A stretch of DNA of 64,000 bases from a virus (Duplodnaviria; Caudoviricetes). Of the stretch, positions 1 to 64,000 are shown one piece after another. The position numbers and the translations under genes were made by a program. The stretch lies in IMG/VR virus record IMGVR_UViG_3300012979_000032, positions 28,915 through 92,914 of that record. One strand, 5' to 3'. The stretch's first letter is position 1. The number at the start of each line of letters is the position of its first letter. A model generated the notes under the pieces. It worked only from the letters and a program-made list of their open reading frames with translations. It was not told the origin of the DNA and made no database searches.

Positions 1-192
1 TGTAGCCGGAGATGAACATCCACTAATAGTAACAGTTCCTATCGTAGATCCATTAATTTTCTTTACTTTTAAAACCAGTCCGTATACTTCAGTAACACTT
101 ACAGCTCTACTCATAGAAAACGGGACCTCAATTGAGGTCCCGCTAAAGGCTGGAATTGTACCCGGTAAGACTGGTGGATACAATTTAGCCAT
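1..192 (-). CDS. Structural/tail-region protein, N-terminal part (runs off window)
   Basis: ATG at 192 after GAGGAA RBS; open frame MAKLYPPVLPGTIPAF... to the window edge. Confidence 0.7.
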   Translation of the reverse strand, partial: MAKLYPPVLPGTIPAFSGTSIEVPFSMSRAVSVTEVYGLVLKVKKINGSTIGTVTISGCSSPAT

Positions 193-194
193 AA

Positions 195-374
195 TTATTC
201 CTCCTCTACAACTGGCGCAACTGCGTTAGCTGCGGCAATCGCAGACTCAGACTCGACAATCTTTTGTAAAGTCTGGATGCACTGCACCATAGCAAAAGAA
301 TTTTCTCCATGAGTATCAATAAGCATTAAAGTATTGATTACTCGATTAAGTAGTTCCATATTTTGATTATTCAT
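195..374 (-). CDS. Small hypothetical protein (59 aa)
   Basis: MNNQNMELL... with GAGGAG RBS, TAA stop, coupled to neighbouring genes. Confidence 0.7.
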   Translation of the reverse strand: MNNQNMELLNRVINTLMLIDTHGENSFAMVQCIQTLQKIVESESAIAAANAVAPVVEEE

Positions 375-762
375 GCTCCTCTTCCTCCTCAATCATAAAA
401 TTAATCGCCGCCAAATCAACGGGAGTTATTTCTAAAGATTCTAAAAGACTTATAGGTAATTTTAATATTTCTACTTCGCTCTCAAAAGAATCTAATACCT
501 ATCTTGCTTTTAAACACTCTTCATATTTTCCCTCTTGGATTTGGAATGACCCATCATTATTTTGCAAGGCTTGTCCGTTAGAATCTAAAACCAAATAATC
601 AACAATAAAATTCCGCTCTTGAATTAGGTAAAAATCAAATTCTTTTTTTAAAGACAATAAATTTCTACTTAATAAAAAGCTAAGTTTAAAAGGTAATTTG
701 GTTTCAGATAAATTCTAAATTGCAATGTATGCATCAGAAATTTGTTTAAAATTTAATTTCAT
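367..762 (-). CDS. Hypothetical tail-region protein (131 aa, 2 in-frame TAG), missed by ORF track
   Basis: AAGGAG RBS, ATG 762, MKLNFKQISDAYIAIQNLSETKLPFKL..., open to TAA 367 if TAG is sense. Confidence 0.75.
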
Positions 763-790
763 TTAAAAAACTCCTTTTTCCCCAATATTT

Positions 791-3700
791 TTATACCCAA
801 GTTAATGTCTAGGTTACACCATTAACAACTCGTGTACTTCCTGCATGATATTTAGTGCAAGTCGCATCACTCTTTCCCTTGGAATAACCATTTGAATAGG
901 CGGCCGCTACCGCGTCGGTATAAAACTTAGTAGCGGCCATATTAAAAGTTTTTTTACTTGTTGCTCCAGCTACAGTGATAGAAAGAGTTATTGTTCCACC
1001 ACTCTCTGAAAATGATACACTATCAGAAGAAAAAATTGAAGCTGCATCAGGAGTACTTGCCGTGCCAGCAGGGGTAATTGTACAAGATAACTTTCCTTCC
1101 GAAGCAGTAATCGTAGCTGGATGGTAATGATTAATAACGGCATCTGCGCATTCTAATAATGCGAATCCAACGCCATTCATGTCTCCCCAATAAATCCCTA
1201 ATCCATTATTAGAATTCGAACTAGAATTACCAGTAACTATGTCATTTGCAGTAAATACTGAAGTTTGTGCCTCAGTTGCTATTGATACTGTACCAGTTAA
1301 ATTACCGTTTTTAGTTCTATCAGCAGTTATAGTACTAGTATAGTATTTAATTACGCTGCCCTCTCCGCCTTTACGAGTAATCTCAAGTTCATCTACTAAA
1401 AATACTCTTTTATCAAACTATTCACACCAACTCATAATATCAGAAATTGCTGCATTAGCTCTTTTTAAGGCTTTTGCTGCTAAATTATTCACTTCTTTGA
1501 TGCGCTAATTGAGTGCCATAGTAATAACTTTAACAACCCAATCTTGGGTTGCCACAAGATGCCAGCCATCATTGCTACTACCATCAAAACCCGTAAAAGA
1601 CTCTTTAAAGAAAATTCCATTATCAGCGAAAATACTTCCCCAAGGATATGACATAGTGCCGAGTGAAGTGACTGTACCACTTCCTGAATAAGTTGGTCGC
1701 CAAACAATAAGAGAACTACCCAAAGAAGAAGAGCCCTATGCTGTTTCTAAAATAACTCCTAATTTTAAGGAGCTGTTGTCATCACTATCATCATACAAAT
1801 GCCATGAGTTTAAAGCACCAGTAGAAAAAGATCCTGGGGTAATAGAAGTCGTGGCCAATGTAATTAATTCAACCTTTTGAGCCGTATCTTCTCCAGTATC
1901 AAAATCTTCAAAATCAATATTATTTAAATCTAAAGTACCGGCAGTTACTGTTTGCGTGGTAACACTTCCTATTACAGTCTTTCCTAAGATACGATAATCT
2001 GCAATCCATAATTTTCCTTTCATCTCTTTATTTTTTATAGCACCAAGCCTAATGAAAGGAACTCCATCATCTGAATTATCAGAAGGATTTCCTGACCACA
2101 TAATAACTTCACCTAATCGAGAAGCAATCATATCTTTACTAATCTGCCAACCGCCAACAATACCATTACGCATATCTATCCAACCGTTTTGTAAATCAAT
2201 AAAAGATCCTTGCTGAGCAGGAGTATCGTTATAACTAACTGGTTCTGCTGCCACTTTTCCTTTATTATTTAATTCCCAAACATTCCATCCCGGAGGGATT
2301 GTTTGACCATTAAGACCAGCTGGATATTCACCAAATTTAATTTGAACATTTTTGCCAATGGGCTTTAAAGCATTTAATCTAGCGGTATGAGTGCCGGTAA
2401 TATTATATTTACCATCATAATTAGTAGATTGAATATATTGACCATCATTATCAAAATAAATCATTCCACGTTCATATGGTAAAGATGTGTTTTTAAACTC
2501 ACCTTTTGAAGCATCTGGCACCTCTTTATTTTTATAAATACCAGTAAATAATTTAAATGTAATGGTTCTAGGATCTGGGTCATTTTCAGTTGGAATGTGA
2601 ATCTTTTTACCATTTTTCCAGTAATCATCCATTTGACGTTCTTTGGTATCAATTACAAAACCGCCCATTGGGCCAAACATTTTTAAGCTTGAACTAATGC
2701 CATCTGAACCATCCAAATCAATTTCCATACCTTGCTATGGTCTAATAATAGGCACTTCTCCATTGTGTCCAGTACCCAAATATTTAAATGAAGGACTAAT
2801 ACCATCACTATAAGCACCAGATGAAATAGTTCCATTATTACCATCAAACCAAATTCGACCATGACCAGCTTTACCAATAAAAGCAGTGCCATCAATATTA
2901 AAACCAAAACTTTGATCGCTTTGATGGAAACCATATAACCCCAAACCATTTTGATTATCTTCAAAAGCTTGAGTAATATCACCCATTAACACGCCAGAAA
3001 AAGTATTATTTACATCTTTAATTCCAGCGCCAACCATCGCTGCTAATATTGTACCATTTTTTTCGTCGATTGTCAAGCCGCCATCCCATTTATTTAACAT
3101 TGCAGAACCATATTTATTCTACATAATTAAAACTGGCATAACACATACAATATCATTATTAGAATCTCTTCCATACACACAGAAGTTTTCTGCAATACTA
3201 TTACCTAAAATATACATATCTAATGGCTTTAATAAACCAGAAGGAGTTACTGTAGGATAAAAGGATTCAATTGATCTTGCTTCCGCTTCTGGCTTACCAT
3301 CGGAAGCACGAATGCGAGCAGACCAAGTAATGTTTGGCACATCTTCCAAAAGACTATCTAAAAGACGATAAGGATCTTTATAATACTTAGCATTTGCTCC
3401 ATTTCGATCATAAATAACTCTATTAGCACCAATAACTTGACGATAATATTTTTTAGCATCAATATCATTTGGTCTTGGCGTGATAGTAGGATTTTCAATT
3501 TTTTGAGTGCGCTTTAATAACTTCTTTTTTACCATTGGAATTGGTAAAAAAGTTTTTAATTTATCATCACGAGTATTACCAGTGGGAACCTTATTCCCCT
3601 CTTCATCTAATTTATAATCTCCAGCGACTTTACCAAGATCTTGTAAGACTGGATCAGCGTCAATCTCCTCTTGTGTGTAAGTCTCAAATTCATAAACAAT

Positions 3701-6424
3701 TTTATAAGGGACTTCAGCTTCAATAACTAAATAAAAATCTTGACCGCTTTTATTAAAGCCCTCTTCTTCTGTGACACCTTTCCACTCTAAGATCATATTC
3801 TATCCGCCAGAAGAATGAGGAGTTAATTTAAAAGGTTGTTCAGGAAATTCTTTATAATTAACAAAATTATAAGATACCGGATGAGCAAAGCCGCCTCCTT
3901 CTTTTAATTCTGTAAAATAACCTTCAATTAATTTATTATTATAATCATATAATTCAGGAACAACAATTAAAGCTCCCGGTCCAGAAAGTTCTGAAACGAT
4001 ATTCCCTTCTGTATCTTCACTATATCTGTAAGTTGTAATACTTAAAGCACTTGCAGGTATATCACTCTTAGAAGCGCCATCGTCTCCTTCAATTTCAAAC
4101 AATCTCAAAATAAAAGTAGAATCTGTACCATTAGTACCAGCGATGCCAAAAACCATATTAGCATGAGCTTTTGCTACAGTATCGCCTTTTACAATTCTAC
4201 AGTAAATGAAATTATTAGTTTCCATCTAAGTATAATAATCTTTAATTCTGAAATTTTGTCGAGCATACATATGATGTTCTGCAATTAAAGCTTCTTCATC
4301 AATTTCAGTTTTATCTCGCTGAGGACGGCGTTCAATCATACAATATTTACCAAGAGGAAGTCCAACATCATTATTTGCGTCTTTAACTTCAATATCCTCT
4401 TGGACGTCATATTCTGAATACTCAATACCATTAACGGGCGTAGCAATCATAGTACTATCCAATGGAATATACCATGTAATGACCTCAGTATCATCAACTT
4501 CATATTTAAAGTTATCTTCTCCGCTACCTTCATGAAGAATACCAGCTAAAGTCCGATAAACAGCTTCACAATATCTAACTTGATCAGCTTCAGCAGTATT
4601 TGTAATTAAACCAGAATCCTCATAAATTAAATACTGGCCTTTTAGTCCACCAGGGTCAACAAGAATCTGCAAATCTGCAATTGTATTATCTGTATATTTT
4701 TCTGGATAATAGGCCAAATTTGGGAAGACTAACTCTTGACTTGTAATATGTTTAATTTCACTGCGCATCTCCGTATAAAGAGTTAATGCAGTAATCAAAT
4801 CGCCATATTCTTCATCACTTATCTCTCCATTATTTTCTTTACGCAAAGTATTGATTTTACTTTTTCCTGCATTTAATGTCATTGTACCATCCATAACATC
4901 GTATAAAACGTCTTGACATTCTTCATATGCTGCGCTTGCATTATCATTATTTGCAATTACTTTAAATTCATCTGTTAAAGCAAACTGTGCATTAATATAA
5001 CGCTCGCTTGGGACAGATACAACTGCCTTAAATCTCAATGACGGAATTGTTGTATTATTAGTCGGAGTAATAAAAGTATATTTAAATTCATTCTTTGGTA
5101 AGAAATTCTCATCCAAAGTACTTGCAATTTCAATCCAATTCTTATCTGCAGATTTATAACCAGTATAGCGGCTAGCTTGTTCAGCACGCTCATTGCGCTC
5201 TGCTAAAAGTAATTTTAAACGTTCTAAGTCAGCTTCTACCTAATCTTTTTGAGTAGCTGAATTCTAATAATCTGGATCGTCTTCCGCAATATTTTCTAAT
5301 CTTTCAGTTAAAATCTTCAAATCTTCTTCAAGCTCTTTTATTTCTTTTGCAACGGAAGCAATGTAAGTACTATCATACTAAAACCAACGGATATCGGCCT
5401 TAGTCTCTGGCTGAGGATATTTATCGGTATTGGCCGCACCAGTATATTCTGGGTTTCTAGGAATTTCTACATAATCATCAACAACAACGGCACTTACACC
5501 TTCTGCAACATGAATCCATTTCGCTTCAATAGTTTTCTCTTCGCCTTGAGCAGATTCACCATCAAAAGATTGCTCATCAGAAGTAAAAATTCTTAAATCA
5601 TCACCATCAAAATTACTAATGTCGTATCCAACAGAAACATAAGGTGCTTTCATAAAAATATTTGATGGAATTTTTTTACCATCTTCAGTTCCTGGAGCTT
5701 TTGTGCCATCAGTTAAACGGAAATTATTTCCTTGGAAAAACGTCAAAGATAAAGATTTAATTTCCTCAATAGCACTAATATCTAAAAGAACTTCTTGATT
5801 ATAAAAAGTTTCATAAAAATACGGATTACCATACATTTCATCCGTTGTTAGCTAAAATGGAGTAAGTTCTCCAAGAGCGTTTTCAACAATTAAAGCTAAT
5901 CCATAATCGCCGCTCATAATATCAGCATCAGCAAGCCAAGTTTTAAATTGGGCTTTCAAAGCTAAGCGATCAAAACCTCGTAAATTTAAATTTTGAGCTT
6001 CCCAAATAGTAATTGATTTTTCTTTCTCATAATTTGCCGTCAATTCCCATTGAGAAGCACTTAGAGAAGTAATCAAATTACCAGTGATATCAAGAAAACT
6101 TTCCATAGGATTAATATAATTATAATAAGCGTCGCCATCTTCAATATATTTACCGATAATAATTTTATTTTCGGCTGAAGTGTCTCCACGAGGAATTGTT
6201 ACATATACGCAATCATTGCGTTGATAGCTGGTATTTTCAGAATGGGCCTAAAACTTATTCGTTTGTTCAGCACCAATTTCAGCTACAGTATAAATTCCTT
6301 TATCTGCCTAATCAGCATTCACAATTACTGCTTTAATAGTAGTATCATAATTAAGGCTTTGTAGTCGAGCACTAATAATCTCATCTACAGCATTAAATAG
6401 ATTTTCAGTAGCTTGATTTGCCAT
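791..6424 (-). CDS. Large tail/baseplate/fibre protein (~1877 aa, TAG-recoded)
   Basis: ORF-track fragments 809, 1505, 1736, 2735, 3119, 3800, 4226, 5378, 5852 share one frame and the ends checked are TAG; ATG 6424 with AAAGGAGG RBS; TAA at 791; lies directly downstream of the tape measure gene. Confidence 0.8.
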
Positions 6425-6499
6425 AAAAGGCCTCCTTTCTCTCTTTACCTATTATCTATAAAAGTTAGCATTTTTTTATTTATCATTATTGCCCAAATA

Positions 6500-6532
6500 A
6501 AAAAATAGGGTAGAGATTTCTCTCTACCCTAA
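6500..6532 (-). terminator. Rho-independent terminator after tape measure gene
   Basis: TAGGGTAGAGA/TCTCTACCCTA inverted repeat followed by a T-run on the minus strand. Confidence 0.75.
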
Positions 6533-6535
6533 ATT

Positions 6536-9500
6536 TTATACCTTTCTATTAGCATACTGAGCTGCCAAATTAACAAGGTCGCCAAAAGCTTCCTCAATTT
6601 GATTCTTATCAGTAACTGCAGGGAAGCTGGCTTCAATATGAACTTCTTGTTGTAAAGTTCCTTGATTTCCATTAACGCCAGAGGACATTAAAGAAATAAA
6701 GCCGCCTGCAGATGCTAAAGCATTCAAATCAATTACGCTAGCAATTTGACGTAAGATTCCAACAGAAGCAAGCATATTAGCAGTATCTTCTGCGTTAAGA
6801 ACGAGTTCCTTCTGATGCAGATAAGCAAGACGTCCTTCAGATCCCCATGCACCAGTATATCCACCAGTGTCATAACCTTCTGGATTCTCTTGGCGCTCCC
6901 TTCTTCTTGCTTCAATTTCAGCAAGCACTCCGGGATCAATATCTAGATCTCCGATTTCGCCATAAGCGGTTAAGAAGTCAAGTAATACGCCTAACATAGC
7001 ATCAGTTTCAGCTTCCATGGTAGCCATAGCCTAAGAATAATTATTTACCATGTTAGTTACTGCGTCTCCAATAGAAGTGATCTGACTGACAATCTCAGTT
7101 GCGGCATCAGTGATATCATCAGCAGCATCTTCAGCCTCTTGAGTTGCTGCTTGAATATTACCCAGTAACGCAGATGCCAAATCCTAAGTTTCAACACCCG
7201 CTGCTGCGTTCGCGGCCGCAATTTGTTGTCTCATTGTAGAGTAAGCAGTAACAAGACGTCCAATCAAGCTTTCTCCAGATGGATGCGCAGGATCAGAACC
7301 AAAAACAGCTTCATTAAAGTTCTAGTAGAACTCTTCTTGAGATTCAAATCCGCTGACTTGAGAAAGAACTGTCTAATTCCATTTAGTAACATAATTCTGT
7401 TCCGCAGATAGCTTATATCCAGTATATTTACTAAAGTTAGTCCAATCTTTCTCATAGAGTTCTTTATTGTTACCAAGAACTTTATTCATTTCACTATTAT
7501 AATACTCCATTTGAGCAGTATAATGTTCAGTAATGCGCTGGACTTCGGCTTGGTACTTTTCTTCAGTGTCGTAAATTGTAGTATCAATCGCCGCAATTTC
7601 ACTTAACATCTGAGAAGAAAGATTAGCCATATTTTCGCTTAAGCCAGTGATATATTCATCATTTGCTTTTTGCATTTCATATAGTCTATCAGCATAATCA
7701 GACTCAGCTTTAGCAACAGCATCTTCATCCGCAGTATATACGTAGTTATAGTTACCTTCAGAATCACGTCTCATAGTTACTTGGCTCTTAGCATTTTGGA
7801 CTTCATCCAATGCAATTTCTGCCATTTTAAGATCTAATTTCTTCTGGAGATAATCTAGATCGTAAGCACTTAGCTCCTAATCACTTTCAAGTAAATTATT
7901 AAGCTCTTTCTGATATTTCAGGAGTTCTTTTTGTGCGCGTACATTAGAGGTACTATCAATCTTATCAGTGAGATCACGAGTCATTTTAGTGAGTTGATAA
8001 ATCTTTTCATAATCATCAACATAATTTTGATCTCGTTCATTTACCTTTGCAAAAGCATCTTCAAGTTCAGACAATCCTCCGGCTAAGCCACCAGACATCA
8101 TTTCCCCAATATCTCGGACTGCTGCTTCCATATTGCTTTGGAAAGCGTCGGCAGCTGCCTGGAGAGCCTCTTCCCAGGAGGAGAGGAAAGCTTCTTGAGC
8201 TTCATTCATATTATCTTGTGCGGCTTGGTAAGTATCTTTAGCAGCCTTTAATGCAGCAGCATCAATACCGCCTTCGGCGTAAGAAGCCTGCGCAGCTTCA
8301 TAGGCAGCCTTGGCCTCATCATATTCAGCTTTTACTGTGTCATATTTAGTTTTATTGGTTTCAAGCTTTGCAATAGATTGAGCAGCAATAGCATCGTTAA
8401 TACTCTTTAGCATAGTAGAATTAAATCCACTCATGGTTCTGCCAGTTAAGTCAATAATATTTCTATAAGTTGAAGTAATAGCTTGCGCATGTTCAACAGT
8501 AGAAATATAACGATCCATATCAGCATTGAATTCCTCAAATGCATTAGCCATATGTTCGATAGAATTGACCATTTGCTCAGACATTTGCTCTGAAGCATCC
8601 ATTAATCCTTCCATAATAGTTTGAATTAATTCGATATCTCCAGATTGCATTCCTGCATTAACGAGATCCTCTGAACTGATATTTCCGTTCATTAAGTCTT
8701 CTGCTGACCAAACAGTTCCTTCTGGACTATAAGCTTTAAGCAGATCATCTAAAGCAGATTTATGAGCATCAAACTGAGTCTATGCGATATCCATTTGTTG
8801 GCTCATTAATCCAATAGCCTCAGCTGCACTATAAGCATCGTCTTCAATGCGACTTAATTTATGTTCAAGATAGCCGAGTTGAGCTTCAGTTACTTCAAGA
8901 GCGGTATCAAGTTTGGTTTGAATCTGTCCGATAATATTATCATGCCATTCATTTAAGAAATCATCATATTCCATGCCAAGATCTTCAAGAAGCTCCATTG
9001 TTTCTTCATATTGTTCAAGAGCTTCTTTTGGATCATCAATTAAAGTTTGTTTCAAATAATCTTCATAACCAGAATAGTATTCGCCATCTTTGTTAGTCAT
9101 ATCAGAATATTTTTCATCTAACTCTTCTTGAGCTTCTGCTGACATGTTATTATATGAATCAATTGCTGCATTATATTTATCAATTTGAGAACTTAAAAAT
9201 TCATCATAATTATTGACATTTCCGTTACCATCAAAAGTCCAACCTGCTGATAAGGCAGCAGATAAGTCTTTCTTTCTCCATTCTTCTGCTTGGCGCATTT
9301 TTTCTTCAACAGCAGCGATTTGCTCTTTAAGAATCTTAGACTCCTATTGCATTGCACTAATGCGATTTTTGCCCCAAGCACGGTCTTCTTCTTTATTTAA
9401 GCGTTCATAGGCATCAGCTAAATCGTCGATAACATTATCAATTTCGTGGTAGCGTTCAATATTATCTTTTTTATTGATTTTATTAGCTCGACGAGGATCT

Positions 9501-12500
9501 CGACGGCCACCGCCGCCTCCTCCACCGCCGCCTCCACCTCCACCGCCGGTACCAGTTTTTTCGGCGCGCTTGGTGAAATTAGGAGAACTTCCCCCACTAT
9601 TTTTACCTTTCGGGACTTGCACAGAATAAGTTGTGGCAGTACCATTTTCAACGTCTTCATTGACTTGGTCAATTGTAATGGTTTTTGGTTGTCCATCTGC
9701 TCCAAGGACAGTTACTGGAACCGGAGAGGTGCTAATATGCTTTTTCAAACCTTCAGCATCCATTTCGACAGTTTCAAACTCTAATGGCTCCACGTCATAA
9801 CCCAACATATTCATTGCATCATTTGCAATAGCTACGGCTTCCTCAAAAGATTTTCCTGAAGCCATGGCATCGCTAACGACTCCGCTCCAGAATCCATTTA
9901 AGGTTGCATAGGCTTCATCTGTCCCGGTAATAACATCTCCAGCATTAAAATTAAGTTTACTAATATCATCAGCCAGTCCTGCCAATTCTGCTCTAGCTTC
10001 ACCGAAGTTCTTTTTTAATACATCTTCCGCAGCTCTAGACTGTAATTCATCCAAAGCTTTTTGCCCTTTTTCTCCAGCATTTTCAGCAGCAGTAGCTATT
10101 AATTCAAGGTTTTCTTCATTCTATAAGAAACTATCACTCAAAGCATTGGCTTGCTTCTCAGTCAATCCAAGGACATCTTTATATCCTTTCCGTAAACCTT
10201 TAGCTGCTTCTATCTAGTCTTCCATAGAACCAGTACCATCTTTTAAAGTTTTTGCCCACTTTTTACCGTTAGTGGTTAAATCTTTAAAGCCACGCTCCAT
10301 AGCCTTCAGCTAATTGGCATATTCGCGCTAAAGCTCAATAGCCTCTTCTTTAGTGATATTCATTTCTTCCATCATTTGCTAGACAGACTACATACCGCCA
10401 TCAGAATAATCGGAATCTCCACCCTCAGCAACCATTTTTTCAATGTAAGCATCCTAATCTTGAATACTGGCAAAACCAGCGTCTTTAGCTAATGCCAAAC
10501 GATTATCTGCCGCTACTTGCTTTCCAGTAGTGCCATCAGCAGCGTCATCAATTACTTCATTACCAGTTTCATATCCTGACGCGCGTGCATAGGCATCAGC
10601 ACCAGGCACTGTGGCCATTACAGTCTCTTGAGTATCGCCTTCTCCACGTACCCAATTACCATTAGCGTCTTTACTATAACCCATTTCCGTCATAGTAGCA
10701 TCATCATAGGAAAGACTATAACTACCATCAGCATTACGCTTATACCCTTGTAGTGCCATATATTCATCAGTTTGAGCCTAATTAGCCATTTGCATAAGAG
10801 CTTGTGCAGCTGCCTCTGCAGCTCCTGTTAAAGTATCTAAAGAAACAGCTGATAAATCTGCACCTTCCGCTAATCCAAGAGCGCTTCTAAGCTATTCTTG
10901 TTCAGCAACAGTTAAAGATTCAATACCAGAATCACGAGCCTTCTCTAAAACACTTAATTTCTCTTGCTCTTTCGTTATTGCCTGCATATTTTCAGCAGTA
11001 ATCTAACTTGCCATTTGCTAATTCTTAGAAGTGGTTTCAGCCATAGCACCTGCCCAAATATCATTAACAACGGTCTAAGCATCAGTTTCTTTACCTTCTG
11101 CAATTCCAAAACCGCCTTCTTGAGTATAAGACAATAAAGAAGAATCGATTCCTAAAATGGTCGCCAATAAAGCTCCCATAAACTCAGGATCATTTGTGAA
11201 TGTAGCCGCATCAGCGTCGGTTCTATGATAAACTCCTCTGTCGTCACGAGTTAATAAACCTTTTTGTACTAATACATCTCCTTCAGCCTAAGACATTGTA
11301 GCCAATTTTTCTGGAGTAAGATATTCATCAATAATTCTTCCTGGTTCTGCTAATAACTTAGGTAAGAGATCAGCATTTATATTAGACATAAATTCCTACG
11401 TGGTAGTTGTCTATAAGCCGTAAGCTCCATTGGTTGCTGAACCAGTCCAGTCTAAATAAGCCTAAGCTCCACTTGCTTTATAACTATTTAGATCAAAAGG
11501 ATTATAATTGAAATGTGACATTGCAGACCGCTTATCTTCACCAGTTGCTGTCATCCAAGACATAATCTATTCAGTAGTAGCTCCGGTATTGGCAGGATCA
11601 TTAATTAAAGCTAAATAGGTATTCTTTAATCCCTCAGCATCATTTTGCATCTAAGACAGTAAAGAAGCACTTTCTTCATCCATTAATGCTAAACGGGCAG
11701 ATGAAATTGCTTTAAATGTAGATACCCAAATATCATAAGTCTACTGAGCGGCATTTTGTTCAGAAGCAACTACACCAGCAACGCCCTCTATCATGATATC
11801 CTTAATTTGTCCCCAAGTTTTTGCAGCAGAAGCGCTTAGTAAAATACCTTCATTATCAATAACTTCTTGCATACGAGCAGTAATTTCAGCGCCAGTAGCA
11901 TTATCTCCTAGCTCTTGAATTACACGATCATAAACATCTGCTAATATACCACGCTAATAGTCACTCATACCTTCAATGGCATTAACATCTTCGTTAGCGA
12001 TAGTTTCCCAATAGGTATGCATATAGTCATCCATCACAGCATCTTGGTCAAATCTTGGCATGTTAGCCATACCTTCTTGCCATTCAACTATAATTTCATC
12101 AGTAATATTATTCGGATCATAACCTTTAGCAGTTAACCAAGCCTAGCTAGGATTATTTAGATCATATACACCATTTGTTTGAGACAAATATTGTCCATAA
12201 TTATTATACCATGACAGGGCATCTGTGCCACCTTCAGCATTTGAAAGTGTACGTCCCATAACACTATTATCATAATGCCATAGACCATCTTCTCCTCGAA
12301 CCATAGCACTCGAAGGACTAGTATCAAATTCAGCAAAGTCTGTTAGCATTGAAGCTTTTACAAGATCTCCAATACCGCCAGCTTTTATTTCAGAGAAAGC
12401 TCCTTCTGCGGCAGCTAAAGTAGCAGCTGCATAAGAAGTCCAATCGCCAGGGTCTGCCCCAGCTAGACCATCTCTAATACCGACTTCAACACCATCTACA

Positions 12501-15500
12501 ACATCATGTCCAATAGGAATCATTAAACGAGAAGGGGATTGAGTCTAGTAAGATTCTCTTGCGGCAGCTTCAGTTGCTGCTGCAGCCGGATTCCAATCTC
12601 CAGTATCAAAATTAGCCAATCCTTCGTTAATGCCAGCAGTCACGCCAGCGACAATATCAGTACCGATTTGTTCCCAATCATAAGCCTAAAAAGCAGTTTG
12701 CGCTTGAGTATAAGTCGCATCCGCTGCTCCATCAAAAACCTCCTAATCAGTAACAGTTTCTATAACTCTTTCTGAAGATGGGGCTTCTGGTAAAGGAGTT
12801 GAGGAAGAAGCTAACTCATATACACCATCTGCATTTTTTGTAACTGACTCATTTGCTTCAAGAGCTCCATAAAAAAGAATTTCATATTCTGCTGCCAATT
12901 CAGCATCATGCTATTTTAATTGCTCAATAAAAGCCTGAATAGCTTGAATCTAAGCTATATCTGCGTCAGTCTAAAAGTTCATTTGACCAATGGCGTCAAT
13001 GGCCAAACCCATTTCTGCTCGTCTCTGTGCAGTCGCACTATCTAACCATTCTTTAGTCTTATCATGTGTAACTGTTTCAGTACTTTTCCACCACAATGCT
13101 CCAGTCTCATGAGAAGTATCATAAGTTCCTGTTGCCTGTTGCATCATTTCTTCAACATTACCAGAGTCAAAATCTCTAATAAATTGAGCTGAAGCAGTAC
13201 CTGCATACTTTTCTCGTAAAGCCTATTCTCTATTTTTCTTTAGATTCTCTTCATAATTAACTGTAACAGTAATTTCAGTATCTTTAGTTAAATCAGCATT
13301 TTTTCCTTCCAAATAATTAACAACTGCAGTCATATCAACGCCAGTTTCACTAGTAAATCCTCGCAGTTCTTCGGCAGTAATTGTGCTTTCAGTTCCATCG
13401 GAAAGAGTTACTGTAATAGGATAATCATTTGGCAGTGCAGCTAAATCTGTTGCTAAATTATCAACTTCACCCTAAATAGTGCCTAAATTAGTTGAGAATG
13501 TTAATTGTCCAGCATTTAGCTAAATGCCATTTACAGCAGTAGAATCTGTATATCCACTTTCACCCTCAACATCCATGGTTACTTCGCCAGAGTCATTAGA
13601 GCTTAATCCATATCTAGCTAAAGTTTCTTCAATCTAGCCAAAATCGCCTTCATATTTAATAGTTTTTCCATCAAGACTAATCTTATCTACTTCTAACTAT
13701 AAGGCGCTTTGCTAACCTTCTGCCCCCCCAGCCAGTATTAATGAAATAGTTTTAGATCCAGGAGTTCCGCCAACAATAGCAGTATACTATTCAGTATAAT
13801 TACCATTAGTACCATTAAATGTAATAGTTTTTGTAGCCCCATCGGCAGTGCAAGAGGTATAAGTATCTGTATAAGTTTGGCCTTCAGTTCCAATAAAAGT
13901 AATTGTTTTAGTTTCATTATCAGCGGTGCAAGACTCATATGTAGTGGTATAGGTCTATCCTTCTGTACCAATAAAAGTGATGGTTCTTGTTGCTCCATCG
14001 GCAGTGCAAGCCAGAAATTCAGCAGTATACTATTCGCCATCAGTTCCCAAGAACGTAATAGTTCTTGTTGCCCCATCAGCCGTACAGCTTTCATAAACTG
14101 CCTAATAAGATTCACCCTCTGCTCCAATAATTGTAATAGTTTTTGTCCCTGGATCTTGAAGAATCTTAATTTTTCCTGCAGCTTCTTCATCATTAACTTC
14201 TGGTGTTAAAGTAAAAGATCTATCTTCTGTTAAAGAATCAATTTCATCATATACACTCTAAGCAATATCAACAGCTTCAATAGATAGTAAACTATTATAT
14301 TCTTTAGCTTTTTCATTATCTACCGCCATTCCAGCAAAAGCAGCTTCCATTGCAGCAGCTGTCTTTTTGCGGATAGCATCGGCAGAATCATCATCGTTTA
14401 AATTTTGTAAAATAGCCTGGATTCTTTCAGCACTAACTCCAGCTTCATATAATGATGTTTTTAGATCAGCAATATTCTCAAAACTTAGAGTATCAGCAGA
14501 TTCTAAATTATCTCTTATAGTGCTCATTGCATCAGAAGCACCAGATTTTTTAGTATTCCAAATTTCATCTTGGGCTTCTTTTGCGGCTATTGCTTTTTCT
14601 CGAGCCTTAGAATAGTAATCATCCTCAGCCTATCGCTTTTCCATCATTAAAGCTTTAAATGCCGCAGAATCTTCTGGATATCCAGCAATTCTAGCATCTA
14701 GCCATCTTGAATAAGCTTGATAAGAAGCTTCATACCACTCTTCATCGGACATGCTTAAATATTCTGTATAAAGATTTGGATCAATTTCTTTTAAAATTGT
14801 TAAATCTTCCGCAGTCATGCTTGCTCTGTTGGAAATCGCTTTTTCGAAGACTCCTTCATATTTAGCAGCCTCTCGCTCTAATTCAATAACTCGTTCAAGA
14901 ACGGCTTCGGCTTCCTCAATACCTTCACCGCTGGCTAAAGCCTCCTAATAAGCTTTCACTGCCTCTGCACAATATTCATATCCACTAGCTAAAGCAATTA
15001 ATGATTTAGAGTAAGTCTCTTGACTAATAGTATTATTAGACAACATAGCCTACAATTCTTCAACAGTTGTAGCTGTAGAAGCAATCATTTCTTCCAATTC
15101 TTGAGTAGCCACTGCCATCTATGCTGGGTCAGTTGCTTTCTAAACGAAATCAAATAAAGTTTCTAGTCTAGAAATATCTCCATTTTCGGCTTCTGCAATA
15201 ATTTCATCAATTATTTCTCCAGTATATCCAGCATTGGCAAGCATGGTTCGAAGAGCCTCATTCTTCTCATCGGTATATAAATCTTCAAACGCTTGAGCCG
15301 CGCCCTCTCTATCAGCATCATCCCAGTTAAATTTGGTAACAGCTTCAATGCCAGCAACATTTTTATAAGAATCTAATAATTCCTTCTAATCTAAAGCCAT
15401 TTGTTTAGTGGCTTCTCGCATTGCTTCTGCATCACCAATGAATTTACGACTTCCATCAGCCTATAAAGTAAAGAAATCTGCATATGCTTTATTAATTTTT

Positions 15501-18500
15501 ACTAAAGTATTATAATCTTCTTCGCTAACAATATCACCAAGTTTTAAATCTTTTGTAATTCTTGCCATTGCAGATAAATTATCTTTTAGTTTAGTAAAAT
15601 CTGGAATTGCTCCAGAAGCTTGACGCATTGTAGTAATAAATTCATCCCATTCGCCAGAAGCTGTATCAATGGAATAACCCATACCTTCAAAAGCAGCTTC
15701 AAACTGTTCAAATGCATCATAATCAGACCAATCGATCTAAGAAATTTGATCTAATAAAGCTGTTCTATCCTCTTCAGAAACATTTGCTTCTTCAAAGGCT
15801 TTCTCAATACCTAAATTAAGTTTTTTACCAATTTCTGCAATAGGACCTTTTTCTAATTCATTTATTGTATTGTCGAAATTTTTAAAAGCATTTAATGACA
15901 TGCTTTCAGACCAATCAAGATCTCCACCATCAGCATACTCACGATAGAATCCACCACTACCTTTATGCTCTTCTGCCAACGCATTCCATTCATCGACATA
16001 TGCTTTACGCATTTCTGCTCGCTTAGCCTTAGCGTCAGCTAAATCAACAAAACCTAAAGCTGTTAGCTGATCTTGAGTAAGAGCTTCCAAATCGGCGTCT
16101 GAGAAACCATTAATTTGGTCTCCTGTCATGTCATTCAAATTACCACGAGAACTCATTGCAGCAATTGCTTGCTAAGAATCCTTAGATATTCCTTCAATCT
16201 TTCCTTCTCGCAGATCAGTATAAACCTAACTTAATGTTTCTACCTAAGCATTTACAGCAGCATCGCCTTGACTAGATTTATACCAAGTTCTTAGCATAGA
16301 CTCAGTAACTTTAAAGTCTTCAGTTACATGTCCATCATCTCCAATATAACTATAAGTAAAAGAACCATCATCATTATATTGAATATCTACGCCCTATTTT
16401 CCAGCAGTTAAAGTAGCTGCATATTCTTGAGCCCATTGTTTTCTAGTCTCTGCATCAGTAGTAGAATCAAATTTATCTCCAGCCGCTGTTGCCGCTTCAG
16501 AATAAATTTTTGAAGCTCTGGCGCTAACGTCAGCTTGAGCATCTTCATTAACTATACTATTATAAATTTCATTAGCATTTAAAACGTTCTGAGCCGCCAA
16601 TTTCATGGCATCGTTTAATTGCTTATTGGCTTCAATAGTAGATTTAACTATATTTAGAATAGATTTTTTATAACTTTCGCTTTCACCTGTAAACTATTTA
16701 TCAATTAAATCTTTTAATGCAGAGTCCGTCATGGTGCCATTACTGTCTTCAAACTTCTTAACGATAGCATTAACTTTATCTTTTTCAGCTTTATTAGTTT
16801 GCTCTTTTACTTTATCATAAGTAAATAACCCGCCAAGAAGTCCTCCAACACCTCCGATTAAAGCGCCTGCGATTCCTCCAATAATATTACCAAGACCTGG
16901 AATAATAGTTCCTAAAGCGGCTCCGCCCCAAGCTCCACCTGCGGCTCCAGCAGCAGCAACACCTGCCGCCGTTGCCCAACGGCCTTTATCATTACTCTTT
17001 GTAGCAGCATCTAAATCTGCTCTTGCTCTTGCACTAGCAGCTTCAGCTTGTGCCAAATTAGCAGCTGATTGAGCTGTTAAAGTTTCTTGTAACTTATCAG
17101 ACTATGCTTGATCTATTCTCTTTTGTCCATCTTTAGTGAAAGTTATTTCACCATTTGTGCCAATGGTATAATCCTAACCTTCCATTAATCCAAGACTATT
17201 AATTAACTGTAAAGCAGCTTCATTCGTTTGAATTAAAGCTTCTTTCCATTCATCAGTACCAGCTATTAAAGAATCTAAGGTCTAACTTCCATCTTTATAG
17301 GAATCAAAAGTTGATAATAAATTATCATAACTCTCTTGAAGAATTTTATAATTTTCCTATAATGCTTCGGCGTCTGCTTGAGCCTATTCTGCTGCGATTT
17401 CTTCTTTTCGATAAGCTTTATCAATAGCATCTAAACCAGCAGTTAAAGCAAAACCAGCTAAATAAGCAACACCACCTAAAACGCCGCCAGTAGCAAACGC
17501 TGACACAGCACTGCTCGCAACAGACATAGTACTAGTAATTTTCTAAGCAGTACTTGCGCTTTCATCGCCTAAAGTGGCCATTAATGTAGATGCTTGAGAT
17601 AATCCGGCGCTAAATGACATAACAGCCTAAGAAGCTTTTTGCATTCCACTAGCAATTTTTGCGGCCTTTTCTTCGCGCATCTGTTCCATGGCTCGTCTTT
17701 GAGCCTCTTGCTCCTGAACTGTTGTCGCTTGAGTTGGAATTTGATTTGTACGCACAGCTTCTTCCCAATCAATCATGCCCTAAGCTTCGCCATGTGTTCT
17801 TCCTGCTCCGACGTAATCCTCTAATGCATTACCCGCCTCAAGATCTGCTCCTTTAGCTCCGTCAATAACATCTTGGATTTCTTTTTCAGCGGCGTTAGCA
17901 GCATTTACAATTTTCTATAAAGCTTTTTCAATATCTTCAATTTTAGTAACAGTACCTTCGCCAAAAGTCTTATTAATACTAGCCATTAATTGAGTACGAC
18001 CACTAACGTCATCGGGCGACATCTGTTTTAAAGCACTCGAATATTTATTTGCCATTGTGGTCTAATAAGCAGCATTAGACTATTTTTGTCTCAAATCTAA
18101 AAGACCTTGTACGCCATTGGATGCGCTATATCCCTCTGCTCTAGATAATATCCAATTAGCAGCTGCATCATTACTACGCACAAAAGTAGTACCATTTTTT
18201 CTGGTTCCTTTTTGAGCAGACCCTGCACGAATTACATTTTTAATATCAGCTGTAGAAGATTGTTTTTCAGCTTTAGCTAAAGCTTCTTTTTCTTGTCTTA
18301 AAGCTAATACTGCTGCCTGCTCTTCAGCCATGGCAGTAATGTCAGCCTAAGCTCTTGCTTTTTGAGCTGCTGTTAAACTACCTTCTGTAGATATCAATTG
18401 CTGTTTTGCCGCAAGCAATTTACTAGCAGCTTCGACAGAATAATATTCAGCAGAATCTTTTTTCCCGCTAGCCTCCAATTGAGACATAGTTTTTGCGTAA

Positions 18501-20188
18501 CCTGCTTGAGTATTCTTTATTTCCTTCTCAGCATTTACTTGAGCATAACTTTTAGTTTTTCCAGTTAATACTCCTTTTATTCCCGCGCCAACTTTGCCCA
18601 AGGCATTTTTTCCTTCAAACTAACCTGCCCAAGTATTTAATTTTAATAAACTATCACTAATACCGGACGTAATCTGCTAAGAAAATACTTTCGTAGCAAT
18701 CATTCCGATTGTGCTTAAAATACCTGGTAACCCACCGAAACCATTAGCTAAAGCTGTTACCGCTTTAGTCACGGCAGTAATACCATTAGTCATTTTAATA
18801 AAGCCTTTATCGTTCAAAAGAGTGGAAAATAATTCCTCTACCGCGGCTTTGCTTCTATTGGCTGCAGCCTCCCAAGACTCAGCATAAATATCTTGCTGTC
18901 TTTGCAAAGACCCATCAGCACCCTTGGCAGTATTCAAATTCTATTTCATACTGTCCCAATTATCCATCAGAGAAATAAGGGTTGTATACTGTCTTACTCC
19001 ACCAACCGTTTGAGCCAAAGCAGTTTTCTGCGCCATAGAAAGATTCTACCACTTTCCAGCTAAAGACTCTAAAATAGTATCCATATCTCGCATATTGCCA
19101 GTAGCATCTAAAATATTAACTCCAACTGTTTTTAGAGCACTAGAATATTTATTAAGATCAACACCATCTTCCAAGGTTTCTCCAAGAGATAAACCTTGTA
19201 ATCTTGAGAAAATAGTTCTTAGTCCAGTACCAACTGTATCAGCACTTTGACGAGTTTTAGAAACAATCGTTGCCAGTGCACTAGTCGCATAATCGTAAGA
19301 CAATCCAATTGTTTTACCAATTGACGCAAATTTTTCCAGACCAGCCGCAATTTCTTTTGTGCTAGAAGCAGTTGTTGCACCAAGAGCAGTCATAACATCA
19401 GCATAATGTTCCAATGACTTACTACCGTCATCGAAGTTATTCCAAATTGCTGTCATATAAGAAGAAACATCTTCCATATTTTCTTTAGTAACATTCGCCA
19501 TTTTTATAACAGCATCAGTACGCTTTTTTACTTCAGCATCGCTTAAACCCTGTTGATAGAAAATCAAAGACGCTTTTGCATAAGAATTTGTCGTTGTACT
19601 TAACTTTTGCGCACTTGCATTAGCCGCTTGAGCGAACTTCGCCATTTCAGCCGCGCTTTGACCAGTAACAATGCGAATATCATTCAAAGAACTATTTAAG
19701 TTTTTTGTATATGAAATAGCATCTGAAATAGCTTTAGTTACTCCCTAATACATCGTTGCAGAAATTTGGTACTAAGCAGTATTCTTCAATGTTCTAGCAA
19801 AAGATTGAACTAATCTATTTGCAGTTTTTAAAGGAACTTCTGTGTGAGCAACAGCAGTTGCCAAAGACATAAAAGCCTATTGTCCGGCTGTACCTGCTCT
19901 TAAAAACTAAGCACTAATTTCATTAACAGAAGTGCCGGCCTCGCGAAGATTTTTATTTAATACAGATAAATCTAATTTATTTGTATTTTGATTAAAAGCC
20001 CGATTTAAGCTTGACTCTAAAACTTTGGCGTTTTGTACCGCTTCATTTAACCCAAAATCTTCAAAGCCTCTGGAAGCCTAAGCCTTGCGCAAATTAGTTA
20101 AAGATGCTTCTAAAGACGAAATAGCTTTTTTAGCTGCGGTAATATCAGCGTCAATGCCCAATCGCACTTTTACTACATTCTCGGCCAT
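6536..20188 (-). CDS. Tape measure protein (~4550 aa, dozens of in-frame TAG)
   Basis: All long minus fragments from 6536 to 19687 are in one frame; ATG 20188 with AAAGGAG RBS, TAA 6536; N-terminal TMP-type region (IRIVTGQSAAEM...TVGTGLRTIFSRLQ); Ala/Glu-rich helical composition; follows tail tube and chaperone genes. Confidence 0.85.
13745..14150 (-). repeat. 78-bp (26 aa) tandem coding repeat, ~5 copies, inside the tape measure gene
   Basis: Units like TKTITFIGTEGQTYTDTYTSCTADGA. Confidence 0.85.
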
Positions 20189-20291
20189 AATTCTATCTCC
20201 TTTCTCTCCTCACGGTAAAAAATAATGAGGGTAAATAAATTACCCCCATCCCCTATTTTTTATTAAAATTATATTATTTTTTTTAATTACA

Positions 20292-20813
20292 TTAGCCCAA
20301 GTTCTTCATTACATCCTGCAACAAGGTAACATCTCCAATATTGGCTAAATCTTCTTGTAGTTTATTAATATCAAAACTTGTTTCGTCATAATTGTTGCTT
20401 AAGCGCTCCAATACTCCCATAATTGAGCTATTATAAGTGTAAATTGCCGTTACGCATTCAGCAGTATTCTTAACTAAATATTCATATTCATGAGAAGGAA
20501 TTGCGCTAAAAATTTTATCAAAAATTTGATTTTCTTCAAGTAAATCATATAGCTTAGCCGGATCTTCACGCTGTTTCTCTGTAAAAGCGAGATTAGTATA
20601 TCTAAAAACAATCTCTAATTTTGTAAATATTTCAATTTTTACCGGATTCGCAAAATTATTCGCATCAGCAGCCCAATTAATTACAGAACTAATTAAATCT
20701 AATTTATCATTAATTGGCAAATATTGCTTAACTTCAATTTCCTGATCATTTATAATAACAGTCTTAACAGAATTATTCATCTTAAGACCAAGTTTAGCAA
20801 AAGTAGGTTTCAT
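20292..20813 (-). CDS. Probable tail assembly chaperone (no TAG)
   Basis: MKPTFAKLG..., AAAGGAG RBS, own promoter (TTGACA 20873-20878, TATAAT 20850-20855); immediately upstream of TMP. Confidence 0.6.
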   Translation of the reverse strand: MKPTFAKLGLKMNNSVKTVIINDQEIEVKQYLPINDKLDLISSVINWAADANNFANPVKIEIFTKLEIVFRYTNLAFTEKQREDPAKLYDLLEENQIFDKIFSAIPSHEYEYLVKNTAECVTAIYTYNSSIMGVLERLSNNYDETSFDINKLQEDLANIGDVTLLQDVMKNLG

Positions 20814-20874
20814 ATAATTATCTCCTTTCATCTCCACTCTGATATTTATATTATATCAGAAAAATTTTCTTTTG

Positions 20875-21927
20875 TCAAGTTTGCTAGCGAAGTATATCTA
20901 ATACTTCTTCGACTTTTTTCTTAACCTCTTCTTTTCCGCCCTCTATTTCTTTTGGAATAAAGTAACGATTCAATAATGTTTTTAATCTTGTCTAAGTACG
21001 TTTAGAAACAGATCCATCGGATAACTGCTAATCATATAATTTTAATACCGTCGTCAAATTATAAATAATTTCTAAAATTGCATTAACAGCAATAATTTGT
21101 TCATTTCTATTCTTTGCCTGAACCCATCGTCCATCAATTTTTAAGTCACCTTGTTTCGTAGCACGAATATTATCCATACGAGTATTTCCTTCAAATAATG
21201 GTTTTAAAGAATTTTTAATTTCAAAACCATCACTATTATAATATTTATCCAAAAACCATTCCCATAACCATCCTTGATTGAATAAAATCATGTCTCCTTC
21301 ATAATTATAATATGTAGTCATTGTTCTAGATTCTCCACCACTCCACATGGCGTATACATTTTGGTCAATATTATTTTTTTGATACATAGCATGTCTTTTA
21401 CTCATAAACCAATCTGCGCTATGATCCCATATCTTAGAAGTTTCCGATAGCTATTGAATTCTTTGCCATTGCTTTAAAGCGCTAGAATTCATCTATCTTT
21501 TCTTTTGAGCTTCAACTAATTTTTTTTCTAAGGCATAAGTTAAACCAACCGCATCTTTAGACACCATAGTCAGCTCCTGTAAAACTTCATGCTCAGGAAT
21601 TAAAGCATTCGCATTATCACCGGTAAAATAATAATCAATAGGTTCATCCATTAAACGATGACGTATTAGAAAAATTAACTAAGCTCCATATACCATATAC
21701 TATTGATACGTATCTTGACTTAAAGCATCTTTATTTCCAACTAAATAAGATCTAGTTCTTCCAACTCTCTAAATTTCAATGGTGCTTGTAAATTTTTCAC
21801 ATAAGCCTAAAATAGTTTTTAAGAGCATCTGCTTTGACCTGCGTTTTGGCATAGATTGAGTTAAAGCAGCATCTGGTAAACTTTTTTCTAATATATGTCG
21901 TAATTCAAGCTCTAAATTAAAATCCAT
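20875..21927 (-). CDS. Hypothetical protein (350 aa, TAG-recoded)
   Basis: ATG 21927 with AAAGGAG RBS; frame includes ORF 21028..21405; open to TGA 20875 with TAG as sense. Confidence 0.75.
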
Positions 21928-21957
21928 TCTTTTGCCCTCTCCTTTCTCTCAAAACAA

Positions 21958-21996
21958 AAAAAATAGGGGAGGGTTATCGAAATAACCCTCCCCTTA
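21958..21996 (-). terminator. Terminator after major tail gene
   Basis: AGGGGAGGGTTAT/ATAACCCTCCCCT hairpin plus T-run. Confidence 0.8.
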
Positions 21997-22010
21997 AATT
22001 AGAACTTAAA

Positions 22011-23027
22011 TTAGTTCCAAGTCAAAGCATCATGGTTCTCTTCATGAGCGGTGCTATGACGATGGAGTTCCTGAGTCTCTGCAGTCTTAATGATCTGGAT
22101 AGCAGCAAGAACCTTCTTAGAATGATCGAATCTGGTATAATCCGGGAAAGCATCCATGGTGAAAGTGAAAGTGGATGGGTCACCAGAAGAAGCCATAGTA
22201 AAGGTGAAGTTAGACTGAATCTTGCAGTTAGGAATAATAAACTCTGCAGGCATATCTACACCACGCTGATCGCGGAACAAAGTAGAAGCCTCAAGATAAT
22301 AGTTACCACCGAACTTATCAGGAGTAATCTCAATCTGCATGCTTCCATCACCCTGACGCTCAACATAATAATCAACGATTACACTGTCAAACTTGGTATG
22401 ATCGAGAACGCCGTTATCAAAGAAAACCTTATCAACAACATAGCGATGGGTTTCGCCCTCAGCAGCAGAACCAAACTCATCATAGCAATCATGATTCATG
22501 AGATAAAGAGCATTTTCAATAGTGCCTTCAACCTCATCATCAGCAGCAAAGTGAACAGGAATGTAAGGCTCAGAAACAATTTCGTCGTCCTTAACAAACA
22601 TTACATAAGCCATATTTCCACGGCCATCGCCAGGAAGATAAGGCTTTTCACTAGTCTCAATGTAAATAACATTGTTAGCATTAACCTTAACCTTGCTAGC
22701 ATCAATAGTTTCAGAAATGTGCTGATAGATTGGCTGCTCATCAGCATCAATCAAGCCAGCACCAGAAAGAATCATGAATCCTTCAGGAGAGATGAGAGCA
22801 TCTTCCATGGTGAAGGTAACAGTTCTTTCACCCTCCCAAGCTACTAGACGGCTATTACCACGACCACCCTGTGCATAAACAGTGGTAGCTGCACCTTCCA
22901 TACTGGAAGTCTTCAAAGTATCAAAATAAATTACGGGCTCATTAGCATAGAAAATCTTCTTGCCGACCTTCATAGCACTCTTAGCCTTTAGTACTACGTC
23001 ACAAATTTCGCGTACACCGAACTTCAT
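22011..23027 (-). CDS. Major tail tube protein (338 aa, no TAG)
   Basis: MKFGVREICDVV...AQGGRGNSRLVAWEGERTVTFTMEDAL...SGDPSTFTFTMDAF; siphovirus tail-tube-like sequence and position; highly biased codon usage. Confidence 0.8.
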   Translation of the reverse strand: MKFGVREICDVVLKAKSAMKVGKKIFYANEPVIYFDTLKTSSMEGAATTVYAQGGRGNSRLVAWEGERTVTFTMEDALISPEGFMILSGAGLIDADEQPIYQHISETIDASKVKVNANNVIYIETSEKPYLPGDGRGNMAYVMFVKDDEIVSEPYIPVHFAADDEVEGTIENALYLMNHDCYDEFGSAAEGETHRYVVDKVFFDNGVLDHTKFDSVIVDYYVERQGDGSMQIEITPDKFGGNYYLEASTLFRDQRGVDMPAEFIIPNCKIQSNFTFTMASSGDPSTFTFTMDAFPDYTRFDHSKKVLAAIQIIKTAETQELHRHSTAHEENHDALTWN

Positions 23028-23049
23028 ATAGCAGTTCCTCCTTTAAAAT

Positions 23050-23781
23050 TTAATGAAGATTTTTCATCCAATTATCTGGTTGAGATTCAGGCTTGCCACC
23101 CGCAAGACGAGTGCGCACATCAAGATCCCAATTCATATAAAGCTAGTATCTTTCCATTAAATCATACAACTAATACATTGTACAATTTATCAGATCCTCC
23201 ATAGACATTGAATGAAGTCCAACAGTAAGGATTGAAAGATATTGGCTAAATACGCTGGTGTTCGCTCCTCCCTTTTGTTCGGCCACACGTTTGCGGCCTC
23301 TCATTAATTTATCAGCAATCTCTTTTGCTTTCGCGTCGGCTGGATTAAATGCGGTCTAATCCATAGGCCCCGAGCGCAAACAAAATACATCTCTAACAAC
23401 TTCTTGCAATTGTTCAAAATTACTTTCATCAACAATTAAGTTATTATTATCTCGATCTTTGAAAATTAATGACTAAGGAGAGAACATTATAGAATAATCA
23501 GGGAATAGCAGCTTTAAAACGTCTTTTACGCATTTCTTTTTATCTGCCATCTCTTTTTCTCCTATCACTGTCATAAATATTTGAAAATTATTGATAGTGT
23601 CTAAAACACTTTTGTCCTATACGAACATAGTTTTATGGAGCGCCAGCGTTTGCGCTCCTACGAAAAAATTTGTATCGCCTAAGTAAGAAATTTCTTTAAT
23701 TGACGGTTGATGAAGAACTAACTAGCACTCAGGAATTGGAATATCAACTCCCGTAATAAGTGCCATTCTTAAATCAGCCAT
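23050..23781 (-). CDS. Conserved-type tail-module protein (243 aa, 6 TAG), absent from ORF track
   Basis: MADLRMALITGVDIPIPEC(Q)LVLHQPSIKEI...TMY(Q)LYDLMERY(Q)LY...PDNWMKNLH; ATG 23781, TAA 23050. Confidence 0.8.
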
Positions 23782-23782
23782 A

Positions 23783-24364
23783 TTACCTCAAAGATGAATA
23801 AAATTCAGCTTCAAGCTTTGCCTACTCTTCTGGAGAAGTCATAGGCTTCTTGTCCTCTTCGCCATGAATTGCAGCGTACATTAAACATAACCCGCCGTAT
23901 TCATCAGTTAATATAACCTGGGAACAACCAACAAACTCTAACTCGCCAATTCCGGTTAAATGTTTGCCATCAAACATTGAATCAATTTCAGCCGCAATAC
24001 GATAAGGACGCAATTTAAAATCATGCATTTGCCATTGATCAAAATGACAAATAATATCAAATTCAATAATATTATCTCTAAATTCTGGATTCGTTCTATT
24101 CGGAGTAAAATTATCAAAATTGACAATCACATAACTCAAAACAGAATTATCGACATATAACTTTGGAACAATTTTTATATTTTTATTTACCAACCCAAGT
24201 GATTCATCTTGTGTTAGATTCGGCCTTTCCATTGCGTCTTTTGAATTATAAAATAACAAACGCTTAAAACGTTCATTTTTTAACAATTCACGAGTAATTA
24301 ATTCCATGTCTTTTTCCACAGATAGAAAAGAGGACTTAGGTCTCTTTACTCCATCAATTCTCAT
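23783..24364 (-). CDS. Tail terminator/completion-like protein (193 aa, 1 TAG)
   Basis: ORF 23822..24364 extends through TAG to TAA 23783, abutting the next ATG; neck position. Confidence 0.6.
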
Positions 24365-24382
24365 AAAAAAACTCCTTTACTC

Positions 24383-25543
24383 TTAAAATAATGATTCAAC
24401 CACAATAGTTTTTGTGATGTCACCATAACTAATTTCAAATTGCCCGCTATGTGATTTTTCCCAGCGCAATTGAATTTGTCTATTGTCTTTAGGATTTACA
24501 CTAAAAGTTAAAGGCAATTTATCTGGTTTAATTGTCCAAGTGCTGGTAGCTGGACCTTGATACTTATAAAAATAAACTCCATGAGGCTTAATGAAAATAT
24601 CTCCAATAATACGCTTAGTACTTGGATCTTCTTCATTTGGATCTTCTGGTTTATTAATAAATGCGCCAACCATACCATTTTCAACATCATCTTCAGTTTC
24701 ATTGGCATAATATTCAACTGCTGTAACCTCGAGGATTCCAGGAGTAGAAATCCAATCTGTCGCTTCCACTCTCCAGCATACGTTTGGAGCGCCAGGCTCT
24801 ATATTCTACAAATAAAATTTAGAATACCGTTTAAACTGTTTTAATGTTTGTTCAGTACGTGGCATTAAAATATGTAAACTATAATTTGGATTATCAACAG
24901 AAATCTAATGCTTTTGGATATAATCAATCTTAGTTTCAACTGGGCCACGAATTGCAGCATATGTAGAATGAATTCCTTCTTCATCCTCCCAGCTAATTTC
25001 ATAAGAACACTTTCTGATTTCTCCTCTAAAATAAGCAATTTCGTTCATATCCTATAAATAAATTAACCAATGACTGCCCGTGCCACACCATTCAAATACA
25101 TCGCCAACTCCAAAGCCATATTCATAAGGTATAGAAATAATCTTATCGTCATAATCCATCTTAGTCTTATCCGGATTAATTAATGCACGCACCATTGGAT
25201 AAGGCTATTTTTTTGCCCAGTCCTCATTCGGACCTACATTTTTTTGATGGACTTTACGCACATTAGCACCATGGTATGAAAAATTTAATACTCTATCAAG
25301 AGTGCGTTTTTTATCAGCGACCATGCGGCTTTGCTGATCAAAACCTCCATGAATATGTAAGCGAGGAGCTAAACTACTATTTGCAATAATTGTCGGGTCA
25401 GTTTTTACAACCTTACCTTCATTCCATTCGACGGTATTAAGATCTCCCTCTTCGATGGTGTACTGATGATGTGTTATCATTCCCAATCTATTTGCCATAG
25501 AATTTAAGCAAGCATTGCGACGTTTTAAAGTTTCATCAACCAC
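24383..25543 (-). CDS. Head-closure/neck protein (386 aa, TAG-recoded)
   Basis: ORFs 25205..25543 and 24383..24769 are in one frame, joined through TAGs. Confidence 0.65.
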
Positions 25544-25841
25544 GATTTAGCTCCTAGATCAGATTGATACACTCAAATACTGTCTTGCGGTATAGCTCAA
25601 AATTCATTTCCTTAACGCGCAATCCTTCAAGCTTGCTTAATAATTGAAGAAAAGTTGGACACATAATGAAAATTTCATTCAGTCCAACTACTTCAATAAT
25701 AACGGTTTCAAGTTGTTTTTCCCAATTCTCTTCATTCTCCCGCATCGGAATTAATTTCCACATCTAATTAGTTAAGCGGGTAATATTTTTACTAATAGTT
25801 TCTTCTGGAAATTTTAAATCATATTTATCAAGAAGGCTCAT
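25536..25841 (-). CDS. Hypothetical neck-region protein (101 aa, 2 TAG)
   Basis: MSLLDKYDLKFPEE...TN(Q)MWKLIPMRENEENW...; overlaps both neighbours by a few bases. Confidence 0.7.
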
Positions 25842-26430
25842 TGTTGCCAGTCCTTAAAATAGACCAGTTAGAACGATAAATTCCATCGTCACCTAACTTA
25901 CGTCTTTTATATAATCTTTGCATATGGAATGATTCTCTATGAGCTTCATTTAATAAGCTTAACAACTTAGATAAATGGTTAGCTTGTGAAGTCATTTTAA
26001 AATCAGATCCAGAATATTTCATACGGGTATTTTCAATAGAAGAAACTTGACGTTGAATCCAACCGCACTTCATAAGAAGCGCAAGAATATTAATTTCTTC
26101 AGAAGTCAATTCAACATTAAATGAAGATAATTCAACTAAAACATCGGGAACGCCATCAATATTGGGGTCATCCTCAAATCCACTATTCCAGATAATACCA
26201 ATAACAAAATCGCCATCAGTGACTTCATCTTCTGGAATTACAGCAGTCTCAATTGTATAATCAGTGAGACATTTTCTAGGAAATTCAAAACCAGGAATAG
26301 CATCTATTAGAAGTCTTTGCAAATCCTTAATGGTATCCTGAGGAGTTAACTCCATGTACATATCATCAGTAATTTTTTCGAGGAAACGATTGTAAATGGT
26401 AGAAAACTTAGTTCCAGTTTTCTGCTCCAT
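25828..26430 (-). CDS. Head-tail adaptor-like protein (200 aa)
   Basis: Intact ORF with RBS downstream of the capsid genes. Confidence 0.6.
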   Translation of the reverse strand: MEQKTGTKFSTIYNRFLEKITDDMYMELTPQDTIKDLQRLLIDAIPGFEFPRKCLTDYTIETAVIPEDEVTDGDFVIGIIWNSGFEDDPNIDGVPDVLVELSSFNVELTSEEINILALLMKCGWIQRQVSSIENTRMKYSGSDFKMTSQANHLSKLLSLLNEAHRESFHMQRLYKRRKLGDDGIYRSNWSILRTGNNEPS

Positions 26431-26443
26431 TTAAGTCCCTCCC

Positions 26444-27034
26444 TTATTCGTTTTCCTGAGCGGGCTTATCCTTTACTACTACCTTATAATTAGGAGCAGT
26501 TCTACGGCCAGTCTGAGCAGCAGGCTTTACGCGACGCTCAGCGGGAGCCGCAGACTCGGTAGCAGCTGCCTTTTCCTCAGCCTTTTCAGCCTGAAGATTG
26601 GCAACAGCCTTATCTACATCAAAGCCAGTCTTTTCCAAAAGAGCCTTACGCTTATTATAGTCTTCCAAAGGAAGAGATACTGACATAGTCTTAATCAAAT
26701 CAATAACACCCATTGGGGCAAAATCCAAAGCATCCAAGAAGGCATCAAGAGAACCATGAGTCAGCAAATCACGAATCTGAGTTTCAGACATGTCGTATTC
26801 AACTTCTCTACGAACATTAAGATTATTAGTAACGGCTTCATCTACAATCTGTAGGAACTCTTCAAGGAGAGCATGGCCGCCGGGCTGATAAGTCAGCTTC
26901 TCAAGCTCGCCAAATGGGATCTTCTTAGTTTCACCAGGCTGGAATTCACGACGTAGATTAGTTTCCGGAATACGATAAACTACCACGCTAGAACTTCTGT
27001 TTTTAACATTATACATAGTATCAGATGTAATCAT
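26444..27034 (-). CDS. Hypothetical head-module protein
   Basis: MITSDTMYNVKNRS... with AAAGGAG RBS; follows the capsid terminator. Confidence 0.7.
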   Translation of the reverse strand: MITSDTMYNVKNRSSSVVVYRIPETNLRREFQPGETKKIPFGELEKLTYQPGGHALLEEFLQIVDEAVTNNLNVRREVEYDMSETQIRDLLTHGSLDAFLDALDFAPMGVIDLIKTMSVSLPLEDYNKRKALLEKTGFDVDKAVANLQAEKAEEKAAATESAAPAERRVKPAAQTGRRTAPNYKVVVKDKPAQENE

Positions 27035-27064
27035 AATTTCAAATCTCCTTTGTCTCATTTAATA

Positions 27065-27101
27065 AAATAAATGGGGGAGAGGGAGTTACCCTCTCCCCCT
27101 A
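27065..27101 (-). terminator. Terminator after major capsid gene
   Basis: GGGGGAGAGGG/CCCTCTCCCC hairpin plus T-rich tail. Confidence 0.75.
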
Positions 27102-27107
27102 GTAAAA

Positions 27108-28220
27108 TTACTGAATTACGCCAGAAAGACGTCCATCATAAGTGGCAACCTTGCCGGTAATGCCATCAAGCTCCCAAGTAGCCATCTTGCCAAGTAGAGA
27201 AGTATCTACATAAGCACAGACGTTGTTAGCGAGCATGCAAACTACGCCAACCTTCTTGTAAACCTGAATCTCACGAGAACGATCATAACCAACATAGTCA
27301 TCAACAATGGTGCCACCCTCGAAAGCAATCTTAACAGGCTTTCCATCAGCACCAGTTGGGATAACCCAAGCATAGCCAGGATCAATTACCTTGCGGGTAT
27401 TGGTCTCGTCATCGAAGGACTGCTCCAAGATAACAACCTTGGTGCCCTTGTACTGAGCCAAGCGACCAGTGTTCCAGAGCTCGGTCTTCATGGCCTCGGT
27501 GTAGCGCCAAGCTTCCTGAGGAATCATGCGAACAGCGAACTCATAAGTGCAATAAATGGTAGGAGTACCATAAGCAGAAGCGATCATAATCAAACGATCC
27601 ATAGCAGCCTCATCGAAACCAGCGCAAGCAACGCGGTTGGCAGGAGGAAGCTGATTTACAGAAGCCTTCAAAGCAGCGGCAACTTCCTTAGCGATTAGCT
27701 CGTCCATACCTTCCATAACAATCTTGGTGACCTCAGCGAAATCGACGCGTCCATCAAGGAACTCTTCGAATCCGATCTGAGCAGCGCCACCGATTGCGCT
27801 GGTACGTACTTCAAAGCTCTCGCTCTCGGAAGGACCGAGCTTGAATACTTCGTAGATGCCAGCCAAGCCAACGCGAGTAATGAACTGCTTAGCACGCTGA
27901 CGAGTATTGTTTAGAGGACGACGGAAAACAGGCTTGTCGCCCTGAGCAAAGGTCTTAACCTCAGCGTATTGGTCATAACGCTGCATGATCTTCTTGGGGA
28001 GAATTTCATCAAGAGTCTCCTCGATCATGGAATAAATCAAATTCTTATTCTCACGGAATAGAGAATAAGTTCCAGCAAGCTCATTGAGTTCCTTACGGAG
28101 GGTCTCATTCATAGCCTCATAGGTAAGGTTCTTGCCTTCAAAACTATAGGAAACAGGAGCAGAAGGATCAGCCTTGGCGACCTGCTTCATTAAAGCAACC
28201 AAATTAACTCTATCTAACAT
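27108..28220 (-). CDS. Major capsid protein (370 aa, no TAG)
   Basis: Size, position after protease/scaffold and decoration genes, strongly biased codon usage, downstream terminator. Confidence 0.8.
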   Translation of the reverse strand: MLDRVNLVALMKQVAKADPSAPVSYSFEGKNLTYEAMNETLRKELNELAGTYSLFRENKNLIYSMIEETLDEILPKKIMQRYDQYAEVKTFAQGDKPVFRRPLNNTRQRAKQFITRVGLAGIYEVFKLGPSESESFEVRTSAIGGAAQIGFEEFLDGRVDFAEVTKIVMEGMDELIAKEVAAALKASVNQLPPANRVACAGFDEAAMDRLIMIASAYGTPTIYCTYEFAVRMIPQEAWRYTEAMKTELWNTGRLAQYKGTKVVILEQSFDDETNTRKVIDPGYAWVIPTGADGKPVKIAFEGGTIVDDYVGYDRSREIQVYKKVGVVCMLANNVCAYVDTSLLGKMATWELDGITGKVATYDGRLSGVIQ

Positions 28221-28239
28221 AATCTTCTCTCTCCTTTCC

Positions 28240-29193
28240 TTACTTAATTCTCATAATCTTAACGCCCTTTTGGTTGTCAGGCATAGTGTAAACACGAACA
28301 ACCTGCCATTCCATGTCGCCGGTACCAACTTCGAGGATACCCTTAGCGCCAGGAGTTAGAACGTCGCCAACCTTGAGTTCGGTGGCATTGATCATATTAG
28401 TAGTCATAATATCGCCGACATTGGTCTTGAATACACGAGGAACCATAGCGGTACCCTTTGGCATTCTCTTCTCGCGATAAATACCAAGACGCTTCCAAGG
28501 ATCATTGGTGAAGCCCCACTCATAGTAGTCTTCAACATCCTTAGTTACATCGTCATACTCATAGGTTACAGGAATCTGAACCTTGGTCTGACCATTCTCA
28601 TCGATCTCGTACTCTTCACCATTGTAGGTAAACTTACCATCAACGATATTGCAACGAACTTCGCCGATATCGATGGTCTGGAACTCAGTAGCACCAGTCT
28701 CAGCATTGCGGGTAGGATTGTTAGCAACAAAGTAACGAGAAATAGTCATAGAAGTGTTGCCCTTGTCATCCTTACCATTCAAATACATACCATTATGATA
28801 CTCAAGCTCAGGAGTCTCCCAATCATAAGGGGTATAAATACGAGCCTGATAGTCATCCTTAATCATAGCAAATTCGCAGTCCCACTGCTTGCTTCCATCA
28901 GGATGGTTGCGATAGAGCTTGATCTCATTATAAACAAGCATCCATTCGCCCTTGCCTTCGAAATTGACTTCGCCGATACCATTATCGTTAGCAGCATAGT
29001 CATACTTTACGAACTGGCCATTTTCCAAAATATCAATGTCAGCCTTGGCAGGTAGCTGAGCATAAATCTGAGCGGTTCTTTGAGCAGAAAGGTGATTTGG
29101 CTCAACCTGACCATAACCGAACTCTACATAACTAGCCTGAGACTTCAAACCAATGCGCTCTTGACTAGCCTTCAAAAAGTCCTTGAAATTCAT
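28240..29193 (-). CDS. Capsid decoration/minor head protein (317 aa, no TAG)
   Basis: Between scaffold and MCP; YGQVEPNHLSAQRTAQIYAQLP N-terminus. Confidence 0.6.
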   Translation of the reverse strand: MNFKDFLKASQERIGLKSQASYVEFGYGQVEPNHLSAQRTAQIYAQLPAKADIDILENGQFVKYDYAANDNGIGEVNFEGKGEWMLVYNEIKLYRNHPDGSKQWDCEFAMIKDDYQARIYTPYDWETPELEYHNGMYLNGKDDKGNTSMTISRYFVANNPTRNAETGATEFQTIDIGEVRCNIVDGKFTYNGEEYEIDENGQTKVQIPVTYEYDDVTKDVEDYYEWGFTNDPWKRLGIYREKRMPKGTAMVPRVFKTNVGDIMTTNMINATELKVGDVLTPGAKGILEVGTGDMEWQVVRVYTMPDNQKGVKIMRIK

Positions 29194-29214
29194 AGTCTTT
29201 TCCTCCTTAAATTA

Positions 29215-30825
29215 TTAGTTTAATGATTTCGCAGTGTCCAAGACAGCCAGCACCCAAGCTGGGGTGTCTTCGGTCTCATGGTTATTTAAACTATAAACCA
29301 TAGGATCATGTTCATCCTTATCATCATCAAGGTTGAAATTCACCTTATTGCGAACGCAAATAACAGAAAGCTTTGCTTCGATATCATCCAAAGAATAAGT
29401 ATCAATGTTAGCAACAACATCAGCCTTATCTTCGTCAGATAACATATAGAATCTCTCAATCATAGACTGCTTTTCCTGGCGCTCTACGGAGAGCTTGAAC
29501 TCAGTCAAAGTAGCAACTTGCTGCTCTAACTCAGTCTTAGTATTAGAAAGGGCATCAAAGTCAGCCTGAAGCTGAGCGAACTTAGAACTTAGCTCTTCGT
29601 ACTCTTCAAGAGAGAAGTGCTTCTTCTTTTTCTTCTCATCCTCATCATCTTCCTCTTTATCCTCTTTATCATCAGCGTCTTTCTTGTCATCAGCTGGGGC
29701 ATCTTCTTTCTTTTCGTCTTTATCTTCCCCATCTGTCTTATCTTCAGAATTAGAATCATCAGATTGGTCCTTTTTGTCCTCATCTTCTTTTTCTTCTTCC
29801 TTTTTCTTTTCCTGCTTCTTATACTCGGTCTCAAAGGCTTCAACATCAGCTAAAGCGAACTGAGGCTCACTTGCAGGAACATAAGTCTTGGTTACTTCTA
29901 CAAGCTCACTGACAGGCGCCAATCCATTGGTTTCATCAACAGAAAAATCGAGTCTGAAGTACTTCATAGAAGTGCGATCTGCGAGAATGGCAAATTTCTG
30001 GCCACCCTCCTCAAACACACCATCAATGGAATACTTAGAGCACCATCTCTCCTCACCAGGATAGGTCTTTTCAATATAGCTGTAGAGAGCACTCCATAGA
30101 GAGTCACCAATTTCTACTGCATATCTAGTAAACACTTGTGCTCCTCCTTCATTTTTTAATAATTCTTTGAGCTCATCCATCATTGAGCGCATTTGCTCCA
30201 TAAAACTAGGCTCAAATGAGAATGTCACTTCCGGCTTTGTAATGCTTGAGCCCTCGAAACAGGGTTCGCATTCTTCACCTAAAATACAAAGTTTAGATAT
30301 AACACCTTCGTTAATAATGAAAAATTTGGGTTTTCCATTATCATCTTTCGACCAGGTTGCATCTAATGTATTTTCATCTAATTCCATAGAATGATTATTT
30401 CCTTGGGTTAGGATACGAGCGCATTCTGGGTACTGCCCGGTCCATAAATAACCTTCAGTGCATAAATATTCTCGTTCAACTTTATCGTCATCTAAAAACC
30501 ATTGGAACCACACTCTGGCGTTTTCGCCAACAAAGCCATATGGCCGTGTAGTATCTTTGAAAGTCCATTTACCATTAGAAATGTCGATTGAACGATTATG
30601 CTCCTCAAAATCCTCTTTACTTTCGTTATAAAACCCAACGATAGGATTACCAGGTAAACTATTGGCAAGCTGCTTAGCCGTTTCTCTGGTAATCACACTT
30701 CTATTACGATTGGGTTCATCACTTACATAACACACCTTGATCTAGCATTTAGAAATTAGAGGATTCAAAGGAGTAATTTCTAGGATCTCACATGGAGGTC
30801 CAAGAGGGACACTCTTATGTCTCAT
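29215..30825 (-). CDS. Prohead protease-scaffold fusion (536 aa, 1 TAG near N-terminus)
   Basis: ATG 30825 with AGGAGG RBS; HSMEL and LCILG..EPCFEGS protease-type motifs; acidic/Lys low-complexity and coiled-coil C-terminus. Confidence 0.75.
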
Positions 30826-30837
30826 GTTACTTCCTCC

Positions 30838-32490
30838 TTACTTCATTGATTCTAAATTCTTAATAGTCTTTTCACTCTTTTGACCATCTTCCTTTGCTGG
30901 TCGACCGGCCGCCTTCGCCTCGCCGCCATTGGAAGAAGCATTCCCTGATTTATCTTGAGTTTTAGACTAGATGGATTGTTGATTTCCACCCTTGCCAGTT
31001 AAAGTTTGTAATCCTTCGGCATTCATAGTACTACTCTACATAGGTGGTAGCATAATCTCACTGAGATGCAAGAACTCATTTTCAAACTTCGCAGTATGAA
31101 TAATTGAGCTTTGTGAATGTCCAAGAGCAATCTGAGGTAACATCTTAGAGTAACCAATTTGAACTTGTTCTTTGTACATCTTAGAAAGTTCTCTGTAATT
31201 ATATTGAGTGGTTTCAAGCATATAGAATTTAAAAACCATCTTACGCTTGCTTCCACTCTTTTTCTATGTTATTCTATCAAATAACATATGGAACTAGAAT
31301 AGCAAATCTCGAATGGCACTTTCGTCATCAAGGATGGAATATTGCAAAGATAAGTTACCATCTGAGTTAAACAAATTCTTTGCAACACCGAAAGAGTTAT
31401 AAACAGAACGTTCAACTTTTTCCAAATCATCCTTGGTGGTTGCCGTATTAGAATCAGCAATATCTTCAACTGCAACATCAGCGAAAGTGGTTAATACATC
31501 GACGCCAACCGCACGAGATAACATTTCAACCGCATTATTATGAATATCACGAGCTTCATCTACGTCAAAGATTAAGTCACCATTCTTATCACGAGGTAGC
31601 TTCTGAATTAAAATCTTCAAAAGCTGTTGCATTTGTTTGCGTCTATCCAAATCTTGAGCTTCATCTAAATCTAATAGCTGAGGAATCGCAGAGATAAATA
31701 ATGGCATTTCGTCATTATATAAATTAAACTTAACAGTACAATTAGGATCAAGCACATACCAACAACCGTGGCAGTTATCTCGATTCATTAAATCATCTGA
31801 TTGAAGTTTTCCACTCTTATACTTTACATATCCCTCTTGGAAATCTTTGGGGAACATTTTTAGGACTCGCATTCTATTCTGCGTATCTCTGAACTGTTCA
31901 TCAAAGAACTTCATATTAAATTCGACTACTGGATTCGTGCCTTGGTACCAACGAGAACGGCAATATCTTACAGGAAGCTGTTGAATCAAAACACCATTAG
32001 GTGATTCAATCAAATAACCATAATAAACGCCATTCTTAATGACCTCTAAGGCAATCTGGCCGCAAAGTCTCTTAATGTGACTATTGTCCAGATAATCTAA
32101 AATGGATTCGAACTCTTCTAATACTTTCTCTTCCTTTATTTTCTTATCCTTTACCTCTGGAACTACGTACCAATCATAACGATAAAGATAAGCAAAATAA
32201 TTACATACTCGAGAATAAATGCCACTAGTTCGATAGAAGTAATTTGAGATATCTCTTAATACAGGCAAGTTCTTTTCGTATAAAGCTTTCATAATAAATG
32301 CCTTATTACTATACTGGCGATTAACGGATTTATGGTTTCCCAATGCCATTACCGCATCATCTAAGACTTTAGTGCCGACTTTAATTTTCCCATAATCTAA
32401 ATGAGGCGGAACTTCCATCTAAGGCTAACGAGGATTATAGCCAGTAATATTAAAGGATTTAGAATGAATCTCTTGCTGACGATCGCTCAA
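30838..32490 (-). CDS. Portal protein (550 aa, several TAG)
   Basis: TTG 32490 after GGAGGTG; fragments 31294..32418 and 31036..31239 in frame; TAA 30838; position after terminase. Confidence 0.8.
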
Positions 32491-32510
32491 ATTTCTTCAC
32501 CTCCTTAGTG

Positions 32511-32876
32511 TTACCAATTTTTCCCATAAGCTTTCTCCATGATATAGTCATAGTTAATGAGGTATTCATCAGTATATGGGATTTCTATCAATTTAAAATC
32601 GTGCAAAGCGCAGAATCTTCGTTTTTTATTATCATTAAATTGCTGCTAATAAAAACCTTTCTTTCCGCCAAACTTCGCACTTGGCTCATAATGCTATTTG
32701 CCTTGATATTCAATTATAAAATCAATATTGTTATCATCATCAAACACAACGAAGTCAAAACGAAGAGGTCTTCCATTCGGGCTAGAGAGTCCTTCAAAGC
32801 TATATTCCATTTTGAAATTAAGCTCAGCTTCTGTTAAAATTTCTTCAATTTTTACTTCTCCTCTTGACGCACGCAC
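32511..32876 (-). CDS. Vsr/DUF559-like endonuclease (121 aa, 2 TAG)
   Basis: LRFDF...IEYQGK(TAG)HY...KRRFC...LIEIPY matches the EYxGxQH motif with TAG as Q. Confidence 0.75.
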
Positions 32877-32893
32877 AAAAACCCCTCCTTTCG

Positions 32894-34621
32894 TTAATTA
32901 TAAAAACGCCATTCTTTTGCGTTAAATTTCTTCTTCTTTTTGTTTGATTCTTCTTGTTTAATATAATATAATCCGTATTCAAAAGCAGAAAATTTATCCT
33001 TTTTAATACCTCTATTAGCTTGACGCAAAATGATGTTAACTCCTTCATTTTCTTCACGAAGGTTCATCATTTCCTCTCTTAATATGGAAGTTAGAGTAAA
33101 TGGTTTTAAATATTCTGCCCTTTCCTCAGGTTTCATATTTTGACCAACTTTAGTACCGAGTAACTTAGTCTTAGCTACGCGCTCGTCAATCAAAAATTTA
33201 ACCTTACCAGAAGACATCATAGACTGGGCATTAGCATGAGCTTCAGTATTGATCGGCGCATTTGCTTTGATAATGTACATAGCATCTTGTTCACACTCAG
33301 CACTACGATATTTTTTATACTCACCATCTTGATCGTTATAAACGCCAAAATCTGGGAAGAATTCATTTGTATCTGGATCAGTTTGCTTTTTAACCATGTA
33401 ATCAACAAGTCCAATACCAAGACCATTTCCGTCGATAACCAATCTGCGAGCATTATATTTATAGAATAATTTCTTCAACCAAATAGCCTGCTCTTCAAAG
33501 TGTTCATCATTTTTAGTATAAATATTTACTAACTGGCAGATACAGGTTCCCTGCGGCTGTGGGGTGCATTTAAATACCATACACACAGAATCGCATCCTT
33601 TACGACCAATATCAGCAGATAGAATATAAAAACTTTGTTTTCCGGCTCGGCCAGACTTCTCATATTCTGGCTATTTAAGAATTCTATTTCGATCAAAAAC
33701 CTCAGAATTGAAGAAAGCATCTTCTACAGTACCAGACCACTTAGACTCATATTCTCGCTCAAAAGCTACTTCATTGAAGGTACCGTCCATTTTTAAGTCC
33801 TTAATAAAGTTCTTATCCAAGAGCTTAACTAAAACTGGAATTCTATAAGTACCACCCATGACAATAGATTTTTCGGGCTTTACAATTTGCCACACTAAGA
33901 ACTGAATTAATTTGTCGTAAGGGAATGTATTTTTAAATCCTGCGGTGGTGATATAAAGTTGGCTCTTATTCAATTGCTCTTCTGGATGAGTAGAGCCATC
34001 CATACACATACGAGAAATATTCATGGTGGGAATAATAACCTGAGATAGGATATCTCCATCAACGCCGACACACTCCTCAATAACTCCGGCATGACGACGC
34101 TTACCACGAGAACTCTCTCGCGCAGCAATGTTATCAAAATAAGATCCACTCTTAAATACGTATTTACAATAATCTTTACCTTCAAGAGTTTTACCTCTTG
34201 ACCAGTCAATTTCTTTATTAAAAGCTGGAATGAGAGTACAAATTTCCTGTACTTTTTCTTTCATAATTCCAGCAGCCTGTTCCTTACCACCAGAAGTAAC
34301 GAACAGCTTACATTTTGGGTATAACACGCATCGGATCATCAAAACCATCATAGACAGAAAGGATTTTGAATAAGCACGTGGGAATACCGCATACATATAT
34401 TGGTGTCGCATAGCGGCACGTAAAAATACTCTTTGATAAAAATAAAATTTAAAGTTTTGCGGGTTGCCGCAAGTTAGCAAGAAATCTATAAACATATCAG
34501 GGTACTCACGCCAAAAAGCGATATATTCTCGCATCTGGGGAACAATCGCTTGAATGCGCTCTTCTGAAATACCAACTTTTTTTCGTTCTTTACTTAAATT
34601 AAGTAAGTCATCTAATGCCAT
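32894..34621 (-). CDS. terL: Terminase large subunit (575 aa, 1 TAG between ATPase and nuclease domains)
   Basis: Walker A-like FPRAYSKS, Walker B VIEE, YITTAG coupling motif, nuclease SADIGR and IDGNGLG, C-terminal KDKFSA. Confidence 0.9.
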
Positions 34622-34623
34622 AC

Positions 34624-35829
34624 TTAACTACCTTCTTTAATATGCCGCATAAGCTCTTCATCTGAAAGTTCTTCTTCCTCGATAAACTCTCCGAAGTCTT
34701 CAAAGTCTTCATCTTTGAGTTCATCAAGATTTTCATATTCAAGCTCTTCTTCGACATCTTCGTCTTCTTCTTTAGATTCTTGCTCAACCATTTGTTTAAC
34801 CGCATTTTCAATTAAGTTACCGAGATTCATTTCATCAACAACAAGAGAGTGAGTATAATTCTTCAAGTCCATTAGAGTCTCATCTACTCGATCATTTGGA
34901 CCACCTGTATAATAACGAGGAATAAATCCTTCTTTCTCGCAAATTACAACTAATTCACCAATCGAATCAAGATATTCACCATTCTCGGCTTTGTTCTGAG
35001 CGGCGGTAAATTTACCAGATTTCATAAGTCCGTCATACATCTTTACCATTTTCTGCGCTGCATCAACATCGCCAATATCAAGAAGTTGGTTAGCCTTTAA
35101 AGAAGTTTTACAAACGAGTTTTAAAATATCTTCATGTCCAGCACCTTGAATATCATAAGATTCTTCCATTTCTTTGTAAAGCTATTCTAACTTTACCCAC
35201 TCTTCTGGCTTATAAGCCTTACCCCACTTAATTAATAAGTATCTCTTATCTTCGTCAGTAAGGTCGGCTCCTAAGTCAATATCAATTCCTAGTTGCTCGG
35301 CAAAGTAATCCTCTTGTTGGGACATAGCGGGCTCGTAACCGAAAACGGCAGGTTCAGGAGTCAAATCCGGCATTTCCAAAGGCTTATCAGGCATAGTTAA
35401 TTGTTGTCCAGAAAGCACAGTAGCAATTTCGGCGGCGCTATAACCTTGACGCTTCATTGTTTCTTCGGTTTTCTTATTCGCCATATCCTGTAAGAATTCA
35501 CTATCTTGCCAGCGGTATTGTTTAAATTGCGCTAGTTTCATTTTTGAAAGATAGCGGCCAATAATAGTAGTACCAGTAACTTTAGAACGATCTTTTGCAT
35601 ATGACAGCATTAATTTATTCCACTCTTCTGGAATATATGGGACATCACATTCCTACAAAATCCAGAGGTATGTTTCAGGATCCCAATTATCAACGCGCAT
35701 AGTCATACACTATTTACAAATTTTCAATTTACCTTCAGGGTATTTTTCTGTATTGTTCGAGCCATAAAATTGATCAGCTCGCATTGTTTTTTTACATTTT
35801 TCACAATAAAAAGTTCTTGTGTCTGCCAT
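34624..35829 (-). CDS. Zn-finger protein upstream of TerL, possible terminase small subunit (401 aa, 3 TAG)
   Basis: ATG 35829 with AAAGGAGG RBS; CEKC and CK(TAG)C motifs; joins ORFs 35182..35610 and 34624..35169. Confidence 0.7.
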
Positions 35830-35874
35830 AAAAAATCACATCCTCCTTTAATCTATTATAAACCAAAAGTACGA

Positions 35875-36951
35875 TTATTTCAACTTTTTGTCCTTTGGAG
35901 GAGTTTTTTTGTTGCGGCAAGCTTTACAAATGGAGTAAAAACCATCTTTACTCGTTTTGTTTTTACTGAAATATTTATTGTGAGCTAATTTGATTTCTCC
36001 GCAACGGCTGCAACGCTTATACTAGCCTTTTGCTTCGCTTAAATAATAGGTATCGAGGAATTGGTCCTCCGCACAGGAGGCTAAAAGCCCAGGAATCTTA
36101 TTACGCCATAAACTTGAAATATATTCTAAACTGTGTTTAATCTAATACTTTTCTAATAATACTTCCTAGATATCTATATTCTACGCACCATCAATTTTTA
36201 ATTCTACAATAGTTCTATATAATGGGTAATCTGCTAACGCAACTTCCATTAAAGAATCAAAGTCATGCATCGTGGCCCAAAGATCGCTATCAAATCGCCC
36301 ATAAGACGAATCTTTTAATTTATTATAATAGCATAAAATTGCTGAGCAAACTTTTGGGTCACATAGTGAAACGCCATGCGGAATAACATAACCTTCCTCG
36401 TCAAATTCATACCATTCTGGATGAATTCTAGAGAAACTGGAACGAGTTAAATTTTTAGCAACAATAGGTGGTTTATAACAATTCTTAATAAGATACTAAT
36501 CTTTTCGTAAATCAATAATTGCTTGCTTAATAATATATTTATCTCGCCCTTCGGCAGTTTTTAATCGTTCCTCCCAAGCGGCAATACTTTCGCGTATTTG
36601 CTTGAGATAGGGAATATCTTCCAAATCTTGTTTAGTTATCTTTACTTTTGGCTAAAAGATAATCGTTTTATTGTTTTCGGTCATAAGATTATAAATGCCG
36701 TCTTCGCCATTTTCAAGCGAGGCAACGAGACCTTCAAGGGAGGTCTCATGCTTGCTAATAGTGACGGCATGATTTTCACTTAGAGCCTTAATACGCTTAT
36801 CTTTTCTATCTTGTTTTTCAATTCCATTCATAAGATAGTCACCAAGAATTTCGAGATAACGTTCATTAATATCAGGGGTTTCGGCAATAATTTGTTCTAC
36901 TAATTTATTGCGCTCCTGCGGGTCCTCGATAGTGTAGTCTAATTTCAACAC
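35875..36951 (-). CDS. Hypothetical protein with HTH-like region and C-terminal Zn ribbon (~358 aa, 6 TAG), possible regulator
   Basis: ORF 36652..36975 continues through TAGs to TAA 35875; CSRC...CKAC; start is GTG 36951 or leaderless ATG 36975. Confidence 0.7.
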
Positions 36952-36975
36952 TTGTTTCACCCCCAGTCTAGTCAT

Positions 36976-37059
36976 ATTATACCATTTTTTTTAGGGGTTG
37001 TCAATTTTTTGTCGTGCCGTTACCAGTTTTTTGACAAAATGAAAAAAAATTGGTATAAT
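36976..37059. promoter_or_regulatory. Divergent sigma-A promoter pair
   Basis: Minus TTGACA-17-TATAAT ending just upstream of 36975; plus TTGACA(37031)-17-TATAAT. Confidence 0.85.
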
Positions 37060-37084
37060 ATTAGTGAAAAGGAGTGATAGACAA

Positions 37085-37960
37085 ATGTTAGATATTAAAT
37101 CTTATGTTATTAAGTGGAAGGAAGCTCTCAAGGAGAGAATTTCTAAGTTGATGCGCAAACCCGTTTTGGTTATTGTACAAATGGGTAATGTTGAGGCATC
37201 CAATAGGTATGTGCGCAATAAGGTTAAGGATGCTAATGAAGTTGGCATTGATGCGGTTGTAGCGCATTTTGAAGAAGATAGTTTCGAGACTATTGAGCAG
37301 TTTAAGGATAAGGTCACTGAGCTGGCGATGAATGGCGCCGACGGCATTATTGTGCAATTACCGCTGCCAGAGAAGTTTAATAATGTTAAGTATTTACTGG
37401 AAAATGTGCCAGCGCATATGGACGTTGATGGGTTAAGTGGTAAACCAGGAGCGCAAACTCCTTGCACCCCTCTTGGAATGATGACGTTTATTAATGATAA
37501 GAGATTGATTGAGAAGCCGTTTAAGAAGGCTTTGGTGATTGGCCGTAGCGAGTTGGTCGGAAGGCCAATGGCTAAGTTGCTTTTGGATAATGATTATACG
37601 GTTACGGTTGCGCATAGTAAGAGTGGTATGCATACAATCCAAGAGATGGCGCGACAGGCTGATTTGGTGGTTTGCGCGGTCGGCAAAGAGAAGTTCTTGG
37701 ACTGCACGCATATTAATGGCATTGTAATGGATGTCGGCATTAATTTTGATGCGGATGGCAAGATGTGCGGCGATTGCTATATTGGCGACCCTGAAGCGAA
37801 AACAACTGTGGATTTGCGGTCTCCGGTTCCGGGGGGCGTTGGACTACTTACACGATGCGCATTGATGGAAAATACGGTGCGCAGTTGCGAGTGGCAAGAA
37901 GAGGAAATGAGGAGATGCGAATATGAATTTACTTTACGAGAACCAGAGCAGAAAAATTGA
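37085..37960 (+). CDS. folD: Bifunctional methylenetetrahydrofolate dehydrogenase/cyclohydrolase
   Basis: YVRNK, DGIIVQLPLP, DVDG, PCTPLG, VIGRSELVGRP, DVGINF, GD, PVPGGVGLLT motifs. Confidence 0.95.
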   Translation: MLDIKSYVIKWKEALKERISKLMRKPVLVIVQMGNVEASNRYVRNKVKDANEVGIDAVVAHFEEDSFETIEQFKDKVTELAMNGADGIIVQLPLPEKFNNVKYLLENVPAHMDVDGLSGKPGAQTPCTPLGMMTFINDKRLIEKPFKKALVIGRSELVGRPMAKLLLDNDYTVTVAHSKSGMHTIQEMARQADLVVCAVGKEKFLDCTHINGIVMDVGINFDADGKMCGDCYIGDPEAKTTVDLRSPVPGGVGLLTRCALMENTVRSCEWQEEEMRRCEYEFTLREPEQKN

Positions 37961-38165
37961 CAATCTCGGACGAGTGACAATTCCAAAGCCGATTCGAGAT
38001 AGATTGGGATGGGAGCAGAATGACGAGGTTGAATTTTATACGATGGATGGGGCTTTCATTGTACTGTCAAAAGGAAAGATGCGAGACAGCAGATATGATA
38101 TTGCTGCCGAGGTTTTGGGGGAACTTGGGTTGGAGATTCCGAAAGAGCTAAAACGGGGTACCTAA
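37923..38165 (+). CDS. AbrB/SpoVT-family DNA-binding protein
   Basis: RKIDNLGRVTIPKPIRDRLG..NDEVEF signature. Confidence 0.9.
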   Translation: MNLLYENQSRKIDNLGRVTIPKPIRDRLGWEQNDEVEFYTMDGAFIVLSKGKMRDSRYDIAAEVLGELGLEIPKELKRGT

Positions 38166-38597
38166 TCTGTATTTTCCCGTAAATAAGACCCTACTACGTA
38201 GGGTCTTAGGATTGAAAAAAATATTTGGTGGGAGAATTGTCCAGACAGAAACGATTTTAAGTACTGAAAAAAGATTTTTCCCGAAATACACCCCCGGGTT
38301 TTGTTTTATCTGAGTGTAATGTATAAAAAGTATTGTCAGGTTTTCCAGAAAGTCTATTGTCGGCTTTTTGGACGCCGGGGGCAAAAATACCCCAGATACG
38401 CGGGAAGGTATGTATACATAAAATAACGATCGCAGGCGCGCGCACGGGTGTAGCGCGCCTTTTTTGCGTTACACAGAAGCTATGCATAAAAAATTTAACA
38501 AAAGTGTAACAAATTTGTAACAACTAAACATCCCGATACTCCCATCTATGTATTGTTAAATATTTGTTAATAAAATGTAACAATCTATCCATGCACC

Positions 38598-38640
38598 TGT
38601 GGATAAAGTTATCCACAATGTTATCCACAGGCGGGGATAA
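38598..38640. promoter_or_regulatory. DnaA box cluster
   Basis: TGTGGATAA 38598, TTATCCACA 38609, TTATCCACA 38621, degenerate CGGGGATAA 38632. Confidence 0.8.
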
Positions 38641-38747
38641 AAAATAATAAAAAAAATTATAAAAAAACCCTTGACAAGACAGCCAATGTGTGGTACTATG
38701 TAATCACAGAGAGGGCAAGAGCTCTCCAAGAGAAAGGAAGTACGACT

Positions 38748-39068
38748 ATGATGACCATCAACTCTCTCACCCTTAGCTATCACGCAGGCGTTGAACGCGC
38801 AGACAGAGTAGCCTTCATTGATGAACGCATTGGTTGGGGACAGATCATTAAGGAAGTGTATTATCATGGATGCTATCATTGTATCACTGATACTGGTGTT
38901 GCTCTGGTGGTAGATAACAACAGACAGACCATCATCACCCTGTATCTGGTGGATGCTATGGAATTACAGCGCACCTTCAACAACAACACCCCCAAGTACC
39001 TGCTGAAAAAGGTTAAGCATTACACCCAGCTGGGATGGGTCAATCATTACTCCCTGCGCCACTCCTGA
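38748..39068 (+). CDS. Hypothetical early protein (106 aa)
   Basis: Promoter 38671, GAAAGGAAG RBS; YH...R..R motif reminiscent of RelE-like folds (weak). Confidence 0.75.
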   Translation: MMTINSLTLSYHAGVERADRVAFIDERIGWGQIIKEVYYHGCYHCITDTGVALVVDNNRQTIITLYLVDAMELQRTFNNNTPKYLLKKVKHYTQLGWVNHYSLRHS

Positions 39069-39195
39069 AAGGGTGGCGCTTCCGGTAAAAAATAAAAAAA
39101 TTTTTCTAAGAAAAAGCTTGACAAGTATCTCAATGTGTGGTATTATTTAATCACGGTAAGGGAAGAACCTGCCGGGGATAAAGGAGGAAACAACA

Positions 39196-39375
39196 ATGAC
39201 TAAGATCATGGAACGCGCCCTTGATGTAGTAGTTCGCGCACGCGGCTTCGAAGATAACCAGACTATCCTGTTCGCACACCTTCTGGAGAGTGGCACTATC
39301 CAAGAGAGCGAAGCCATGGAGCTTGCGCAGAGGGTGGCAAACCTGCCCTTCATGGAAGACGATGACGAAGAATAA
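39196..39375 (+). CDS. Small acidic-tailed protein (59 aa), below ORF-track cutoff
   Basis: Promoter 39118, AAGGAGG RBS, MTKIMERALDVV...MEDDDEE. Confidence 0.8.
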   Translation: MTKIMERALDVVVRARGFEDNQTILFAHLLESGTIQESEAMELAQRVANLPFMEDDDEE

Positions 39376-39485
39376 ATAAAAAAAACTTGCGGAAAACGCT
39401 TGACAAGAATCACCGAGTATGCTATAATAAGTACAGTTGATGAGGGAACATCAACGACACGAGATAGAGAAAGAGGTAATGAGCA

Positions 39486-39740
39486 ATGATGAACATTAAG
39501 GAAGCGCAGAACAAGGTTAACGAGTACATCACCAAGAATGTTGACGGCATCATCGCAACCATCGAAGCATCCATCATCGAATCTGCGGAGCAGGGCAAGA
39601 CTCGCATCGACTACTCCTTCGAGCGCAACACCAACCAGAACATGGAAATCCAGAAGCGCGTGATGCAGGTGCTCGCGAATGCTGGCTATCGTCTGCGCAC
39701 TATGAACAATGGTGCTCTGGAAATCTGCTGGGCTGCTTAA
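39486..39740 (+). CDS. Hypothetical early protein
   Basis: Own promoter and RBS. Confidence 0.8.
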   Translation: MMNIKEAQNKVNEYITKNVDGIIATIEASIIESAEQGKTRIDYSFERNTNQNMEIQKRVMQVLANAGYRLRTMNNGALEICWAA

Positions 39741-39844
39741 AAAAAAGTTTGTCAAGGGGTGAAAAACCCCTTGACAACCATCCCGAAATGTGCTATACTA
39801 ATAATGTCGAAAGGCAATGAACATAAAGAAAGAGGTAACATACA

Positions 39845-40210
39845 ATGAAGCACAACATCACCGAGCTCTACACCATCCAGGGACAGCGTGGCATCTACTC
39901 TGAGGACTACCTTGACAAGCACTTCGTGCGCGTGGCTGCTAAGTACAGCGTCATCCGTGAAGGTGAAGCCTATCCTCTGTCCTATCGCACCAACAATGGT
40001 ACGCTGAACGTGCACACTGCTGATGGTGTGAAGGTAGTATACACTATTGGCGAGAAGACTTGGTATGACACAGAAGCAGAGCGTCAGCAGGCTCGCGAAG
40101 ACATGGCACAGTATCGTGCACAGCAAGCACATCGTCGTGAGCTGATGGCCAAGCTGGACAAGCTGAGCACTGCAAACCTTGAGAAGCTGGTAGCTAAGCT
40201 GGGCCTGTAA
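39845..40210 (+). CDS. Hypothetical early protein
   Basis: Own promoter and RBS. Confidence 0.8.
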   Translation: MKHNITELYTIQGQRGIYSEDYLDKHFVRVAAKYSVIREGEAYPLSYRTNNGTLNVHTADGVKVVYTIGEKTWYDTEAERQQAREDMAQYRAQQAHRRELMAKLDKLSTANLEKLVAKLGL

Positions 40211-40361
40211 GGGCTCAGCTTCTGCATACCTATGCATAATAATACAACTGTCTCGCTGGCGCGCCTACGGTCCTGGCGCGCCATATTTGCCTTGTACGGA
40301 ACCCTACACAAAAAAGTGTTACAAACATTTAACAAATTAACAGAAACTAAACATCCCGAAA

Positions 40362-40694
40362 CCAAAAGAAACAGCCCTCGCTGTGTGCGGCTTGACCATC
40401 TCGCCTACCCAATCTAACCAGAGAGGGATGGGACTTGAACCCATGGCTCACACAGAGGGCTGTTCAGTGGGCAGGGCATTCACCCTCATCAGAGTCCGCT
40501 TGCGCTTCGCAGTAGTTATGCGCTACCACTTGTAAGACTCACCCAAATGCCCTTGCCTTATGCCTCTCGTCTTCACTTGCGTGGATGGAATTTCACCATC
40601 GACCATCGGCAAGGACTGTATGCGTCTTTGGTATCCAAGTTCTCACTGAGTGTCGACCCTCAGGCTTGGTAGCGATTCCGCATCCCCTCGCTGT
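40362..40694 (-). ncRNA. Putative ~330 nt structured non-coding RNA with tRNA-like T-arm
   Basis: Promoter TTGACA(40729-40724)-17-TATTAT; no RBS-led ORF; nested helices; AUGGG-UUCAAGU-CCCAU; closing stem plus U-run. Confidence 0.7.
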
Positions 40695-40850
40695 GATTAT
40701 ATAATAGCACACCCTTCGCGTTTTGTCAACACTTTTTAGAAAGAAAATAAAAAAAAGTTTTTTAGAAAAAAGGGTTGACATTCTGGGCAAAGTATGTTAT
40801 TATTATCATGTCAGGAGGGGAAAGCCTCCAAGAGAAAGGAAGTAAGAACA

Positions 40851-41048
40851 ATGAAGAAGAATCTGACCAACGCCGAACTGATCGCCATCCTGTCCAAGCG
40901 TGACCCGAATGCCCCTGTTGACATTCTTGTCGACTGGTGTGTGTGGAATAGCGAACTGGCCTACCCCGAAGTAGATGAAAAATCTGGCGTCTGCTACTCC
41001 ACCGAAAATGATCAGCTGGTAGTTTCTGCTGGAGAATTTGAGTGTTGA
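40851..41048 (+). CDS. Hypothetical early protein (65 aa)
   Basis: Promoter 40775, RBS; stop TGA lies inside the next TTGACA. Confidence 0.8.
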   Translation: MKKNLTNAELIAILSKRDPNAPVDILVDWCVWNSELAYPEVDEKSGVCYSTENDQLVVSAGEFEC

Positions 41049-41105
41049 CAAATTCTCCAACCTATGGTATAATAAGTACAACGAAAGACGAAAGGAACTG
41101 ATCCC

Positions 41106-41576
41106 ATGAACGCTGAAATCATCAAGGCTATGAACCGCAAGAACGAGAAGCACCCCATCCGCGACTGGTGGCACAAGAACGACTACAAGGTCATGCGAGT
41201 TGTCCTGTTCCCCATCTGGGGCTGTGTGTGGGCTCATGACAAGATCAAGAGCAAGTTGAACGCGCAGGTCGTATGGAGCAATGAGCGAGTGAATGAAATT
41301 CTTTCCTACTATGTGCCGCGCAAGTGCTCTTGGAATGAAGAAGATCAGGAGCTTTACTTCTTCGACAATGGCTACGGCTGGTCGATGTGCTACGCAAAGA
41401 AGCATTTGAAATTTAAGGATCGCCGCTTCTGGAATAAGTTCAGGGGCTGGACTGGTGGCAAAATTCGCGAGTACCTGCTGAACACTTTCGAGCTGGAAGG
41501 ATTCACCAAAGAGCTGGGCAACTGCGGCGACGGCTGGACTGAAATTTATTTCAAGAAAGTTGAGGAAAGGGCTTGA
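41106..41576 (+). CDS. Hypothetical early protein (Trp-rich)
   Basis: Own promoter and RBS. Confidence 0.8.
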   Translation: MNAEIIKAMNRKNEKHPIRDWWHKNDYKVMRVVLFPIWGCVWAHDKIKSKLNAQVVWSNERVNEILSYYVPRKCSWNEEDQELYFFDNGYGWSMCYAKKHLKFKDRRFWNKFRGWTGGKIREYLLNTFELEGFTKELGNCGDGWTEIYFKKVEERA

Positions 41577-41646
41577 CAAAAGCCCTAACCTCTGATATAA
41601 TAAGTACATCAAGAGGGCAAGAACCTCAAAGAAAGGAAATGATAAA

Positions 41647-41850
41647 ATGGAATTCTTGGGCTGTCTGGGTATCATCGCACTCTTCATCGCTGTGTGGGGT
41701 CTGGAGACTTGGGTCATCATGGCTCTGTGGAACTGGCTGGCTGTATCCCTGTTTGGCGCACCTGAGATCACCTTCTGGATGACTGCTGGCCTGATGCTCC
41801 TGATCAACCTGCTGACTGGTGGAATCAAGATCACCACCAAGCACAACTGA
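41647..41850 (+). CDS. Small membrane protein
   Basis: Two hydrophobic helices, RBS. Confidence 0.8.
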   Translation: MEFLGCLGIIALFIAVWGLETWVIMALWNWLAVSLFGAPEITFWMTAGLMLLINLLTGGIKITTKHN

Positions 41851-41870
41851 CAAAGAAAGGAAATGATACT

Positions 41871-42071
41871 ATGAATACTGAAAAGACTACTGCTCAGAAA
41901 CTCGGCGAACTGATTGGCTACCTGCTGGTGATTTTCCTCTGCCCCTGGTTTGTAATGAAGGGGTGGGAAGCCATCGCCTGGGAGTTCAACCTGCCGCAGT
42001 TTGGCTATTGGGCTTGCTTCTTCATCTCGCATGGCTTTCGCTATCTGACTGCCAACATTCGCAACAAGTGA
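41871..42071 (+). CDS. Small membrane protein, likely related to the preceding gene
   Basis: Hydrophobic; similar W..M..W......F..P....W spacing. Confidence 0.8.
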   Translation: MNTEKTTAQKLGELIGYLLVIFLCPWFVMKGWEAIAWEFNLPQFGYWACFFISHGFRYLTANIRNK

Positions 42072-42206
42072 GCCATCGCGCCCCACAAAAAGGGGGCGCA
42101 TTTTTTTTTATTTTTTTTCTAAAAACCTATTGACATTTTGACCCGTGTCTGCTATAATTAAACCATCGAAAGGGACAAGAGCCCTAGAAGAAAGGAAGTA
42201 GCAACA

Positions 42207-42308
42207 ATGTTCGATTCTTACATCTGCGAGATCACCTGCGAGGAACTCTACTCCGAGGATACTGAAGCTCTCTGGGCCGAGATCATGGTCGAAGAGGAAG
42301 AGGCGTAA
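42207..42308 (+). CDS. 33 aa highly acidic peptide
   Basis: Promoter 42129, GAAAGGAAG RBS, MFDSYICEITCEELYSEDTEALWAEIMVEEEEA, terminator follows. Confidence 0.75.
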   Translation: MFDSYICEITCEELYSEDTEALWAEIMVEEEEA

Positions 42309-42455
42309 GCCTCTTCTTTCTTTTTATCCGGCGGCTCGTCGGCGGGCGCTCTGCTTGCCTACGAGCCGTGTTTCCGTAAGGCTGGCCCTTGCATAATTAT
42401 TGCGCGAAATGTATAAACATTCATGCTGTCCCGAAACGCCCAAAAAGGTGGTGGA

Positions 42456-42659
42456 TTACTCCACCACCTCACCGAGCTCTTCAACCCTGACCACCGGCCG
42501 GCCGTTGCGCTTTTCGTGGGTCATCCACCAGTAGGGGGTGTTCACGAGACGCTCTTCCTCAGCCTTGTCGGCGTTGATCGTGTAGGCGAGAACCTCATCG
42601 CCGCAGGGATAACCTTCGCAAGCAGTGACCTTAGCAACCTTAACCGCGTAAACCTTCAT
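42456..42659 (-). CDS. Hypothetical early protein (inverted cassette)
   Basis: Minus promoter near 42709-42737, GAGGAGG RBS. Confidence 0.8.
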   Translation of the reverse strand: MKVYAVKVAKVTACEGYPCGDEVLAYTINADKAEEERLVNTPYWWMTHEKRNGRPVVRVEELGEVVE

Positions 42660-42771
42660 GTGTGTTTCCTCCTCTTTCAGCTGGGCTCTTGTCCCTTGCT
42701 GTGATTATATAATAACACAGCTTTACCGGTTTGTCAATACTTTTTTGAAAAAAAATTCGCTGATTTTTCAA

Positions 42772-42984
42772 TCAGCGATTGTAGTTGTAAGAGGGAAACT
42801 TGGCCTTCTGGCGGCGCTTCTTCTCAAGATGATCATCATGAGCGAGAGCCACACCCATCAACACCAGACCCACAAACATGGTGACTTTGGTCAGAGTGGT
42901 AAACAGTAAGATGGTGGCAATCATGCCATAGAAGCAGAGGACGAAGCCGATGCAAGCGATGATGGTGTCGAAAGTGCTATTCAT
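42772..42984 (-). CDS. Small membrane protein (inverted cassette)
   Basis: Minus promoter near 43018-43046, AGGGGG RBS, two TM helices and a basic tail. Confidence 0.75.
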   Translation of the reverse strand: MNSTFDTIIACIGFVLCFYGMIATILLFTTLTKVTMFVGLVLMGVALAHDDHLEKKRRQKAKFPSYNYNR

Positions 42985-43159
42985 TGAGAAATTCCCCCTT
43001 GTTTTGATTACATGCTTATTATACACCCTCTTAATACTTTTGTCAATACTTTATTACGACAAAATTAAATAATAATCGTGACAAAAATAAGTGCTTGACA
43101 ACATAGAAAAAATTTGTTATAATAAATACGAACCAAGAGAAAAGAAAGGAATTGATCCC

Positions 43160-43633
43160 ATGAATCTGCTTACGACTTTTATTCTGCTCAACATCGCCAA
43201 TGTTATCATTCAGACTGTGAAAAGCATTGCCACAATCAAATGCGGCAAGACTGCGGCGGCTGTGGTCAATGCTGTGGCCTATGGTCTTTACACAATTGTC
43301 ACTGTGTACATGCTCTGCGAATTGCCCTTGATGTGGAAAGCTGGCATTGTTGCAGGCTGTAATCTGGTGGGTGTCTGGCTTGTCAAGTACTTTGAGGAAA
43401 AGGCAAGAAAAGACAAGCTCTGGAAGGTTGAGGCAACCTTCAAAAAGAGCGACAAATGGGAGCTTGCTCTGTTTCAGCTGAAAGAGTATGGAATCCCTGT
43501 TAATTACATTGATGTGGAAAAGTACATCATTGTCAATTGCTACTGCGCCACCAAAGACCTGAGTGAACAGACCAAGCACATTCTGGAAAGAACTGGCGCA
43601 AAATACTTTGTAACTGAATCAAAAAATCTTTGA
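43160..43633 (+). CDS. UPF0316/DUF5698-like membrane protein
   Basis: Three TM segments (NVIIQTVKSI..IK.GK..AA) followed by a soluble domain. Confidence 0.6.
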   Translation: MNLLTTFILLNIANVIIQTVKSIATIKCGKTAAAVVNAVAYGLYTIVTVYMLCELPLMWKAGIVAGCNLVGVWLVKYFEEKARKDKLWKVEATFKKSDKWELALFQLKEYGIPVNYIDVEKYIIVNCYCATKDLSEQTKHILERTGAKYFVTESKNL

Positions 43634-43703
43634 AAAAGGGGGTTGACAAACCCCACAACCTATGCTATAATAAAGACACTCCAAGAGAAAAGGAAATGAT
43701 AAG

Positions 43704-43931
43704 ATGATTAAGATTAACTCTGATGGCTACAATCGCTCTGTTCCCCTGAACTCTCTGTGTGTGGGCGATACCTTCCTGATTGAGGGAAGTGTGTGCATGA
43801 TCGCCAAGCGCAATGGTCACCCCTTTGTGCTTGACCTGAGCACTGGCAAGGACTACTGCTCCATCAACCCCTGCAACAGCCCCCAGCGAGTTACCCCCAT
43901 TGAGTGCGAACTTTCTTACAGAATTAAGTAA
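43704..43931 (+). CDS. Hypothetical early protein
   Basis: Own promoter and RBS. Confidence 0.75.
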   Translation: MIKINSDGYNRSVPLNSLCVGDTFLIEGSVCMIAKRNGHPFVLDLSTGKDYCSINPCNSPQRVTPIECELSYRIK

Positions 43932-44000
43932 AAAAGGGGTTGACAAACCCCTAACCCTGTGATATAATAAGACCATCGAAAGACGAAAGGAATTGATACT

Positions 44001-44198
44001 ATGGCTAAGTACATTGTGAATGTTGTTATGAGCACCTGTGTGGAAATCGAAGTCGAAGCGCATGATGAGGATGAAGCGAAGACTATCGCCATCGAAGAAG
44101 CAGATCCCTACATGGCTGATGATTGGGATTATGGCATCGACTGTGTATTCAGAGATGATGATGACGAAGATGAGGAAGAAGAAGAGGAGGACTGGTGA
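44001..44198 (+). CDS. Very acidic small protein (65 aa)
   Basis: EIEVEAHDEDEA..IA motif; DDDDEDEEEEEEDW tail. Confidence 0.8.
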   Translation: MAKYIVNVVMSTCVEIEVEAHDEDEAKTIAIEEADPYMADDWDYGIDCVFRDDDDEDEEEEEEDW

Positions 44199-44332
44199 CC
44201 CCAATGGGGTCACCCCCGGGCCGAAAAAAACTTTGAAAAAAGTTTCAAAAACCTATTGACAAACCAGCCACACCATGCTATAATAAGTACATCAACAGGG
44301 CAAGAGCCCAAGACAAGAAAGGGATTGATACT

Positions 44333-44716
44333 ATGAAGACTATCACCAAGATCACCATGACTCGCATCTCCAACACTCGCGCCCTGATTGACCAGCTCCC
44401 TGTGGTATTCACTCGCAAAGAATATGATGCTCTGCGACAGGCGCAGATCGACCAGCTGATGAAGGAAGCTCCCTATCGAAGCTGGCGCAACAAGATCTGT
44501 CGCGAAGATTCTGCCTTCACTCTGGCGAACCTGCGCGAAGAAGGTTTCCTGATTGTGGTGCGCTCTGAGCCTGTGACCATTGAGGTTGAGGAATGGAACT
44601 ACATGGCGCGAACCTATGAAAAGAAGCCCCTTGAGGTTGAGCGCCATTACTATCGCTTCAGCGAAGAAATCGAAGATTTTTTCGCAAAAACTCTTGACAA
44701 CTGGGAGCAAATGTGA
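44333..44716 (+). CDS. Hypothetical protein, possible winged helix
   Basis: Own promoter and RBS; C-terminus runs through the next promoter. Confidence 0.75.
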   Translation: MKTITKITMTRISNTRALIDQLPVVFTRKEYDALRQAQIDQLMKEAPYRSWRNKICREDSAFTLANLREEGFLIVVRSEPVTIEVEEWNYMARTYEKKPLEVERHYYRFSEEIEDFFAKTLDNWEQM

Positions 44717-44754
44717 TACAATAAAGACACTCCAAGAGGAAAGGAATTGATACT

Positions 44755-45057
44755 ATGACTAAGATGACCCTGATTACCATGACCACTATTTCCCCTGAAA
44801 CCACCTTCACCAATGCGGATTTCGCTGTTGGCTTCGGCCATGCGCTGGCCGCCTTGCCTGTGGGAGTGCCCATGACAGCGAAGCAGATTTGTGACGCTGT
44901 CTGCCCTGAGTTTACAGTTCAGAAGACCACTGCCTATCTCAAAATGGCTGTGATTCATGGAATCATGAAGCGTGAAGAGGTCGAGTTGGACAAGACTTGG
45001 GAAGACTACTATGGCAAGCGCCATGTGTGGGTACAGGCTCTTTACACCAGAGTGTAA
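44755..45057 (+). CDS. Winged-helix-like protein
   Basis: PMTAKQIC...TVQKTTAYLK...GIMKREEV pattern. Confidence 0.7.
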   Translation: MTKMTLITMTTISPETTFTNADFAVGFGHALAALPVGVPMTAKQICDAVCPEFTVQKTTAYLKMAVIHGIMKREEVELDKTWEDYYGKRHVWVQALYTRV

Positions 45058-45183
45058 AGGGCTTGGCCGGAAAAAATTTTTTTCAAAAAAGTTTGAAAAA
45101 GGTATTGACAAACTAAGTAGCCCATGCTATAATAAGTACATCAAATGAGCCAAGTGCTCTGAATAAAGAAAGGGATTGATACT

Positions 45184-45630
45184 ATGAAATGCGCTATTGA
45201 ACTGCTGGCTATGAACTCTGAGGCTCTGGACTATAAGGCTCGCGCCCATGAGCGCGCTGTTGCTCGCTCCATTCAGTATTGCGAAGATGTAATTGCCCCT
45301 CTGATGGAAAAGCTTGCCAAAGCTGGTGATCTCCCTGTAAATCGCCCCTATGGACGCTGGGGTAGTGAGACCACCTTGACTTTCCAGTGCTACGACAGAG
45401 TCGATGATGGAGACATTTCCCCCCTGCGCTTTGATGGCACTACCTATGCCAATGGAGAAAAAAGCTACACTTGGGGCGATGTCTGGTATGACAAGCAGAC
45501 CATCATTGACTATTGTGCAAAGTTCTGTATTGAGGTCACTTTTGACACTCACTGGTTTAAGCGCTATGGGTCTGGTGATCAGAAGGGTGTGAAAATGCTC
45601 TTGCAGGTGAAGCCTGCCTGCATGGACTAA
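45184..45630 (+). CDS. Hypothetical early protein
   Basis: Own promoter and RBS. Confidence 0.8.
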   Translation: MKCAIELLAMNSEALDYKARAHERAVARSIQYCEDVIAPLMEKLAKAGDLPVNRPYGRWGSETTLTFQCYDRVDDGDISPLRFDGTTYANGEKSYTWGDVWYDKQTIIDYCAKFCIEVTFDTHWFKRYGSGDQKGVKMLLQVKPACMD

Positions 45631-45772
45631 GGTTCTAAGGGGCTGGGCAACCAGCCCCAAATCCGCCCGGGTAAAAAAAATTTTCAAAAAGGTATTGACA
45701 AACAGACCAACGTGTGCTACAATAAGACTGTAAAAAGGAACAGGGCAAGTCCCTGAGAAAGAGGTAGATACC

Positions 45773-46255
45773 ATGACTAAAAGCAATTTCTTCCGCTACT
45801 ACAACCGCCTGAGCGGCGCTGATCGTTACTTCCTTGTGTTCCCCTTCAAGAAGAACATGTATGTGGCTGACCTGCGGCATCTCTGCTCAACCTGGTGCTT
45901 TGAGACTCGCGAAAGTGATCAGAATGGCGGCTGGCAGAAATGGATGCTCCAGCCTGGCAAGCTCCCCAAGGCTCGGCTGGCTAAAAAGGCTGTGTACCTG
46001 ATGACTCAGAAAGAATTTGAGGAACAGCGCAAGGCTTCCAAGATGAATCGCGGCTACTTCTGCGAAACGCTTCTCTGTGAAAAGCTCGGCTGTGTCCCTG
46101 CTTCCTCTGATCGGACGGCTCGCTTTGATCGCTGTGGCGATGTGGTTTACAATGGTCTGCAGTATCAAGTCAAGTATCAGAACGCAACTCTCACCAATGT
46201 CAACACCCTCCACCATGCGCAAGCAGACGCAAGGGCGGCAAAGAAGAAGGCGTGA
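45773..46255 (+). CDS. PD-(D/E)xK-like nuclease-fold protein, paralog of 49582..50055
   Basis: NRGYFCE...RFD..GDVVYNGLQYQVK. Confidence 0.6.
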   Translation: MTKSNFFRYYNRLSGADRYFLVFPFKKNMYVADLRHLCSTWCFETRESDQNGGWQKWMLQPGKLPKARLAKKAVYLMTQKEFEEQRKASKMNRGYFCETLLCEKLGCVPASSDRTARFDRCGDVVYNGLQYQVKYQNATLTNVNTLHHAQADARAAKKKA

Positions 46256-46367
46256 GCCTTCTTTTTTTTCTAAAAAAAATTTCAAAAACCTATTGACATT
46301 CCAGCACGGTTCTGCTATAATTAAACCATCGAAAGGGGATAACCCCTAAAACAAGGAGGACACCACA

Positions 46368-46625
46368 ATGAAGAACACCATCGCCACCGCCCTGATCTCC
46401 AACTACGGCTTCGAAGCCAAGACCGGCTACCTGTTCGCCGGTCGGGGAGCATGGCTCTCCTCCCACGAGACCATCAAGGTCTCCTTCCACGGTGACATGG
46501 TCACCATCGACCACTACCGCTACTTCTGGGATGGCGGTGACGTGGAGTGGGAGCGCTCCACGGTGGTCACCTGCCACCTCTCCCGACTGTGGGAGAACCT
46601 CCCCGAATGGGTGCTCAAGCGCTGA
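46368..46625 (+). CDS. Hypothetical early protein
   Basis: Own promoter, AAGGAGG RBS, terminator. Confidence 0.8.
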   Translation: MKNTIATALISNYGFEAKTGYLFAGRGAWLSSHETIKVSFHGDMVTIDHYRYFWDGGDVEWERSTVVTCHLSRLWENLPEWVLKR

Positions 46626-46788
46626 GCGCCCATTCTTTTTTATTTGGCCGCGCGTGCTTGGGCCTCACGCGCGGAATTTGCGCCAAGAGAAAGCCTACAG
46701 AAAATTTATTTGGAAAAAGTTGAAAAAAGGGGTTGACAAAATGATCCCGATAGTGTATAATTAAACCATCGAAAGGAAAGAGGTGGCT

Positions 46789-47085
46789 ATGATGTTTAAG
46801 GTTATCTTGTTGGGTATCTATCTGGGTTCTGTTGCTCTGTTCGCTTTTGTGGTGTTCTGTGGTATGCGCGCCGCCATTAAGCATGGCAAGGAAATGCTGG
46901 CAAAGGGTTACACCTTAAAAAAGGGAGTGCGGAAAAACCCTGTGGCATTCCTGCGGCTGGCTCTCATGGGTCTGACCCCTGTGGTAAATACCTTCTGTGG
47001 TGTTGCTCTGCTGTTGGCTTATGAAGGATTCGAAGATGACATGATTATGGAAATTAATCGCAAGATGGAGAAAAAAGAGGGTTGA
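46789..47085 (+). CDS. Small membrane protein
   Basis: Two hydrophobic segments; promoter 46733. Confidence 0.75.
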   Translation: MMFKVILLGIYLGSVALFAFVVFCGMRAAIKHGKEMLAKGYTLKKGVRKNPVAFLRLALMGLTPVVNTFCGVALLLAYEGFEDDMIMEINRKMEKKEG

Positions 47086-47142
47086 CAAACCCTCTAAGGT
47101 ATGCTATAATAAAGACAATCCAAGAGGAAAGGAAACGATACT

Positions 47143-47511
47143 ATGAAGTTCTTCAAAAAGATTAAGGAATCTATGACCTGCACTGCTCTCTATTCTCTGC
47201 CCACTCTGCACTTGCGCTTTGTGAATGGCGAAGAAATGGATGTCAAGCCTCGCCTGTGGCATCTGAATGACGGCCACTGGTCGCGCTATTATCTGGAAGA
47301 TGGTCTGGTCATGGGTCGCTATCCCCTCGCCAGCCTTCTGGAAGTCTATGAAGTCAGTCGCGAACACAAAAATATTAAGTATGGCTTTGACCCCCTGTAT
47401 CTGCCCATCTGGATTTCCAACACTTACATGGAAGGCGATAACCTGCACATGGAGCGCGATGGGTGGCATGATGTGAAAATTTTCTCTGAAGAAAATGAAA
47501 AAGGGGCTTGA
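47143..47511 (+). CDS. Hypothetical early protein
   Basis: Own promoter and RBS. Confidence 0.8.
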   Translation: MKFFKKIKESMTCTALYSLPTLHLRFVNGEEMDVKPRLWHLNDGHWSRYYLEDGLVMGRYPLASLLEVYEVSREHKNIKYGFDPLYLPIWISNTYMEGDNLHMERDGWHDVKIFSEENEKGA

Positions 47512-47565
47512 CAAACCCCTTCACCCGTGCTATAATAAGTACATCAAAGCAAAGGAGTTGATACA

Positions 47566-47757
47566 ATGTATCTTCTGGTTTACGTCAACAAGACTTCCAA
47601 CATGGCTATCGGTGAGTATGGTTTCTATGACTACATTGAAAAGCGTCGTGCTTTCCTCGGTGAGCAGGATGACATTGTCGGTCTGATGAAGATCCCTCTG
47701 GGCTGGCGTGATTATTTCAAATGCCTGACCAAGAAAATTGTTCACGAGAAAGTTTGA
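47566..47757 (+). CDS. Hypothetical early protein
   Basis: Own promoter, AAAGGAG RBS. Confidence 0.75.
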   Translation: MYLLVYVNKTSNMAIGEYGFYDYIEKRRAFLGEQDDIVGLMKIPLGWRDYFKCLTKKIVHEKV

Positions 47758-47826
47758 AAAAGGGGTTGACAAAACCCCTTCCCCATGCTATAATATAATC
47801 AATCCAAGAGGAAAGGAACTGATACG

Positions 47827-48264
47827 ATGAAGATTTGGTTTGACATGGATGGCACTATCGCTGACCTCTACGCTGTCGAAGGATGGCTTGAAATGCTGAG
47901 GGCTTTCGACCCTGCTCCCTATCAGATGGCAAAGCCCATGCATCACATGGCAAGTCTGGCGCGCATGATGAACAAGGCGCAGGCAATGGGACATGAACTC
48001 TGCATCATCTCTTGGTGTAGCAAGACCAGCACCCCTGACTATGATGAAGCAGTCAAGCAGGCAAAGCTGGCATGGCTGGCAAAGCACCTGCCCTCTGTGA
48101 ACTGGGACGAAATCGAAATTGTCCCCTATGGTCAGAACAAGTGGGAAACCTGCGGCGAAGGAATCCTGTTCGATGATGAAGCAAAGAACAGGGAAGGCTG
48201 GGCAAATGGTTGCGCCTTCACTCCTGACCACATCAAGGAAGTGCTGTCTGCCCTCTGGAACTGA
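47827..48264 (+). CDS. HAD-superfamily phosphatase, 5'(3')-deoxyribonucleotidase-like
   Basis: FDMDGTIAD motif I, K.AWL.KH, ILFDD motif IV. Confidence 0.85.
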   Translation: MKIWFDMDGTIADLYAVEGWLEMLRAFDPAPYQMAKPMHHMASLARMMNKAQAMGHELCIISWCSKTSTPDYDEAVKQAKLAWLAKHLPSVNWDEIEIVPYGQNKWETCGEGILFDDEAKNREGWANGCAFTPDHIKEVLSALWN

Positions 48265-48366
48265 GGGCAGGGCACTGCGCCCGGGCAAAAAAAAGTTTCA
48301 AAAAAGTATTGACAAAACAGATGCGGTGTGCTATAATAAGTACATCAAATGAGGGAGGCACGAATT

Positions 48367-48519
48367 ATGTATTGCTATCTTGAAAAGAACACCCATGACA
48401 AGAATTATCCCTACACCATCTCTGACGCTTGGGGCGGCAAGTGCTACATGACCGAAGAAGGTCTCAAGGCACTTCAGAAAGAAATTGAAAAAGCCCTTGA
48501 CAAGAAGAGTGAAGAGTGA
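48367..48519 (+). CDS. Small protein (50 aa)
   Basis: Promoter 48309, GGGAGG RBS, MYCYLEKNTHDK... Confidence 0.7.
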   Translation: MYCYLEKNTHDKNYPYTISDAWGGKCYMTEEGLKALQKEIEKALDKKSEE

Positions 48520-48545
48520 TATAATAATCTCAAGAGGTGAGGGGA

Positions 48546-48656
48546 ATGGAACTGCTGGCATTCATCGCGATTATCGCGATTGGGATTTATGTAAAGGTCA
48601 AGGTCTTGGATGACTTGGTAGGAGGCAAAGAAGATGACGCTGAAGAAAATGATTGA
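48546..48656 (+). CDS. 36 aa single-TM peptide with acidic tail
   Basis: Promoter 48497, GAGGGG RBS, MELLAFIAIIAIGIYVKVK... Confidence 0.6.
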   Translation: MELLAFIAIIAIGIYVKVKVLDDLVGGKEDDAEEND

Positions 48657-48879
48657 ACAGTATGAACAGCAAAGCCTGTGTGTTCTGAGTACCATCGCAG
48701 AACCCACCTGTCCCAACTGTGGTGACACTTTGGAAGAGGATGACCACTACGACACCACCACATCAAGCAACTGGACAGAACATCACATTGTTGGGCATTG
48801 TCCCACCTGTGACAAGGAATACCAGTGGAATACTGTGTTTCTGTTGGCTGGTATCTCTGATCTGAGAGAAGAACCATAA
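48634..48879 (+). CDS. Zn-ribbon protein
   Basis: CPNCG...CPTC; AGGAGG RBS. Confidence 0.8.
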   Translation: MTLKKMIEQYEQQSLCVLSTIAEPTCPNCGDTLEEDDHYDTTTSSNWTEHHIVGHCPTCDKEYQWNTVFLLAGISDLREEP

Positions 48880-48956
48880 AAAGTTTCAAAAAAGTATTGA
48901 CAAATGACTCCAAATGTGATATACTAAACTCATCAAAAAGAAAGAGGTAATGAACT

Positions 48957-49208
48957 ATGGAAAAGATCGCTGTTGCTGTTGTTGTGAACTCTCAGACTGC
49001 TGAACGCATTCAGAAGGAAGTCATCAGACAGGCTTTTGTGGAAGAGGTTAATGACCTGTGCCGTCGCATGCGCGAAGCAGGTTTCAAGCTGGAGGTTGTT
49101 GGTACTCCTGATCCTGACTTCACCATGTTCGGCAACAAAATCCAGTTGCCTGCAAGCTATTTTGTCAATCGCAAAACCAATGAATACAACATGCAGGTAA
49201 ATTACTAA
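48957..49208 (+). CDS. Hypothetical early protein
   Basis: Own promoter, RBS, terminator. Confidence 0.8.
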   Translation: MEKIAVAVVVNSQTAERIQKEVIRQAFVEEVNDLCRRMREAGFKLEVVGTPDPDFTMFGNKIQLPASYFVNRKTNEYNMQVNY

Positions 49209-49376
49209 AAACTGGCTTCGGCCAGTTTTTTCTTTTGGCCGGCCGCTCTCAGGTGTCGCGGCCGGTTTTTTCGTTGTACTGAAGCTATAGAAAATTTTTT
49301 TTCGAAAATGTGCGAAAAAGGGTTGACAGGATGATCCCGTTATGCTATAATAGTTTCAGAAAGTGAGGGGAACACA

Positions 49377-49490
49377 ATGAAGGATTGGATCTGGGATCTG
49401 GTACTGGGTTTGGCATTCATGGCAACTTATCTCGGTGGCTTCGCCGCTATCCTGTATATCTGCTATCTGTATCTGTTCGGACTCCTCTAA
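49377..49490 (+). CDS. 37 aa hydrophobic membrane peptide
   Basis: Promoter 49323, GAGGGG RBS, MKDWIWDLVLGLAFMATYLGGFAAILYICYLYLFGLL. Confidence 0.7.
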   Translation: MKDWIWDLVLGLAFMATYLGGFAAILYICYLYLFGLL

Positions 49491-49581
49491 AAAAACTTGA
49501 AAAAAGTTTCAAAAACCCCTTGACAATCGGGACAAGAGATGCTATAATAAGTACAACGAAAGACGAAAGGAAGTACCTACC

Positions 49582-50055
49582 ATGACTATCAACGAAGCAA
49601 TCACCGCCTACGAAACCCTGGCCTACACCCACAATTACGTTTACGGTTTTGTTCATCGCCACATGGTGTACTTCACCTTCGAAACTGGTTTGGACGTTGA
49701 CTCTTGCGCATTCGATACCGCAAGCTCTTCCAATGGTGGCGGACAGGTTCTCCGCTTCCGCCCTTCCGCAAAGACCAAAAAGCGTTGGCTTGAAAATGCC
49801 GAATTCCTCTGCACCGAAGCCGAATGGGACGCTTACCTTGAAGCCAACAAGCACGGCAAGCAGAAGAACCGCGGAATCGCCTTTGAGCGTATCCTGTCCG
49901 AACGCTACGGCGTAACCGAATGGGCACCCAATAACGACACCTTCGACACCGCCCCCGACATGGTAATCAATGGGGTTGGCTATCAGCTCAAGTTTGAGCG
50001 TGCCCAAATCATCGCTATGAACACTCTGGTTCGTCGTGGAGTGGTGGTCGCATAA
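49582..50055 (+). CDS. PD-(D/E)xK-like nuclease-fold protein, paralog of 45773..46255
   Basis: NRGIAFE...TFD.APDMVINGVGYQLK. Confidence 0.65.
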   Translation: MTINEAITAYETLAYTHNYVYGFVHRHMVYFTFETGLDVDSCAFDTASSSNGGGQVLRFRPSAKTKKRWLENAEFLCTEAEWDAYLEANKHGKQKNRGIAFERILSERYGVTEWAPNNDTFDTAPDMVINGVGYQLKFERAQIIAMNTLVRRGVVVA

Positions 50056-50199
50056 ACCGCCACTTTCCCTGTATAAAAATTCATACTTGACAATTTTAAA
50101 AAAATATGTTATAATATATATAGAAAGTTAAAAGAGCCTTTATGTCAATAAAAGGCTCTTTTCTCAGCTGGGCGCTCACGTCCGCAAGCGCCCAGTGTT

Positions 50200-50255
50200 T
50201 GTATTATTATGCATCGCCGGTGAATTTTTATTCAAAACGTATGTATAAAAATTCA
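50200..50255. promoter_or_regulatory. Three tandem ARG-box-like (ArgR/AhrC) operators, 21-bp period
   Basis: TGTATTATTATGCA 50200, TGAATTTTTATTCA 50221, TGTATAAAAATTCA 50242. Confidence 0.7.
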
Positions 50256-50355
50256 TTCAAAAAAATCCTAAAAACCCCTTGACACCCTGCCCCACCTGTG
50301 CTATAATAAGCTTGTTGATGAGGCAAGAGCCTCCAAGAGAAAGGGTTGATAAGAT

Positions 50356-51021
50356 ATGATGAAGGAAATGCGAATGACTATTGATACTGAGACTGTGGGC
50401 GGCTGTTCTACGCCAGATGGCGCATACCACTATGGCGCAACTGTCCACAATCTGGATGGCGACATCACTGCTGTTGCCAATATCCTTGTGATGGAACATT
50501 TCGACAAGATTCGCAATGATGACTACGCAAAGAAGAATTTTCACCTGTATCAGGAAATGATTGCCTCTGGCACTGTGACCTGTGTCGCAACTGAGGTCGA
50601 GGCTGTGGAAGTCCTGCGCCAGCTGGCAAGGATGTATAATGTGAAGTACATTCAGGCTTACAATTCTGGCTTTGATTTTGTCAAGACTGAGTGCTCTGCT
50701 CTGCTGGATGAATTTCAGTTTATTGACCTGTATCTGATGGCACTCCAGACCATCACCCACCAGAAGAAGTATGCAAAGTTCTGCAATGAGCATGGACTGT
50801 ATTCCAAGAGTGGCAAAACCTGCGCAACCTCTGTTGAAGCTGTGTATGCTTTCATCACCAACAATCCCCATTTTGAGGAAGAGCACACTGCCTTTGAGGA
50901 TGCTTTGGTCGAGACTGCGATTTTTGTCCATCTGCGCAAGATGCACAAGAAGTATACCAAGAACATGCACCAGTATGATTGCAAGGTGGGCAAGTGCTTC
51001 CCCAAGCGAGAGACCCTGTAA
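50356..51021 (+). CDS. DEDDh 3'-5' exonuclease (DnaQ-like)
   Basis: ExoI IDTETVG, ExoII AYNSGFD, ExoIII HTAFEDA. Confidence 0.9.
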   Translation: MMKEMRMTIDTETVGGCSTPDGAYHYGATVHNLDGDITAVANILVMEHFDKIRNDDYAKKNFHLYQEMIASGTVTCVATEVEAVEVLRQLARMYNVKYIQAYNSGFDFVKTECSALLDEFQFIDLYLMALQTITHQKKYAKFCNEHGLYSKSGKTCATSVEAVYAFITNNPHFEEEHTAFEDALVETAIFVHLRKMHKKYTKNMHQYDCKVGKCFPKRETL

Positions 51022-51106
51022 GGTCTCCGCACGGGGCGCGAAAAAAAAGTTGAAAAAACTTTTGAAAAGTGCTTGACATTCTGACCAAGGTATGATACTA
51101 TAATCA

Positions 51107-51178
51107 TGTCAGGAGGGCAAGGGCCAAGAAACCCAGCAGGCGCGCATGCTGAGGAAGTAGAGGAAGAAAACTTCTGAA
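51107..51178 (+). ncRNA. Putative short RNA from an ORF-less promoter
   Basis: TTGACA 51073 / TACTAT 51096; ~70 nt without a credible RBS-led ORF before the next promoter. Confidence 0.5.
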
Positions 51179-51278
51179 AAAAAAGTTTCCCAAACCCCTT
51201 GACAAATCAAACAGGGTATGCTATAATAAGTACATCAAGTGAAGGAAAACACTTAAACACCAGAAAGGAATTGATACT

Positions 51279-51629
51279 ATGGAAAAGATGACTAATGTGA
51301 AGGCTCTCTCTTACATCCTGACCAACTGCGAACTGCCTGAGGATGTGAAGTCCAAGGTCGAAGCCATGAAGGCTTCCTATGAGAAGAAGGCTTCTGCTGA
51401 GCGCAAGCCTACCCCCACCCAGACTGAGAATGCTGGCTTCAAGGCTGAGATTCTGGCTGTGCTGGCTGATGGCGAACAGCGCACCATCACTGATCTGATG
51501 AAGGCTGTCCCCTCTCTCTCTGATCTGTCCAACCAGCGAGTGTCTGCGATTGTTCGCCAGATGACTCTCTCTGGCGAAGTGGTTCGCATCGAAGATAAGC
51601 GCAAGGCTTACTTCAAGGTGGCTGAGTAA
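51279..51629 (+). CDS. Winged-helix DNA-binding protein, paralog 1 of 3
   Basis: ERKPTPTQ..N...K..IL..L..G...TITDLMK...LSNQRVSAIVRQ...SGEVVR.EDKRKAYF. Confidence 0.85.
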   Translation: MEKMTNVKALSYILTNCELPEDVKSKVEAMKASYEKKASAERKPTPTQTENAGFKAEILAVLADGEQRTITDLMKAVPSLSDLSNQRVSAIVRQMTLSGEVVRIEDKRKAYFKVAE

Positions 51630-51747
51630 GGGCGCAAGCCCTTACCCCCCTTGTGGGGGCTCGGCCCGGGCGCAAAAAAAAATTTGCGAAAAGTATTGAC
51701 AACTGACCCAAGGCATGCTATAATAATACTCGAAAGGGGGAAGGGAA

Positions 51748-52113
51748 ATGACTGAACAGGTACAGAAACTGATGAAGACCCTGAGTATCAGCGAACAGGA
51801 AGCCATGGAAATCCTTAATGCTGACAAGGAAATCGACAGGGGCGCAAAACTGTTTAGCCTTGACAAAGAAGCCGAAAAGGAATCCAAGAAGGCTCGACAG
51901 GGCGACAGGAAAAAGCCTATGGTCTGTAAGTTTGATTCAAGCAAAAAGACCAAGCCTGCCAATGAGTCTAAGTCCAACATTGTTTCCAATGTGGTTTCGA
52001 CTCTGGAACAGATGGGCGCAACTGAAATCAATCTCACCAACCCTGAAAGAGAATTCACTTTCAAAATGGGCGATGTGAAATACAAGTTTGTTCTGTCTGT
52101 CCCTCGCAGTTAA
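51748..52113 (+). CDS. Hypothetical protein (NPERE motif), paralog of 56504..56977
   Basis: Shared LDKEA, K.NE.K and NPERE..FK motifs. Confidence 0.8.
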   Translation: MTEQVQKLMKTLSISEQEAMEILNADKEIDRGAKLFSLDKEAEKESKKARQGDRKKPMVCKFDSSKKTKPANESKSNIVSNVVSTLEQMGATEINLTNPEREFTFKMGDVKYKFVLSVPRS

Positions 52114-52212
52114 GGGGGCGCAAGCCCCCTAAACTTTTTTCCAGAAAAGTATTGACAAGTCGCCACGGCTATGCTATAATATAATCAATCCAAGAGGAAA
52201 GGAACTGATACT

Positions 52213-52410
52213 ATGAGAGACCCCAAGCGAATCTACACCACAAGCAACGCAATCGCCACCATTTGGGCTGACCTGCCAGATTGGCGATTCGGACAGCTGA
52301 TGTACAATTTCAAGACCCACATGGACAAGCAGGGCATTGACATTTTCTACCTCGAAGAGGACAAGTTCGTCGAGTGCCTGCGCGAGTATGTCGACCAGTT
52401 CAAGCTTTGA
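52213..52410 (+). CDS. Small phage protein (MRDPxRI...PDWRFGQL type)
   Basis: Own promoter and RBS; motif common in phage hypothetical proteins. Confidence 0.8.
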   Translation: MRDPKRIYTTSNAIATIWADLPDWRFGQLMYNFKTHMDKQGIDIFYLEEDKFVECLREYVDQFKL

Positions 52411-52533
52411 GCTGGTCGCCGCCGGCCGTGGCGACCAGTTTTTCGCTTTAATACCGGGCCGCCAAAAAATTCGTTGAAAATTTGTGCACTTTTACCACTT
52501 GCTTTTTATCCCAATACCTGCTATAATAAACAA

Positions 52534-52845
52534 TGTCAGGAGGCACTGAGGTGATGCTGAGTGAAGCTGGTCGACAAAACTTCTTCAAAAAAAGTTTTGA
52601 AAAACCCTTGACAAAGCCGCCAAGATGTGATACAATGACAATGTCAAGAGGGCAAGGGTTAGTAAACCTCCTAAGTGATGGGTGCTTTGCCCCAAGGAAA
52701 TTTCCTTGAAAAAAGTTTAAAAAACCTCTTGACAAGTAGCGCAGGATGTGCTACAATAAGGATGTCAAAGGGCGAGGGAAGCCCAAAGGTTAAGGTCTGG
52801 CTGCCAAGACTGAAAGGGTTCAAATCCCACAGAGGACGCTCTGAA
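52534..52845 (+). ncRNA. Three consecutive ORF-less promoter units giving short RNAs, the third tRNA-like
   Basis: Promoters at 52499, 52608, 52729; hairpins; GGG-TTCAAAT-CCC at 52816-52828. Confidence 0.6.
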
Positions 52846-52944
52846 AAAAAAGTTTCCCAAACCCCTTGACAAACTCCCCAAGGTGTGATACAATAAGGAC
52901 ATAAAGAGAAGCCACCTCTTAAAAAGCAGAAAGGGATTGATACT

Positions 52945-53298
52945 ATGACTAAGATGACTAACATTAAGGCTCTGGAGTATGTTCTGACCAACTGCGCTGA
53001 CCTGCCCTCTGAGGTCACTGACAAGCTGACTGCCATGAAGTCCAGCTTCGAGAAGAAGTCCTCTGCTGAGCGCAAGCCCACTCCTACCCAGCAGGAGAAC
53101 ATGGGTCACAAGCAGGAGATTCTGAACCTGCTGGCTGATGGCAACCAGTACACCATTACTGACATCATGAAGGGTGTTCCTGCCCTGTCTGACCTGTCCA
53201 ACCAGCGAGTGAGCGCCATTGTGCGCCAGCTGACCCTGTCTGGTGAGGTTGTGCGAGTTGAGGATAAGCGCAAGGCTTACTTCAAGCTGGCTGACTGA
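52945..53298 (+). CDS. Winged-helix DNA-binding protein, paralog 2 of 3
   Basis: Highly similar to 51279 and 55802. Confidence 0.85.
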   Translation: MTKMTNIKALEYVLTNCADLPSEVTDKLTAMKSSFEKKSSAERKPTPTQQENMGHKQEILNLLADGNQYTITDIMKGVPALSDLSNQRVSAIVRQLTLSGEVVRVEDKRKAYFKLAD

Positions 53299-53440
53299 TT
53301 CCCCAAGGGGAAGGGGCAACCCTTCCCCAGCCCCTCGGGCAAAAAAAAAGTTTCAAAAAAGGGTTGACAAATAACCCAAACTGTGGTACTATAATCATGT
53401 CGAAAGGGCAAGCCCCTCTAAAAAGAAAGGAATTGATACT

Positions 53441-53782
53441 ATGATGAACTCTTACCTCGAATCCGCCAAGAACCTGAACGACCTGACCAATCGCATGGGT
53501 GTCCTGACCAAGCTGTGCGCTCTGACCCCTGGTGCTGAGTTTTACGCTTCTGACCTGGGTCTGTCTGGGCAGACCATGAACTCCCTGAGCATGCATGGTG
53601 TTGTCACCTATGTGAGGGGCAAGGAAAAGGTCGAATTCATCCCTGCTGACCACTATGGCGAACTGTACAGGAAGGTTGAGGTCAACTGCTGGACTGTCGC
53701 TGACAAGTTCCTGACTGACCACTTCCGCAGCTACTGTGGCAGCATGGCGGCTCTGTACTCTGCGCAGATGCTGGCTCTGTAA
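53441..53782 (+). CDS. Hypothetical protein, possible winged helix
   Basis: EFYASDLGLSGQTMNSLSMHGVV. Confidence 0.75.
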   Translation: MMNSYLESAKNLNDLTNRMGVLTKLCALTPGAEFYASDLGLSGQTMNSLSMHGVVTYVRGKEKVEFIPADHYGELYRKVEVNCWTVADKFLTDHFRSYCGSMAALYSAQMLAL

Positions 53783-53895
53783 GAGGGGGACTCCCCCTCT
53801 TTCGCCCGAGCGAAAAAAAGTTTTAAAAACCCCTTGACAAGTTGCCCACCCTCTGCTATAATATAATCAATCCAAGAGCGAAAGGAACTGATTCT

Positions 53896-54102
53896 ATGGA
53901 AACTGTAATGATCAAGCGCACTCAGACCTGCCCCAAGTGTGGCAAGTCCCACTCTGTAATGGTCCCCTTCTCTGAGTACTGGGCATGGGAATGCGGCGCG
54001 CCCATGGAACAGGCTCTGAAGTCTCTGACCTACTGCGAACTGAAGCAGATCGCCACCAAGGTTTGCCCTGATTGCCAAAAAGAAATTTTAGGTTATCAGT
54101 AA
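53896..54102 (+). CDS. Zn-finger protein, paralog of 54787..55077
   Basis: CPKCG...AWECG...CPDCQ. Confidence 0.8.
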   Translation: METVMIKRTQTCPKCGKSHSVMVPFSEYWAWECGAPMEQALKSLTYCELKQIATKVCPDCQKEILGYQ

Positions 54103-54170
54103 AAAACCCCTTGACAACCTGAGTCCCCTATGCTATAATAAGTACATCAAGAGCGAAAGGAAATGATCTG

Positions 54171-54428
54171 ATGAATTACAATGTGATCGCCCACTATGAA
54201 GATGCTACCATTACCTGCGAGACCAATGACATCCATGTTGCCCTGACCTTCCTGCTGGAGCATGGCGACACTCAGATCGAAGTGATTGATGGCTTCACTG
54301 GTGAGATCCTGTGTGCGCAGAACTGCGAAGATCCCATTCTCCAGGATGCCTTTGGGCTGACCCTGCTGGGCTTCCTGATGGAGCAGGCATGGGGTGCTGT
54401 CCTCGAATCGCTGGGCGAGGGGGACTAA
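54171..54428 (+). CDS. Acidic hypothetical protein
   Basis: Own promoter and RBS; VIDGFTGEIL. Confidence 0.8.
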   Translation: MNYNVIAHYEDATITCETNDIHVALTFLLEHGDTQIEVIDGFTGEILCAQNCEDPILQDAFGLTLLGFLMEQAWGAVLESLGEGD

Positions 54429-54527
54429 CCCCCTTTTTCGCCCGGGCGCGAAAAAATTTCAAAAAGGGTATTGACAAATCATTCAAGAGGGTGTATAATA
54501 GTCTTACAAACGAAGGAGGCGACCCCC

Positions 54528-54731
54528 ATGCGAGACCTGATTCTGAAAGCCCTTGCCCAGTATCCCAATGGCCTGCGCCAGCGCATGATTGCTAGTGAGG
54601 TTGGCTGTTGGACTGCGAACCCTGAACTGCGTCAAACCCTTGACGCTCTGACCAATGAGGGCGTTCTGTCTAGGCGCTACCACAGCGACCCTGCCAACAT
54701 GGAATATTATTTTATTTGGAAAATCGCTTGA
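54528..54731 (+). CDS. Small winged-helix protein
   Basis: ILKALAQYPNGLRQRMIASEVG...LDALTNEGVL. Confidence 0.75.
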   Translation: MRDLILKALAQYPNGLRQRMIASEVGCWTANPELRQTLDALTNEGVLSRRYHSDPANMEYYFIWKIA

Positions 54732-54786
54732 CAAGCGACCCAAGGTGTGCTATAATAAGACCATCAAGAGGAAAGGAACTGATACT

Positions 54787-55077
54787 ATGAAGTTTGATTT
54801 TGAAGTTACTGTGATCTGCCCCTTCTGCGGCGAAGTTTCCACTGTTGCTGTGGTCAAGAAGGACTATGATGCATGGCAGTGGGGCGAGCTGATTCAGAAT
54901 GTCATGCCCTATCTGTCTCCCAGCGATCGAGAGATTCTGATCAGTGGCATGTGCCTGAAGTGCCAGTCCTCTTTCTTCTCCTGCTGTGAGGAAGAGGATG
55001 AGGACTTCGAGCCTGATGACATTGACGACGACTGCGGCTTCGACCCCTATGAGGGTTGCTTCACTTACGACTGCTGA
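54787..55077 (+). CDS. Zn-finger protein with acidic tail
   Basis: CPFCG...AWQWG...REILISGMCLKCQ; DCGFDPYEGCFTYDC tail. Confidence 0.8.
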   Translation: MKFDFEVTVICPFCGEVSTVAVVKKDYDAWQWGELIQNVMPYLSPSDREILISGMCLKCQSSFFSCCEEEDEDFEPDDIDDDCGFDPYEGCFTYDC

Positions 55078-55090
55078 GGAGGAATGTAAA

Positions 55091-55330
55091 ATGGAAATGA
55101 CTCAGAAACTGGCCAATGACCTGATGGACTGCCTGTGCGCTCTCGCTATCTCTGCTAATGGGCGCATGCCTGAGACTGATGAAGAGTTTGAGCAGTGTCA
55201 GCAGTATGCGAAGGACACCTTCATGACGCTCTGCGACCAGTGGGAGCAGGTCACTGGGGAGACTTGGGAAGTCATCCCCAGCGAGGACATTGATGATGGT
55301 GTCGAGCGCATCACACAATTTTTGAACTGA
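55091..55330 (+). CDS. Acidic hypothetical protein
   Basis: GAGGAGG RBS; terminator hairpin follows. Confidence 0.8.
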   Translation: MEMTQKLANDLMDCLCALAISANGRMPETDEEFEQCQQYAKDTFMTLCDQWEQVTGETWEVIPSEDIDDGVERITQFLN

Positions 55331-55511
55331 GATGGCAACATCTCAGTTCCTTTATCTTTTGGGCCGGGCGCCCACGGTCGAGGTGCCCGGTTTTTCCGCG
55401 TATCCTTCCATTATAACATTTTTCCGAGCAAAAGTCAATAGGCAAATTGAACAAATTTTTTCCCGAAATTTTGTGCTTGACATTTGGGTCAGGGTGTGGT
55501 ACTATGATCAT

Positions 55512-55700
55512 GTCAGGAGGGCAAGCCACTCTCCAAGGGCTTGAAAAAAACTTTGAAAAAGTTTCAAAAACCTCTTGACAAGTAGCACAGAGTGTGCTAC
55601 AATAAGGGTGTCAAAGGGAAAGAAACCAAGTCGCTTAGCCAAGGTAGCCTGAGGATGGGTGCGCAACATCCATGGTTAGACCCTGAGCAAGCGAAGCGAA
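55512..55700 (+). ncRNA. Two ORF-less promoter units giving short hairpin RNAs
   Basis: Promoters 55477 and 55575; CAAGCC/GGCTTG, TCGCTT/AAGCGA and GGATG/CATCC stems. Confidence 0.55.
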
Positions 55701-55801
55701 AAAAAAGTTTCAAAAACCCTTGACAAACAACTGAATAGGTGCTATAATAACAATGTCAACAGGGGAAGGAAAACCCCACAAACCAGAAAGGGATTGATAC
55801 T

Positions 55802-56155
55802 ATGACTAAGATGACTAATGTGAAGGCTATCGACTTTGTTCTGACCAACTGCTCCAACCTGCCTGAGGATGTTGTCGCCAAGCTGAATGCGATGAAGGCT
55901 TCCTTTGAGAAGAAGTCCAGCGCTGAGCGCAAGCCCACCCCCACTCAGGTGGAGAATCAGGGCCACAAGGAAGCCATCATGGCTGCCCTCGCCACTGGTG
56001 AGAAGATGACCATCACTGACCTGATGAAGGCTGTGCCTGAACTGGGCGAACTCTCCAATCAGAGGGTGAGCGCCATTGTGCGACAGCTGACCCTGAGTGG
56101 CGAAGTGGTTCGCACTGAGGATAAGCGCAAGGCTTATTTCTCCCTCGCTGAGTGA
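55802..56155 (+). CDS. Winged-helix DNA-binding protein, paralog 3 of 3
   Basis: Highly similar to 51279 and 52945. Confidence 0.85.
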   Translation: MTKMTNVKAIDFVLTNCSNLPEDVVAKLNAMKASFEKKSSAERKPTPTQVENQGHKEAIMAALATGEKMTITDLMKAVPELGELSNQRVSAIVRQLTLSGEVVRTEDKRKAYFSLAE

Positions 56156-56268
56156 GGGAGAGAGGGGGAGTAACCCTCCCCCTCCCCTCGGCCCGGGCCG
56201 AAAAAAAGTGCTTGACAAGTCGCGCAGGGTGTGGTATAATGAGGACACAAACCAAAGGAGGATGACCC

Positions 56269-56472
56269 ATGAACCTGATGGAAAAACTGGAAAACTACAT
56301 TCACATGCAGACTAACTACGCCCAGCGCATGCCTGAACATCGCGCGACCTTCGAAGCCCATGTTTTCGGCGCAATCGAAATGGTTGCTTTCCTTGACCCT
56401 GAGAAGCAGGACATCCTTGAAAAAAAGTGGTATGATTTCAAAAAAACCCTTGACAACCTGCTCGAAGTGTGA
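56269..56472 (+). CDS. Hypothetical early protein
   Basis: AAGGAGG RBS; C-terminus runs through the next promoter. Confidence 0.8.
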   Translation: MNLMEKLENYIHMQTNYAQRMPEHRATFEAHVFGAIEMVAFLDPEKQDILEKKWYDFKKTLDNLLEV

Positions 56473-56503
56473 TACAATAAGGATGTTGAAAGGAGCTGAT
56501 CCC

Positions 56504-56977
56504 ATGTTTGAGAACTTACAGGAAGCCATTAAGCACTATGCCAAGTGCATGAAGTGTACCCCCAGCGAAGCCAAGGCAGATGCTGAGCGCGAAATCGCCC
56601 TGATGATGGAAAAGGAAGGTTATTCGCGCGAATTTGCGGAAGCCACATGGATGGAAGAACAGGAAGAACTGAATTGCGCTGAACTGGACAAGCTGGACAA
56701 GGAAGCTAAGAAGAATGGTGCGACCAAGGTTGTCGCCCAGTCTGAGGACAAGCCCAAGCAGAAGCGCGCACCTCGCAAGCCCAATGAAGAAAAGCGCGCC
56801 CTAATTGATGCCCTGATGAGTGCGCTTGAAGATTTTCATCATGGCGATGAAGAGGAAATCGCTTCCCATGTTGAAGCTGTGGCGATTGTCAACCCTGAGC
56901 GCGAAATCAGTTTCAAGGTTTACGACCATGAATATTCCCTGACCCTGACCCAGCACAGGAAGAAGAAGGGGGAGTAA
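56504..56977 (+). CDS. Hypothetical protein (NPERE motif), paralog of 51748..52113
   Basis: AAGGAG RBS; shared motifs. Confidence 0.8.
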   Translation: MFENLQEAIKHYAKCMKCTPSEAKADAEREIALMMEKEGYSREFAEATWMEEQEELNCAELDKLDKEAKKNGATKVVAQSEDKPKQKRAPRKPNEEKRALIDALMSALEDFHHGDEEEIASHVEAVAIVNPEREISFKVYDHEYSLTLTQHRKKKGE

Positions 56978-57093
56978 TCCCCCTTCCCCCTACCCACGGG
57001 CGCAGAAAAAAAATTTCAAAAACCCCTTGACAACTGGCGCAAGGTGGTGTATAATAAGCACATAACCAAGGGAAACAGAAAGGAATTGATACT

Positions 57094-57699
57094 ATGAACT
57101 CTCTCTTTTTTAAGCGCGAACTTGACCTGATTGTGGATGAAGACCTGCGAATGGCTGTGAAGTGCTATTTCGATGAAAAGGTTCCCAAGTATTTTTGGGA
57201 AATCGGCGCTTCCTCTACTGGAAAGTTTCACCCCATGTTTTCACAGGGTGAGGGTGGTCTGGTTCGCCACACCAAGGCTGTGGTGATGTTCGCTGAAGAA
57301 CTCCTGCGCATGTCCTCTTACGCCTACATGCCTGATGCTTACAAGGATTATGTGATTGCGGCTTGCCTGATTCATGATTGCGCCAAGTATGGCATGAGCG
57401 ATGAACTGGACAAGGGCGCATACAAGGAACATGCTCCCAATGGCGCAAAGATGTTCGACCTGTTCATGCTGGAATCCTATGGAGTCCATGCCCCTGAAAA
57501 GCTCCTTGATGCTGTGCGCACCCACATGGGGCAGTGGTCTGAGAGGGAAGACAAGCCCTTCTCCCCCATTGATCGCTGTGTTCACATGGCTGACTACATG
57601 GCTTCGCGCTCCTTCCTTGACATCCCTTCCATTTGGGATGAATGGGAAATCGCTGATGCTGAAATCAAGCAGGCCAAGGCGCACCCCTTTGAATTTTAA
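57094..57699 (+). CDS. HD-domain phosphohydrolase
   Basis: GGLVRHT...LIHDCAK...H...HMG...HMADY. Confidence 0.9.
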   Translation: MNSLFFKRELDLIVDEDLRMAVKCYFDEKVPKYFWEIGASSTGKFHPMFSQGEGGLVRHTKAVVMFAEELLRMSSYAYMPDAYKDYVIAACLIHDCAKYGMSDELDKGAYKEHAPNGAKMFDLFMLESYGVHAPEKLLDAVRTHMGQWSEREDKPFSPIDRCVHMADYMASRSFLDIPSIWDEWEIADAEIKQAKAHPFEF

Positions 57700-57795
57700 G
57701 GGGGCGCGCCCTGCGCCCGGTCAAAAAAAGTTTCAAAAAACCCTTGACAATCAAGCCAAGATTTGCTATAATAACAATGTAAGGAGGGCAAGCAA

Positions 57796-57957
57796 ATGGC
57801 TAAGAAGCAGGAAAACCCCAATTTCAAGAAGTCCTACAACAAGATGACCCCTGAGGAGCTCGCCATGTGGCTTCACGCCAATCGCAAGGCGCATGCTTTC
57901 TCTTCCAAGAAGGATTTCAAGCGCAACCCCAAGCACAGGGGGAAAGAGGACTTTTGA
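57796..57957 (+). CDS. 53 aa basic peptide
   Basis: Promoter 57743, AAGGAGG RBS, MAKKQENPNFKKSY...KKDFKRNPKHRGKEDF; terminator overlaps the stop. Confidence 0.75.
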   Translation: MAKKQENPNFKKSYNKMTPEELAMWLHANRKAHAFSSKKDFKRNPKHRGKEDF

Positions 57958-58701
57958 GTCCTCTTTTTATTCGTCGGCGCCTTCCCGGGCGTGCGGCGCC
58001 GTTTTCGCGCATAGTCCCCCTCTTCAGTATATCATAAATAAATTCAAATGTCAAGCATTTTTTTTACAAAATCCCGAAATTTTTATTAAATTTTGCTTAA
58101 AAATTGTTAAATTTGTGTGAAAAATGTTAAATTTTTATTAAATTTTCGTCATTTTTTCGTAAAATTTGTAACATTTTCGTAACATTTTGGGGTCAGGGGG
58201 CCCCAAAGCCCACAAAAAAGTGCCATATGCGCCCATTTTTCGTTGAAAGCGGGCCGCGCCCGGGCGCGCGGAGCCGACCTCCAGGACGCCGGGACCATTC
58301 GAAACAAAAGTTGAGGATGGGCGCGCGCGAAATCGAATCAATTTTTTCCCGAAAAGAAAAAAAATCTACCCGGGGCGCGTCTCGCGCCCCTCAAGGCCGG
58401 GAACAGGCATTATATGCGACCCGATCTAGTTTGAAAGCTGGCGTTTGACAAAATAAAAAAAATATGATATAATATAATCGTAAGATAAGGAAGAAAAAAT
58501 TTCTTCCCGCCACTAGAACATATCGAATGAGAGTGATCCAAAAGCCACTGTACGATCCAAAAGAAGAGAGAGCTGAAACTTTCCTCGTGAAAAATTTTGG
58601 CAGGCTTTGCGTGCCCAATTTTAATCTCTGAGATATTTCTTGACAAAAATAAAAAAATATGGTATAATATATATACAATGAAGAAAGGAAGTATATGTCC
58701 A

Positions 58702-59262
58702 ATGAGTATGTTTGATTCTAATGATTTCCTGAAGCTGATCCAGGAGGGCAAGATCTCCCCTGATACTATCACTCGTGATTTCACTGATGCTCTGAATGCG
58801 GCCCTGGCTGCGAAGAAGCAGGCGGACGAAGCTGCTGCTAAGAAGAAGGCCGAGGAAGAGGCTGCTCGCAAGCGTGAGGAGCTCAAGGCTGCTCTGGAGC
58901 AGGCCAAGGCCAAGTCCAAGCTGCGCGAGGCCGATGATATCGCTGCTCGCATCAATGCGTTCATGAAGACCCACTATGCGGATGTATTCGCCGCAGCTGG
59001 CGAGGAAACCGAGCAGGTTACCGGTGCCCAGTTCATTGAGGCTCTGGATGCGTCCATGGGTATGATTCGTAAGCTGGTTGAGCTGAAGAATCATCTGGAG
59101 GGTATGACTAAGAATATGGAGAAGCCTAAGGCTTGTGGCCATACTGGCAACTGTGATTGCGGCAAGATGTCTGATCCTTTTGCAGACATCTTCGGCATGA
59201 AGGAGCCGCCTATGCCTCATGATCCCATCATGGATTTCCTGAAGGCTAATAAGCTGCTGTAA
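58702..59262 (+). CDS. Coiled-coil hypothetical protein (186 aa)
   Basis: Promoter 58640, RBS, Ala/Glu/Lys-rich. Confidence 0.8.
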   Translation: MSMFDSNDFLKLIQEGKISPDTITRDFTDALNAALAAKKQADEAAAKKKAEEEAARKREELKAALEQAKAKSKLREADDIAARINAFMKTHYADVFAAAGEETEQVTGAQFIEALDASMGMIRKLVELKNHLEGMTKNMEKPKACGHTGNCDCGKMSDPFADIFGMKEPPMPHDPIMDFLKANKLL

Positions 59263-59668
59263 GATATACTGTTCCAGGAGAGAAGGAAAATAAGACTGGG
59301 CCTTCTCTCCAACGGGAACGGTGACGAGGAAAAATGATCACACAGTCTGGCCGAGGGGTGGCCAGGGCACTATCTCAATTTCTCACGATTTCTTACAATT
59401 CCCTACACTCCTTTACAATTCCTCTATAATATACTATAATTATTTCTCATAATTTTGTATCTGTTCCCCCCTACCTCCCTATCCCTAGGGAGGTTTTTCT
59501 TTTACCCCCACGCCTTCTCTCCCTCGCACGCAAAAATCCGCGCAGGAAAATAATTTTTAGCCTGAAGCGAAGCGCGTAGCGCGAAGCGGAAGGATAAAAA
59601 TTATTTTCCCCTCTATTACTATTTCTATTGTAACCGATGTTCCCAATTTTGTAAAGCGACCAGTTTTA

Positions 59669-59815
59669 TAGAAATTTTTGACCAAAAATAAGAAAAATTA
59701 ACACGATTTTCAACGTTCGTCAAGTGGTGTTAGGATGAGTGGTCAGAAAATTTTGACCATCTCTATAGAAAATTTTGACCACGAGTATAGAAAATTTTGA
59801 CCACCTCATCCTAAC
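59669..59815. repeat. Iteron cluster A with flanking inverted repeat
   Basis: YAGAAAWTTTTGACCA at 59669, 59744, 59766, 59788; GTTAGGATGAG...CTCATCCTAAC. Confidence 0.9.
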
Positions 59816-59822
59816 CTATACG

Positions 59823-60464
59823 TTAAACCCACTTTTCGCTCACGGTCAACTCAGGCAACTTATTTTTCACCCATTCTACCGAGATTCCCTCAGACGAGAT
59901 CTTATACGACAGTAGTCCCAAACGTGCGAGAATTTCTAGGGTATCATTAACAACCACATTATTCGATGTGGTTCCAGTAGCAATGCCAATGAAATCCTTA
60001 ATCTACCTCAATGTAGTCTCGAACCCCTCGCAGGCATTGGCGTAATACCTATTAAATAAATAGATATAAATATTGATACTGTTTTTCTACATGACATTCA
60101 TCAACTTCGCCAAGGTCTAATACTCTACTAGATTAGCCTCCATAGCATCTAAAGTGGTCAGATAATAATAGTTCTCATTAGCCCCTTCCTTAATGAGACC
60201 CTTATCCTCCAAGTACTTAAAATACTTTGCAATAGTCTTCCGTGCCATTGTCTTCTCGACCGTTCCGTCCGCAAGAGTCCTCGTGAAATCCTTCTCGATC
60301 GCGGTCCATTTAACTTTGCGCTTCTCAATGATTCGCTATGGCGAATCAATGGTCTCTCTTTCCGAGTTACACTATAGCCACGCATAAAGTAAATCGCAAT
60401 AATCTTTTTCTCTCGTTATAGATGAAATTGCCGGCATTTGACGTGAATTTTTTTCAATTTTCAT
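59823..60464 (-). CDS. TAG-recoded double winged-helix protein, probable replication initiator (213 aa, 5 TAG)
   Basis: GGGAGGTG RBS, ATG 60464, TAA 59823; ARKTIAKYFKYLEDKGLI and L..IKDFIG...VNDTLEILARLGLL wHTH-like motifs; flanked by iterons. Confidence 0.75.
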
Positions 60465-60548
60465 TTCATTTTCACCTCCCTCCCCCATAAGTGAATTTCG
60501 AAATGAATTTCTTAATTGGTTCTGCCCCATTATTCACGACCAAAAGTA

Positions 60549-60629
60549 TAGAAATTTTTGACCATTTCAATAGAAATTTTTGACCAAAAATATAGAAAAT
60601 TTTGACCATTTATCAGAAATTTTTGACCA
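60549..60629. repeat. Iteron cluster B
   Basis: YAGAAAWTTTTGACCA at 60549, 60571, 60593, 60614 (22, 22, 21 bp spacing), between the minus-strand promoter (~60655-60683) and the gene. Confidence 0.9.
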
Positions 60630-60777
60630 TTTTCATCCCCCACGCCCACATCTATATTATAACATATTTTTGTTTTCAAATCAACTATATGCGGCATTAG
60701 ATTCTCACTTGATTTTTTGAAAATAAAATGTTATAATATATATAAAGAATAAGAGAAAAAATAAGGAGCGGGGTATT

Positions 60778-61143
60778 ATGAAAGCATTCGTCGCAATCAT
60801 CTTCGTCATTTGTATTCTTCTCGTCGTTGGAGTTGTTTTCATCGCAGCGGATAGCGGATCTGGTACAGTAATCGCAGTGACTGATGAGCCAGGAGTGATT
60901 ATGGATCTCTACAAACACTCCTATCTGCGCACCATCAACGCCGGCAAAACTAAGACTTATTACACCGACATTGACTATTTTGCCGAAGTAATGGTTAATT
61001 CTCAAATCCTTCAAGTTGAAATTACTGAACGAGAATACTTCACTCTTTATACTGGCGAAGAAGTAATTCTTACTACTTATACCACCGAAGGTGGTATAAG
61101 TAAGAATATTTATTATACTTACAGCATAAAAGTTTTTGATTGA
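60778..61143 (+). CDS. Membrane-anchored hypothetical protein
   Basis: N-terminal TM helix; promoter ~60709. Confidence 0.75.
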   Translation: MKAFVAIIFVICILLVVGVVFIAADSGSGTVIAVTDEPGVIMDLYKHSYLRTINAGKTKTYYTDIDYFAEVMVNSQILQVEITEREYFTLYTGEEVILTTYTTEGGISKNIYYTYSIKVFD

Positions 61144-61203
61144 CTTTTCTGAAAAATTATACTATAATATATTTATAAGATAAATAAAAGGAGAGATACC
61201 CCC

Positions 61204-61629
61204 ATGGAGAAAAGAACTCATATTGCAATTTTTAACGTCAATGATGCTTTGTCTCTCCAGCTTAATGCGATCAAAATCCGCGACGAGGAAGATATTCCAA
61301 AAGCGATTGATATTGCCATCGCCCATGCAAATCACCAAATCGAATCAGCTGCGGCCAAGGGCCATAACTGCACTCCCATTGATTTCAGTCCCGCGATTTC
61401 ACAATTCCCCGACTCTCTGCGCGTTGAACATTGGTCTATGGTTATTGACCATGTTCATGGGCTTTTGCGCGGAGCCGGTTATTGGGTCCACAAGACCAGA
61501 ATCGCAAAGGGTCGTGGCTCGGCTCTTGTAATTTGGGATCCGCTTAAGGAAGAGCAGTGGCAGAGAGCGCATGAAACACTTGCGCCTGAACCTGCGCGTA
61601 AACGTAGCATTTTTAACTGGAAAAAGTAA
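61204..61629 (+). CDS. Hypothetical protein
   Basis: Promoter ~61140, AAGGAG RBS. Confidence 0.8.
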   Translation: MEKRTHIAIFNVNDALSLQLNAIKIRDEEDIPKAIDIAIAHANHQIESAAAKGHNCTPIDFSPAISQFPDSLRVEHWSMVIDHVHGLLRGAGYWVHKTRIAKGRGSALVIWDPLKEEQWQRAHETLAPEPARKRSIFNWKK

Positions 61630-61730
61630 ATATGTAAGTGAGGACGAAAGTTCTCACTTGATTTTTATAAAAAAATATGTTATTATATATATGTAAGATA
61701 AAGCAAAGGACAATGAAAGGGGAATGAAAA

Positions 61731-62303
61731 ATGATCTACAGCACCAATCATTACAATAAGTCTCAGCGCGAACAGCTTGGCTTTGGTGAGGCTGGTTATA
61801 TCATGATCTGCAAAGGTGATACTTATGCTTATAAGGATTGGCTGAAGGAACAGGGTGCCTGCTATCGTAAGTGGTGGGGTTGGGCTTTCGCCTCTACGAT
61901 TCCCCTCCCTGAGCTCCCCGCAGGTATCACCGCGATTCGTCTCGATTGGGATAAGGTTGGCGATGCCGACGGTATGAATCTCTTCCCCGAAGAGAAGATT
62001 AAGTTGGTTGTAGATTCTCTTATCTATGACCCCACTCCCTCCAAGTATGTCGGTTCTATTGGCGACCGTCTTGAGCTGACTCTGACTGTTCAGCGAGTCA
62101 TTGATCTCGATGGCTACTATGGCCCCTCCCATATGCACGTCATGGTTGACGCCGATGAAAATGTCTTTGTCTGGACCACTGCGTCCAAGAAGTGGGAGAC
62201 GGGCAAGACTTACCATCTCCGTGGTACTGTCAAAGAGCACCGTACTTACCGTAACACTCAGCAGACTTGTTTGACCCGATGCATTGAAATTAAGAAGAAG
62301 TGA
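61731..62303 (+). CDS. Protein with C-terminal OB-fold-like domain
   Basis: SKYVGSIGDR...GYYG...VFVW...LRGTVKEH..YRN..QT.LTRC. Confidence 0.7.
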   Translation: MIYSTNHYNKSQREQLGFGEAGYIMICKGDTYAYKDWLKEQGACYRKWWGWAFASTIPLPELPAGITAIRLDWDKVGDADGMNLFPEEKIKLVVDSLIYDPTPSKYVGSIGDRLELTLTVQRVIDLDGYYGPSHMHVMVDADENVFVWTTASKKWETGKTYHLRGTVKEHRTYRNTQQTCLTRCIEIKKK

Positions 62304-62314
62304 GGTAATTTTAT

Positions 62315-62527
62315 ATGAAAATGTGGGCACATACCCGGGATTCTCGTGAAGATCTCGCCTTCACTTGCTTCGTCGTTCATGAAGAAGAACTCAATGAAAT
62401 CGTCGACAAGATTTGTAGCGGTGAACTCCATCCGTCTACCTGTCAGTGGCTGTCTTACGACGATATTTGCTACATTGAGAAGGAAGTCGAAAAGCGCCTT
62501 GGAGTTCCTTGTGATCTCTCCCTGTAA
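62315..62527 (+). CDS. Hypothetical protein
   Basis: GAGGT RBS, TAA stop. Confidence 0.7.
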   Translation: MKMWAHTRDSREDLAFTCFVVHEEELNEIVDKICSGELHPSTCQWLSYDDICYIEKEVEKRLGVPCDLSL

Positions 62528-62598
62528 GCCCTACTTGATTTTCTTATAAAAATTTGTTATAATATATATGTAAGATAAAGAAAAGAGGAATGATAAGT

Positions 62599-64000
62599 AT
62601 GGGTCTTTTGGACATGGTAACTGCGGAAGAACGGGAACTCATTATGAACCAGATTAGAAATTACTCACTTTCTAACGGCGATCGTGCCGACATGGACGTG
62701 TGGAATTTCAATCACGTTTTCCGTGAATGGGGTTGGGCCAAAGGTCAGTACCTCTATCATATTTTCAAGGCGGCGACCGGCGAAGAGACTTTGATCCTGC
62801 GCAAAGAGGTCGAATTCGCGAAAGATTCCGACGAAATCGCCGAAGAACTGGATAACATGGCTTATCCGTCCTGTTTCAATGACATCATCGGCATTTTCGA
62901 TAATCTAGTTCATTATACCGATCCTTTCGATTGGCAGCGTGGATCATTGGAAATTGAAGATCGAGTGCCGGAGTGCCTGCGCCAGGTATCGTCGGACTAT
63001 GCCTACGATATGCGGAAAGCGATTCTCCTGTTGACTTGCATCCCTACCTTGGCCTGTAATGTTTATACTGGCCGCACCGTAGAAATCCCCATCCCGAACG
63101 GCAAAAAGCTGAAAATCAATCAGGGTAGCCGAGCCGTAAAAATGCTTGGTAAACTGGTTGAAGCATTTGGCTTTGACAAGGCTGAGTTTGAAAATTATCG
63201 AATTTCTCATTCTCAGATTCTGAACCAGAAGAAGCTCAAGGGAACCCTGTGCCTTTCTATCCATCCGCTTGATTATATTACCATGAGCGACAATGACAGC
63301 GGTTGGGAATCCTGTATGAGTTGGGAAAATCAGGGTTGCTATCGTCAGGGTACCGTAGAAATGCTGAACTCTGATTGTGTTGTGGTTGCTTATCTCGAAG
63401 CAGAAAGACCCATGAGGATGACGCGAGAGCTCTCCTGGAATAATAAGAAGTGGCGCGAGTTGTATATTGTTACTCCGGATGTCGTTACCAATGTAAAAGG
63501 TTATCCGTATTGTAACTCCAACTTGACCGCTGAAGTCCTTAACTGGTTGCGCGAACTGATCCAAAAGAGTGGTTTGGAACAGTTTAGCGAGTACGATAAT
63601 AAAATTTACCATCACGGCGGCGAGGAAGAGTTTGATGACCTTCTGCGCGAACGAGAAATCACTCTTCGATTCCATACTGGATTGATGTATAACGATTTCG
63701 GTCATCCTTACCAGTATTGCCTCGTGCGCTCCTCCCTTCCTAATCAGAGTCATAGAGAAATCAATTATTCTGGCGCATCTGAATGTATGCTTTGCGGCGA
63801 ACTCGACCCTGAGTTTGTGAATAATTCTGAAGCAATGAATCTGGTTTGCCGTAGTTGCGATAATGTTGTGATTTGCGCTTGTTGCGGCGAACCTGTCTAT
63901 GACCATGATTATGTATATATCAACGATGAACCCATTTGTATCCCCTGCTCCGAAGATTATTATGTCTATGATGCTGTAAATGAAGAAGCCATTCATAAGG
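62599..64000 (+). CDS. Large hypothetical phage protein with C-terminal CxxC repeats (runs off window)
   Basis: Promoter ~62536, ATG 62599; LSIHPLDYITMSDN..GWESCM motif; the listed 62944..63996 minus ORF is its antisense shadow. Confidence 0.8.
   Translation, partial: MGLLDMVTAEERELIMNQIRNYSLSNGDRADMDVWNFNHVFREWGWAKGQYLYHIFKAATGEETLILRKEVEFAKDSDEIAEELDNMAYPSCFNDIIGIFDNLVHYTDPFDWQRGSLEIEDRVPECLRQVSSDYAYDMRKAILLLTCIPTLACNVYTGRTVEIPIPNGKKLKINQGSRAVKMLGKLVEAFGFDKAEFENYRISHSQILNQKKLKGTLCLSIHPLDYITMSDNDSGWESCMSWENQGCYRQGTVEMLNSDCVVVAYLEAERPMRMTRELSWNNKKWRELYIVTPDVVTNVKGYPYCNSNLTAEVLNWLRELIQKSGLEQFSEYDNKIYHHGGEEEFDDLLREREITLRFHTGLMYNDFGHPYQYCLVRSSLPNQSHREINYSGASECMLCGELDPEFVNNSEAMNLVCRSCDNVVICACCGEPVYDHDYVYINDEPICIPCSEDYYVYDAVNEEAIHK

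Follow-up and report, generated by a model that had tools for sequence, protein, structure and literature searches.

Promoter units and payload genes

Between positions 38671 and 58640 of the 64-kb window (the whole stretch of DNA that was analysed), a PWM scan located 50 promoter units, 47 on the plus strand and 3 on the minus strand. The PWM was built from the sites of a core scan (TTGACA-17-TATAAT, with at most one mismatch in the 12 core positions) and found no units in the rest of the window. The core scan itself gave 44 sites on the plus strand of 38001-58800 as against 0.07 in dinucleotide shuffles (maximum 1), and only about one site per 5-10 kb in the remaining 72 kb of the contig. 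The units share an architecture of A-tract UP element, TTGACA(A), spacer and TGnTATAAT, the spacer being 17 bp long in all 50 and the extended -10 TG being present in 46. Both the UP motif AAAAAGTTTCAAAAA (up to 2 mismatches; 23 in the array, with 1.2 expected across the whole window) and the leader GAAAGGAAYTGATACT (up to 3 mismatches; 20 in the array, 7 of them exact, with 1.7 expected) are strongly enriched, and 21 unrelated genes of this genome are preceded by this same leader.

An SD and an ORF of 33-221 aa follow a leader of about 14-51 nt in 43 units, and the other 7 contain no ORF. Neighbouring units can overlap, the upstream ORF ending within the next promoter in 9 of them (Table 1). 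The representative cassette at 44224..44716 combines a UP element (44226-44251), a -35 (44256-44261), a TG and -10 (44276-44284) and a leader of 42 nt, which contains a 5' hairpin and GAAAGGGATTGATACT. About 20 units have a GC hairpin in the interval from the stop codon to the UP element, with a U-run in only about 5, and the -35 is bracketed by a stem in about 6-8 of the 50 (6 versus a control of 1.9). Roughly half of the units have a GC hairpin 3' of the stop or a GGGG..CCCC stem around the -35. A second promoter class, with an A/T-only spacer, is shared by the array, its two flanks and the late region; its unit at 50087..50215 is predicted to yield an ORF-less, strongly structured RNA (z = -6.0). 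Repeat clusters of the GTTAAA/GTAACA type similar to those of the right boundary were also seen at 38488-38580 and 40311-40362.

A prior sequence-only reading had described some 50 stereotyped promoter-gene cassettes spanning 38640-57960. The 50 units, set against 0.07 shuffled core sites, confirm that description, and the array is real, but its right end lies at about 58.7 kb rather than 57.96 kb. The statement that nearly every small gene has its own unit has its exceptions in a few two-gene operons (41647+41871, 54787+55091), and the leader, claimed for nearly every unit, is found in its exact form in only about half. A few units had also been called inverted, which agrees with minus-strand promoters at 40729, 42737 and 43046, plus 55438 and 58054. 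The duplicated payloads reported there are likewise present: one 117-aa protein occurs in three copies (74% identity), and the array proteins include two weaker paralogue pairs.

Table 1. Features of the promoter array and its boundaries (window coordinates)
Feature	Position	Strand	Description
Left boundary	38598..38629	.	window's only three perfect DnaA boxes, 40 nt ahead of first array promoter
Promoter-unit array	38671..58700	+	50 units, 47 +/3 -; about 2.5 per kb
Inverted unit	40362..40729	-	consensus promoter, predicted ORF-less RNA of about 333 nt, T-arm-like hairpin
Upstream ORF stop TGA inside -35 TTGACA	41045..41050, also 41573, 47082, 47508, 54728	+ at 41045	
Two inverted protein cassettes	42456..43046	-	promoter 42737 to 67-aa ORF; promoter 43046 to 70-aa membrane ORF
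Representative cassette	44224..44716	+	GC hairpin behind preceding stop; ORF 44333-44716 (127 aa)
Upstream ORF stop inside TG-extended -10	44694, 48497, 56450		
Backbone payload	47827..48264	+	5'(3')-deoxyribonucleotidase-like protein (NT5C), conserved in relatives
Second promoter class	50087..50215, also 43095, 58445, 58640	+ at 50087	A/T-only spacer
Backbone payload	50356..51021	+	221-aa protein, phrog_20187
Module copy 1	51073..51629	+	ORF-less promoter unit, then promoter and 116-aa winged-helix-like gene
Module copy 2	52608..53298	+	two stacked ORF-less promoter units (spacing 121, 137 nt), then promoter and 117-aa paralogue
Module copy 3	55477..56155	+	two ORF-less promoter units, then promoter and 117-aa paralogue
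Counter-oriented promoter/hairpin unit	55320..55438	-	faces bidirectional terminator of preceding operon; GC-hairpin RNA (z = -4.5)
Backbone payload	57094..57699	+	HD-domain phosphohydrolase
Counter-oriented promoter/hairpin unit	57955-58054	-	similar to 55320..55438
Right boundary	58060..58190	.	AT-rich zone, GTTAAA/GTAACA repeats

The payloads that can be named are nucleotide-metabolism enzymes and small membrane proteins, as is usual in early regions. The 221-aa protein at 50356..51021 shows DEDD-exonuclease-like motifs on inspection by eye only, and one homologue in an Enterococcus phage carries an exodeoxyribonuclease annotation. A PHROG match was absent for 31 of 40 payload proteins, and only 17 of 43 payloads had a homologue in 114 related stretches, the winged-helix-like multi-copy gene being the commonest payload across these arrays. 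Payload genes that are conserved in relatives share 30-66% protein identity with them, and codon usage is uniform and distinctive.

Genome context and relatives

The contig, 92.9 kb long, 52% complete and linear by classification, comes from an uncultured phage of gut type whose late genes read TAG as an amino acid; with TAG read as sense, minus-strand coding coverage of 1-36 kb rises from 66% to 97%. The array is code-neutral, its 43 ORFs ending in TGA (23) or TAA (20) with neither in-frame TAG nor TAG stops. At about 37 kb, GC shifts from 0.34-0.39 to the 0.45-0.50 of the array, and GC3 from 0.27 to the array's coding value of 0.62; high GC3 is also found in the genes to the right of the array.

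Although our searches for relatives returned no genome above about 75% nucleotide identity to this one, more than 100 IMG/VR stretches carry the architecture at about 2 promoters per kb. Complete relatives of 195 kb each have one contiguous array of 12-17 kb, and in one complete relative it is internal in the assembled record (116-132 kb of 197 kb); the end repeats seen in relatives are short overlaps from assembly and lie either within the array or beyond it. Among named phages, phAss-1 and Enterococcus and Bacillus phages are the nearest relatives. The same kind of promoter array is present in the phAss-1 group (PMC10607447) and in the Enterococcus phages EF1 (a cultured phage), EF5, H1 and VRE9, and in complete relatives, phAss-1 and EF1 it adjoins the same kind of late module. 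For these nearest named relatives, identity is 47% and 40% in a virion-module protein and 27-29% in the 221-aa array protein. Protein identity to this phage is just 27-55% in these groups, and their genomes measure 136-142 kb as against about 180-195 kb in the clade of this phage. TAG is recoded in phAss-1 too (Caudoviricetes code 15 clade), and its siphovirus morphology was deduced from a very long tape-measure ORF (PMC10607447); the word 'promoter' is absent from the text of that paper.

Cassette exchange and the role of the array

Gain and loss of cassettes could be followed among relatives that are 90-96% identical to one another and whose payload proteins are 30-66% identical to those of this phage. 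In these relatives, 24 of 38 clean indels had their junction inside a promoter unit, compared with 24% by chance, and HSP overlaps at clean indels reached 116 nt. At many indels the flanks share 15-116 nt in the promoter or leader and one chimeric promoter remains, which is the signature of a homology-mediated crossover. Base-level examples are the pairs L068/L078 and L028/L063, in which a cassette lying between two promoter copies in one stretch corresponds to a single chimeric promoter in the other. Copy number varies in the stacks of ORF-less promoter units, which have a period of about 120 nt. The cassette at 43160 lies to one side of a conserved block in some lineages and to the other side in others, and copy numbers differ as well. 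The shufflable array proposed by the sequence-only reading is supported in part, as far as cassette-precise indels at promoter junctions in the relatives are concerned (24/38 versus 24%), but not for the backbone, whose order (NT5C, exonuclease-like, wHTH, 51748, HD) is kept in relatives. Likewise, the comparison of relatives that it recommended did place breakpoints in the promoter repeats at 24 of the 38 clean indels, while a promoter boundary was absent at about half of the replacement breakpoints. Flux of cassettes at promoters is seen directly in the relatives, and we infer it for the present genome, where a triplicated module and the one leader ahead of 21 unrelated genes also speak for recombination.

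Breakpoints of the alignments are enriched along the margins of the core promoter, with peaks at -20..-1 (3.8x) and +20..+39 (3.1x). Gene-boundary breakpoints are expected in any modular exchange, and alignments tend to stop at conserved promoter blocks.

We consider it probable that the array is the early host-takeover or accessory region of a large siphovirus-like Bacillota phage, built from cassettes whose promoter repeats serve as recombination homology; promoter type, code neutrality and gene content point to its early expression. Four elements make up each cassette: the UP element with its A-tract, a sigma-A promoter of consensus type, a leader that is short and stereotyped and frequently has a 5' hairpin, and a strong purine-rich RBS. 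Unmodified host RNA polymerase could then begin strong transcription of each gene separately, immediately upon infection, and the early genes would be translatable in the standard code before the phage's code switch. At about 70-110 nt, the regulatory module that recurs in the array may double as homology for unequal or ectopic recombination, which would add, delete, duplicate or replace cassettes. Hairpins after the stop or around the -35 probably attenuate read-through and, with a complementary T-run, might terminate antisense transcription.

It may instead be that the promoters are kept for strong expression only, that indels near them merely mark gene boundaries, and that illegitimate recombination and selection do the rest. 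The 14 of 38 clean indels and the roughly half of replacement breakpoints that fall outside promoter units would fit this explanation, as would the conserved backbone order, the further hyperplastic zones in relatives' genomes that lack promoter arrays, and the equal medians of paralogous and orthologous promoter similarity. We nevertheless regard it as unlikely, given the 15-116 nt common to both flanks with one chimeric promoter left and the differing copy number of the ORF-less promoter stacks of about 120-nt period. Quite unlikely in our view is a regulon under the switching control of some phage or host protein that binds AAAAAGTTTCAAAAA, a GCCCGGGC element or the leader, in the manner of the shut-off systems of T4 RegA/RegB or SPbeta repressor type. 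The UP-region motif does have greater specificity than a generic A-tract, 9 junctions show a GCCCGGGC-type core directly 5' of the A-tract, and the winged-helix-like multi-copy gene is the most widespread array payload. Yet a recurrent palindromic operator was not found in the array, the full inverted repeat TTTGAAA-N4-TTTCAAA occurs in few units only, and the A-tracts are phased as UP subsites.

T7 entry uses host-polymerase transcription from clustered early promoters, and the array DNA might itself be functional, either as a sink for sigma-A holoenzyme or as a transcription motor for T7-like entry, with the payloads secondary. Despite the extreme density and quality of the promoters, the co-orientation of 47 of the 50 units and the presence of several ORF-less ones, this seems very improbable, since conserved payloads (30-66% identity) with a uniform, distinctive codon usage indicate genes under selection, and since the array of a complete relative is internal in its assembled record. 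The GC and GC3 jump at about 37 kb (GC 36% to 48% overall) could in principle mark the joint of an assembly chimera or of foreign DNA. We give this almost no credence, as complete relatives, phAss-1 and EF1 share the array together with the same kind of adjoining late module, the A/T-spacer promoter class spans the array, both flanks and the late region, and high GC3 continues to the right.

The reading that we favour, of cassettes exchanged at promoter repeats, could be extended, speculatively and with rather low probability, to a clade-wide, integrase-free early cassette system shared by large phages of Bacillota, among them gut phages with TAG recoding as well as Enterococcus phages in culture. 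A portable module of about 100 nt would here act as host-polymerase promoter, terminate antisense transcription, signal translation initiation and provide the crossover site, the promoters would also drain sigma-A holoenzyme, and in this phage the GC3 of 0.62 in the array versus 0.27 in late genes would reflect two translation regimes within one infection.

Precedents and significance

The mechanism has a published precedent and constitutes no new category. Promoter-early stem-loop (PeSL) cassettes occur in the hyperplastic regions of T4-type phages (Arbiol et al. 2010, PMC2839356; Comeau et al. 2014, PMC4122927), and the sequence-only reading chose well in naming mobile promoter cassettes of T4-type phages and the SPO1 host-takeover module as precedents, the PeSL description (PMC2839356) matching the array. 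Both have a strong promoter of host type preceded by AT-rich sequence (here at the sequence level only), and both end 3' in an SD and start codon; GGGG..CCCC-type stem-loops are candidates for a further common feature. Each genome has about 50 copies, which stand ahead of small ORFans, and crossovers fall within the motif at indels or replacements that separate close relatives (here in the relatives). PeSL cassettes, however, belong to the T4-type lineage, whereas the array phage is unrelated and has a Gram-positive host; its nearest named relatives are not T4-like myoviruses, so that the two are alike in mechanism and not through common descent. PeSL regions are also scattered, while the array is one contiguous 20-kb block, and it differs further in its invariant 17-bp spacer, extended -10 and UP element, in having stem-loops in about half of its units, mostly without a U-run, in a standardised leader common to half of its genes, and in its stacked ORF-less promoter units.

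The principle of promoter plus stem-loop cassettes known from T4-type coliphages probably also organises the early region of unrelated, widespread gut/rumen-type Gram-positive phages, and extends to stop-codon-recoded ones. The sequence rule (UP element, TTGACAA, 17 bp, TGnTATAAT, purine-rich leader) can be used to find early, standard-code genes, which are the expected place of host-takeover and anti-defence functions, and the array is a source of about 50 strong, naturally occurring promoters and RBSs usable as parts in Bacillota. Cultured kin (Enterococcus phage EF1 and relatives) provide test systems for promoter timing, cassette excision and an RNA polymerase sink.

Integron cassettes resemble the array in that accessory genes are added or lost as units. 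They are promoterless, however, and need an integrase and attC sites; we rejected this reading because each array cassette carries its own promoter and a Pfam search of the 20 largest array proteins found no integrase-like domain. Morons, too, are self-contained accessory genes added or lost as units, although unlike the array they have no shared bounding repeat. No PHROG family was shared between the payloads and a named SPO1 host-takeover protein (gp37-60). The SPO1 module, which lies in a terminal redundancy, is likewise a cluster of small early genes in a large Bacillota phage, with promoters and RBS typical of high expression (PMC6873191); the array has roughly double its number of promoters, in most cases one for each gene.

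Promoter units and their payloads

With one mismatch allowed, a scan for TTGACA-17-TATAAT returned 44 core promoter sites between 38.0 and 58.8 kb on the + strand, against 0.07 in dinucleotide shuffles, and about one site per 5-10 kb in the remaining 72 kb of the contig. A weight matrix derived from the core sites of the array recovered 50 units between 38671 and 58640 (47 on the + strand, 3 on the -) and none elsewhere in the window. The spacer is 17 bp in all 50 units, and 46 carry the extended -10 TG. The stereotyped array of about 50 promoter-gene cassettes described in the sequence-only reading is therefore real and highly non-random. Upstream of the core, the motif AAAAAGTTTCAAAAA occurs 23 times in the array where 1.2 copies are expected (at most two mismatches). 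Its two A-tracts lie about one helical turn apart and, since the subsites of UP elements are spaced by about one turn, we read them as such subsites. The leader GAAAGGAAYTGATACT stands immediately 5' of an ATG 20 times (at most three mismatches; 7 copies exact), compared with 1.7 expected. Measured from an assumed transcription start 7 nt past the -10, leaders span about 14-51 nt and are of two types, a short one of 26 nt and one of 40-45 nt with a 5' hairpin.

In 43 units the promoter is followed by an SD and an ORF of 33-221 aa, and in seven by no ORF; a few units hold two genes as an operon. A PHROG family was lacking for 31 of the 40 payload proteins scanned, and among the 20 largest array proteins Pfam named just two, a 5'(3')-deoxyribonucleotidase-like protein (47827) and an HD phosphohydrolase (57094). 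DEDD-exonuclease-like motifs were recognised by eye in the 221-aa protein at 50356, and one of its Enterococcus phage homologues is annotated as an exodeoxyribonuclease. A sequence search of solved structures gave no match for three payload proteins. A 117-aa winged-helix-like protein is present in three copies (74% identity), each with one or two ORF-less promoter units ahead of it.

Cassette junctions and units without an ORF

In nine units the upstream ORF terminates within the next promoter (positions of stops in the -35 and -10 are tabulated below). Wherever an ORF runs into a promoter in this way, the UP element is itself coding sequence and encodes C-termini such as ...EENEKGA* and ...MEKKEG*. 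A GC hairpin lies directly 3' of the stop codon at about 20 junctions, just about five of which have a U-run. Stems of the GGGG..CCCC type surround the -35 in six promoters (1.9 in controls); on the opposite strand they precede a T-run complementary to the A-tract, so that they look like terminators of antisense transcription. At nine junctions (44214-57722) a GCCCGGGC-type palindrome with a SmaI-like core abuts the 5' side of the A-tract; over the whole window the excess of this motif (15 against 8.2) is not significant. No recurrent host-operator palindrome was found among the array junctions.

Features of the promoter array, in window positions
Feature	Position	Strand	Details
RNA of 94 nt without an ORF, two strong hairpins	50087-50215	+	A/T-spacer-class promoter; -36.5 kcal/mol, z = -6.0
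Counter-oriented consensus promoters with short GC-hairpin RNAs	55320-55438, 57955-58054	-	aimed into the 3' end of the unit before
Transcript without an ORF, about 333 nt	40362-40694	-	consensus promoter; GGGTTCAAGTCCC T-arm-like hairpin
Stop codon in the -35 (TGA of TTGACA)	41045, 41573, 47082, 47508, 54728		five units
Stop codon in the TG-extended -10	44694, 48497, 56450		three units

We considered whether the ORF-less units encode structured small RNAs and rejected this for five of them, which fold no better than their shuffles (z +0.2 to -1.5) and of which just one could be matched by sequence in relatives. Because of this folding, and because no terminator separates these segments from the next promoter, a reading as stacked promoters or recombination remnants suits them better. 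A 197-kb relative and phage phAss-1 also have promoter stacks, whose period is likewise about 120 nt. Clear structure is seen in two other units (z -6.0 and -4.5). A 58-aa candidate frame with a good SD (52533-52709) begins in one ORF-less unit and continues across the promoter and the ORF-less unit that follow. In the phAss-1 locus (L123), a GC hairpin lies between paired promoters that face each other at a distance of about 90 nt (2969/3060 and 5173/5263). ARAGORN found no tRNA or tmRNA, the 333-nt RNA included, and Rfam gave nothing at the gathering threshold, with weak sub-threshold matches only, to YrlA, Clostridiales-2 and SIB. The YrlA match, to a Y-RNA-like family, is that of the 333-nt RNA (23 bits against 69), for which no sequence match was found among the fetched relatives.

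Relatives and cassette turnover

No close relative was found by megablast of the array against 50,697 GenBank phages, nor by searching with a back-translated pattern of the 221-aa protein, and the FolD gene, used for host prediction, had no match in 185,579 genomes. The array reaches at most about 75% DNA identity with any fetched locus, and payload proteins share only 30-66% identity with those of relatives. The exact 19-nt leader followed by ATG was found in IMG/VR contigs of 100-240 kb, in more than 114 stretches that have about 1.4-2.5 consensus promoters per kb. Five of these records are complete genomes of 195-197 kb, each with a single contiguous array of 12-17 kb and few promoters outside it. 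Only 96 of the 690 unique units in relatives have the GAAAGGAAYTGATACT leader, compared with about half of the units here. The nearest named relatives are phAss-1, of the Caudoviricetes code 15 clade from the human gut, and the Enterococcus phages EF1, EF5, H1 and VRE9. Both phAss-1 and EF1 have an array built alike (in EF1, 13 promoters in 5 kb), and the word 'promoter' is absent from the phAss-1 paper (PMC10607447). The cultured Enterococcus phages offer a clear experimental route into such arrays. Many related contigs (L009, L010, L028, L063, L068 and others) terminate within their own promoter array, and the end repeat of one related genome, G002, is a promoter (11-39 = 194612-194640); contig ends inside arrays are probably assembly breaks in repeats.

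As no genome close to the present one was found, cassette flux was examined in relatives 90-96% identical to each other, taking -60 to +90 of the -35 as the promoter unit and scoring clean, de-duplicated indels. Junctions fell within a promoter unit in 24 of 38 cases, compared with 24% for random positions, and the sequence common to both flanks was typically 5-116 nt. For example, a single promoter in L068 corresponds in locus L078 to a 126-aa ORF cassette with a copy of one promoter on each side, and a 75-aa ORF cassette likewise distinguishes L063 from L028. Alignment breakpoints peak at -20 to -1 (3.8-fold) and +20 to +39 (3.1-fold) and are depleted within payloads. Copy number varies for several array genes, and it depends on the lineage to which side of the conserved backbone the 43160 cassette is placed. 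Between two 195-kb relatives the array shows about 0.38 alignment breaks per kb and the rest of the genome 0.15, other variable zones also being present. Paralogous and orthologous promoters, compared for concerted evolution, had equal medians of similarity. The suggestion that cassettes are shuffled through their promoter repeats is thus partly supported, among these relatives, by the indel junctions. The backbone order NT5C (the deoxyribonucleotidase-like gene), exonuclease-like, winged-helix-like, 51748 and HD is conserved. In 27 of 53 replacements, one or both boundaries lay within a promoter in each of the two genomes (both boundaries in six), and about half had no promoter boundary.

A recoded phage and its probable early region

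The source is a 92.9-kb IMG/VR viral contig, 52% complete according to CheckV, of which the window covers bases 28915-92914. With TAG read as sense, coding sequence fills 97% instead of 66% of the minus strand at 1-36 kb, and the longest frame grows from 508 to 4557 aa; no such gain is obtained with TGA or TAA. The array contains no in-frame TAG and its 43 stops are 23 TGA and 20 TAA, so it can be translated under either code, as expected of genes expressed before a code switch. Avoidance of off-frame TAG on the sense strand was rejected as a special signal, being accounted for by codon usage and a general avoidance of T|A codon junctions.

The window has two compartments, with late genes on the - strand at 1-36000 (GC3 0.27, TAG sense) and genes on the + strand at 38640-64000 without TAG. 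The latter comprise the early genes and those right of the array (GC3 0.5-0.9); the array genes have a uniform GC3 of 0.62, compared with 0.27 for the late module. In the 195-kb relatives the GC contrast is almost absent (0.35 against 0.32). A chimeric assembly joining the array to a phage contig seems unlikely, because promoters of the A/T-spacer class are found within the array, on both its flanks and in the late region, and because relatives have the same layout. Judged from its sequence, the array probably forms the early region of a Bacillota phage with a recoded TAG. Host polymerase would transcribe this region, which would have been assembled from self-contained cassettes and whose repeated regulatory module would double as recombination homology. 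A further role of the promoters in sequestering RNA polymerase or in drawing DNA into the cell, as had been proposed, may exist; the results speak neither for nor against it.

The array is a variation on an already known cassette system. In its promoter signals, number of units and payloads and, among its relatives, in crossovers within the motif, it resembles the promoter-early stem-loop (PeSL) cassettes of T4-type phages, which combine a sigma-70-like promoter, AT-rich upstream sequence, GGGG..CCCC stems (here around the -35 in six of 50 units), an SD and a start codon, and number about 50 per genome with ORFan payloads (PMC2839356). The SPO1 host-takeover module is alike in gene type and signals (PMC6873191). 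The array is not related by descent to either.

At the left boundary, the only three perfect DnaA boxes of the window (TTATCCACA) lie within 32 bp (38598-38629), 40 nt 5' of the first array promoter. This cluster could be a replication origin or place the first promoter under DnaA control; no such clusters were found in the relatives' loci. Iteron-like AT-rich clusters of GTAACA/GTTAAA repeats occur at both array ends and beside the 333-nt RNA gene (38488-38580, 40311-40362 and 58060-58190), and a 52-nt block with the end ACTAAACATCCCGA is repeated at 77% identity.

Follow-up and report, generated by a model that had tools for sequence, protein, structure and literature searches.

A predicted early phage RNA with a tRNA body in rotated order: a YrlA-type tRNA mimic without Ro60 features

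To our knowledge, the only non-coding RNAs with well-documented tRNA mimicry are the Y-RNA-like RNAs that function together with Ro60. In mascRNA/MALAT1 and in the TLS of plant viruses, a longer RNA ends in a tRNA-shaped structure that attracts tRNA enzymes or shields the 3' end. Within the Y-RNA-like group, the type relevant here is YrlA (Y RNA-like A, Rfam RF02553), for which our sources are Chen et al. 2014 (PMC4201824) and Wang et al. 2018 (bioRxiv 10.1101/312249). Enzymes that act on tRNA also modify the tRNA-like domain of YrlA, for which the proposed roles are protection of the RNA or the binding of a partner; a GNCGAAN0-1G motif near the 5' end is the likely contact with Ro60 (PMC4201824). 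The domain has no CCA end, and the stem equivalent to the anticodon stem is kinked (10.1101/312249). Phages are known to carry YrlA RNAs (PMC4201824).

The RNA considered here belongs to the early region of a large phage of the gut/rumen type. Judged from its one sequence, it is a real and somewhat unusual feature, a YrlA-type tRNA mimic that lacks the Ro60 features. Since the RNA is a single orphan sequence, this claim is structural rather than functional.

The locus and its predicted transcript

The window, i.e., the whole stretch of 64,000 nt that was analyzed, comprises bases 28915-92914 of a 92.9-kb IMG/VR record, which is judged to be about 52% complete, so that roughly half of the genome is absent from protein searches. 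In the left 36 kb of the window, the minus strand carries the late and structural genes, such as those for portal, terminase, and tail proteins. The early region, at about 38.6-58 kb, consists of some 50 small cassettes, each with a consensus promoter (TTGACA-17-TATAAT), a leader of 20-57 nt, a strong Shine-Dalgarno (SD) sequence, and a short ORF. Several genes within positions 37000-61200 have two or three tandem promoters, 120-190 nt apart (Table 1).

In a pattern scan, the promoter of the RNA matches the consensus at 11 of 12 positions. This promoter, together with the first transcribed bases, is found again at eight or more other early cassettes, and one of its near-identical counterparts, at 42737, stands before a protein gene of the usual kind, which it drives. 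There is no upstream gene that would be co-transcribed; the promoter adjoins a divergent gene. The stretch from 37 to 61 kb holds roughly 50 cassettes with perfect or near-perfect TTGACA-17-TATAAT promoters. Of those with a single promoter, this one alone has no SD-led ORF within 60 nt, and the first SD-like match after its promoter lies 335 nt downstream and is the terminator itself. Translation of the RNA in three frames yields short frames only, none of them with an SD sequence. Membership in the early promoter family and the lack of an SD-led ORF thus provide good support, from the sequence, for a promoter-to-terminator non-coding unit of about 333 nt that runs from 40694 to 40362; a genuine gene for a non-coding RNA is the most likely reading of the locus. 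A preliminary description of this DNA had already given the RNA a promoter of its own and no reading frame led by a ribosome-binding site, and both points are borne out by the promoter family, the cassette scan, and the three-frame translation.

It is scarcely credible that the locus is instead a small protein-coding gene or a permuted or two-piece tmRNA (for the latter, see below). An ATG frame of 27 codons, which lengthens to 52 codons if TAG is read through, could be taken for a gene; however, this frame has no SD sequence, whereas every neighboring gene has a strong one.

The leader motif CACAGCGAGGG at the predicted 5' end is also present in other early cassettes. Given its second copy in the long stem (Table 1), the 5' copy could enter into competition at the 5' strand of that stem. 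A co-transcriptional switch of this kind was considered and set aside, since the folding of truncated RNAs gave no clean alternative structure.

Table 1. Positions of the features of the RNA, and of the tandem promoters elsewhere in the early region, in window coordinates
Feature	Position	Strand	Sequence, basis or remark
UP-like A/T-rich tract	40730-40775		upstream of the RNA promoter
Sigma-70/sigma-A type promoter	40701..40729	-	-35 TTGACA 40724-40729, 17-nt spacer, -10 TATTAT 40701-40706; pattern scan
Predicted primary transcript, non-coding	40362..40694	-	~333 nt; ends inferred from promoter and U-run
11-nt leader motif	40685..40695	-	CACAGCGAGGG; transcript 5' end; exact copy at 40375-40385 in the 3' strand of the long stem (direct repeat D1)
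5' arm	40465..40694	-	~230 nt; holds the CUGAG/CUCAG, GAGUC/GACUC and AGGGCAUU/AAUGCCCU stems and the CGCAUAA hairpin
8-bp pair	40546-40553 with 40473-40480		AGGGCAUU/AAUGCCCU
Putative degenerate second permuted module	40534..40629	-	model R1, weak match
Putative second module, T-like part	40584-40600	-	GAUGG-UGAAAUU-CCAUC
Putative second module, hairpin	40574-40583	-	CAC-GCAA-GUG
Putative second module, D-like part	40555-40571	-	GAC-GAGAGGCAUAA-GGC
CGCAUAA hairpin	40511-40527	-	GGUAG-CGCAUAA-CUACU; 5-bp stem, 7-nt loop, CAU in anticodon position
Long stem, 5' strand ('anticodon-stem' equivalent)	40449..40464	-	AACAGCCCUC-UGUGUG, 10+6 bp; inverted repeat I1; MFE of full RNA and of domain
Variable-loop equivalent	40445..40448	-	AGCC, 4 nt; sequence; ARAGORN drawing of re-permuted construct
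T-arm	40428..40444	-	AUGGG-UUCAAGU-CCCAU; canonical T-loop U54 U55 C56 A57 A58
Loop-sealed acceptor equivalent	40408..40427	-	CCC-UC-UCU-GGUU-AGA-UU-GGG; MFE structures; aligns to the 'AS' hairpin of the YrlA model
U8-A9, D-arm and G26	40388..40407 (D-arm 40389-40405)	-	D-arm GGC-GAGAUGGUCAA-GCC; sequence; YrlA-model alignment; ARAGORN
Long stem, 3' strand, and U-run	40359..40387 (pairing part 40370-40387)	-	CACACA-GC-GAGGGCUGUU, then UCUUUUGGUUU; predicted intrinsic terminator
Tandem promoters of other early genes	50087/50279; 52608/52729/52866; 55575/55720; 58445/58640

The 3' domain as a rotated tRNA body

The tRNA-like domain is formed by the 3' ~100 nt of the RNA, in which the parts of a tRNA occur in the order variable loop, T-arm, sealed acceptor, U8-A9, and D-arm, with no anticodon loop. 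In the minimum free energy (MFE) structure, whether of the full RNA or of the domain alone, the T-arm, the closed acceptor, and the D-arm make a three-way junction within the long stem. This stem, the equivalent of the anticodon stem, has 16 bp in total (6+10) and is kinked by a GC bulge. The acceptor-like hairpin has six Watson-Crick pairs, a 2x2 internal loop, and a GGUU loop; consequently, there is neither a free end nor a CCA. The MFE z-score of the 3' 100 nt is -2.77.

The nucleotides that hold the elbow of a tRNA together are all kept in the sequence (U8, A14, G15:C48, G18 G19, A21, G26, U54 U55 C56, and A58). The D-arm supplies A14, G15, G18 G19, and A21 of this set, and the final C of the AGCC variable loop could make the Levitt pair with G15 in the D-loop. 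Furthermore, when the domain was re-permuted, with the acceptor loop cut open and a 7-nt loop placed on the uppermost 5 bp of the long stem, ARAGORN called a 75-nt tRNA with each of the three loops that were tried, and it called a tRNA in none of 1000 shuffled re-permuted constructs. By these measures of sequence and predicted folding, the 3' domain amounts to a complete, rotated tRNA body that ends in a terminator-like stem and a U-run. An L-shaped fold in three dimensions is what we infer for it. The stem is rich in G+C and the U-run follows directly, and a pattern scan called a terminator-like site on the inner hairpin plus the T-run; the long stem and the U-tract probably double as an intrinsic terminator.

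The T-arm of this domain had been recognized at the same place in the preliminary description, which took the RNA for a tRNA mimic distinct from canonical tRNA, tmRNA, and RNase P RNA. This view holds; ARAGORN makes no call, and no Rfam family reaches its gathering score. Moreover, it is strengthened, because the 3' domain proves to be a complete tRNA body: the D-arm, U8-A9, and the loop-closed acceptor hairpin had been overlooked, as had their position inside the 6+10 bp stem that runs into the U-tract. The CCCUCUC that follows the T-arm had been thought able to pair with an upstream GAGAGG; in the MFE structure, it pairs locally with AGA..GGG instead and so gives the closed acceptor-like hairpin.

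YrlA is the only Rfam family with the permuted topology of this RNA. In a cmscan search, the YrlA model aligns to the RNA over its full length with 23.4 bits against a gathering score of 69, and the E-value of the match is 0.013 for a search space of 551 nt but rises to 0.65 for one of 28 kb. As in YrlA, the RNA has a V region, a T-arm, an acceptor closed by a loop, and a D-arm, with a closing stem in the place of the anticodon arm. In addition, the two have in common the retained tertiary nucleotides of tRNA, the lack of a free CCA end, the kink in the stem equivalent to the anticodon stem, and their occurrence in phages. However, the T and D sequences of the RNA differ from the near-invariant ones of YrlA, and its D-arm, with a 3-bp stem and an 11-nt loop, is of the kind found in class II tRNAs rather than in YrlA. 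YrlA RNAs are 80-130 nt long, with their ends paired in a Ro60-binding stem, whereas the RNA is about three times longer, at ~333 nt, and carries a 5' arm of 230 nt. Folding indicates that its 5' end takes no part in the closing stem, and this stem runs into the terminator, unlike that of YrlA, which is the Ro60-binding helix.

Given the YrlA topology, the full-length alignment to RF02553, and the known occurrence of YrlA RNAs in phages (PMC4201824), one could suppose that the RNA is a genuine Y RNA of the YrlA class, which would bind Ro60/Rsr of the host and thereby redirect or block host RNA decay. This is very unlikely. A regular-expression search found no GNCGAAN0-1G motif in the 361-nt stretch 40340-40700, although a motif of this type would be held by 20% of shuffles. 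No Ro60/TROVE protein was found in the 92.9-kb record (at ~52% completeness; Pfam scan of 46 ORFs, each 140-800 aa long), and none was found in 20 related phages, of which 15 are at least 90% complete. These absences, the score of 23.4 rather than 69 bits, a terminal stem that is a plain terminator helix, and a length three times the usual one led to the rejection of the RNA as a member of YrlA. The RNA, which had been put forward as a new tRNA mimic, is new only in part: it is without the Ro60 features of the YrlA-type Y RNAs, but its architecture is already theirs.

Other known RNAs come less close. Like a canonical tRNA (RF00005), the RNA has the cloverleaf elements and the elbow contacts, except for the anticodon loop; unlike a canonical tRNA, it has its parts rotated and its acceptor sealed. 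A tRNA gene was rejected, since ARAGORN finds none in the window or on the RNA in its natural order and the Rfam tRNA model scores 15 bits against a cut-off of 29. Because of the rotated order, the sealed acceptor, and the missing anticodon loop, the RNA would not be chargeable and could not decode as it stands.

With tmRNA, the RNA shares a tRNA-like domain joined to a long domain that is not tRNA, and a permuted gene order is known for tmRNA as well. A related phage does encode a tmRNA (L076), and the order of 5' domain, stem, T-arm, acceptor, D region, and stem can be read as that of a permuted tmRNA. Yet ARAGORN, which is able to detect permuted tmRNAs, calls nothing. The traits of a tmRNA, namely the missing D-stem, G3:U70, the CCA end, and the tag frame, are all lacking in the RNA: it has a full D-arm, G3-C70 at the third acceptor pair, no CCA, and no alanine-resume tag with a typical degron end. 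A tmRNA, whether one-piece or permuted, was rejected on these grounds. The tmRNA of the relative (phage G019, L076:673-985, plus strand) is a one-piece molecule with the tag ANYEYRMAA and adjoins a tRNA cluster.

The RNA has a weak match to the Rfam mascRNA model (cmscan). Unlike the RNA, mascRNA/MALAT1 and the plant-virus TLS, which come from eukaryotes or RNA viruses, have an open acceptor whose end undergoes processing or aminoacylation. Finally, a fragment of a host tRNA gene of the kind found at attP sites was rejected: it would leave the D-arm, the sealed acceptor, and the closing stem unexplained, and no integrase family was found among the 46 ORFs in the Pfam scan.

The 5' arm

Structure above the level of chance is confined to the 3' 100 nt, as the fold z-scores are +0.46 for the middle part of the RNA, -0.94 for the 5' part, and -0.51 for the whole. 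In 380 nt, two perfect 8-bp inverted repeats were found against about one expected by chance. The 5' arm has no match in Rfam. Thus, of the nested stems that had been noted earlier, all are present at their coordinates and the long stem appears in the MFE structure; those of the middle part are at the level of chance by both the z-scores and the count of inverted repeats.

The same is true of the CGCAUAA hairpin, on which the earlier suggestion of a decoy had been built. In that scheme, the hairpin and the T-arm together would lure anticodon nucleases or toxins of the VapC type. Indeed, the hairpin exists, with a 5-bp stem, a 7-nt loop, and CAU in the position of an anticodon. Early phage genes, moreover, often counter defence. 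However, the hairpin has G at position 33, where tRNAs have U33, and its loop is closed by a G-U pair; its 5' strand can pair just as well, over 8 bp, with 40667-40674; and there is no excess of stability in the region. In addition, some 65 nt separate it from the tRNA-like fold, in which the 'anticodon stem' is loopless, and some hairpin with an anticodon-like loop is to be expected by chance in 330 nt. Because the hairpin is outside the tRNA-like fold and at chance level, the decoy idea is unsupported, and it is given hardly any credence here.

A putative second permuted module, degenerate in form, may be seen within the 5' arm (Table 1). With filters off, model R1 matches it over its full length with 10.1 bits (E-value 0.003 within the transcript and 0.87 window-wide), a score at the background level both of the window and of phage tRNA clusters.

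Relatives, origin, and possible role

No homologue of the RNA was found by blastn against 50,697 phage records, by blastn and nhmmer on 70 loci, or by scanning 185,579 prokaryote genomes for a T-loop combined with a D-loop. Model R1 was likewise negative on 1.27 Mb of syntenic DNA from 67 relatives, on the loci around distant relatives of the neighboring gene (metagenomes and IMG/VR), and, with filters off, on the tRNA clusters of relatives. Exact and degenerate patterns in IMG/VR matched only tandem tRNA junctions or coding DNA, and blastn together with model R1 on 40 whole genomes of related phages matched only the T-arms of real tRNAs. Consequently, the collection of homologues that had been recommended for a covariation analysis came up empty.

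In Logan/ENA assemblies, 25 relatives of the neighboring 121-aa protein were found, at 52-99% identity. Comparison of the terminase (65-84% identity) places the phage in a clade whose members are 130-200 kb in size and rich in tRNA genes, one of them also carrying a tmRNA. The early regions of these related phages are hypervariable and share almost no genes with that of the present phage, so that the orphan status of the RNA is unsurprising.

The T-arm of the RNA is identical at 17 of 17 positions to that of a tRNA-Lys(UUU) of a related phage (L071:1502-1518), and this identity suggests that the module was built from the tRNA genes of the clade itself. If it was derived from them recently, the module might be young or neutral. 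Alternatively, the RNA could be a relic: rearranged pieces of clade tRNAs, the 3' half of one and the 5' part of another, would have come to lie in an early cassette and, whether transcribed or not, would have no selected function save perhaps termination. Besides the identical T-arm, a T-arm followed by a D-arm is what a junction of tandem tRNA genes looks like, and such junctions are the sole matches of this kind to the IMG/VR patterns; the lack of a known homologue and the hypervariability of the early regions of related phages are also in keeping with a relic. However, a tandem junction would not yield complementary acceptor strands, nor would it have a 16-bp stem closing it precisely at positions 26/27 and 43/44. 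Furthermore, all of the nucleotides for tertiary contacts are intact, and the unit has an intact consensus promoter and a terminator. A relic is regarded as unlikely.

Another degenerate tRNA-like element lies between early genes of a related phage (G032; L072:1490-1600, minus strand). It has a GGGGGG...CCCCCC acceptor, a T-arm AUGGG-UGCAAGU-CCCAU with G55, and no clean D-arm; ARAGORN does not call it, and it has no relatives among 41 genomes. It was rejected as a relative of the RNA, with which it has two short motifs in common; it is likewise an orphan, and the motif that they share does not define a family. Two odd tRNAs were also encountered, one in a terminase-related phage (L081:1034-1105) and one in a 373-kb viral contig found through the T-loop/D-loop pattern (L103:1716-1830). 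One of the two has a four-base anticodon call (gtag), and the other, for which ARAGORN makes no call, resembles a tRNA whose anticodon loop has taken up an insertion of ~30 nt.

The model toward which the evidence leans, with a confidence slightly better than even, is that of an early, stand-alone non-coding RNA of ~333 nt, in which the permuted tRNA mimic at the 3' end is both a protective cap and a handle and the 5' arm carries the activity. In this model, the host RNA polymerase would transcribe the RNA early from its stereotyped sigma-70-type promoter. The 3' domain would fold into the L-shape of a tRNA, and the cell would therefore treat the 3' end of the RNA as a tRNA body. Such an end would shield the RNA from 3' exonucleases. 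In addition, a tRNA-binding factor, from either host or phage, could dock on the elbow and the acceptor/T minihelix, which would thus be the handle; candidates would be a modification enzyme, RNase P, or another partner, by analogy with the effector-binding module of Y RNAs. The specific activity would then reside in the poorly structured 230-nt 5' arm. That the RNA is transcribed, folds in three dimensions in this way, terminates at its own stem, and has a partner and a function is what we infer.

A more specific version of this cap-and-handle model, which is bold and rather improbable, would make the RNA a Y-like RNA that is independent of Ro60. The sealed tRNA body without an anticodon, taken from the phage's own tRNA genes, would be a self-terminating handle that, early in infection, either delivers the 230-nt effector arm to a host tRNA-binding factor or titrates that factor, which might, for example, belong to tRNA-sensing defence or to RNA decay. 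If the handle does act in either way, the RNA would stand alone as a new class of phage RNA for host takeover. More generally, if the cap-and-handle model is true, a rotated tRNA body without Ro60 would be a portable handle of repeated evolutionary origin, in this case apparently out of the phage's own tRNA genes, and a single RNA with a strong promoter would offer a simple system for finding the proteins or other molecules that bind a tRNA-shaped domain.

The preliminary description had also raised a link to translation control in a recoded phage, and no connection was found between the RNA and the recoding of TAG in the late genes. The late genes (window 1-36975; G000:1-28914, L164, L165) require that TAG be read as an amino acid; with TAG as Q, the terminase and the portal become whole and giant ORFs appear, such as that at window 6539-20188 (~4550 aa). 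In the early region, the standard code applies, and the G+C content is 10 points higher than in the late region. The 92.9-kb record contains no suppressor tRNA and no tRNA at all.

Several other features of the window may be mentioned. A FolD-like gene for methylene-THF dehydrogenase/cyclohydrolase lies at the late/early boundary (window 37064-37960, plus strand); as a guide to the host lineage, it gave no close relative. The early region includes a gene for an HD-domain protein (window 57094-57699, plus strand), and the record has a gene for a 5'-nucleotidase of the NT5C type. A 52-nt direct repeat, rich in TGTAACA/TGTTACA, is present at window 38488-38539 and 40311-40362 with 77% identity between the copies, and the latter copy begins exactly where the U-run of the RNA ends. 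Each copy is followed by a GC-rich hairpin (GGCGCGCC...), and the two bracket ~1.8 kb with four small early genes; the repeat may be a site for the binding of a regulator or for recombination. Three perfect matches to the DnaA-box consensus (TGTGGATAA, TTATCCACA, and TTATCCACA) fall within 32 nt at window 38598-38629, and two other, variant boxes occur in the 64 kb. The cluster is located at the late/early boundary, where the cumulative GC skew turns, and is a candidate for the origin of replication.

Follow-up and report, generated by a model that had tools for sequence, protein, structure and literature searches.

Promoter-driven, gene-less RNA units ahead of three winged-helix paralogs of an uncultured phage: a possible compound early leader

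Why would a phage stack several promoters ahead of one small gene with no credible open reading frame (ORF) between them? The question is raised by a 64,000-nucleotide stretch (the window) of a 92.9-kb IMG/VR contig from an uncultured, ruminant-gut phage. Consensus promoters with an extended -10 number about 45 at 38.6-58 kb of the window, almost all with a small ORF behind them; 45 matches to TTGACA-N16-18-TAYAAT are found in the window, against 0.1 expected by chance. The extended -10 points to a Gram-positive-like host type. A scripted screen for plus-strand promoters behind which no ribosome-binding site and start codon open an ORF of 28 aa or more returned only 51073, 52608, 52729, 55477, and 55575, plus two promoters of an AT-rich class (50087 and 58445). 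ORF-less promoters with the standard G+C-rich spacer occur in the window only directly 5' of three winged-helix (wHTH) paralogs. Another extended -10 promoter, at 52499-52527 ahead of copy 2, has a poor -35 (TTGCTT); with it included, these hits yield the one, three, and two extra promoters that a first-pass annotation had counted before copies 1, 2, and 3. Its claim that their transcripts lack a credible ORF also holds, and reading TAG as glutamine, the usage of the late genes of this phage, opens none in the units.

The three modules share an anatomy in which promoters alternate with non-coding segments, here called payloads (promoters, payloads, terminators, and genes lie on the plus strand unless stated). 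In module 1, an extra promoter (51073-51101; TTGACA-17-TACTAT with TG) precedes payload A (51108-51178), which combines a purine-rich tail with a hairpin at about 51132-51154, followed by the proximal promoter (51199-51227) and wHTH copy 1 (51279-51629, 116 aa). Module 2 lies just behind an intrinsic terminator that closes the upstream unit (52409-52441; a 14-pair stem, then a T run). Its first promoter, with the weak -35 noted above, is identical in relatives L110, L112, L117, and L190 and is followed by payload B1 (52535-52590), a second promoter (52608-52636), payload B2 (52643-52712, three hairpins), a third promoter (52729-52757), payload B3 (52764-52845; an inner and a 3' hairpin plus a T-loop-like motif at 52817-52827), the proximal promoter (52866-52894), and wHTH copy 2 (52945-53298, 117 aa). 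Just before module 3, two terminator hairpins (55324-55395; the second at about 55362-55395, then TTTTT) close the upstream unit, and a conserved AT-rich control block (55401-55476) contains a minus-strand promoter (55438-55410). This block recurs in many relatives and differs from that of L116 at one of 76 nt, with flanking genes about 30% different. Module 3 continues with a first promoter (55477-55505), payload C1 (55512-55545, a short hairpin leader), a second promoter (55575-55603), payload C2 (55610-55697, a non-coding long imperfect hairpin), the proximal promoter (55720-55748), and wHTH copy 3 (55802-56155, 117 aa). The stacks thus described comprise two to four sigma-A-type promoters, spaced 98-145 bp apart. 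Promoters 52729 and 55575, proposed to be homologous, are nearly identical, and the leader ATGTCAGGAGG is indeed shared, being found behind 51073, 52499, and 55477. From a -10 box to the -35 box that follows it, the distance is 69-116 nt, so the segments somewhat exceed the 35-90 nt given for their transcripts.

The association with the wHTH family extends beyond this window. Among IMG/VR relatives, at least one ORF-less promoter lies directly 5' of 30 of 37 wHTH genes and 22 of 131 other genes (Fisher p 6e-13); with metagenome loci added, the figures are 93/113 and 61/378, although these are not independent counts, because all loci were fetched around wHTH genes and are mutually related. The short payload families are nearly always found ahead of wHTH genes. 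The arrangement is real and conserved in related phages, and its description as gene-less, promoter-driven, and tied to one gene family is supported by both the screen and this enrichment. The three wHTH proteins are close paralogs, as had been recognized, with 74-75% pairwise identity. The AlphaFold model has a C-terminal winged helix (pLDDT 86), predicted to be MarR/ArsR/MecI-like, a fold typical of dimeric repressors; the protein has no above-threshold match to any Aca, Pfam, or PHROG family. The NPERE-motif genes reported to follow copies 1 and 3 (51748-52113, 121 aa; 56504-56977, 157 aa) are paralogs (32% identity, E 1e-7), but the second is not adjacent to its wHTH gene, a 67-aa gene standing between them.

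Where would transcripts from these promoters end? Genuine terminators lie immediately 5' of modules 2 and 3, whereas no intrinsic terminator was found inside any unit of the window and almost none inside the wHTH-preceding units of relatives. Stand-alone units in these phages do carry terminators (50087 in the window; a "terminator at +32" class in relatives). Without a terminator, transcripts should run on into the wHTH gene, and the discrete small RNAs that had been proposed would need processing; read-through into the wHTH mRNA, one half of what the first-pass annotation had named as its refutation, is the expectation. The alternative offered alongside, that the stack is a tandem-promoter amplifier, matches this anatomy at least as well.

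Whether the payloads matter at all is a question for comparison among relatives. One reading takes the units to be empty cassettes, recombination by-products of about 50 near-identical promoter/leader/hairpin repeats, with functionless payloads and with extra promoters tolerated because they are harmless. Such shuffling is documented for the promoter-early stem-loop (PeSL) cassettes of T4-type phages (Arbiol et al. 2010, PMC2839356), and turnover is extensive here as well. Sorted by sequence, the 232 distinct units form about 137 families; units move and are permuted between paralogs, and close relatives carry different numbers of them (one fewer in L117 and L190, two fewer in L115), the break points falling in the shared leader. 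Entire units have been exchanged, lost, or substituted from one relative to another. Payload C2 (folding z-score -2.0) is lineage-specific, with no homolog found in searches, and L116 has another, shorter payload behind the same promoter. Related forms of C1 occur in L116 and L111, but it is 29.7% diverged from that of L116, about the level of its flanks, and in the L019 group payloads change faster than synonymous sites.

The remaining payloads argue against functionless cassettes. Payload A is 15.9% diverged from its homolog in L119, where the wHTH coding sequence is 19.7% and the trailer 46% diverged, and it has three compensatory pairs in four sequences (with homologs in L119, L111, and L113). 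In four relatives with 6-17% divergence in the flanking DNA, payload B1 has zero to one difference over 51 nt. Payload B2, absent in L117 and L190, is identical in L110 and L112, and in L128 it retains 83.6% identity over 73 nt, with its hairpins, again 5' of a wHTH gene that is only 59% identical. The B3 hairpin has a hypervariable stem, with four different but paired versions among six relatives, while its loop and flanks are retained. A, B1, and B2 are conserved as much as, or more than, neighboring coding DNA, and the hairpins of A, B2, and B3 are maintained via compensatory changes. The 263 nt at 52501-52763, spanning three promoters, B1, and B2, differ from L110 or L112 at zero to one position, compared with 4-10% for flanking genes, 9% for the terminator block, and about 3% for the wHTH coding sequence, including five synonymous changes. 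Part of the very low divergence at 52501-52944 could stem from a recent recombination sweep instead of selection. Because several payloads are conserved and keep their hairpins, the lack of structural conservation that the first-pass annotation had set down in advance as half of its refutation test is not what the relatives display. Its notion of a variable payload stands for the window's own copies, which differ from each other, but A, B1, B2, and B3 are not freely variable among relatives. Random recombination scars, moreover, would not give strong enrichment before one gene family, and payload ends do not resemble the trailers of neighboring genes. Empty cassettes thus appear improbable.

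If the payloads are functional, they could act in trans, as processed small RNAs (decoys or regulators, possibly anti-defence) made in large amounts from their own early promoters, with the wHTH protein as an Aca-like regulator of the locus. Variable, portable payloads behind strong early promoters beside a conserved HTH-type gene are consistent with this notion, as are the purifying selection and structural covariation of the payloads themselves and the retained loop and flanks of B3. A role confined to the wHTH mRNA predicts one leader for all paralogs, so that about 137 families of moving units fit independent payloads better. The same phage group also makes larger RNAs from like promoters before a variety of genes (family X, in which 12 of 30 pairs covary). 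Racr RNAs, the solitary repeat units that serve as phage RNA anti-CRISPRs, also lie close to their promoter, reach high expression, and act in a dose-dependent manner (Camara-Wilpert et al. 2023, PMC10651486), and Aca proteins repress strong acr promoters via inverted repeats (PMC9410906, PMC6765145). Against a role in trans, the payloads have no terminator or other defined 3' end, and they match no Rfam family or tRNA. No antisense target was found within the 92.9-kb contig, and no tandem repeats were found. The B3 hairpin, searched as a single exact pattern in the style of CRISPR repeats, is absent from 185,579 prokaryote genomes and IMG/VR. For the suggestion that the payloads are guides or antitoxin mimics, these searches gave no link to tRNAs, to the repeats of CRISPR arrays or type III antitoxins, or to targets on the phage contig. 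The missing Aca match of the wHTH protein also counts against this reading, the main rival to the one preferred below, which we consider rather unlikely, if less so than empty cassettes.

The driving promoters hold a further clue. An AGCAC-N5-GTGCT palindrome lies across the spacer and extended -10 of the second-to-last promoter of modules 2 and 3; its only copies in the window are at 52736-52754 and 55582-55600, the latter perfect. When arms of 6 bp or more are required, 14 of 17 palindromic promoters have a wHTH gene as the next gene, compared with 223 of 733 other promoters, and most of the palindromic ones share AGCACA-N3-TGTGCT across distant relatives, where it recurs ahead of wHTH genes. 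The palindrome is a candidate operator, which would suit a trans-acting payload under Aca-like control as well as an autoregulated leader. It could instead be a PeSL-type stem-loop without a bound protein.

The segments might also act in cis on the transcribing polymerase itself, modifying it so that polymerases started at the distal promoters would read through weak hairpin terminators within the unit. The put RNAs of phage HK022 are cis-acting antiterminators that form one conserved family of two stem-loops and act on the transcript carrying them. As with put, the segments are gene-less, hairpin-rich, and directly 3' of early promoters; they start units that follow strong terminators, their pairing is kept by covariation, they lack a terminator of their own, and several downstream genes are trailed by G+C-rich hairpins, some followed by T runs. 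However, about 137 unrelated families are hard to square with one conserved polymerase surface, the segments resemble neither put nor any other antiterminator family in Rfam, and because downstream genes almost all have promoters of their own, antitermination would hardly be needed. Of all the readings, it seems the least probable.

The explanation preferred here, tentatively and at slightly below an even chance, is a compound, probably autoregulated early leader built of stacked promoters and RNA modules. Each module would be the start of an early transcription unit with the wHTH protein as its first gene. After the terminator (in modules 2 and 3), the stack of host sigma-A-type promoters would give nested transcripts. 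Behind every promoter but the last lies a short structured segment of non-coding RNA, and behind that the A-rich upstream element belonging to the promoter that comes next. All these transcripts would run into the wHTH gene, raising its dose right after infection. Part of the wHTH mRNA would then carry long structured 5' leaders; the modules are missing from what the proximal promoter makes, which limits any cis role to the former part. As the RNA segments are kept by selection with their hairpins retained, they are probably functional parts rather than spacers, and they may serve mainly in cis, as 5' stabilizer or processing modules of the leader, from which nuclease cuts in the A-rich linkers may release them. 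A wHTH dimer at the palindrome would shut the stack off by negative feedback. Units would be gained, lost, and exchanged via recombination at shared promoter and leader sequences. The absent conservation of C2 and weak conservation of C1 speak against this compound leader.

Although the first-pass annotation termed the unit undescribed, its kind is known, from the gene-less promoters A1-A3 of T7, the shuffling PeSL cassettes, and the promoter and HTH autoregulator of acr-aca operons. A1, A2, and A3 are the tandem major early promoters of T7, with a non-coding leader; the region was reportedly described by Dunn and Studier in 1983. As in the modules, several consensus host-type promoters point in the same direction at intervals of about 100-130 bp, without an ORF in between; each of them reads into the first early gene, and the inter-promoter leader is structured. 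Unlike in T7, the stack occurs three times in one early region, each time before a paralog of one gene family, unit number and content vary between close relatives, one promoter is palindromic, and the host type is Gram-positive-like.

Host-takeover regions of SPO1/SP82-like phages and Kayvirus (PMC7698491) likewise have dense, strong sigma-A early promoters before many small genes and 5' stem-loops in early transcripts. A comparison with 50,697 phage records gave no match, hence no sequence relationship to these phages. They are not known to have gene-less promoter stacks tied to one gene family.

With PeSLs, the modules share a setting of small ORFan genes in which a strong early promoter with AT-rich upstream sequence and a stem-loop is repeated, nearly unchanged, dozens of times, and recombination that inserts, deletes, and replaces segments between relatives. 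PeSLs, however, flank genes, their stem-loops terminate, and their phage lineage is unrelated; here there is no gene, no terminator, and a conserved payload RNA. Racr RNAs resemble the payloads as short non-coding RNAs directly behind a strong phage promoter, with a hairpin core and conserved flanks, but the payloads lack cas or acr neighbors and, in the one exact pattern searched, the likeness to CRISPR repeats that defines Racr RNAs. In acr-aca operons, a strong early promoter drives variable acr genes, and the HTH autorepressor Aca acts on inverted repeats in that promoter (PMC9410906, PMC6765145, PMC13551039). The order of a strong promoter with an inverted repeat, a variable shuffled payload, and a conserved small HTH-type gene is the same here, but the payload is non-coding RNA instead of protein, and the putative regulator is a winged helix without an Aca match. 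It is plausible that in both cases a very strong early promoter needs to be damped.

The parent IMG/VR virus record is 92,914 bp long and estimated to be about half complete, the window being its bases 28915-92914. The window has 45 copies of the promoter motif TTGACA-N16-18-TAYAAT, where chance predicts 0.1; they lie on the plus strand at about 38.6-58 kb, and in almost all of them the -10 box is extended by a TG. A scripted search for a ribosome-binding site and start codon placed a small ORF start 21-67 nt 3' of nearly every promoter, and the leaders in this array are stereotyped, with a 5' hairpin followed by GAAAGGAAyTGATACTATG. No DNA match to the INPHARED phages was found; the relatives used here are IMG/VR contigs of ~170-200 kb and contigs binned into yak, sheep, buffalo and rumen MAGs. 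Given these relatives, the phage is an uncultured ruminant-gut phage with promoters of Gram-positive style. The MAG labels of loci L190-L217 conflict (Bacteroidales, Treponema, Elusimicrobiaceae, Clostridia and Bacilli) and do not name the host. A promoter subclass with a near-pure A/T spacer (37031, 43095, 50087, 58445 and 58640 on the plus strand; 36976, 20850 and 3048 on the minus strand) may form a separate temporal class.

Three close winged-helix (wHTH) paralogs, with protein identities of 74-75%, head three modules (copies 1, 2 and 3 at 51279-51629, 52945-53298 and 55802-56155, plus strand), and each is preceded by promoters that have no gene of their own. An ORF search after each promoter bore out the count of one, three and two extra promoters made in the first-pass annotation, besides the proximal promoters directly before the genes (51199, 52866 and 55720), and found no credible ORF, open or hidden, in the extra units, even with TAG read as Gln. 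The only ORF-less plus-strand promoters that the script returned in the window are 51073, 52608, 52729, 55477 and 55575, together with 50087 and 58445 of the AT-rich class; a further promoter of module 2, at 52499-52527 on the plus strand, combines an extended -10 with a weak -35. The stacked promoters share one direction and are spaced 98-145 bp apart with no ORF in between, and each ORF-less unit adds a short non-coding payload: A in module 1 (51108-51178), B1, B2 and B3 in module 2 (52535-52590, 52643-52712 and 52764-52845), and C1 and C2 in module 3 (55512-55545 and 55610-55697). The first description of the paired promoters 52729 and 55575 and of the ATGTCAGGAGG leaders holds, and the NPERE genes at 51748-52113 and 56504-56977 are likewise paralogs. 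In the window and in relatives (loci L005, L009 and L019), the NPERE gene is usually last or near-last before the terminator block preceding the next wHTH module, so that the region repeats a unit made up of a promoter stack, a wHTH gene, a few genes, an NPERE gene and a terminator.

Across the window and 21 non-redundant IMG/VR loci, 30/37 distinct wHTH genes have one or more ORF-less promoters directly 5' of them, versus 22/131 other genes (Fisher p = 6 × 10−13), and with the metagenome loci added the counts are 93/113 versus 61/378, all of these being counts over phylogenetically non-independent loci, every one of which was retrieved around a wHTH gene. The arrangement spans paralogs and relatives down to ~40% protein identity. 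In the short-payload families the next gene is nearly always a wHTH gene, whereas a longer RNA of relatives, family X, has varied next genes. Family X is a promoter-driven RNA of ~165 nt, found before wHTH genes and other genes, in which 12 of 30 predicted pairs covary and which has no Rfam match (L010:2519-2700, L021:2323-2500, L030:2606-2775, L009:4337-4513, and loci L038, L040 and L044); its model, R1, finds no member in the window. A second long RNA of relatives, family Y, is promoter-driven, ~205 nt long and has shared motifs, and lies before wHTH genes (L006:2559-2775, L032:2564-2775 and five more loci); a pattern search for it returned mostly chance matches.

A consensus scan identified one real terminator immediately before module 2, at 52409-52441, and one immediately before module 3, at 55324-55349; a third hairpin, recognised from the sequence at ~55362-55395 with a T run after it, also lies just before module 3. 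The scan found no terminator inside any unit of the window, and a hairpin-plus-T-run test of the relatives' units preceding wHTH genes gave the same result. The last element of each payload is a hairpin with an A run, not a T run, behind it; this A run is the upstream element of the next promoter. Given the lack of internal terminators and these A-run ends, the expectation is that transcripts of all the stacked promoters would continue into the wHTH gene. Simple read-through into the wHTH mRNA had been named at the outset as what would speak against discrete small RNAs; such read-through is now predicted, and discrete RNAs would have to arise by processing, for instance within the A-rich linkers. 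A distinct class in these phages has a promoter with a terminator ~32 nt downstream, and the 50087 promoter of the window is similar: at 50087-50170, an AT-rich-spacer promoter is followed within ~45 nt by a hairpin and T run, forming a stand-alone mini transcription unit. Members of this class in the relatives combine a promoter with a G+C-rich hairpin and, at about +32, a T run; a convergent promoter on the minus strand often lies on the other side. A role of the RNA modules in cis, as 5' stabiliser or processing modules, is favoured because the units are without terminators, the stand-alone RNAs of the same phages have them, and the short modules keep to a single gene family; we hold this reading tentatively, as one that may well be correct.

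Covariation among relatives, a check proposed in the first-pass annotation, indicates that payloads A, B2 and B3 hold their hairpins through compensatory or paired changes, on a basis of two to six sequences per payload family. Payload A forms a 7-pair hairpin with compensatory double changes at three pairs in four sequences. Every difference between B3 and the near relative L110 is confined to one inner hairpin, which occurs in four paired versions (GTCT/AGAC, GCCT/AGGC, GCTGT/GCAGC and GGCT/AGCC) with similar flanks and a similar G+C-rich loop, which reads GGCNGCC in 5/6 sequences. In a more distant locus, L128, one compensatory change and one paired deletion leave hairpins two and three of B2 intact. 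Folding of single sequences gave modest z-scores (+0.2 to -2.0), which alone show nothing.

Near relatives from the metagenome scan were mapped to the window, and their divergence from it was taken segment by segment. In L110 and L112, the 263 nt of 52501-52763, holding three promoters, B1 and B2, show 0-1 differences, compared with divergences of 4-10% in the flanking genes, 9% in the terminator/AT block and ~3% in the wHTH coding sequence (5 synonymous and 5-6 other changes); the low divergence of this module-2 leader could come partly from a recent recombination sweep. Payload A diverges by 15.9% in L119, against 19.7% for the wHTH1 coding sequence and 46% for the gene trailer. B2 recurs in L128 with 83.6% identity over 73 nt, again 5' of a wHTH gene, itself just 59% identical. 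In L116, C1 diverges by 29.7%, which is the flank rate, and a different, shorter payload stands behind the same promoter as C2, while in the close-relative group L019-L029 the payload hairpin outpaces synonymous sites with its pairing kept. RNA modules that appear to be under selection are part of the best-supported picture, and the reading of the units as pure recombination scars, which we regard as improbable, is contradicted by the payload conservation and covariation.

The units are nevertheless mobile among loci. In L117 and L190 precisely one unit, consisting of payload B2 and the 52729 promoter, is missing, with the junction in the shared leader, and in L115 one different unit replaces B1-B3. 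An A-type payload precedes the copy-2 gene in L111 and L113, a C1-type payload precedes copy 1 in L111, and in L118 a B3-type unit with the copy-2 proximal promoter is joined to a copy-3-like gene. Over all loci, 232 distinct units fall into ~137 sequence families. This number of unrelated payload families contradicts the idea that the payloads are put-like antitermination RNAs, which is most improbable. The diversity, portability and fast turnover of modules beside a conserved regulator are equally typical of anti-defence loci, and therefore make trans-acting small RNAs a serious rival to a role in cis, possible if somewhat doubtful.

Several known identities were looked for in the payloads. 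Rfam gave no match at gathering score across the window, and relaxing the limit to E = 1 gave none in the three modules or close to them; no tRNA or tmRNA gene was found in the window or the whole contig. T-arm-like words (GGTTCRANTCC) occur only twice in the window versus 0.15 expected, at 52817-52827 in B3 and at 40431-40441 on the minus strand, both in gene-less promoter-driven segments, the second within 40362-40730; they are given little weight because ARAGORN and Rfam lend no support to a tRNA-like fold and similar words lie at other unit ends. A leaderless peptide from the ATG of the ATGTCAGGAGG leader was dismissed, the ATG not being kept in otherwise like leaders and homologs differing in frames and stops, and as to gene remnants, tblastx gave self matches only among the best 40 matches. 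No antisense targets of the payloads were found within the 92.9-kb contig. The suggestion of type III antitoxin repeats fails, the payloads holding only trivial 2-copy repeats of 6-10 nt; a ToxI-like toxin-antitoxin system lacks its ~36-nt tandem repeats here, and the downstream gene, where such a system has an endoribonuclease toxin, is a winged helix. As for CRISPR repeats, a search with one exact pattern, that of the B3 hairpin, gave no match in 185,579 prokaryote genomes. The B3 3' motif is absent from IMG/VR, and the B3 model, R2, found no distant members.

The wHTH protein gave only sub-threshold MarR, ArsR, AlkZ and Ren-like matches in Pfam and PHROGs, and no sequence homolog was found among PDB sequences. 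In an AlphaFold model (29 homologs, pLDDT 86), helices at the N terminus are followed by a Lys-rich, flexible linker and then by a C-terminal winged helix that, in a fold search, superposes over ~65 residues on MecI, SmtB/SqrR, AspA, MarR-family and Zalpha domains, all generic winged-helix matches. PADLOC returned a weak match to the wHTH part of a CARF-wHTH model, uninformative on function, and neither a described Aca family for the regulator nor a known Acr as payload was matched. The family comprises more than 7,400 clusters at 90% identity, without Pfam domain or informative name, on contigs of which the longest are near 200 kb, usually with two to four copies per relative, and is thereby a marker for a clade of large phages, widespread in gut and rumen and so far uncultured.

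The palindrome GTAGCRC-N5-GTGCTAC lies in the spacers of the 52729 and 55575 promoters (sites 52736 and 55582), its only two sites in the window versus 0.18 expected. Among all promoters of all loci, 17 have palindromes with arms of at least 6 bp that reach the extended -10 box, and the next gene is a wHTH gene for 14/17 of them versus 223/733 other promoters; AGCACA-N3-TGTGCT is common to most palindromic promoters, in otherwise diverged relatives. A palindrome of 15-19 bp over the -10 region is the kind of site that a dimeric winged-helix repressor would use, and from this we infer that the wHTH protein probably autoregulates through it as a candidate operator. An AT-rich block (55401-55476) that separates the first promoter of module 3 from the terminator shows 1 difference in 76 nt versus L116, where the flanking genes differ by ~30%. 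It contains a minus-strand extended -10 promoter (55438-55410), which points back at the terminator, as well as a TTGnACAAA ... TTTGTGC inverted repeat, and it recurs in most relatives, with a weaker window counterpart at 52442-52498.

The best-supported picture is a compound early leader, in which a promoter stack, all of whose transcripts would run into the wHTH gene, includes short selected RNA modules, and one operator-bearing promoter would give feedback on the stack. The promoter-plus-RNA stack and the recurring palindrome before wHTH genes offer a concrete, testable regulatory circuit that would work in the first minutes of an infection, in phages never yet grown. Should the modules act in cis, they offer compact and portable promoter/leader parts with which to drive strong early expression in Gram-positive-type hosts; if in trans, they form a new phage small-RNA pool, with the conserved regulator as a 'guilt by association' route to more. 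A more specific reading, and a rather unlikely one, is that the units are fast-turnover, early, highly expressed RNA effectors, such as decoys against host defence or RNA-binding proteins, carried as exchangeable cassettes and checked by winged-helix autoregulators that make up a new and very large family.

Among known systems, the T7 A1-A3 promoters are likewise consensus host-type promoters stacked in one direction with no ORF between them; no terminator separates the promoters of the modules, and reading from all of them into the first gene is predicted, as in T7. Racr and solitary CRISPR repeat units share with the payloads an RNA placed directly 3' of a promoter. Shuffling of this kind has been described for the PeSL cassettes of T4-type phages (PMC2839356), which resemble the units in their repeated strong promoter, AT-rich upstream part, stem-loop and location in a region of small variable genes, and in that recombination between cassettes accounts for insertions, deletions and replacements between relatives. 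The PeSL stem-loop, however, is a terminator or attenuator, whereas none of the unit-end hairpins of the window is terminator-like, and the piece shuffled here is an RNA rather than a gene. Finally, the modules are like acr-aca loci in that the variable payload is followed, on the side away from the promoter, by a small conserved gene of HTH type; where acr-aca loci have a regulator-bound inverted repeat at the promoter, the palindrome enriched before wHTH genes would be the candidate site. If the RNA-effector reading is true, a widespread clade of ruminant-gut phages, TAG-recoded and ~190 kb long, has in these modules a counterpart of acr-aca loci with RNA as the payload.

Follow-up and report, generated by a model that had tools for sequence, protein, structure and literature searches.

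Iteron-regulated theta replicons with a Rep_3-type initiator include those of P1 (oriR/incC-repA-incA) and F (ori2/incB-repE-incC), R6K with its pi protein, and pPS10 with RepA, while lactococcal replicons of the pCI305/pWV02 type carry 3.5 copies of a 22-bp repeat. Origin binders are also encoded by phages, as exemplified by lambda O, SPP1 G38P, and P4 alpha, the last with ori and crr.

In TAG-recoded phages, early genes fit either code and late genes are recoded, and under the published model in-frame stops hold back translation until the switch (Borges et al., bioRxiv 10.1101/2021.08.26.457843; Peters et al., PMC9523058). Replication genes use the alternative code variably, being mostly recoded in Lak phages, and no recoded initiator/iteron module is described (Borges et al., bioRxiv 10.1101/2021.08.26.457843).

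The window, meaning the whole 64-kb stretch of DNA that was analyzed, is part of a 92.9-kb contig. On its minus strand, an open reading frame (ORF) at 59823 to 60464, referred to here as the Rep-like gene, is readable throughout only with TAG as glutamine. The following features were identified at this locus:

59473-59503, plus strand: intrinsic terminator, ending the plus-strand early gene train ahead of the module
59545-59609, no strand assigned: long AT-rich inverted repeat of 18 pairs with a GC-rich apex (GCTTCGC/GCTACGC)
59608-59630, minus strand: AATAG pentamer repeats with GGGG at the end, conserved directly 5' of the hairpin in relatives
59627-59655, minus strand: predicted promoter-like sequence TTTACA-17-TACAAT, abutting the last half repeat, not conserved in relatives
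59657-59684, minus strand: fourth downstream iteron, with a half repeat TGGTCG 22 bp on
59740-59803, minus strand: downstream iteron array, three copies at 22-bp spacing
59823-60464, minus strand: Rep-like gene, 213 aa, two winged-helix domains, five in-frame TAG=Gln codons
60473-60479, minus strand: ribosome binding site (RBS) GGAGGTG, 8 nt 5' of the ATG at 60464
60537-60629, minus strand: upstream iteron array, four copies of TGGTCAAAAWTTTCT and a half repeat TGGTCG, 21- to 22-bp spacing
60656-60684, minus strand: predicted sigma-70/sigma-A-type promoter TTGATT-17-TG-TATAAT of the Rep-like gene, position not kept in relatives
60705-60764, no strand assigned: extremely AT-rich tract (87% AT), candidate DNA-unwinding element
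60709-60737, plus strand: divergent twin promoter TTGATT-17-TATAAT, within the AT-rich tract

The TAG codons of the Rep-like gene lie at positions 31, 43, 116, 126, and 154, and the sixth glutamine, Q9, is encoded by CAA, confirming the claim of a preliminary description of this DNA that the gene is hidden in code 11 and has TAG at five of its six Gln codons. Homologues begin at the same MxIxKNSRQMP motif, which sets the start at 60464; an ATG at 60530 was rejected as the start on the basis of these N termini. Standard-code gene callers cut the gene into fragments, which are listed in databases as separate "proteins." A total of 534 homologues of the protein were found, falling into 218 clusters at 50% identity, and Q31, Q126, and Q154, each TAG here, are invariant Gln columns. 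Across 12 recoded relatives (L001 to L012) each gene copy carries three to eight TAGs, with TAG and CAR (CAA/CAG) swapping at the same columns. In one further relative, 41 large ORFs together hold just five in-frame TAGs and a suppressor tRNA is lacking, so that this relative appears to use the standard code; its homologue contains no in-frame TAG and uses TAG as its stop. Judged by sequence comparison, the Rep-like gene is real, conserved, and TAG=Gln recoded.

The TAG share of Gln codons is 5/6 in this gene versus 0.23 in the late genes (P = 0.003), which are themselves open in this contig only with TAG as a sense codon. It is the highest share in two genomes, and in a complete relative it exceeds that of every other ORF of 150 aa or more. 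In-frame TAG is absent from the Pol III alpha gene and occurs just twice in the DnaB frame. No suppressor tRNA-CUA was found in this contig, which is 52% complete, and one was found in each of the complete relatives G001 (77570 to 77659) and G003.

Between 37 and 64 kb of the window, 57 plus-strand ORFs are without an in-frame TAG, and only two stop with TAG. Among the other TAG-containing ORFs on the minus strand, none has a convincing RBS and only two score weakly positive, both of which underlie plus-strand ORFs (60697-61338 under 60778-61143, and 62665-62913 under 62590-63999). A 77-aa TAG-containing ORF at 59217-59450 on the minus strand was considered as a second recoded gene and rejected: it lacks an RBS, its coding score is negative, its sequence is of low complexity, and it does not resemble the downstream genes of relatives. 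The Rep-like gene had been described as the sole recoded gene among code-neutral neighbors; this holds for 37 to 64 kb of the window but not for the whole phage, as about half of the nonstructural genes of a complete relative contain TAG. Nor is the extension of recoding control past structural and lysis genes new, as had been suggested, since it was already published (Borges et al., bioRxiv 10.1101/2021.08.26.457843).

The Rep-like gene is flanked by eight exact TGGTCAAAAWTTTCT repeats, each on the minus strand, with four upstream (60629-60615, 60608-60594, 60586-60572, and 60564-60550) and three plus one downstream (59803-59789, 59781-59767, 59759-59745, and 59684-59670). The spacings are 21, 22, and 22 bp upstream and 22, 22, and 75 bp downstream, and the exact-match search thus bore out the eight repeats, mostly 22 bp apart and four on each side, reported previously. 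None of 100 shuffles of the sequence gave eight TGGTCAAAAWTTTCT matches, no further copy exists elsewhere in the 92.9-kb contig, and in a complete 197-kb genome the repeats are likewise restricted to the Rep-like locus. Each array is closed by the half repeat TGGTCG exactly 22 bp beyond its last copy (60542-60537 and 59662-59657). After the last copy of the downstream array, GACCA completes a palindrome, TGGTCA-N8-TGACCA (59759-59740), and a 17-nt inverted repeat (59815-59797/59744-59728) brackets this array.

In all relatives the gene lies between arrays whose repeats are spaced 22 bp apart. Relatives whose proteins share at least 58% identity have the TGGTCAAAAWTTTCT repeat, those at 44 to 47% have TTGTCCRAAAWTTTCT, and at 31% the repeat is ACACCTCCAWAWTTTACCCA, so that three repeat types correspond to three protein clades. 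This shift of the repeat with protein divergence argues for direct binding, and the comparison supports the view that the repeats, which are 15 to 16 bp long, in the same orientation within the two arrays, and two helical turns apart, behave as iterons of the Rep-like protein.

The upstream array lies between the promoter and the RBS, within the predicted 5' untranslated region (UTR). The sigma-A promoter motif was present as first described, with its coordinates one base off (60684-60656). The AT-rich tract beside this array coincides with a pair of divergent promoters; in AT content it ranks in the top 0.04% among 60-bp segments of the 64-kb window. Of 16 loci, 15 have a hairpin at the corresponding position, versus 1.6% of control windows; its stem sequences are unrelated between loci and it has no U-tract. 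An Rfam search of 59000 to 61000 returned only a chance miRNA-like match on the inverted repeat around the downstream iterons.

This arrangement could also suit an autoregulated transcription factor that is made after the switch and has no role in replication, its arrays shutting its own promoter and controlling the neighbors, namely, the divergent operon at 60778 to 64000 and the promoter-like site and hairpin at 59545 to 59655. An array in the gene's own 5' UTR has the geometry of a roadblock, and the last downstream iteron and half repeat abut the promoter-like site. However, the divergent promoter is 80 bp from the nearest iteron, and the order of promoters and iterons varies among relatives, whereas the arrays, AATAG repeats, and hairpin are conserved. 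With repeats only around the gene, the regulon would comprise the gene and its immediate neighbors, and a gene flanked on each side by arrays of four to six repeats, all in one orientation and two turns apart, is typical of initiators or centromeres rather than operators. We regard a purely regulatory protein as rather unlikely.

An AlphaFold model of the protein (pLDDT 87.8, pTM 0.85) contains two winged helices, at about residues 20 to 105 (WH1) and 115 to 200 (WH2), and the confidence of the model bears out the two winged-helix-like segments noted previously. Among the best 50 matches of a search of 48,161 PDB chains, the only full-length alignments were to R6K pi bound to its iteron (2nra_C; Z 7.7, 180 residues, 5.1 A root mean square deviation) and RctB (5ubf_A; Z 6.8, 167 residues), scores (Z 6.8 to 7.7) in the range that the search tool calls common. 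RepE (2z9o_A) aligned over a single domain at Z 6.5. The best single-domain matches, to regulators of the CAP/FNR/CodY type, scored above pi and RctB (Z 8 to 9), which favors a transcription factor, as does the fact that the Pfam matches of the family are to winged helix-turn-helix (wHTH) regulator families. Against it, the full-length structural and PHROG look-alikes are initiators. Foldseek gave no match against PDB at an E value of ≤0.001, and PDB sequence searches with two profiles returned only weak single-wHTH matches. Full-length BFVD matches that bear names include "Replication initiator protein" and "Replication protein O," and the named viral structural look-alikes are mostly replication initiators, along with a replisome organizer.

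Members of the Rep-like family matched PHROGs 8102, 678, 270, and 186, which correspond to phage origin binders. The replication initiation families phrog_8102 and phrog_678 were matched by 14 and 7 of 62 family members (best E values, 1.8e-09 and 1.1e-06), PHROG 186 was matched by five, and transcription-regulator PHROGs were matched by few. No match to Rep3_N (PF01051) was found for the Rep-like protein (P0001) at an E value of ≤1, among the 25 most-matched of the 49 Pfam families matched by the 62 members, or in a six-frame search of four genomes (G000, G001, G003, and G004) at an E value of ≤0.1. Curated initiator families, including DnaB_2, gave no sequence match, with Pfam returning generic wHTH only; PF07261 was absent from the four genomes searched, and no helicase-loader, primase/helicase, or DnaD-type domain was found in the protein. 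The tandem winged helices proposed earlier are upheld, and a kinship to initiators is favored by the full-length alignments to pi and RctB, at moderate Z, but not by a Rep_3 sequence signal.

The profile labeled ScpB, phrog_3396, matches the protein (E = 5.8e-7) and 60 of the 62 family members. A centromere-binding or DNA-organizing protein, either a partition adaptor or ScpB-like, might coat the arrays to segregate, condense, or position phage DNA, a role that we consider improbable. ScpB is likewise a tandem winged-helix protein of about 200 aa, direct-repeat arrays serve as centromeres in type II and III partition systems, and a profile search gave a weak match to the archaeal centromere protein AspA (E = 0.004). 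In a control, the phrog_3396 profile also matched genomes with a true ScpB. However, Pfam SMC_ScpB (PF04079) gave no match at an E value of ≤1, ScpB chains were not among the best 50 structural matches, and an ScpA or SMC context was not recognized. ScpB binds DNA without sequence specificity, unlike this locus, where specific repeats change with the protein. The ScpB label is probably a misannotation for the Rep-like family.

Neighborhoods of relatives were drawn from IMG/VR and GTDB scans; a scan with a distant member (P0139) found no locus. The contig represents about half a genome, and related phages are 145 to 197 kb. Two of three complete relatives have large tRNA arrays (26 and 35 tRNAs), and one encodes its own DnaB and Pol III alpha. 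No integrase or ParA-type ATPase was found in the three, and PLSDB contained no homologue, leaving no footing for the suggestion that the locus is a plasmid-prophage replicon. Since no tyrosine integrase was found, the relatives appear virulent, which, with the lack of a ParA-type ATPase and of any neighboring NTPase, also counts against a partition protein. A conserved divergent neighbor is an OB-fold protein, and no NTPase or P/DnaC-like gene was recognized among the neighbors. A phage collection yielded one unannotated tblastn match (31% identity) and nothing by blastn over 8 kb. Assembled sequencing runs contained close relatives in bovine and other animal-gut metagenomes. Matches in GTDB were rejected as a guide to the host, being on metagenome-assembled genome contigs of five unrelated taxa, which implies binning carryover. 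RNA-library contigs span 59884 to 60635 and, as assembled contigs, are no proof of transcription and no guide to transcript ends or coverage gradients.

Six of 13 related IMG/VR contigs, as well as this contig, end 0.2 to 4.5 kb from the gene, as might be expected if the protein served another fixed-site role, such as pac-site recognition or the exclusion of, or incompatibility with, related phages via origin titration or blocking. Late production, judged from the TAG content, would also resemble that of packaging proteins. Such a role is nonetheless very improbable: the ends lie to either side of the gene, vary in distance from it, and interrupt genes; one complete relative assembled into a circle whose junction is 84 kb distant; and small-terminase similarity is limited to one family-member match. 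Repeated, high-depth modules fill the region by the gene and fragment assemblies, and the contig ends were rejected as genome termini in favor of assembly breaks in this repeated cassette region.

In plasmids and phages, a replication origin and its initiator are laid out in this way, and we infer an origin function. On balance, and with modest confidence, we favor reading the protein as an origin-binding initiator and the locus as a self-contained iteron/initiator module within a large gut phage recoded to TAG=Gln. The preliminary description had proposed the locus as origin and initiator, and what stands of this is a recoded tandem winged-helix gene with its own iterons and initiator look-alikes; a GC-skew switch, DnaA box, and Rep_3 signal do not accompany them. 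The AT-rich tract, the conserved hairpin, and the divergent OB-fold neighbor are in keeping with an origin. A switch in GC skew had been looked to as a sign of the origin, but the cumulative minimum is ~23 kb away in the window and 21 and 13 kb from the gene in two complete relatives, and a locus unmarked by GC skew suits a transcription factor. In a third complete relative the minimum is only 3 kb from the gene, which speaks for an origin. GC skew follows gene orientation. No DnaA boxes were found in 59000 to 61300, and in a complete relative DnaB and Pol III alpha are ~100 kb from the Rep-like locus. An initiator that is untranslatable early is counterintuitive for a lytic phage, which counts against the origin reading.

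In the mechanism that we propose for an initiator, each iteron would be occupied by a monomer whose two winged helices contact one half-site each, as in pi, RepE, and RepA. Binding to the upstream array, in the 5' UTR beside the 87%-AT tract, would autoregulate the Rep-like gene, and the same binding would melt the adjoining AT-rich DNA, whereupon the phage DnaB and Pol III replisome would load. The downstream array, palindromic site, AATAG repeats, and hairpin would constitute a second control or priming element resembling incA of P1, incC of F, and crr of P4, and the downstream array might pair with the upstream array ("handcuffing"). Five of the six Gln codons are TAG, and because the earliest is codon 31, a host using the standard code would stop after a 30-aa peptide; the full-length protein would be made only once the phage suppressor tRNA-CUA was expressed. 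Transcription could therefore begin early from a host-type promoter, with activity held back until after the switch. The genetic-code switch could then gate the start of phage DNA replication or a change in its mode. We offer this gating tentatively and hold it to be rather doubtful; under it, the most TAG-saturated gene, transcribed from a host-type promoter, would await the suppressor tRNA, whereas the Pol III alpha gene and the DnaB frame have no or few TAGs, an arrangement kept across a family of 145- to 200-kb recoded gut phages.

If the module is an origin, it would provide a defined ori/initiator pair for large uncultured recoded gut phages, useful for mini-replicons and genome engineering of these phages. 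It would likewise offer a small, clean test case for stop-codon recoding as an expression timer, with a 213-aa regulator, its five TAGs, and a single binding site all open to assay with or without an amber suppressor. For annotation, the family behind phrog_3396 "ScpB" more likely consists of iteron-binding, initiator-like proteins. Nothing is overturned, as iteron initiators and recoding beyond structural genes were both already known.

Compared with Rep_3 replicons, the locus shares a small initiator-sized protein (about 210 to 300 aa in such replicons) with two winged helices, repeats that share one orientation and lie about 22 bp apart, and an array that overlaps the gene's expression signals, permitting autoregulation, with an AT-rich tract adjoining. 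As in P1 and F, arrays flank the rep gene with a half repeat at each array end, and pi on its iteron is the best full-length match of the Rep-like protein among the top 50 structural matches. It differs in that the protein has no detectable Rep3_N similarity, the locus has no DnaA boxes, and a conserved long hairpin and AATAG repeats lie by the distal array. Moreover, the host element is a phage of up to about 200 kb, probably virulent and with its own DnaB and Pol III alpha in a complete relative, rather than a plasmid, and the gene is readable only in code 15 and has no PLSDB homologue.

The resemblance to lambda O, SPP1 G38P, and P4 alpha lies in a phage-encoded winged-helix origin binder with iterons, and P4 also has two iteron clusters, one on each side of its initiator gene. 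A minority of the Rep-like family matches the PHROGs of lambda O and replisome organizers, and BFVD look-alikes carry those names. However, the iterons of lambda and SPP1 are inside the initiator gene, whereas those described here flank it, and no adjacent P/DnaC-like gene was recognized at the Rep-like locus. Like other recoded phages (Borges et al., bioRxiv 10.1101/2021.08.26.457843; Peters et al., PMC9523058), this family uses TAG=Gln, with a suppressor tRNA-CUA in complete relatives. Unlike them, its most TAG-dense gene encodes a small DNA-binding protein, neither structural nor lytic, that stands alone and antisense inside a standard-code early block.

The Rep-like gene is real, conserved, and heavily TAG-recoded, with TAG read as Gln (code 15). 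The gene and its accompanying elements are arranged as follows.

59823-60464, minus strand: Rep-like gene, 213 amino acids, open in code 15 and interrupted by five TAGs in code 11; ribosome-binding site GGAGGTG
60629-60550, minus strand: upstream iteron array, exact TGGTCAAAAWTTTCT copies
59803-59745 and a single copy at 59684-59670, minus strand: downstream iteron array, exact TGGTCAAAAWTTTCT copies
60684-60656, minus strand: predicted extended -10 promoter of consensus sequence, directed through the upstream array into the Rep-like gene
60709-60737, plus strand: mirror-twin predicted promoter, serving the divergent plus-strand genes
60705-60764: AT-rich tract of 60 bp, 87% AT, in the top 0.04% of the window
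59545-59609: inverted repeat of 18 pairs, AT-rich and capped by a GC apex (GCTTCGC/GCTACGC), DNA fold z of -3.4

The preliminary description of the gene, repeats, and promoter proved accurate, as the reading frame exists only in code 15, five of its six Gln codons are TAG, and the eight repeats are exact. A word-indexed search identified 534 homologues of 200 to 215 amino acids, and an exhaustive search yielded 218 clusters at 50% identity. Invariant Gln columns coincide with three of the five TAGs. In 12 IMG/VR loci of recoded relatives the homologue carries three to eight internal TAGs, with one alignment column being TAG in one recoded phage and CAA or CAG in another. Databases also contain short protein fragments terminating exactly at the TAG positions of the gene, a footprint of code 11 gene calling. 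A 31%-identical homologue resides in a 175-kb phage with few TAGs and no suppressor tRNA; this gene lacks in-frame TAGs and uses TAG as its stop, and thus recoding tracks the code of the phage rather than being a property of the family.

The window spans bases 28915-92914 of a single viral contig of 92,914 bp, which is 52% complete according to CheckV. Reading TAG as sense turned the minus-strand morphogenesis block into a tight train of large ORFs, including one late ORF of 4,550 amino acids with 79 TAGs, and raised the summed length of ORFs of at least 100 amino acids to 27.6k amino acids, versus 17.6k in code 11. No tRNA genes were found in this partial contig; among its complete relatives, a 145-kb genome has 35 and a 197-kb genome has 26, with a CUA-anticodon tRNA in both sets. 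Between 37 kb and the window end, small plus-strand ORFs predominate and GC content is raised (0.45 to 0.51). As none of these 57 ORFs contains an in-frame TAG and only two terminate with one, they read alike in both codes. No second gene-like TAG-containing ORF was identified between 37 and 64 kb, where two others with weakly positive coding scores underlie plus-strand ORFs, bearing out the proposal that this is the sole recoded gene among code-neutral neighbors. Two codon regimes were apparent in the window: early plus-strand ORFs (37000-59300; GC of ~0.47) favor CAG over CAA (138:41), versus late minus-strand genes (1-37000; GC of ~0.36), which favor CAA over CAG (408:175) and use 170 TAGs.

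No late gene of the contig has as high a TAG share of Gln codons as the Rep-like gene, at five of six (late genes pooled, 0.23; maximum, 0.43; P = 0.003). Among ORFs of at least 150 amino acids in the complete 197-kb relative, the homologue has the highest TAG share and the second-highest TAG density, and in other relatives TAG makes up approximately 55 to 85% of its Gln codons, as counted from translations. The first in-frame TAG is codon 31 in this gene and, in several relatives, already codon 9; hence, the unsuppressed product is only a short peptide. Production of the protein may therefore be gated by the code switch, which fits the published model and is not new in principle. In the nonstructural block of the 197-kb relative (1 to 110 kb, with DnaB and the tRNA array), 35 of 67 large ORFs carry in-frame TAGs, so recoding in this phage group is not limited to structural and lysis genes. 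The earlier proposal to this effect is not new, as replication genes are reported to be variably recoded (Borges et al., bioRxiv 10.1101/2021.08.26.457843). Past the hairpin, relatives have one to four further co-oriented genes that likewise contain TAGs; in this window, the Rep-like gene has no such companion. Among the assembled contigs used as expression data, those from RNA libraries span the leader and most of the gene (in one run, 59884-60635), and DNA contigs extend across both ends; this would fit transcription starting at the predicted promoter but is not proof of it. The locus is chiefly useful as a compact system for testing code-gated expression.

An AlphaFold2 model from a 23-sequence alignment (pLDDT, 87.8; pTM, 0.85) contained two winged-helix domains, in agreement with the two segments originally noted. 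The top structural matches were single-domain CAP/FNR-type wHTH proteins (Z of ~9 over ~65 residues). Among the 50 best matches from 48,161 representative chains, only iteron-bound R6K pi (Z of 7.7; 180 residues; 5.1 Å) and RctB domains 2 and 3 (Z of 6.8; 167 residues) aligned across both domains; RepE aligned over a single domain. Full-length matches among predicted viral structures (TM, 0.5 to 0.66) comprised unnamed proteins together with "Replication initiator protein," "Replication protein O," and "replisome organizer." Of 62 family members, 60 matched phrog_3396, labeled ScpB, and secondary PHROG matches were chiefly to replication initiation. Pfam matches were confined to generic wHTH models, with none to Rep3_N, SMC_ScpB, or DnaB_2. 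Given the pi and RctB fold matches and the replication PHROGs, the modeled protein looks like a Rep_3-type initiator in appearance and arrangement, but with Rep3_N absent it fails membership by sequence. The ScpB label probably misnames these phage proteins, since the curated Pfam ScpB model is unmatched and the family has cognate iterons.

All eight TGGTCAAAAWTTTCT copies share the orientation of the gene, no shuffled sequence contained eight matches, and no further copies occur elsewhere in the contig. A half repeat, TGGTCG, ends each array exactly 22 bp past the last full copy. In every relative, same-orientation repeats at 22-bp spacing lie on both sides of the gene. Their sequence covaries with the protein, being TGGTCAAAAWTTTCT at 58% identity or more, TTGTCCRAAAWTTTCT in a clade at 44 to 47%, and ACACCTCCAWAWTTTACCCA at 31%, which suggests that the repeats are its binding sites. 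In the circularly assembled 197-kb relative, repeats are confined to the Rep-like gene; with sites only around its own gene, the protein is not a global regulator. At 59728-59815, the three downstream iterons lie within an inverted repeat of 17 nt, GTTAGGATGAG(G)TGGTCA, and the last of them forms a palindrome (TGGTCA-N8-TGACCA), possibly a dimer operator; this arrangement was not seen in relatives. On the plus strand (59412-59503), a canonical terminator lies 33 nt beyond a near-consensus promoter (TTTACA-17-TATAAT), a pair that would yield an ~50-nt transcript without an ORF.

The AT-rich tract starts 75 bp outside the outermost upstream iteron. Past the distal array follow AATAG repeats, a G-run, and the inverted repeat. 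A hairpin of at least 15 pairs with the same apex motif occupied this position in 15 of 16 loci, its stems comprising at least eight unrelated sequences; only 1.6% of control windows reached 15 pairs. In the window and in homologous loci of related phages (L002 to L013 and L034 to L038), it has 15 to 18 pairs and comes after AATAG repeats and a G-run. The hairpin lacks a U-tract and thus is no ordinary terminator; it may serve in unwinding or as a cruciform, provide a priming signal, or act as an RNA element. The divergent neighbor (61731-62303, plus strand) encodes 190 amino acids with a C-terminal OB fold of nucleic-acid-binding type (Z of 7 to 8 to RPA, SSB, RecG wedge, and AspRS). Its synteny is conserved, as PHROGs 30451, 2319, 3628, and 27218 match both this protein and the divergent neighbor of the 31%-identical homologue. 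In four metagenome runs, contig depth at 61446-61913 and 62382-62615 was 10 to 40 times that of the flanks, and loose contig ends were numerous at 61658, 62535, and 62583. These segments resemble repeated promoter cassettes or modules that numerous phages share, and they are the probable cause of assembly breaks around the locus.

Several observations count against an origin. The cumulative GC-skew minimum falls where gene orientation flips, at ~36 to 37 kb of the window and 23 kb away from the locus. In the complete relatives, 21, 13, and 3 kb separate the gene from the minimum. The 21- and 13-kb gaps are occupied by a low-skew early-cassette array, placing the locus at the knee of the skew curve and not at its minimum; skew here tracks transcription and is at best an equivocal marker of an origin. 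In the 197-kb genome, ~100 kb separates the locus from DnaB and Pol III alpha, and no DnaA boxes were found at the locus. The main rival to an origin-binding initiator is a locally acting autoregulator, which we consider rather unlikely. The proposed plasmid-prophage replicon was not borne out, as there was no homologue in PLSDB and no tyrosine integrase or ParA in the three complete relatives. The locus also has value as the first origin candidate for these phages to emerge from the searches of this analysis. On balance, we lean toward an origin-binding initiator module in a large gut phage, likened in layout to those of P1, F, and P4, with a Rep-like gene and cognate iteron arrays on either side.
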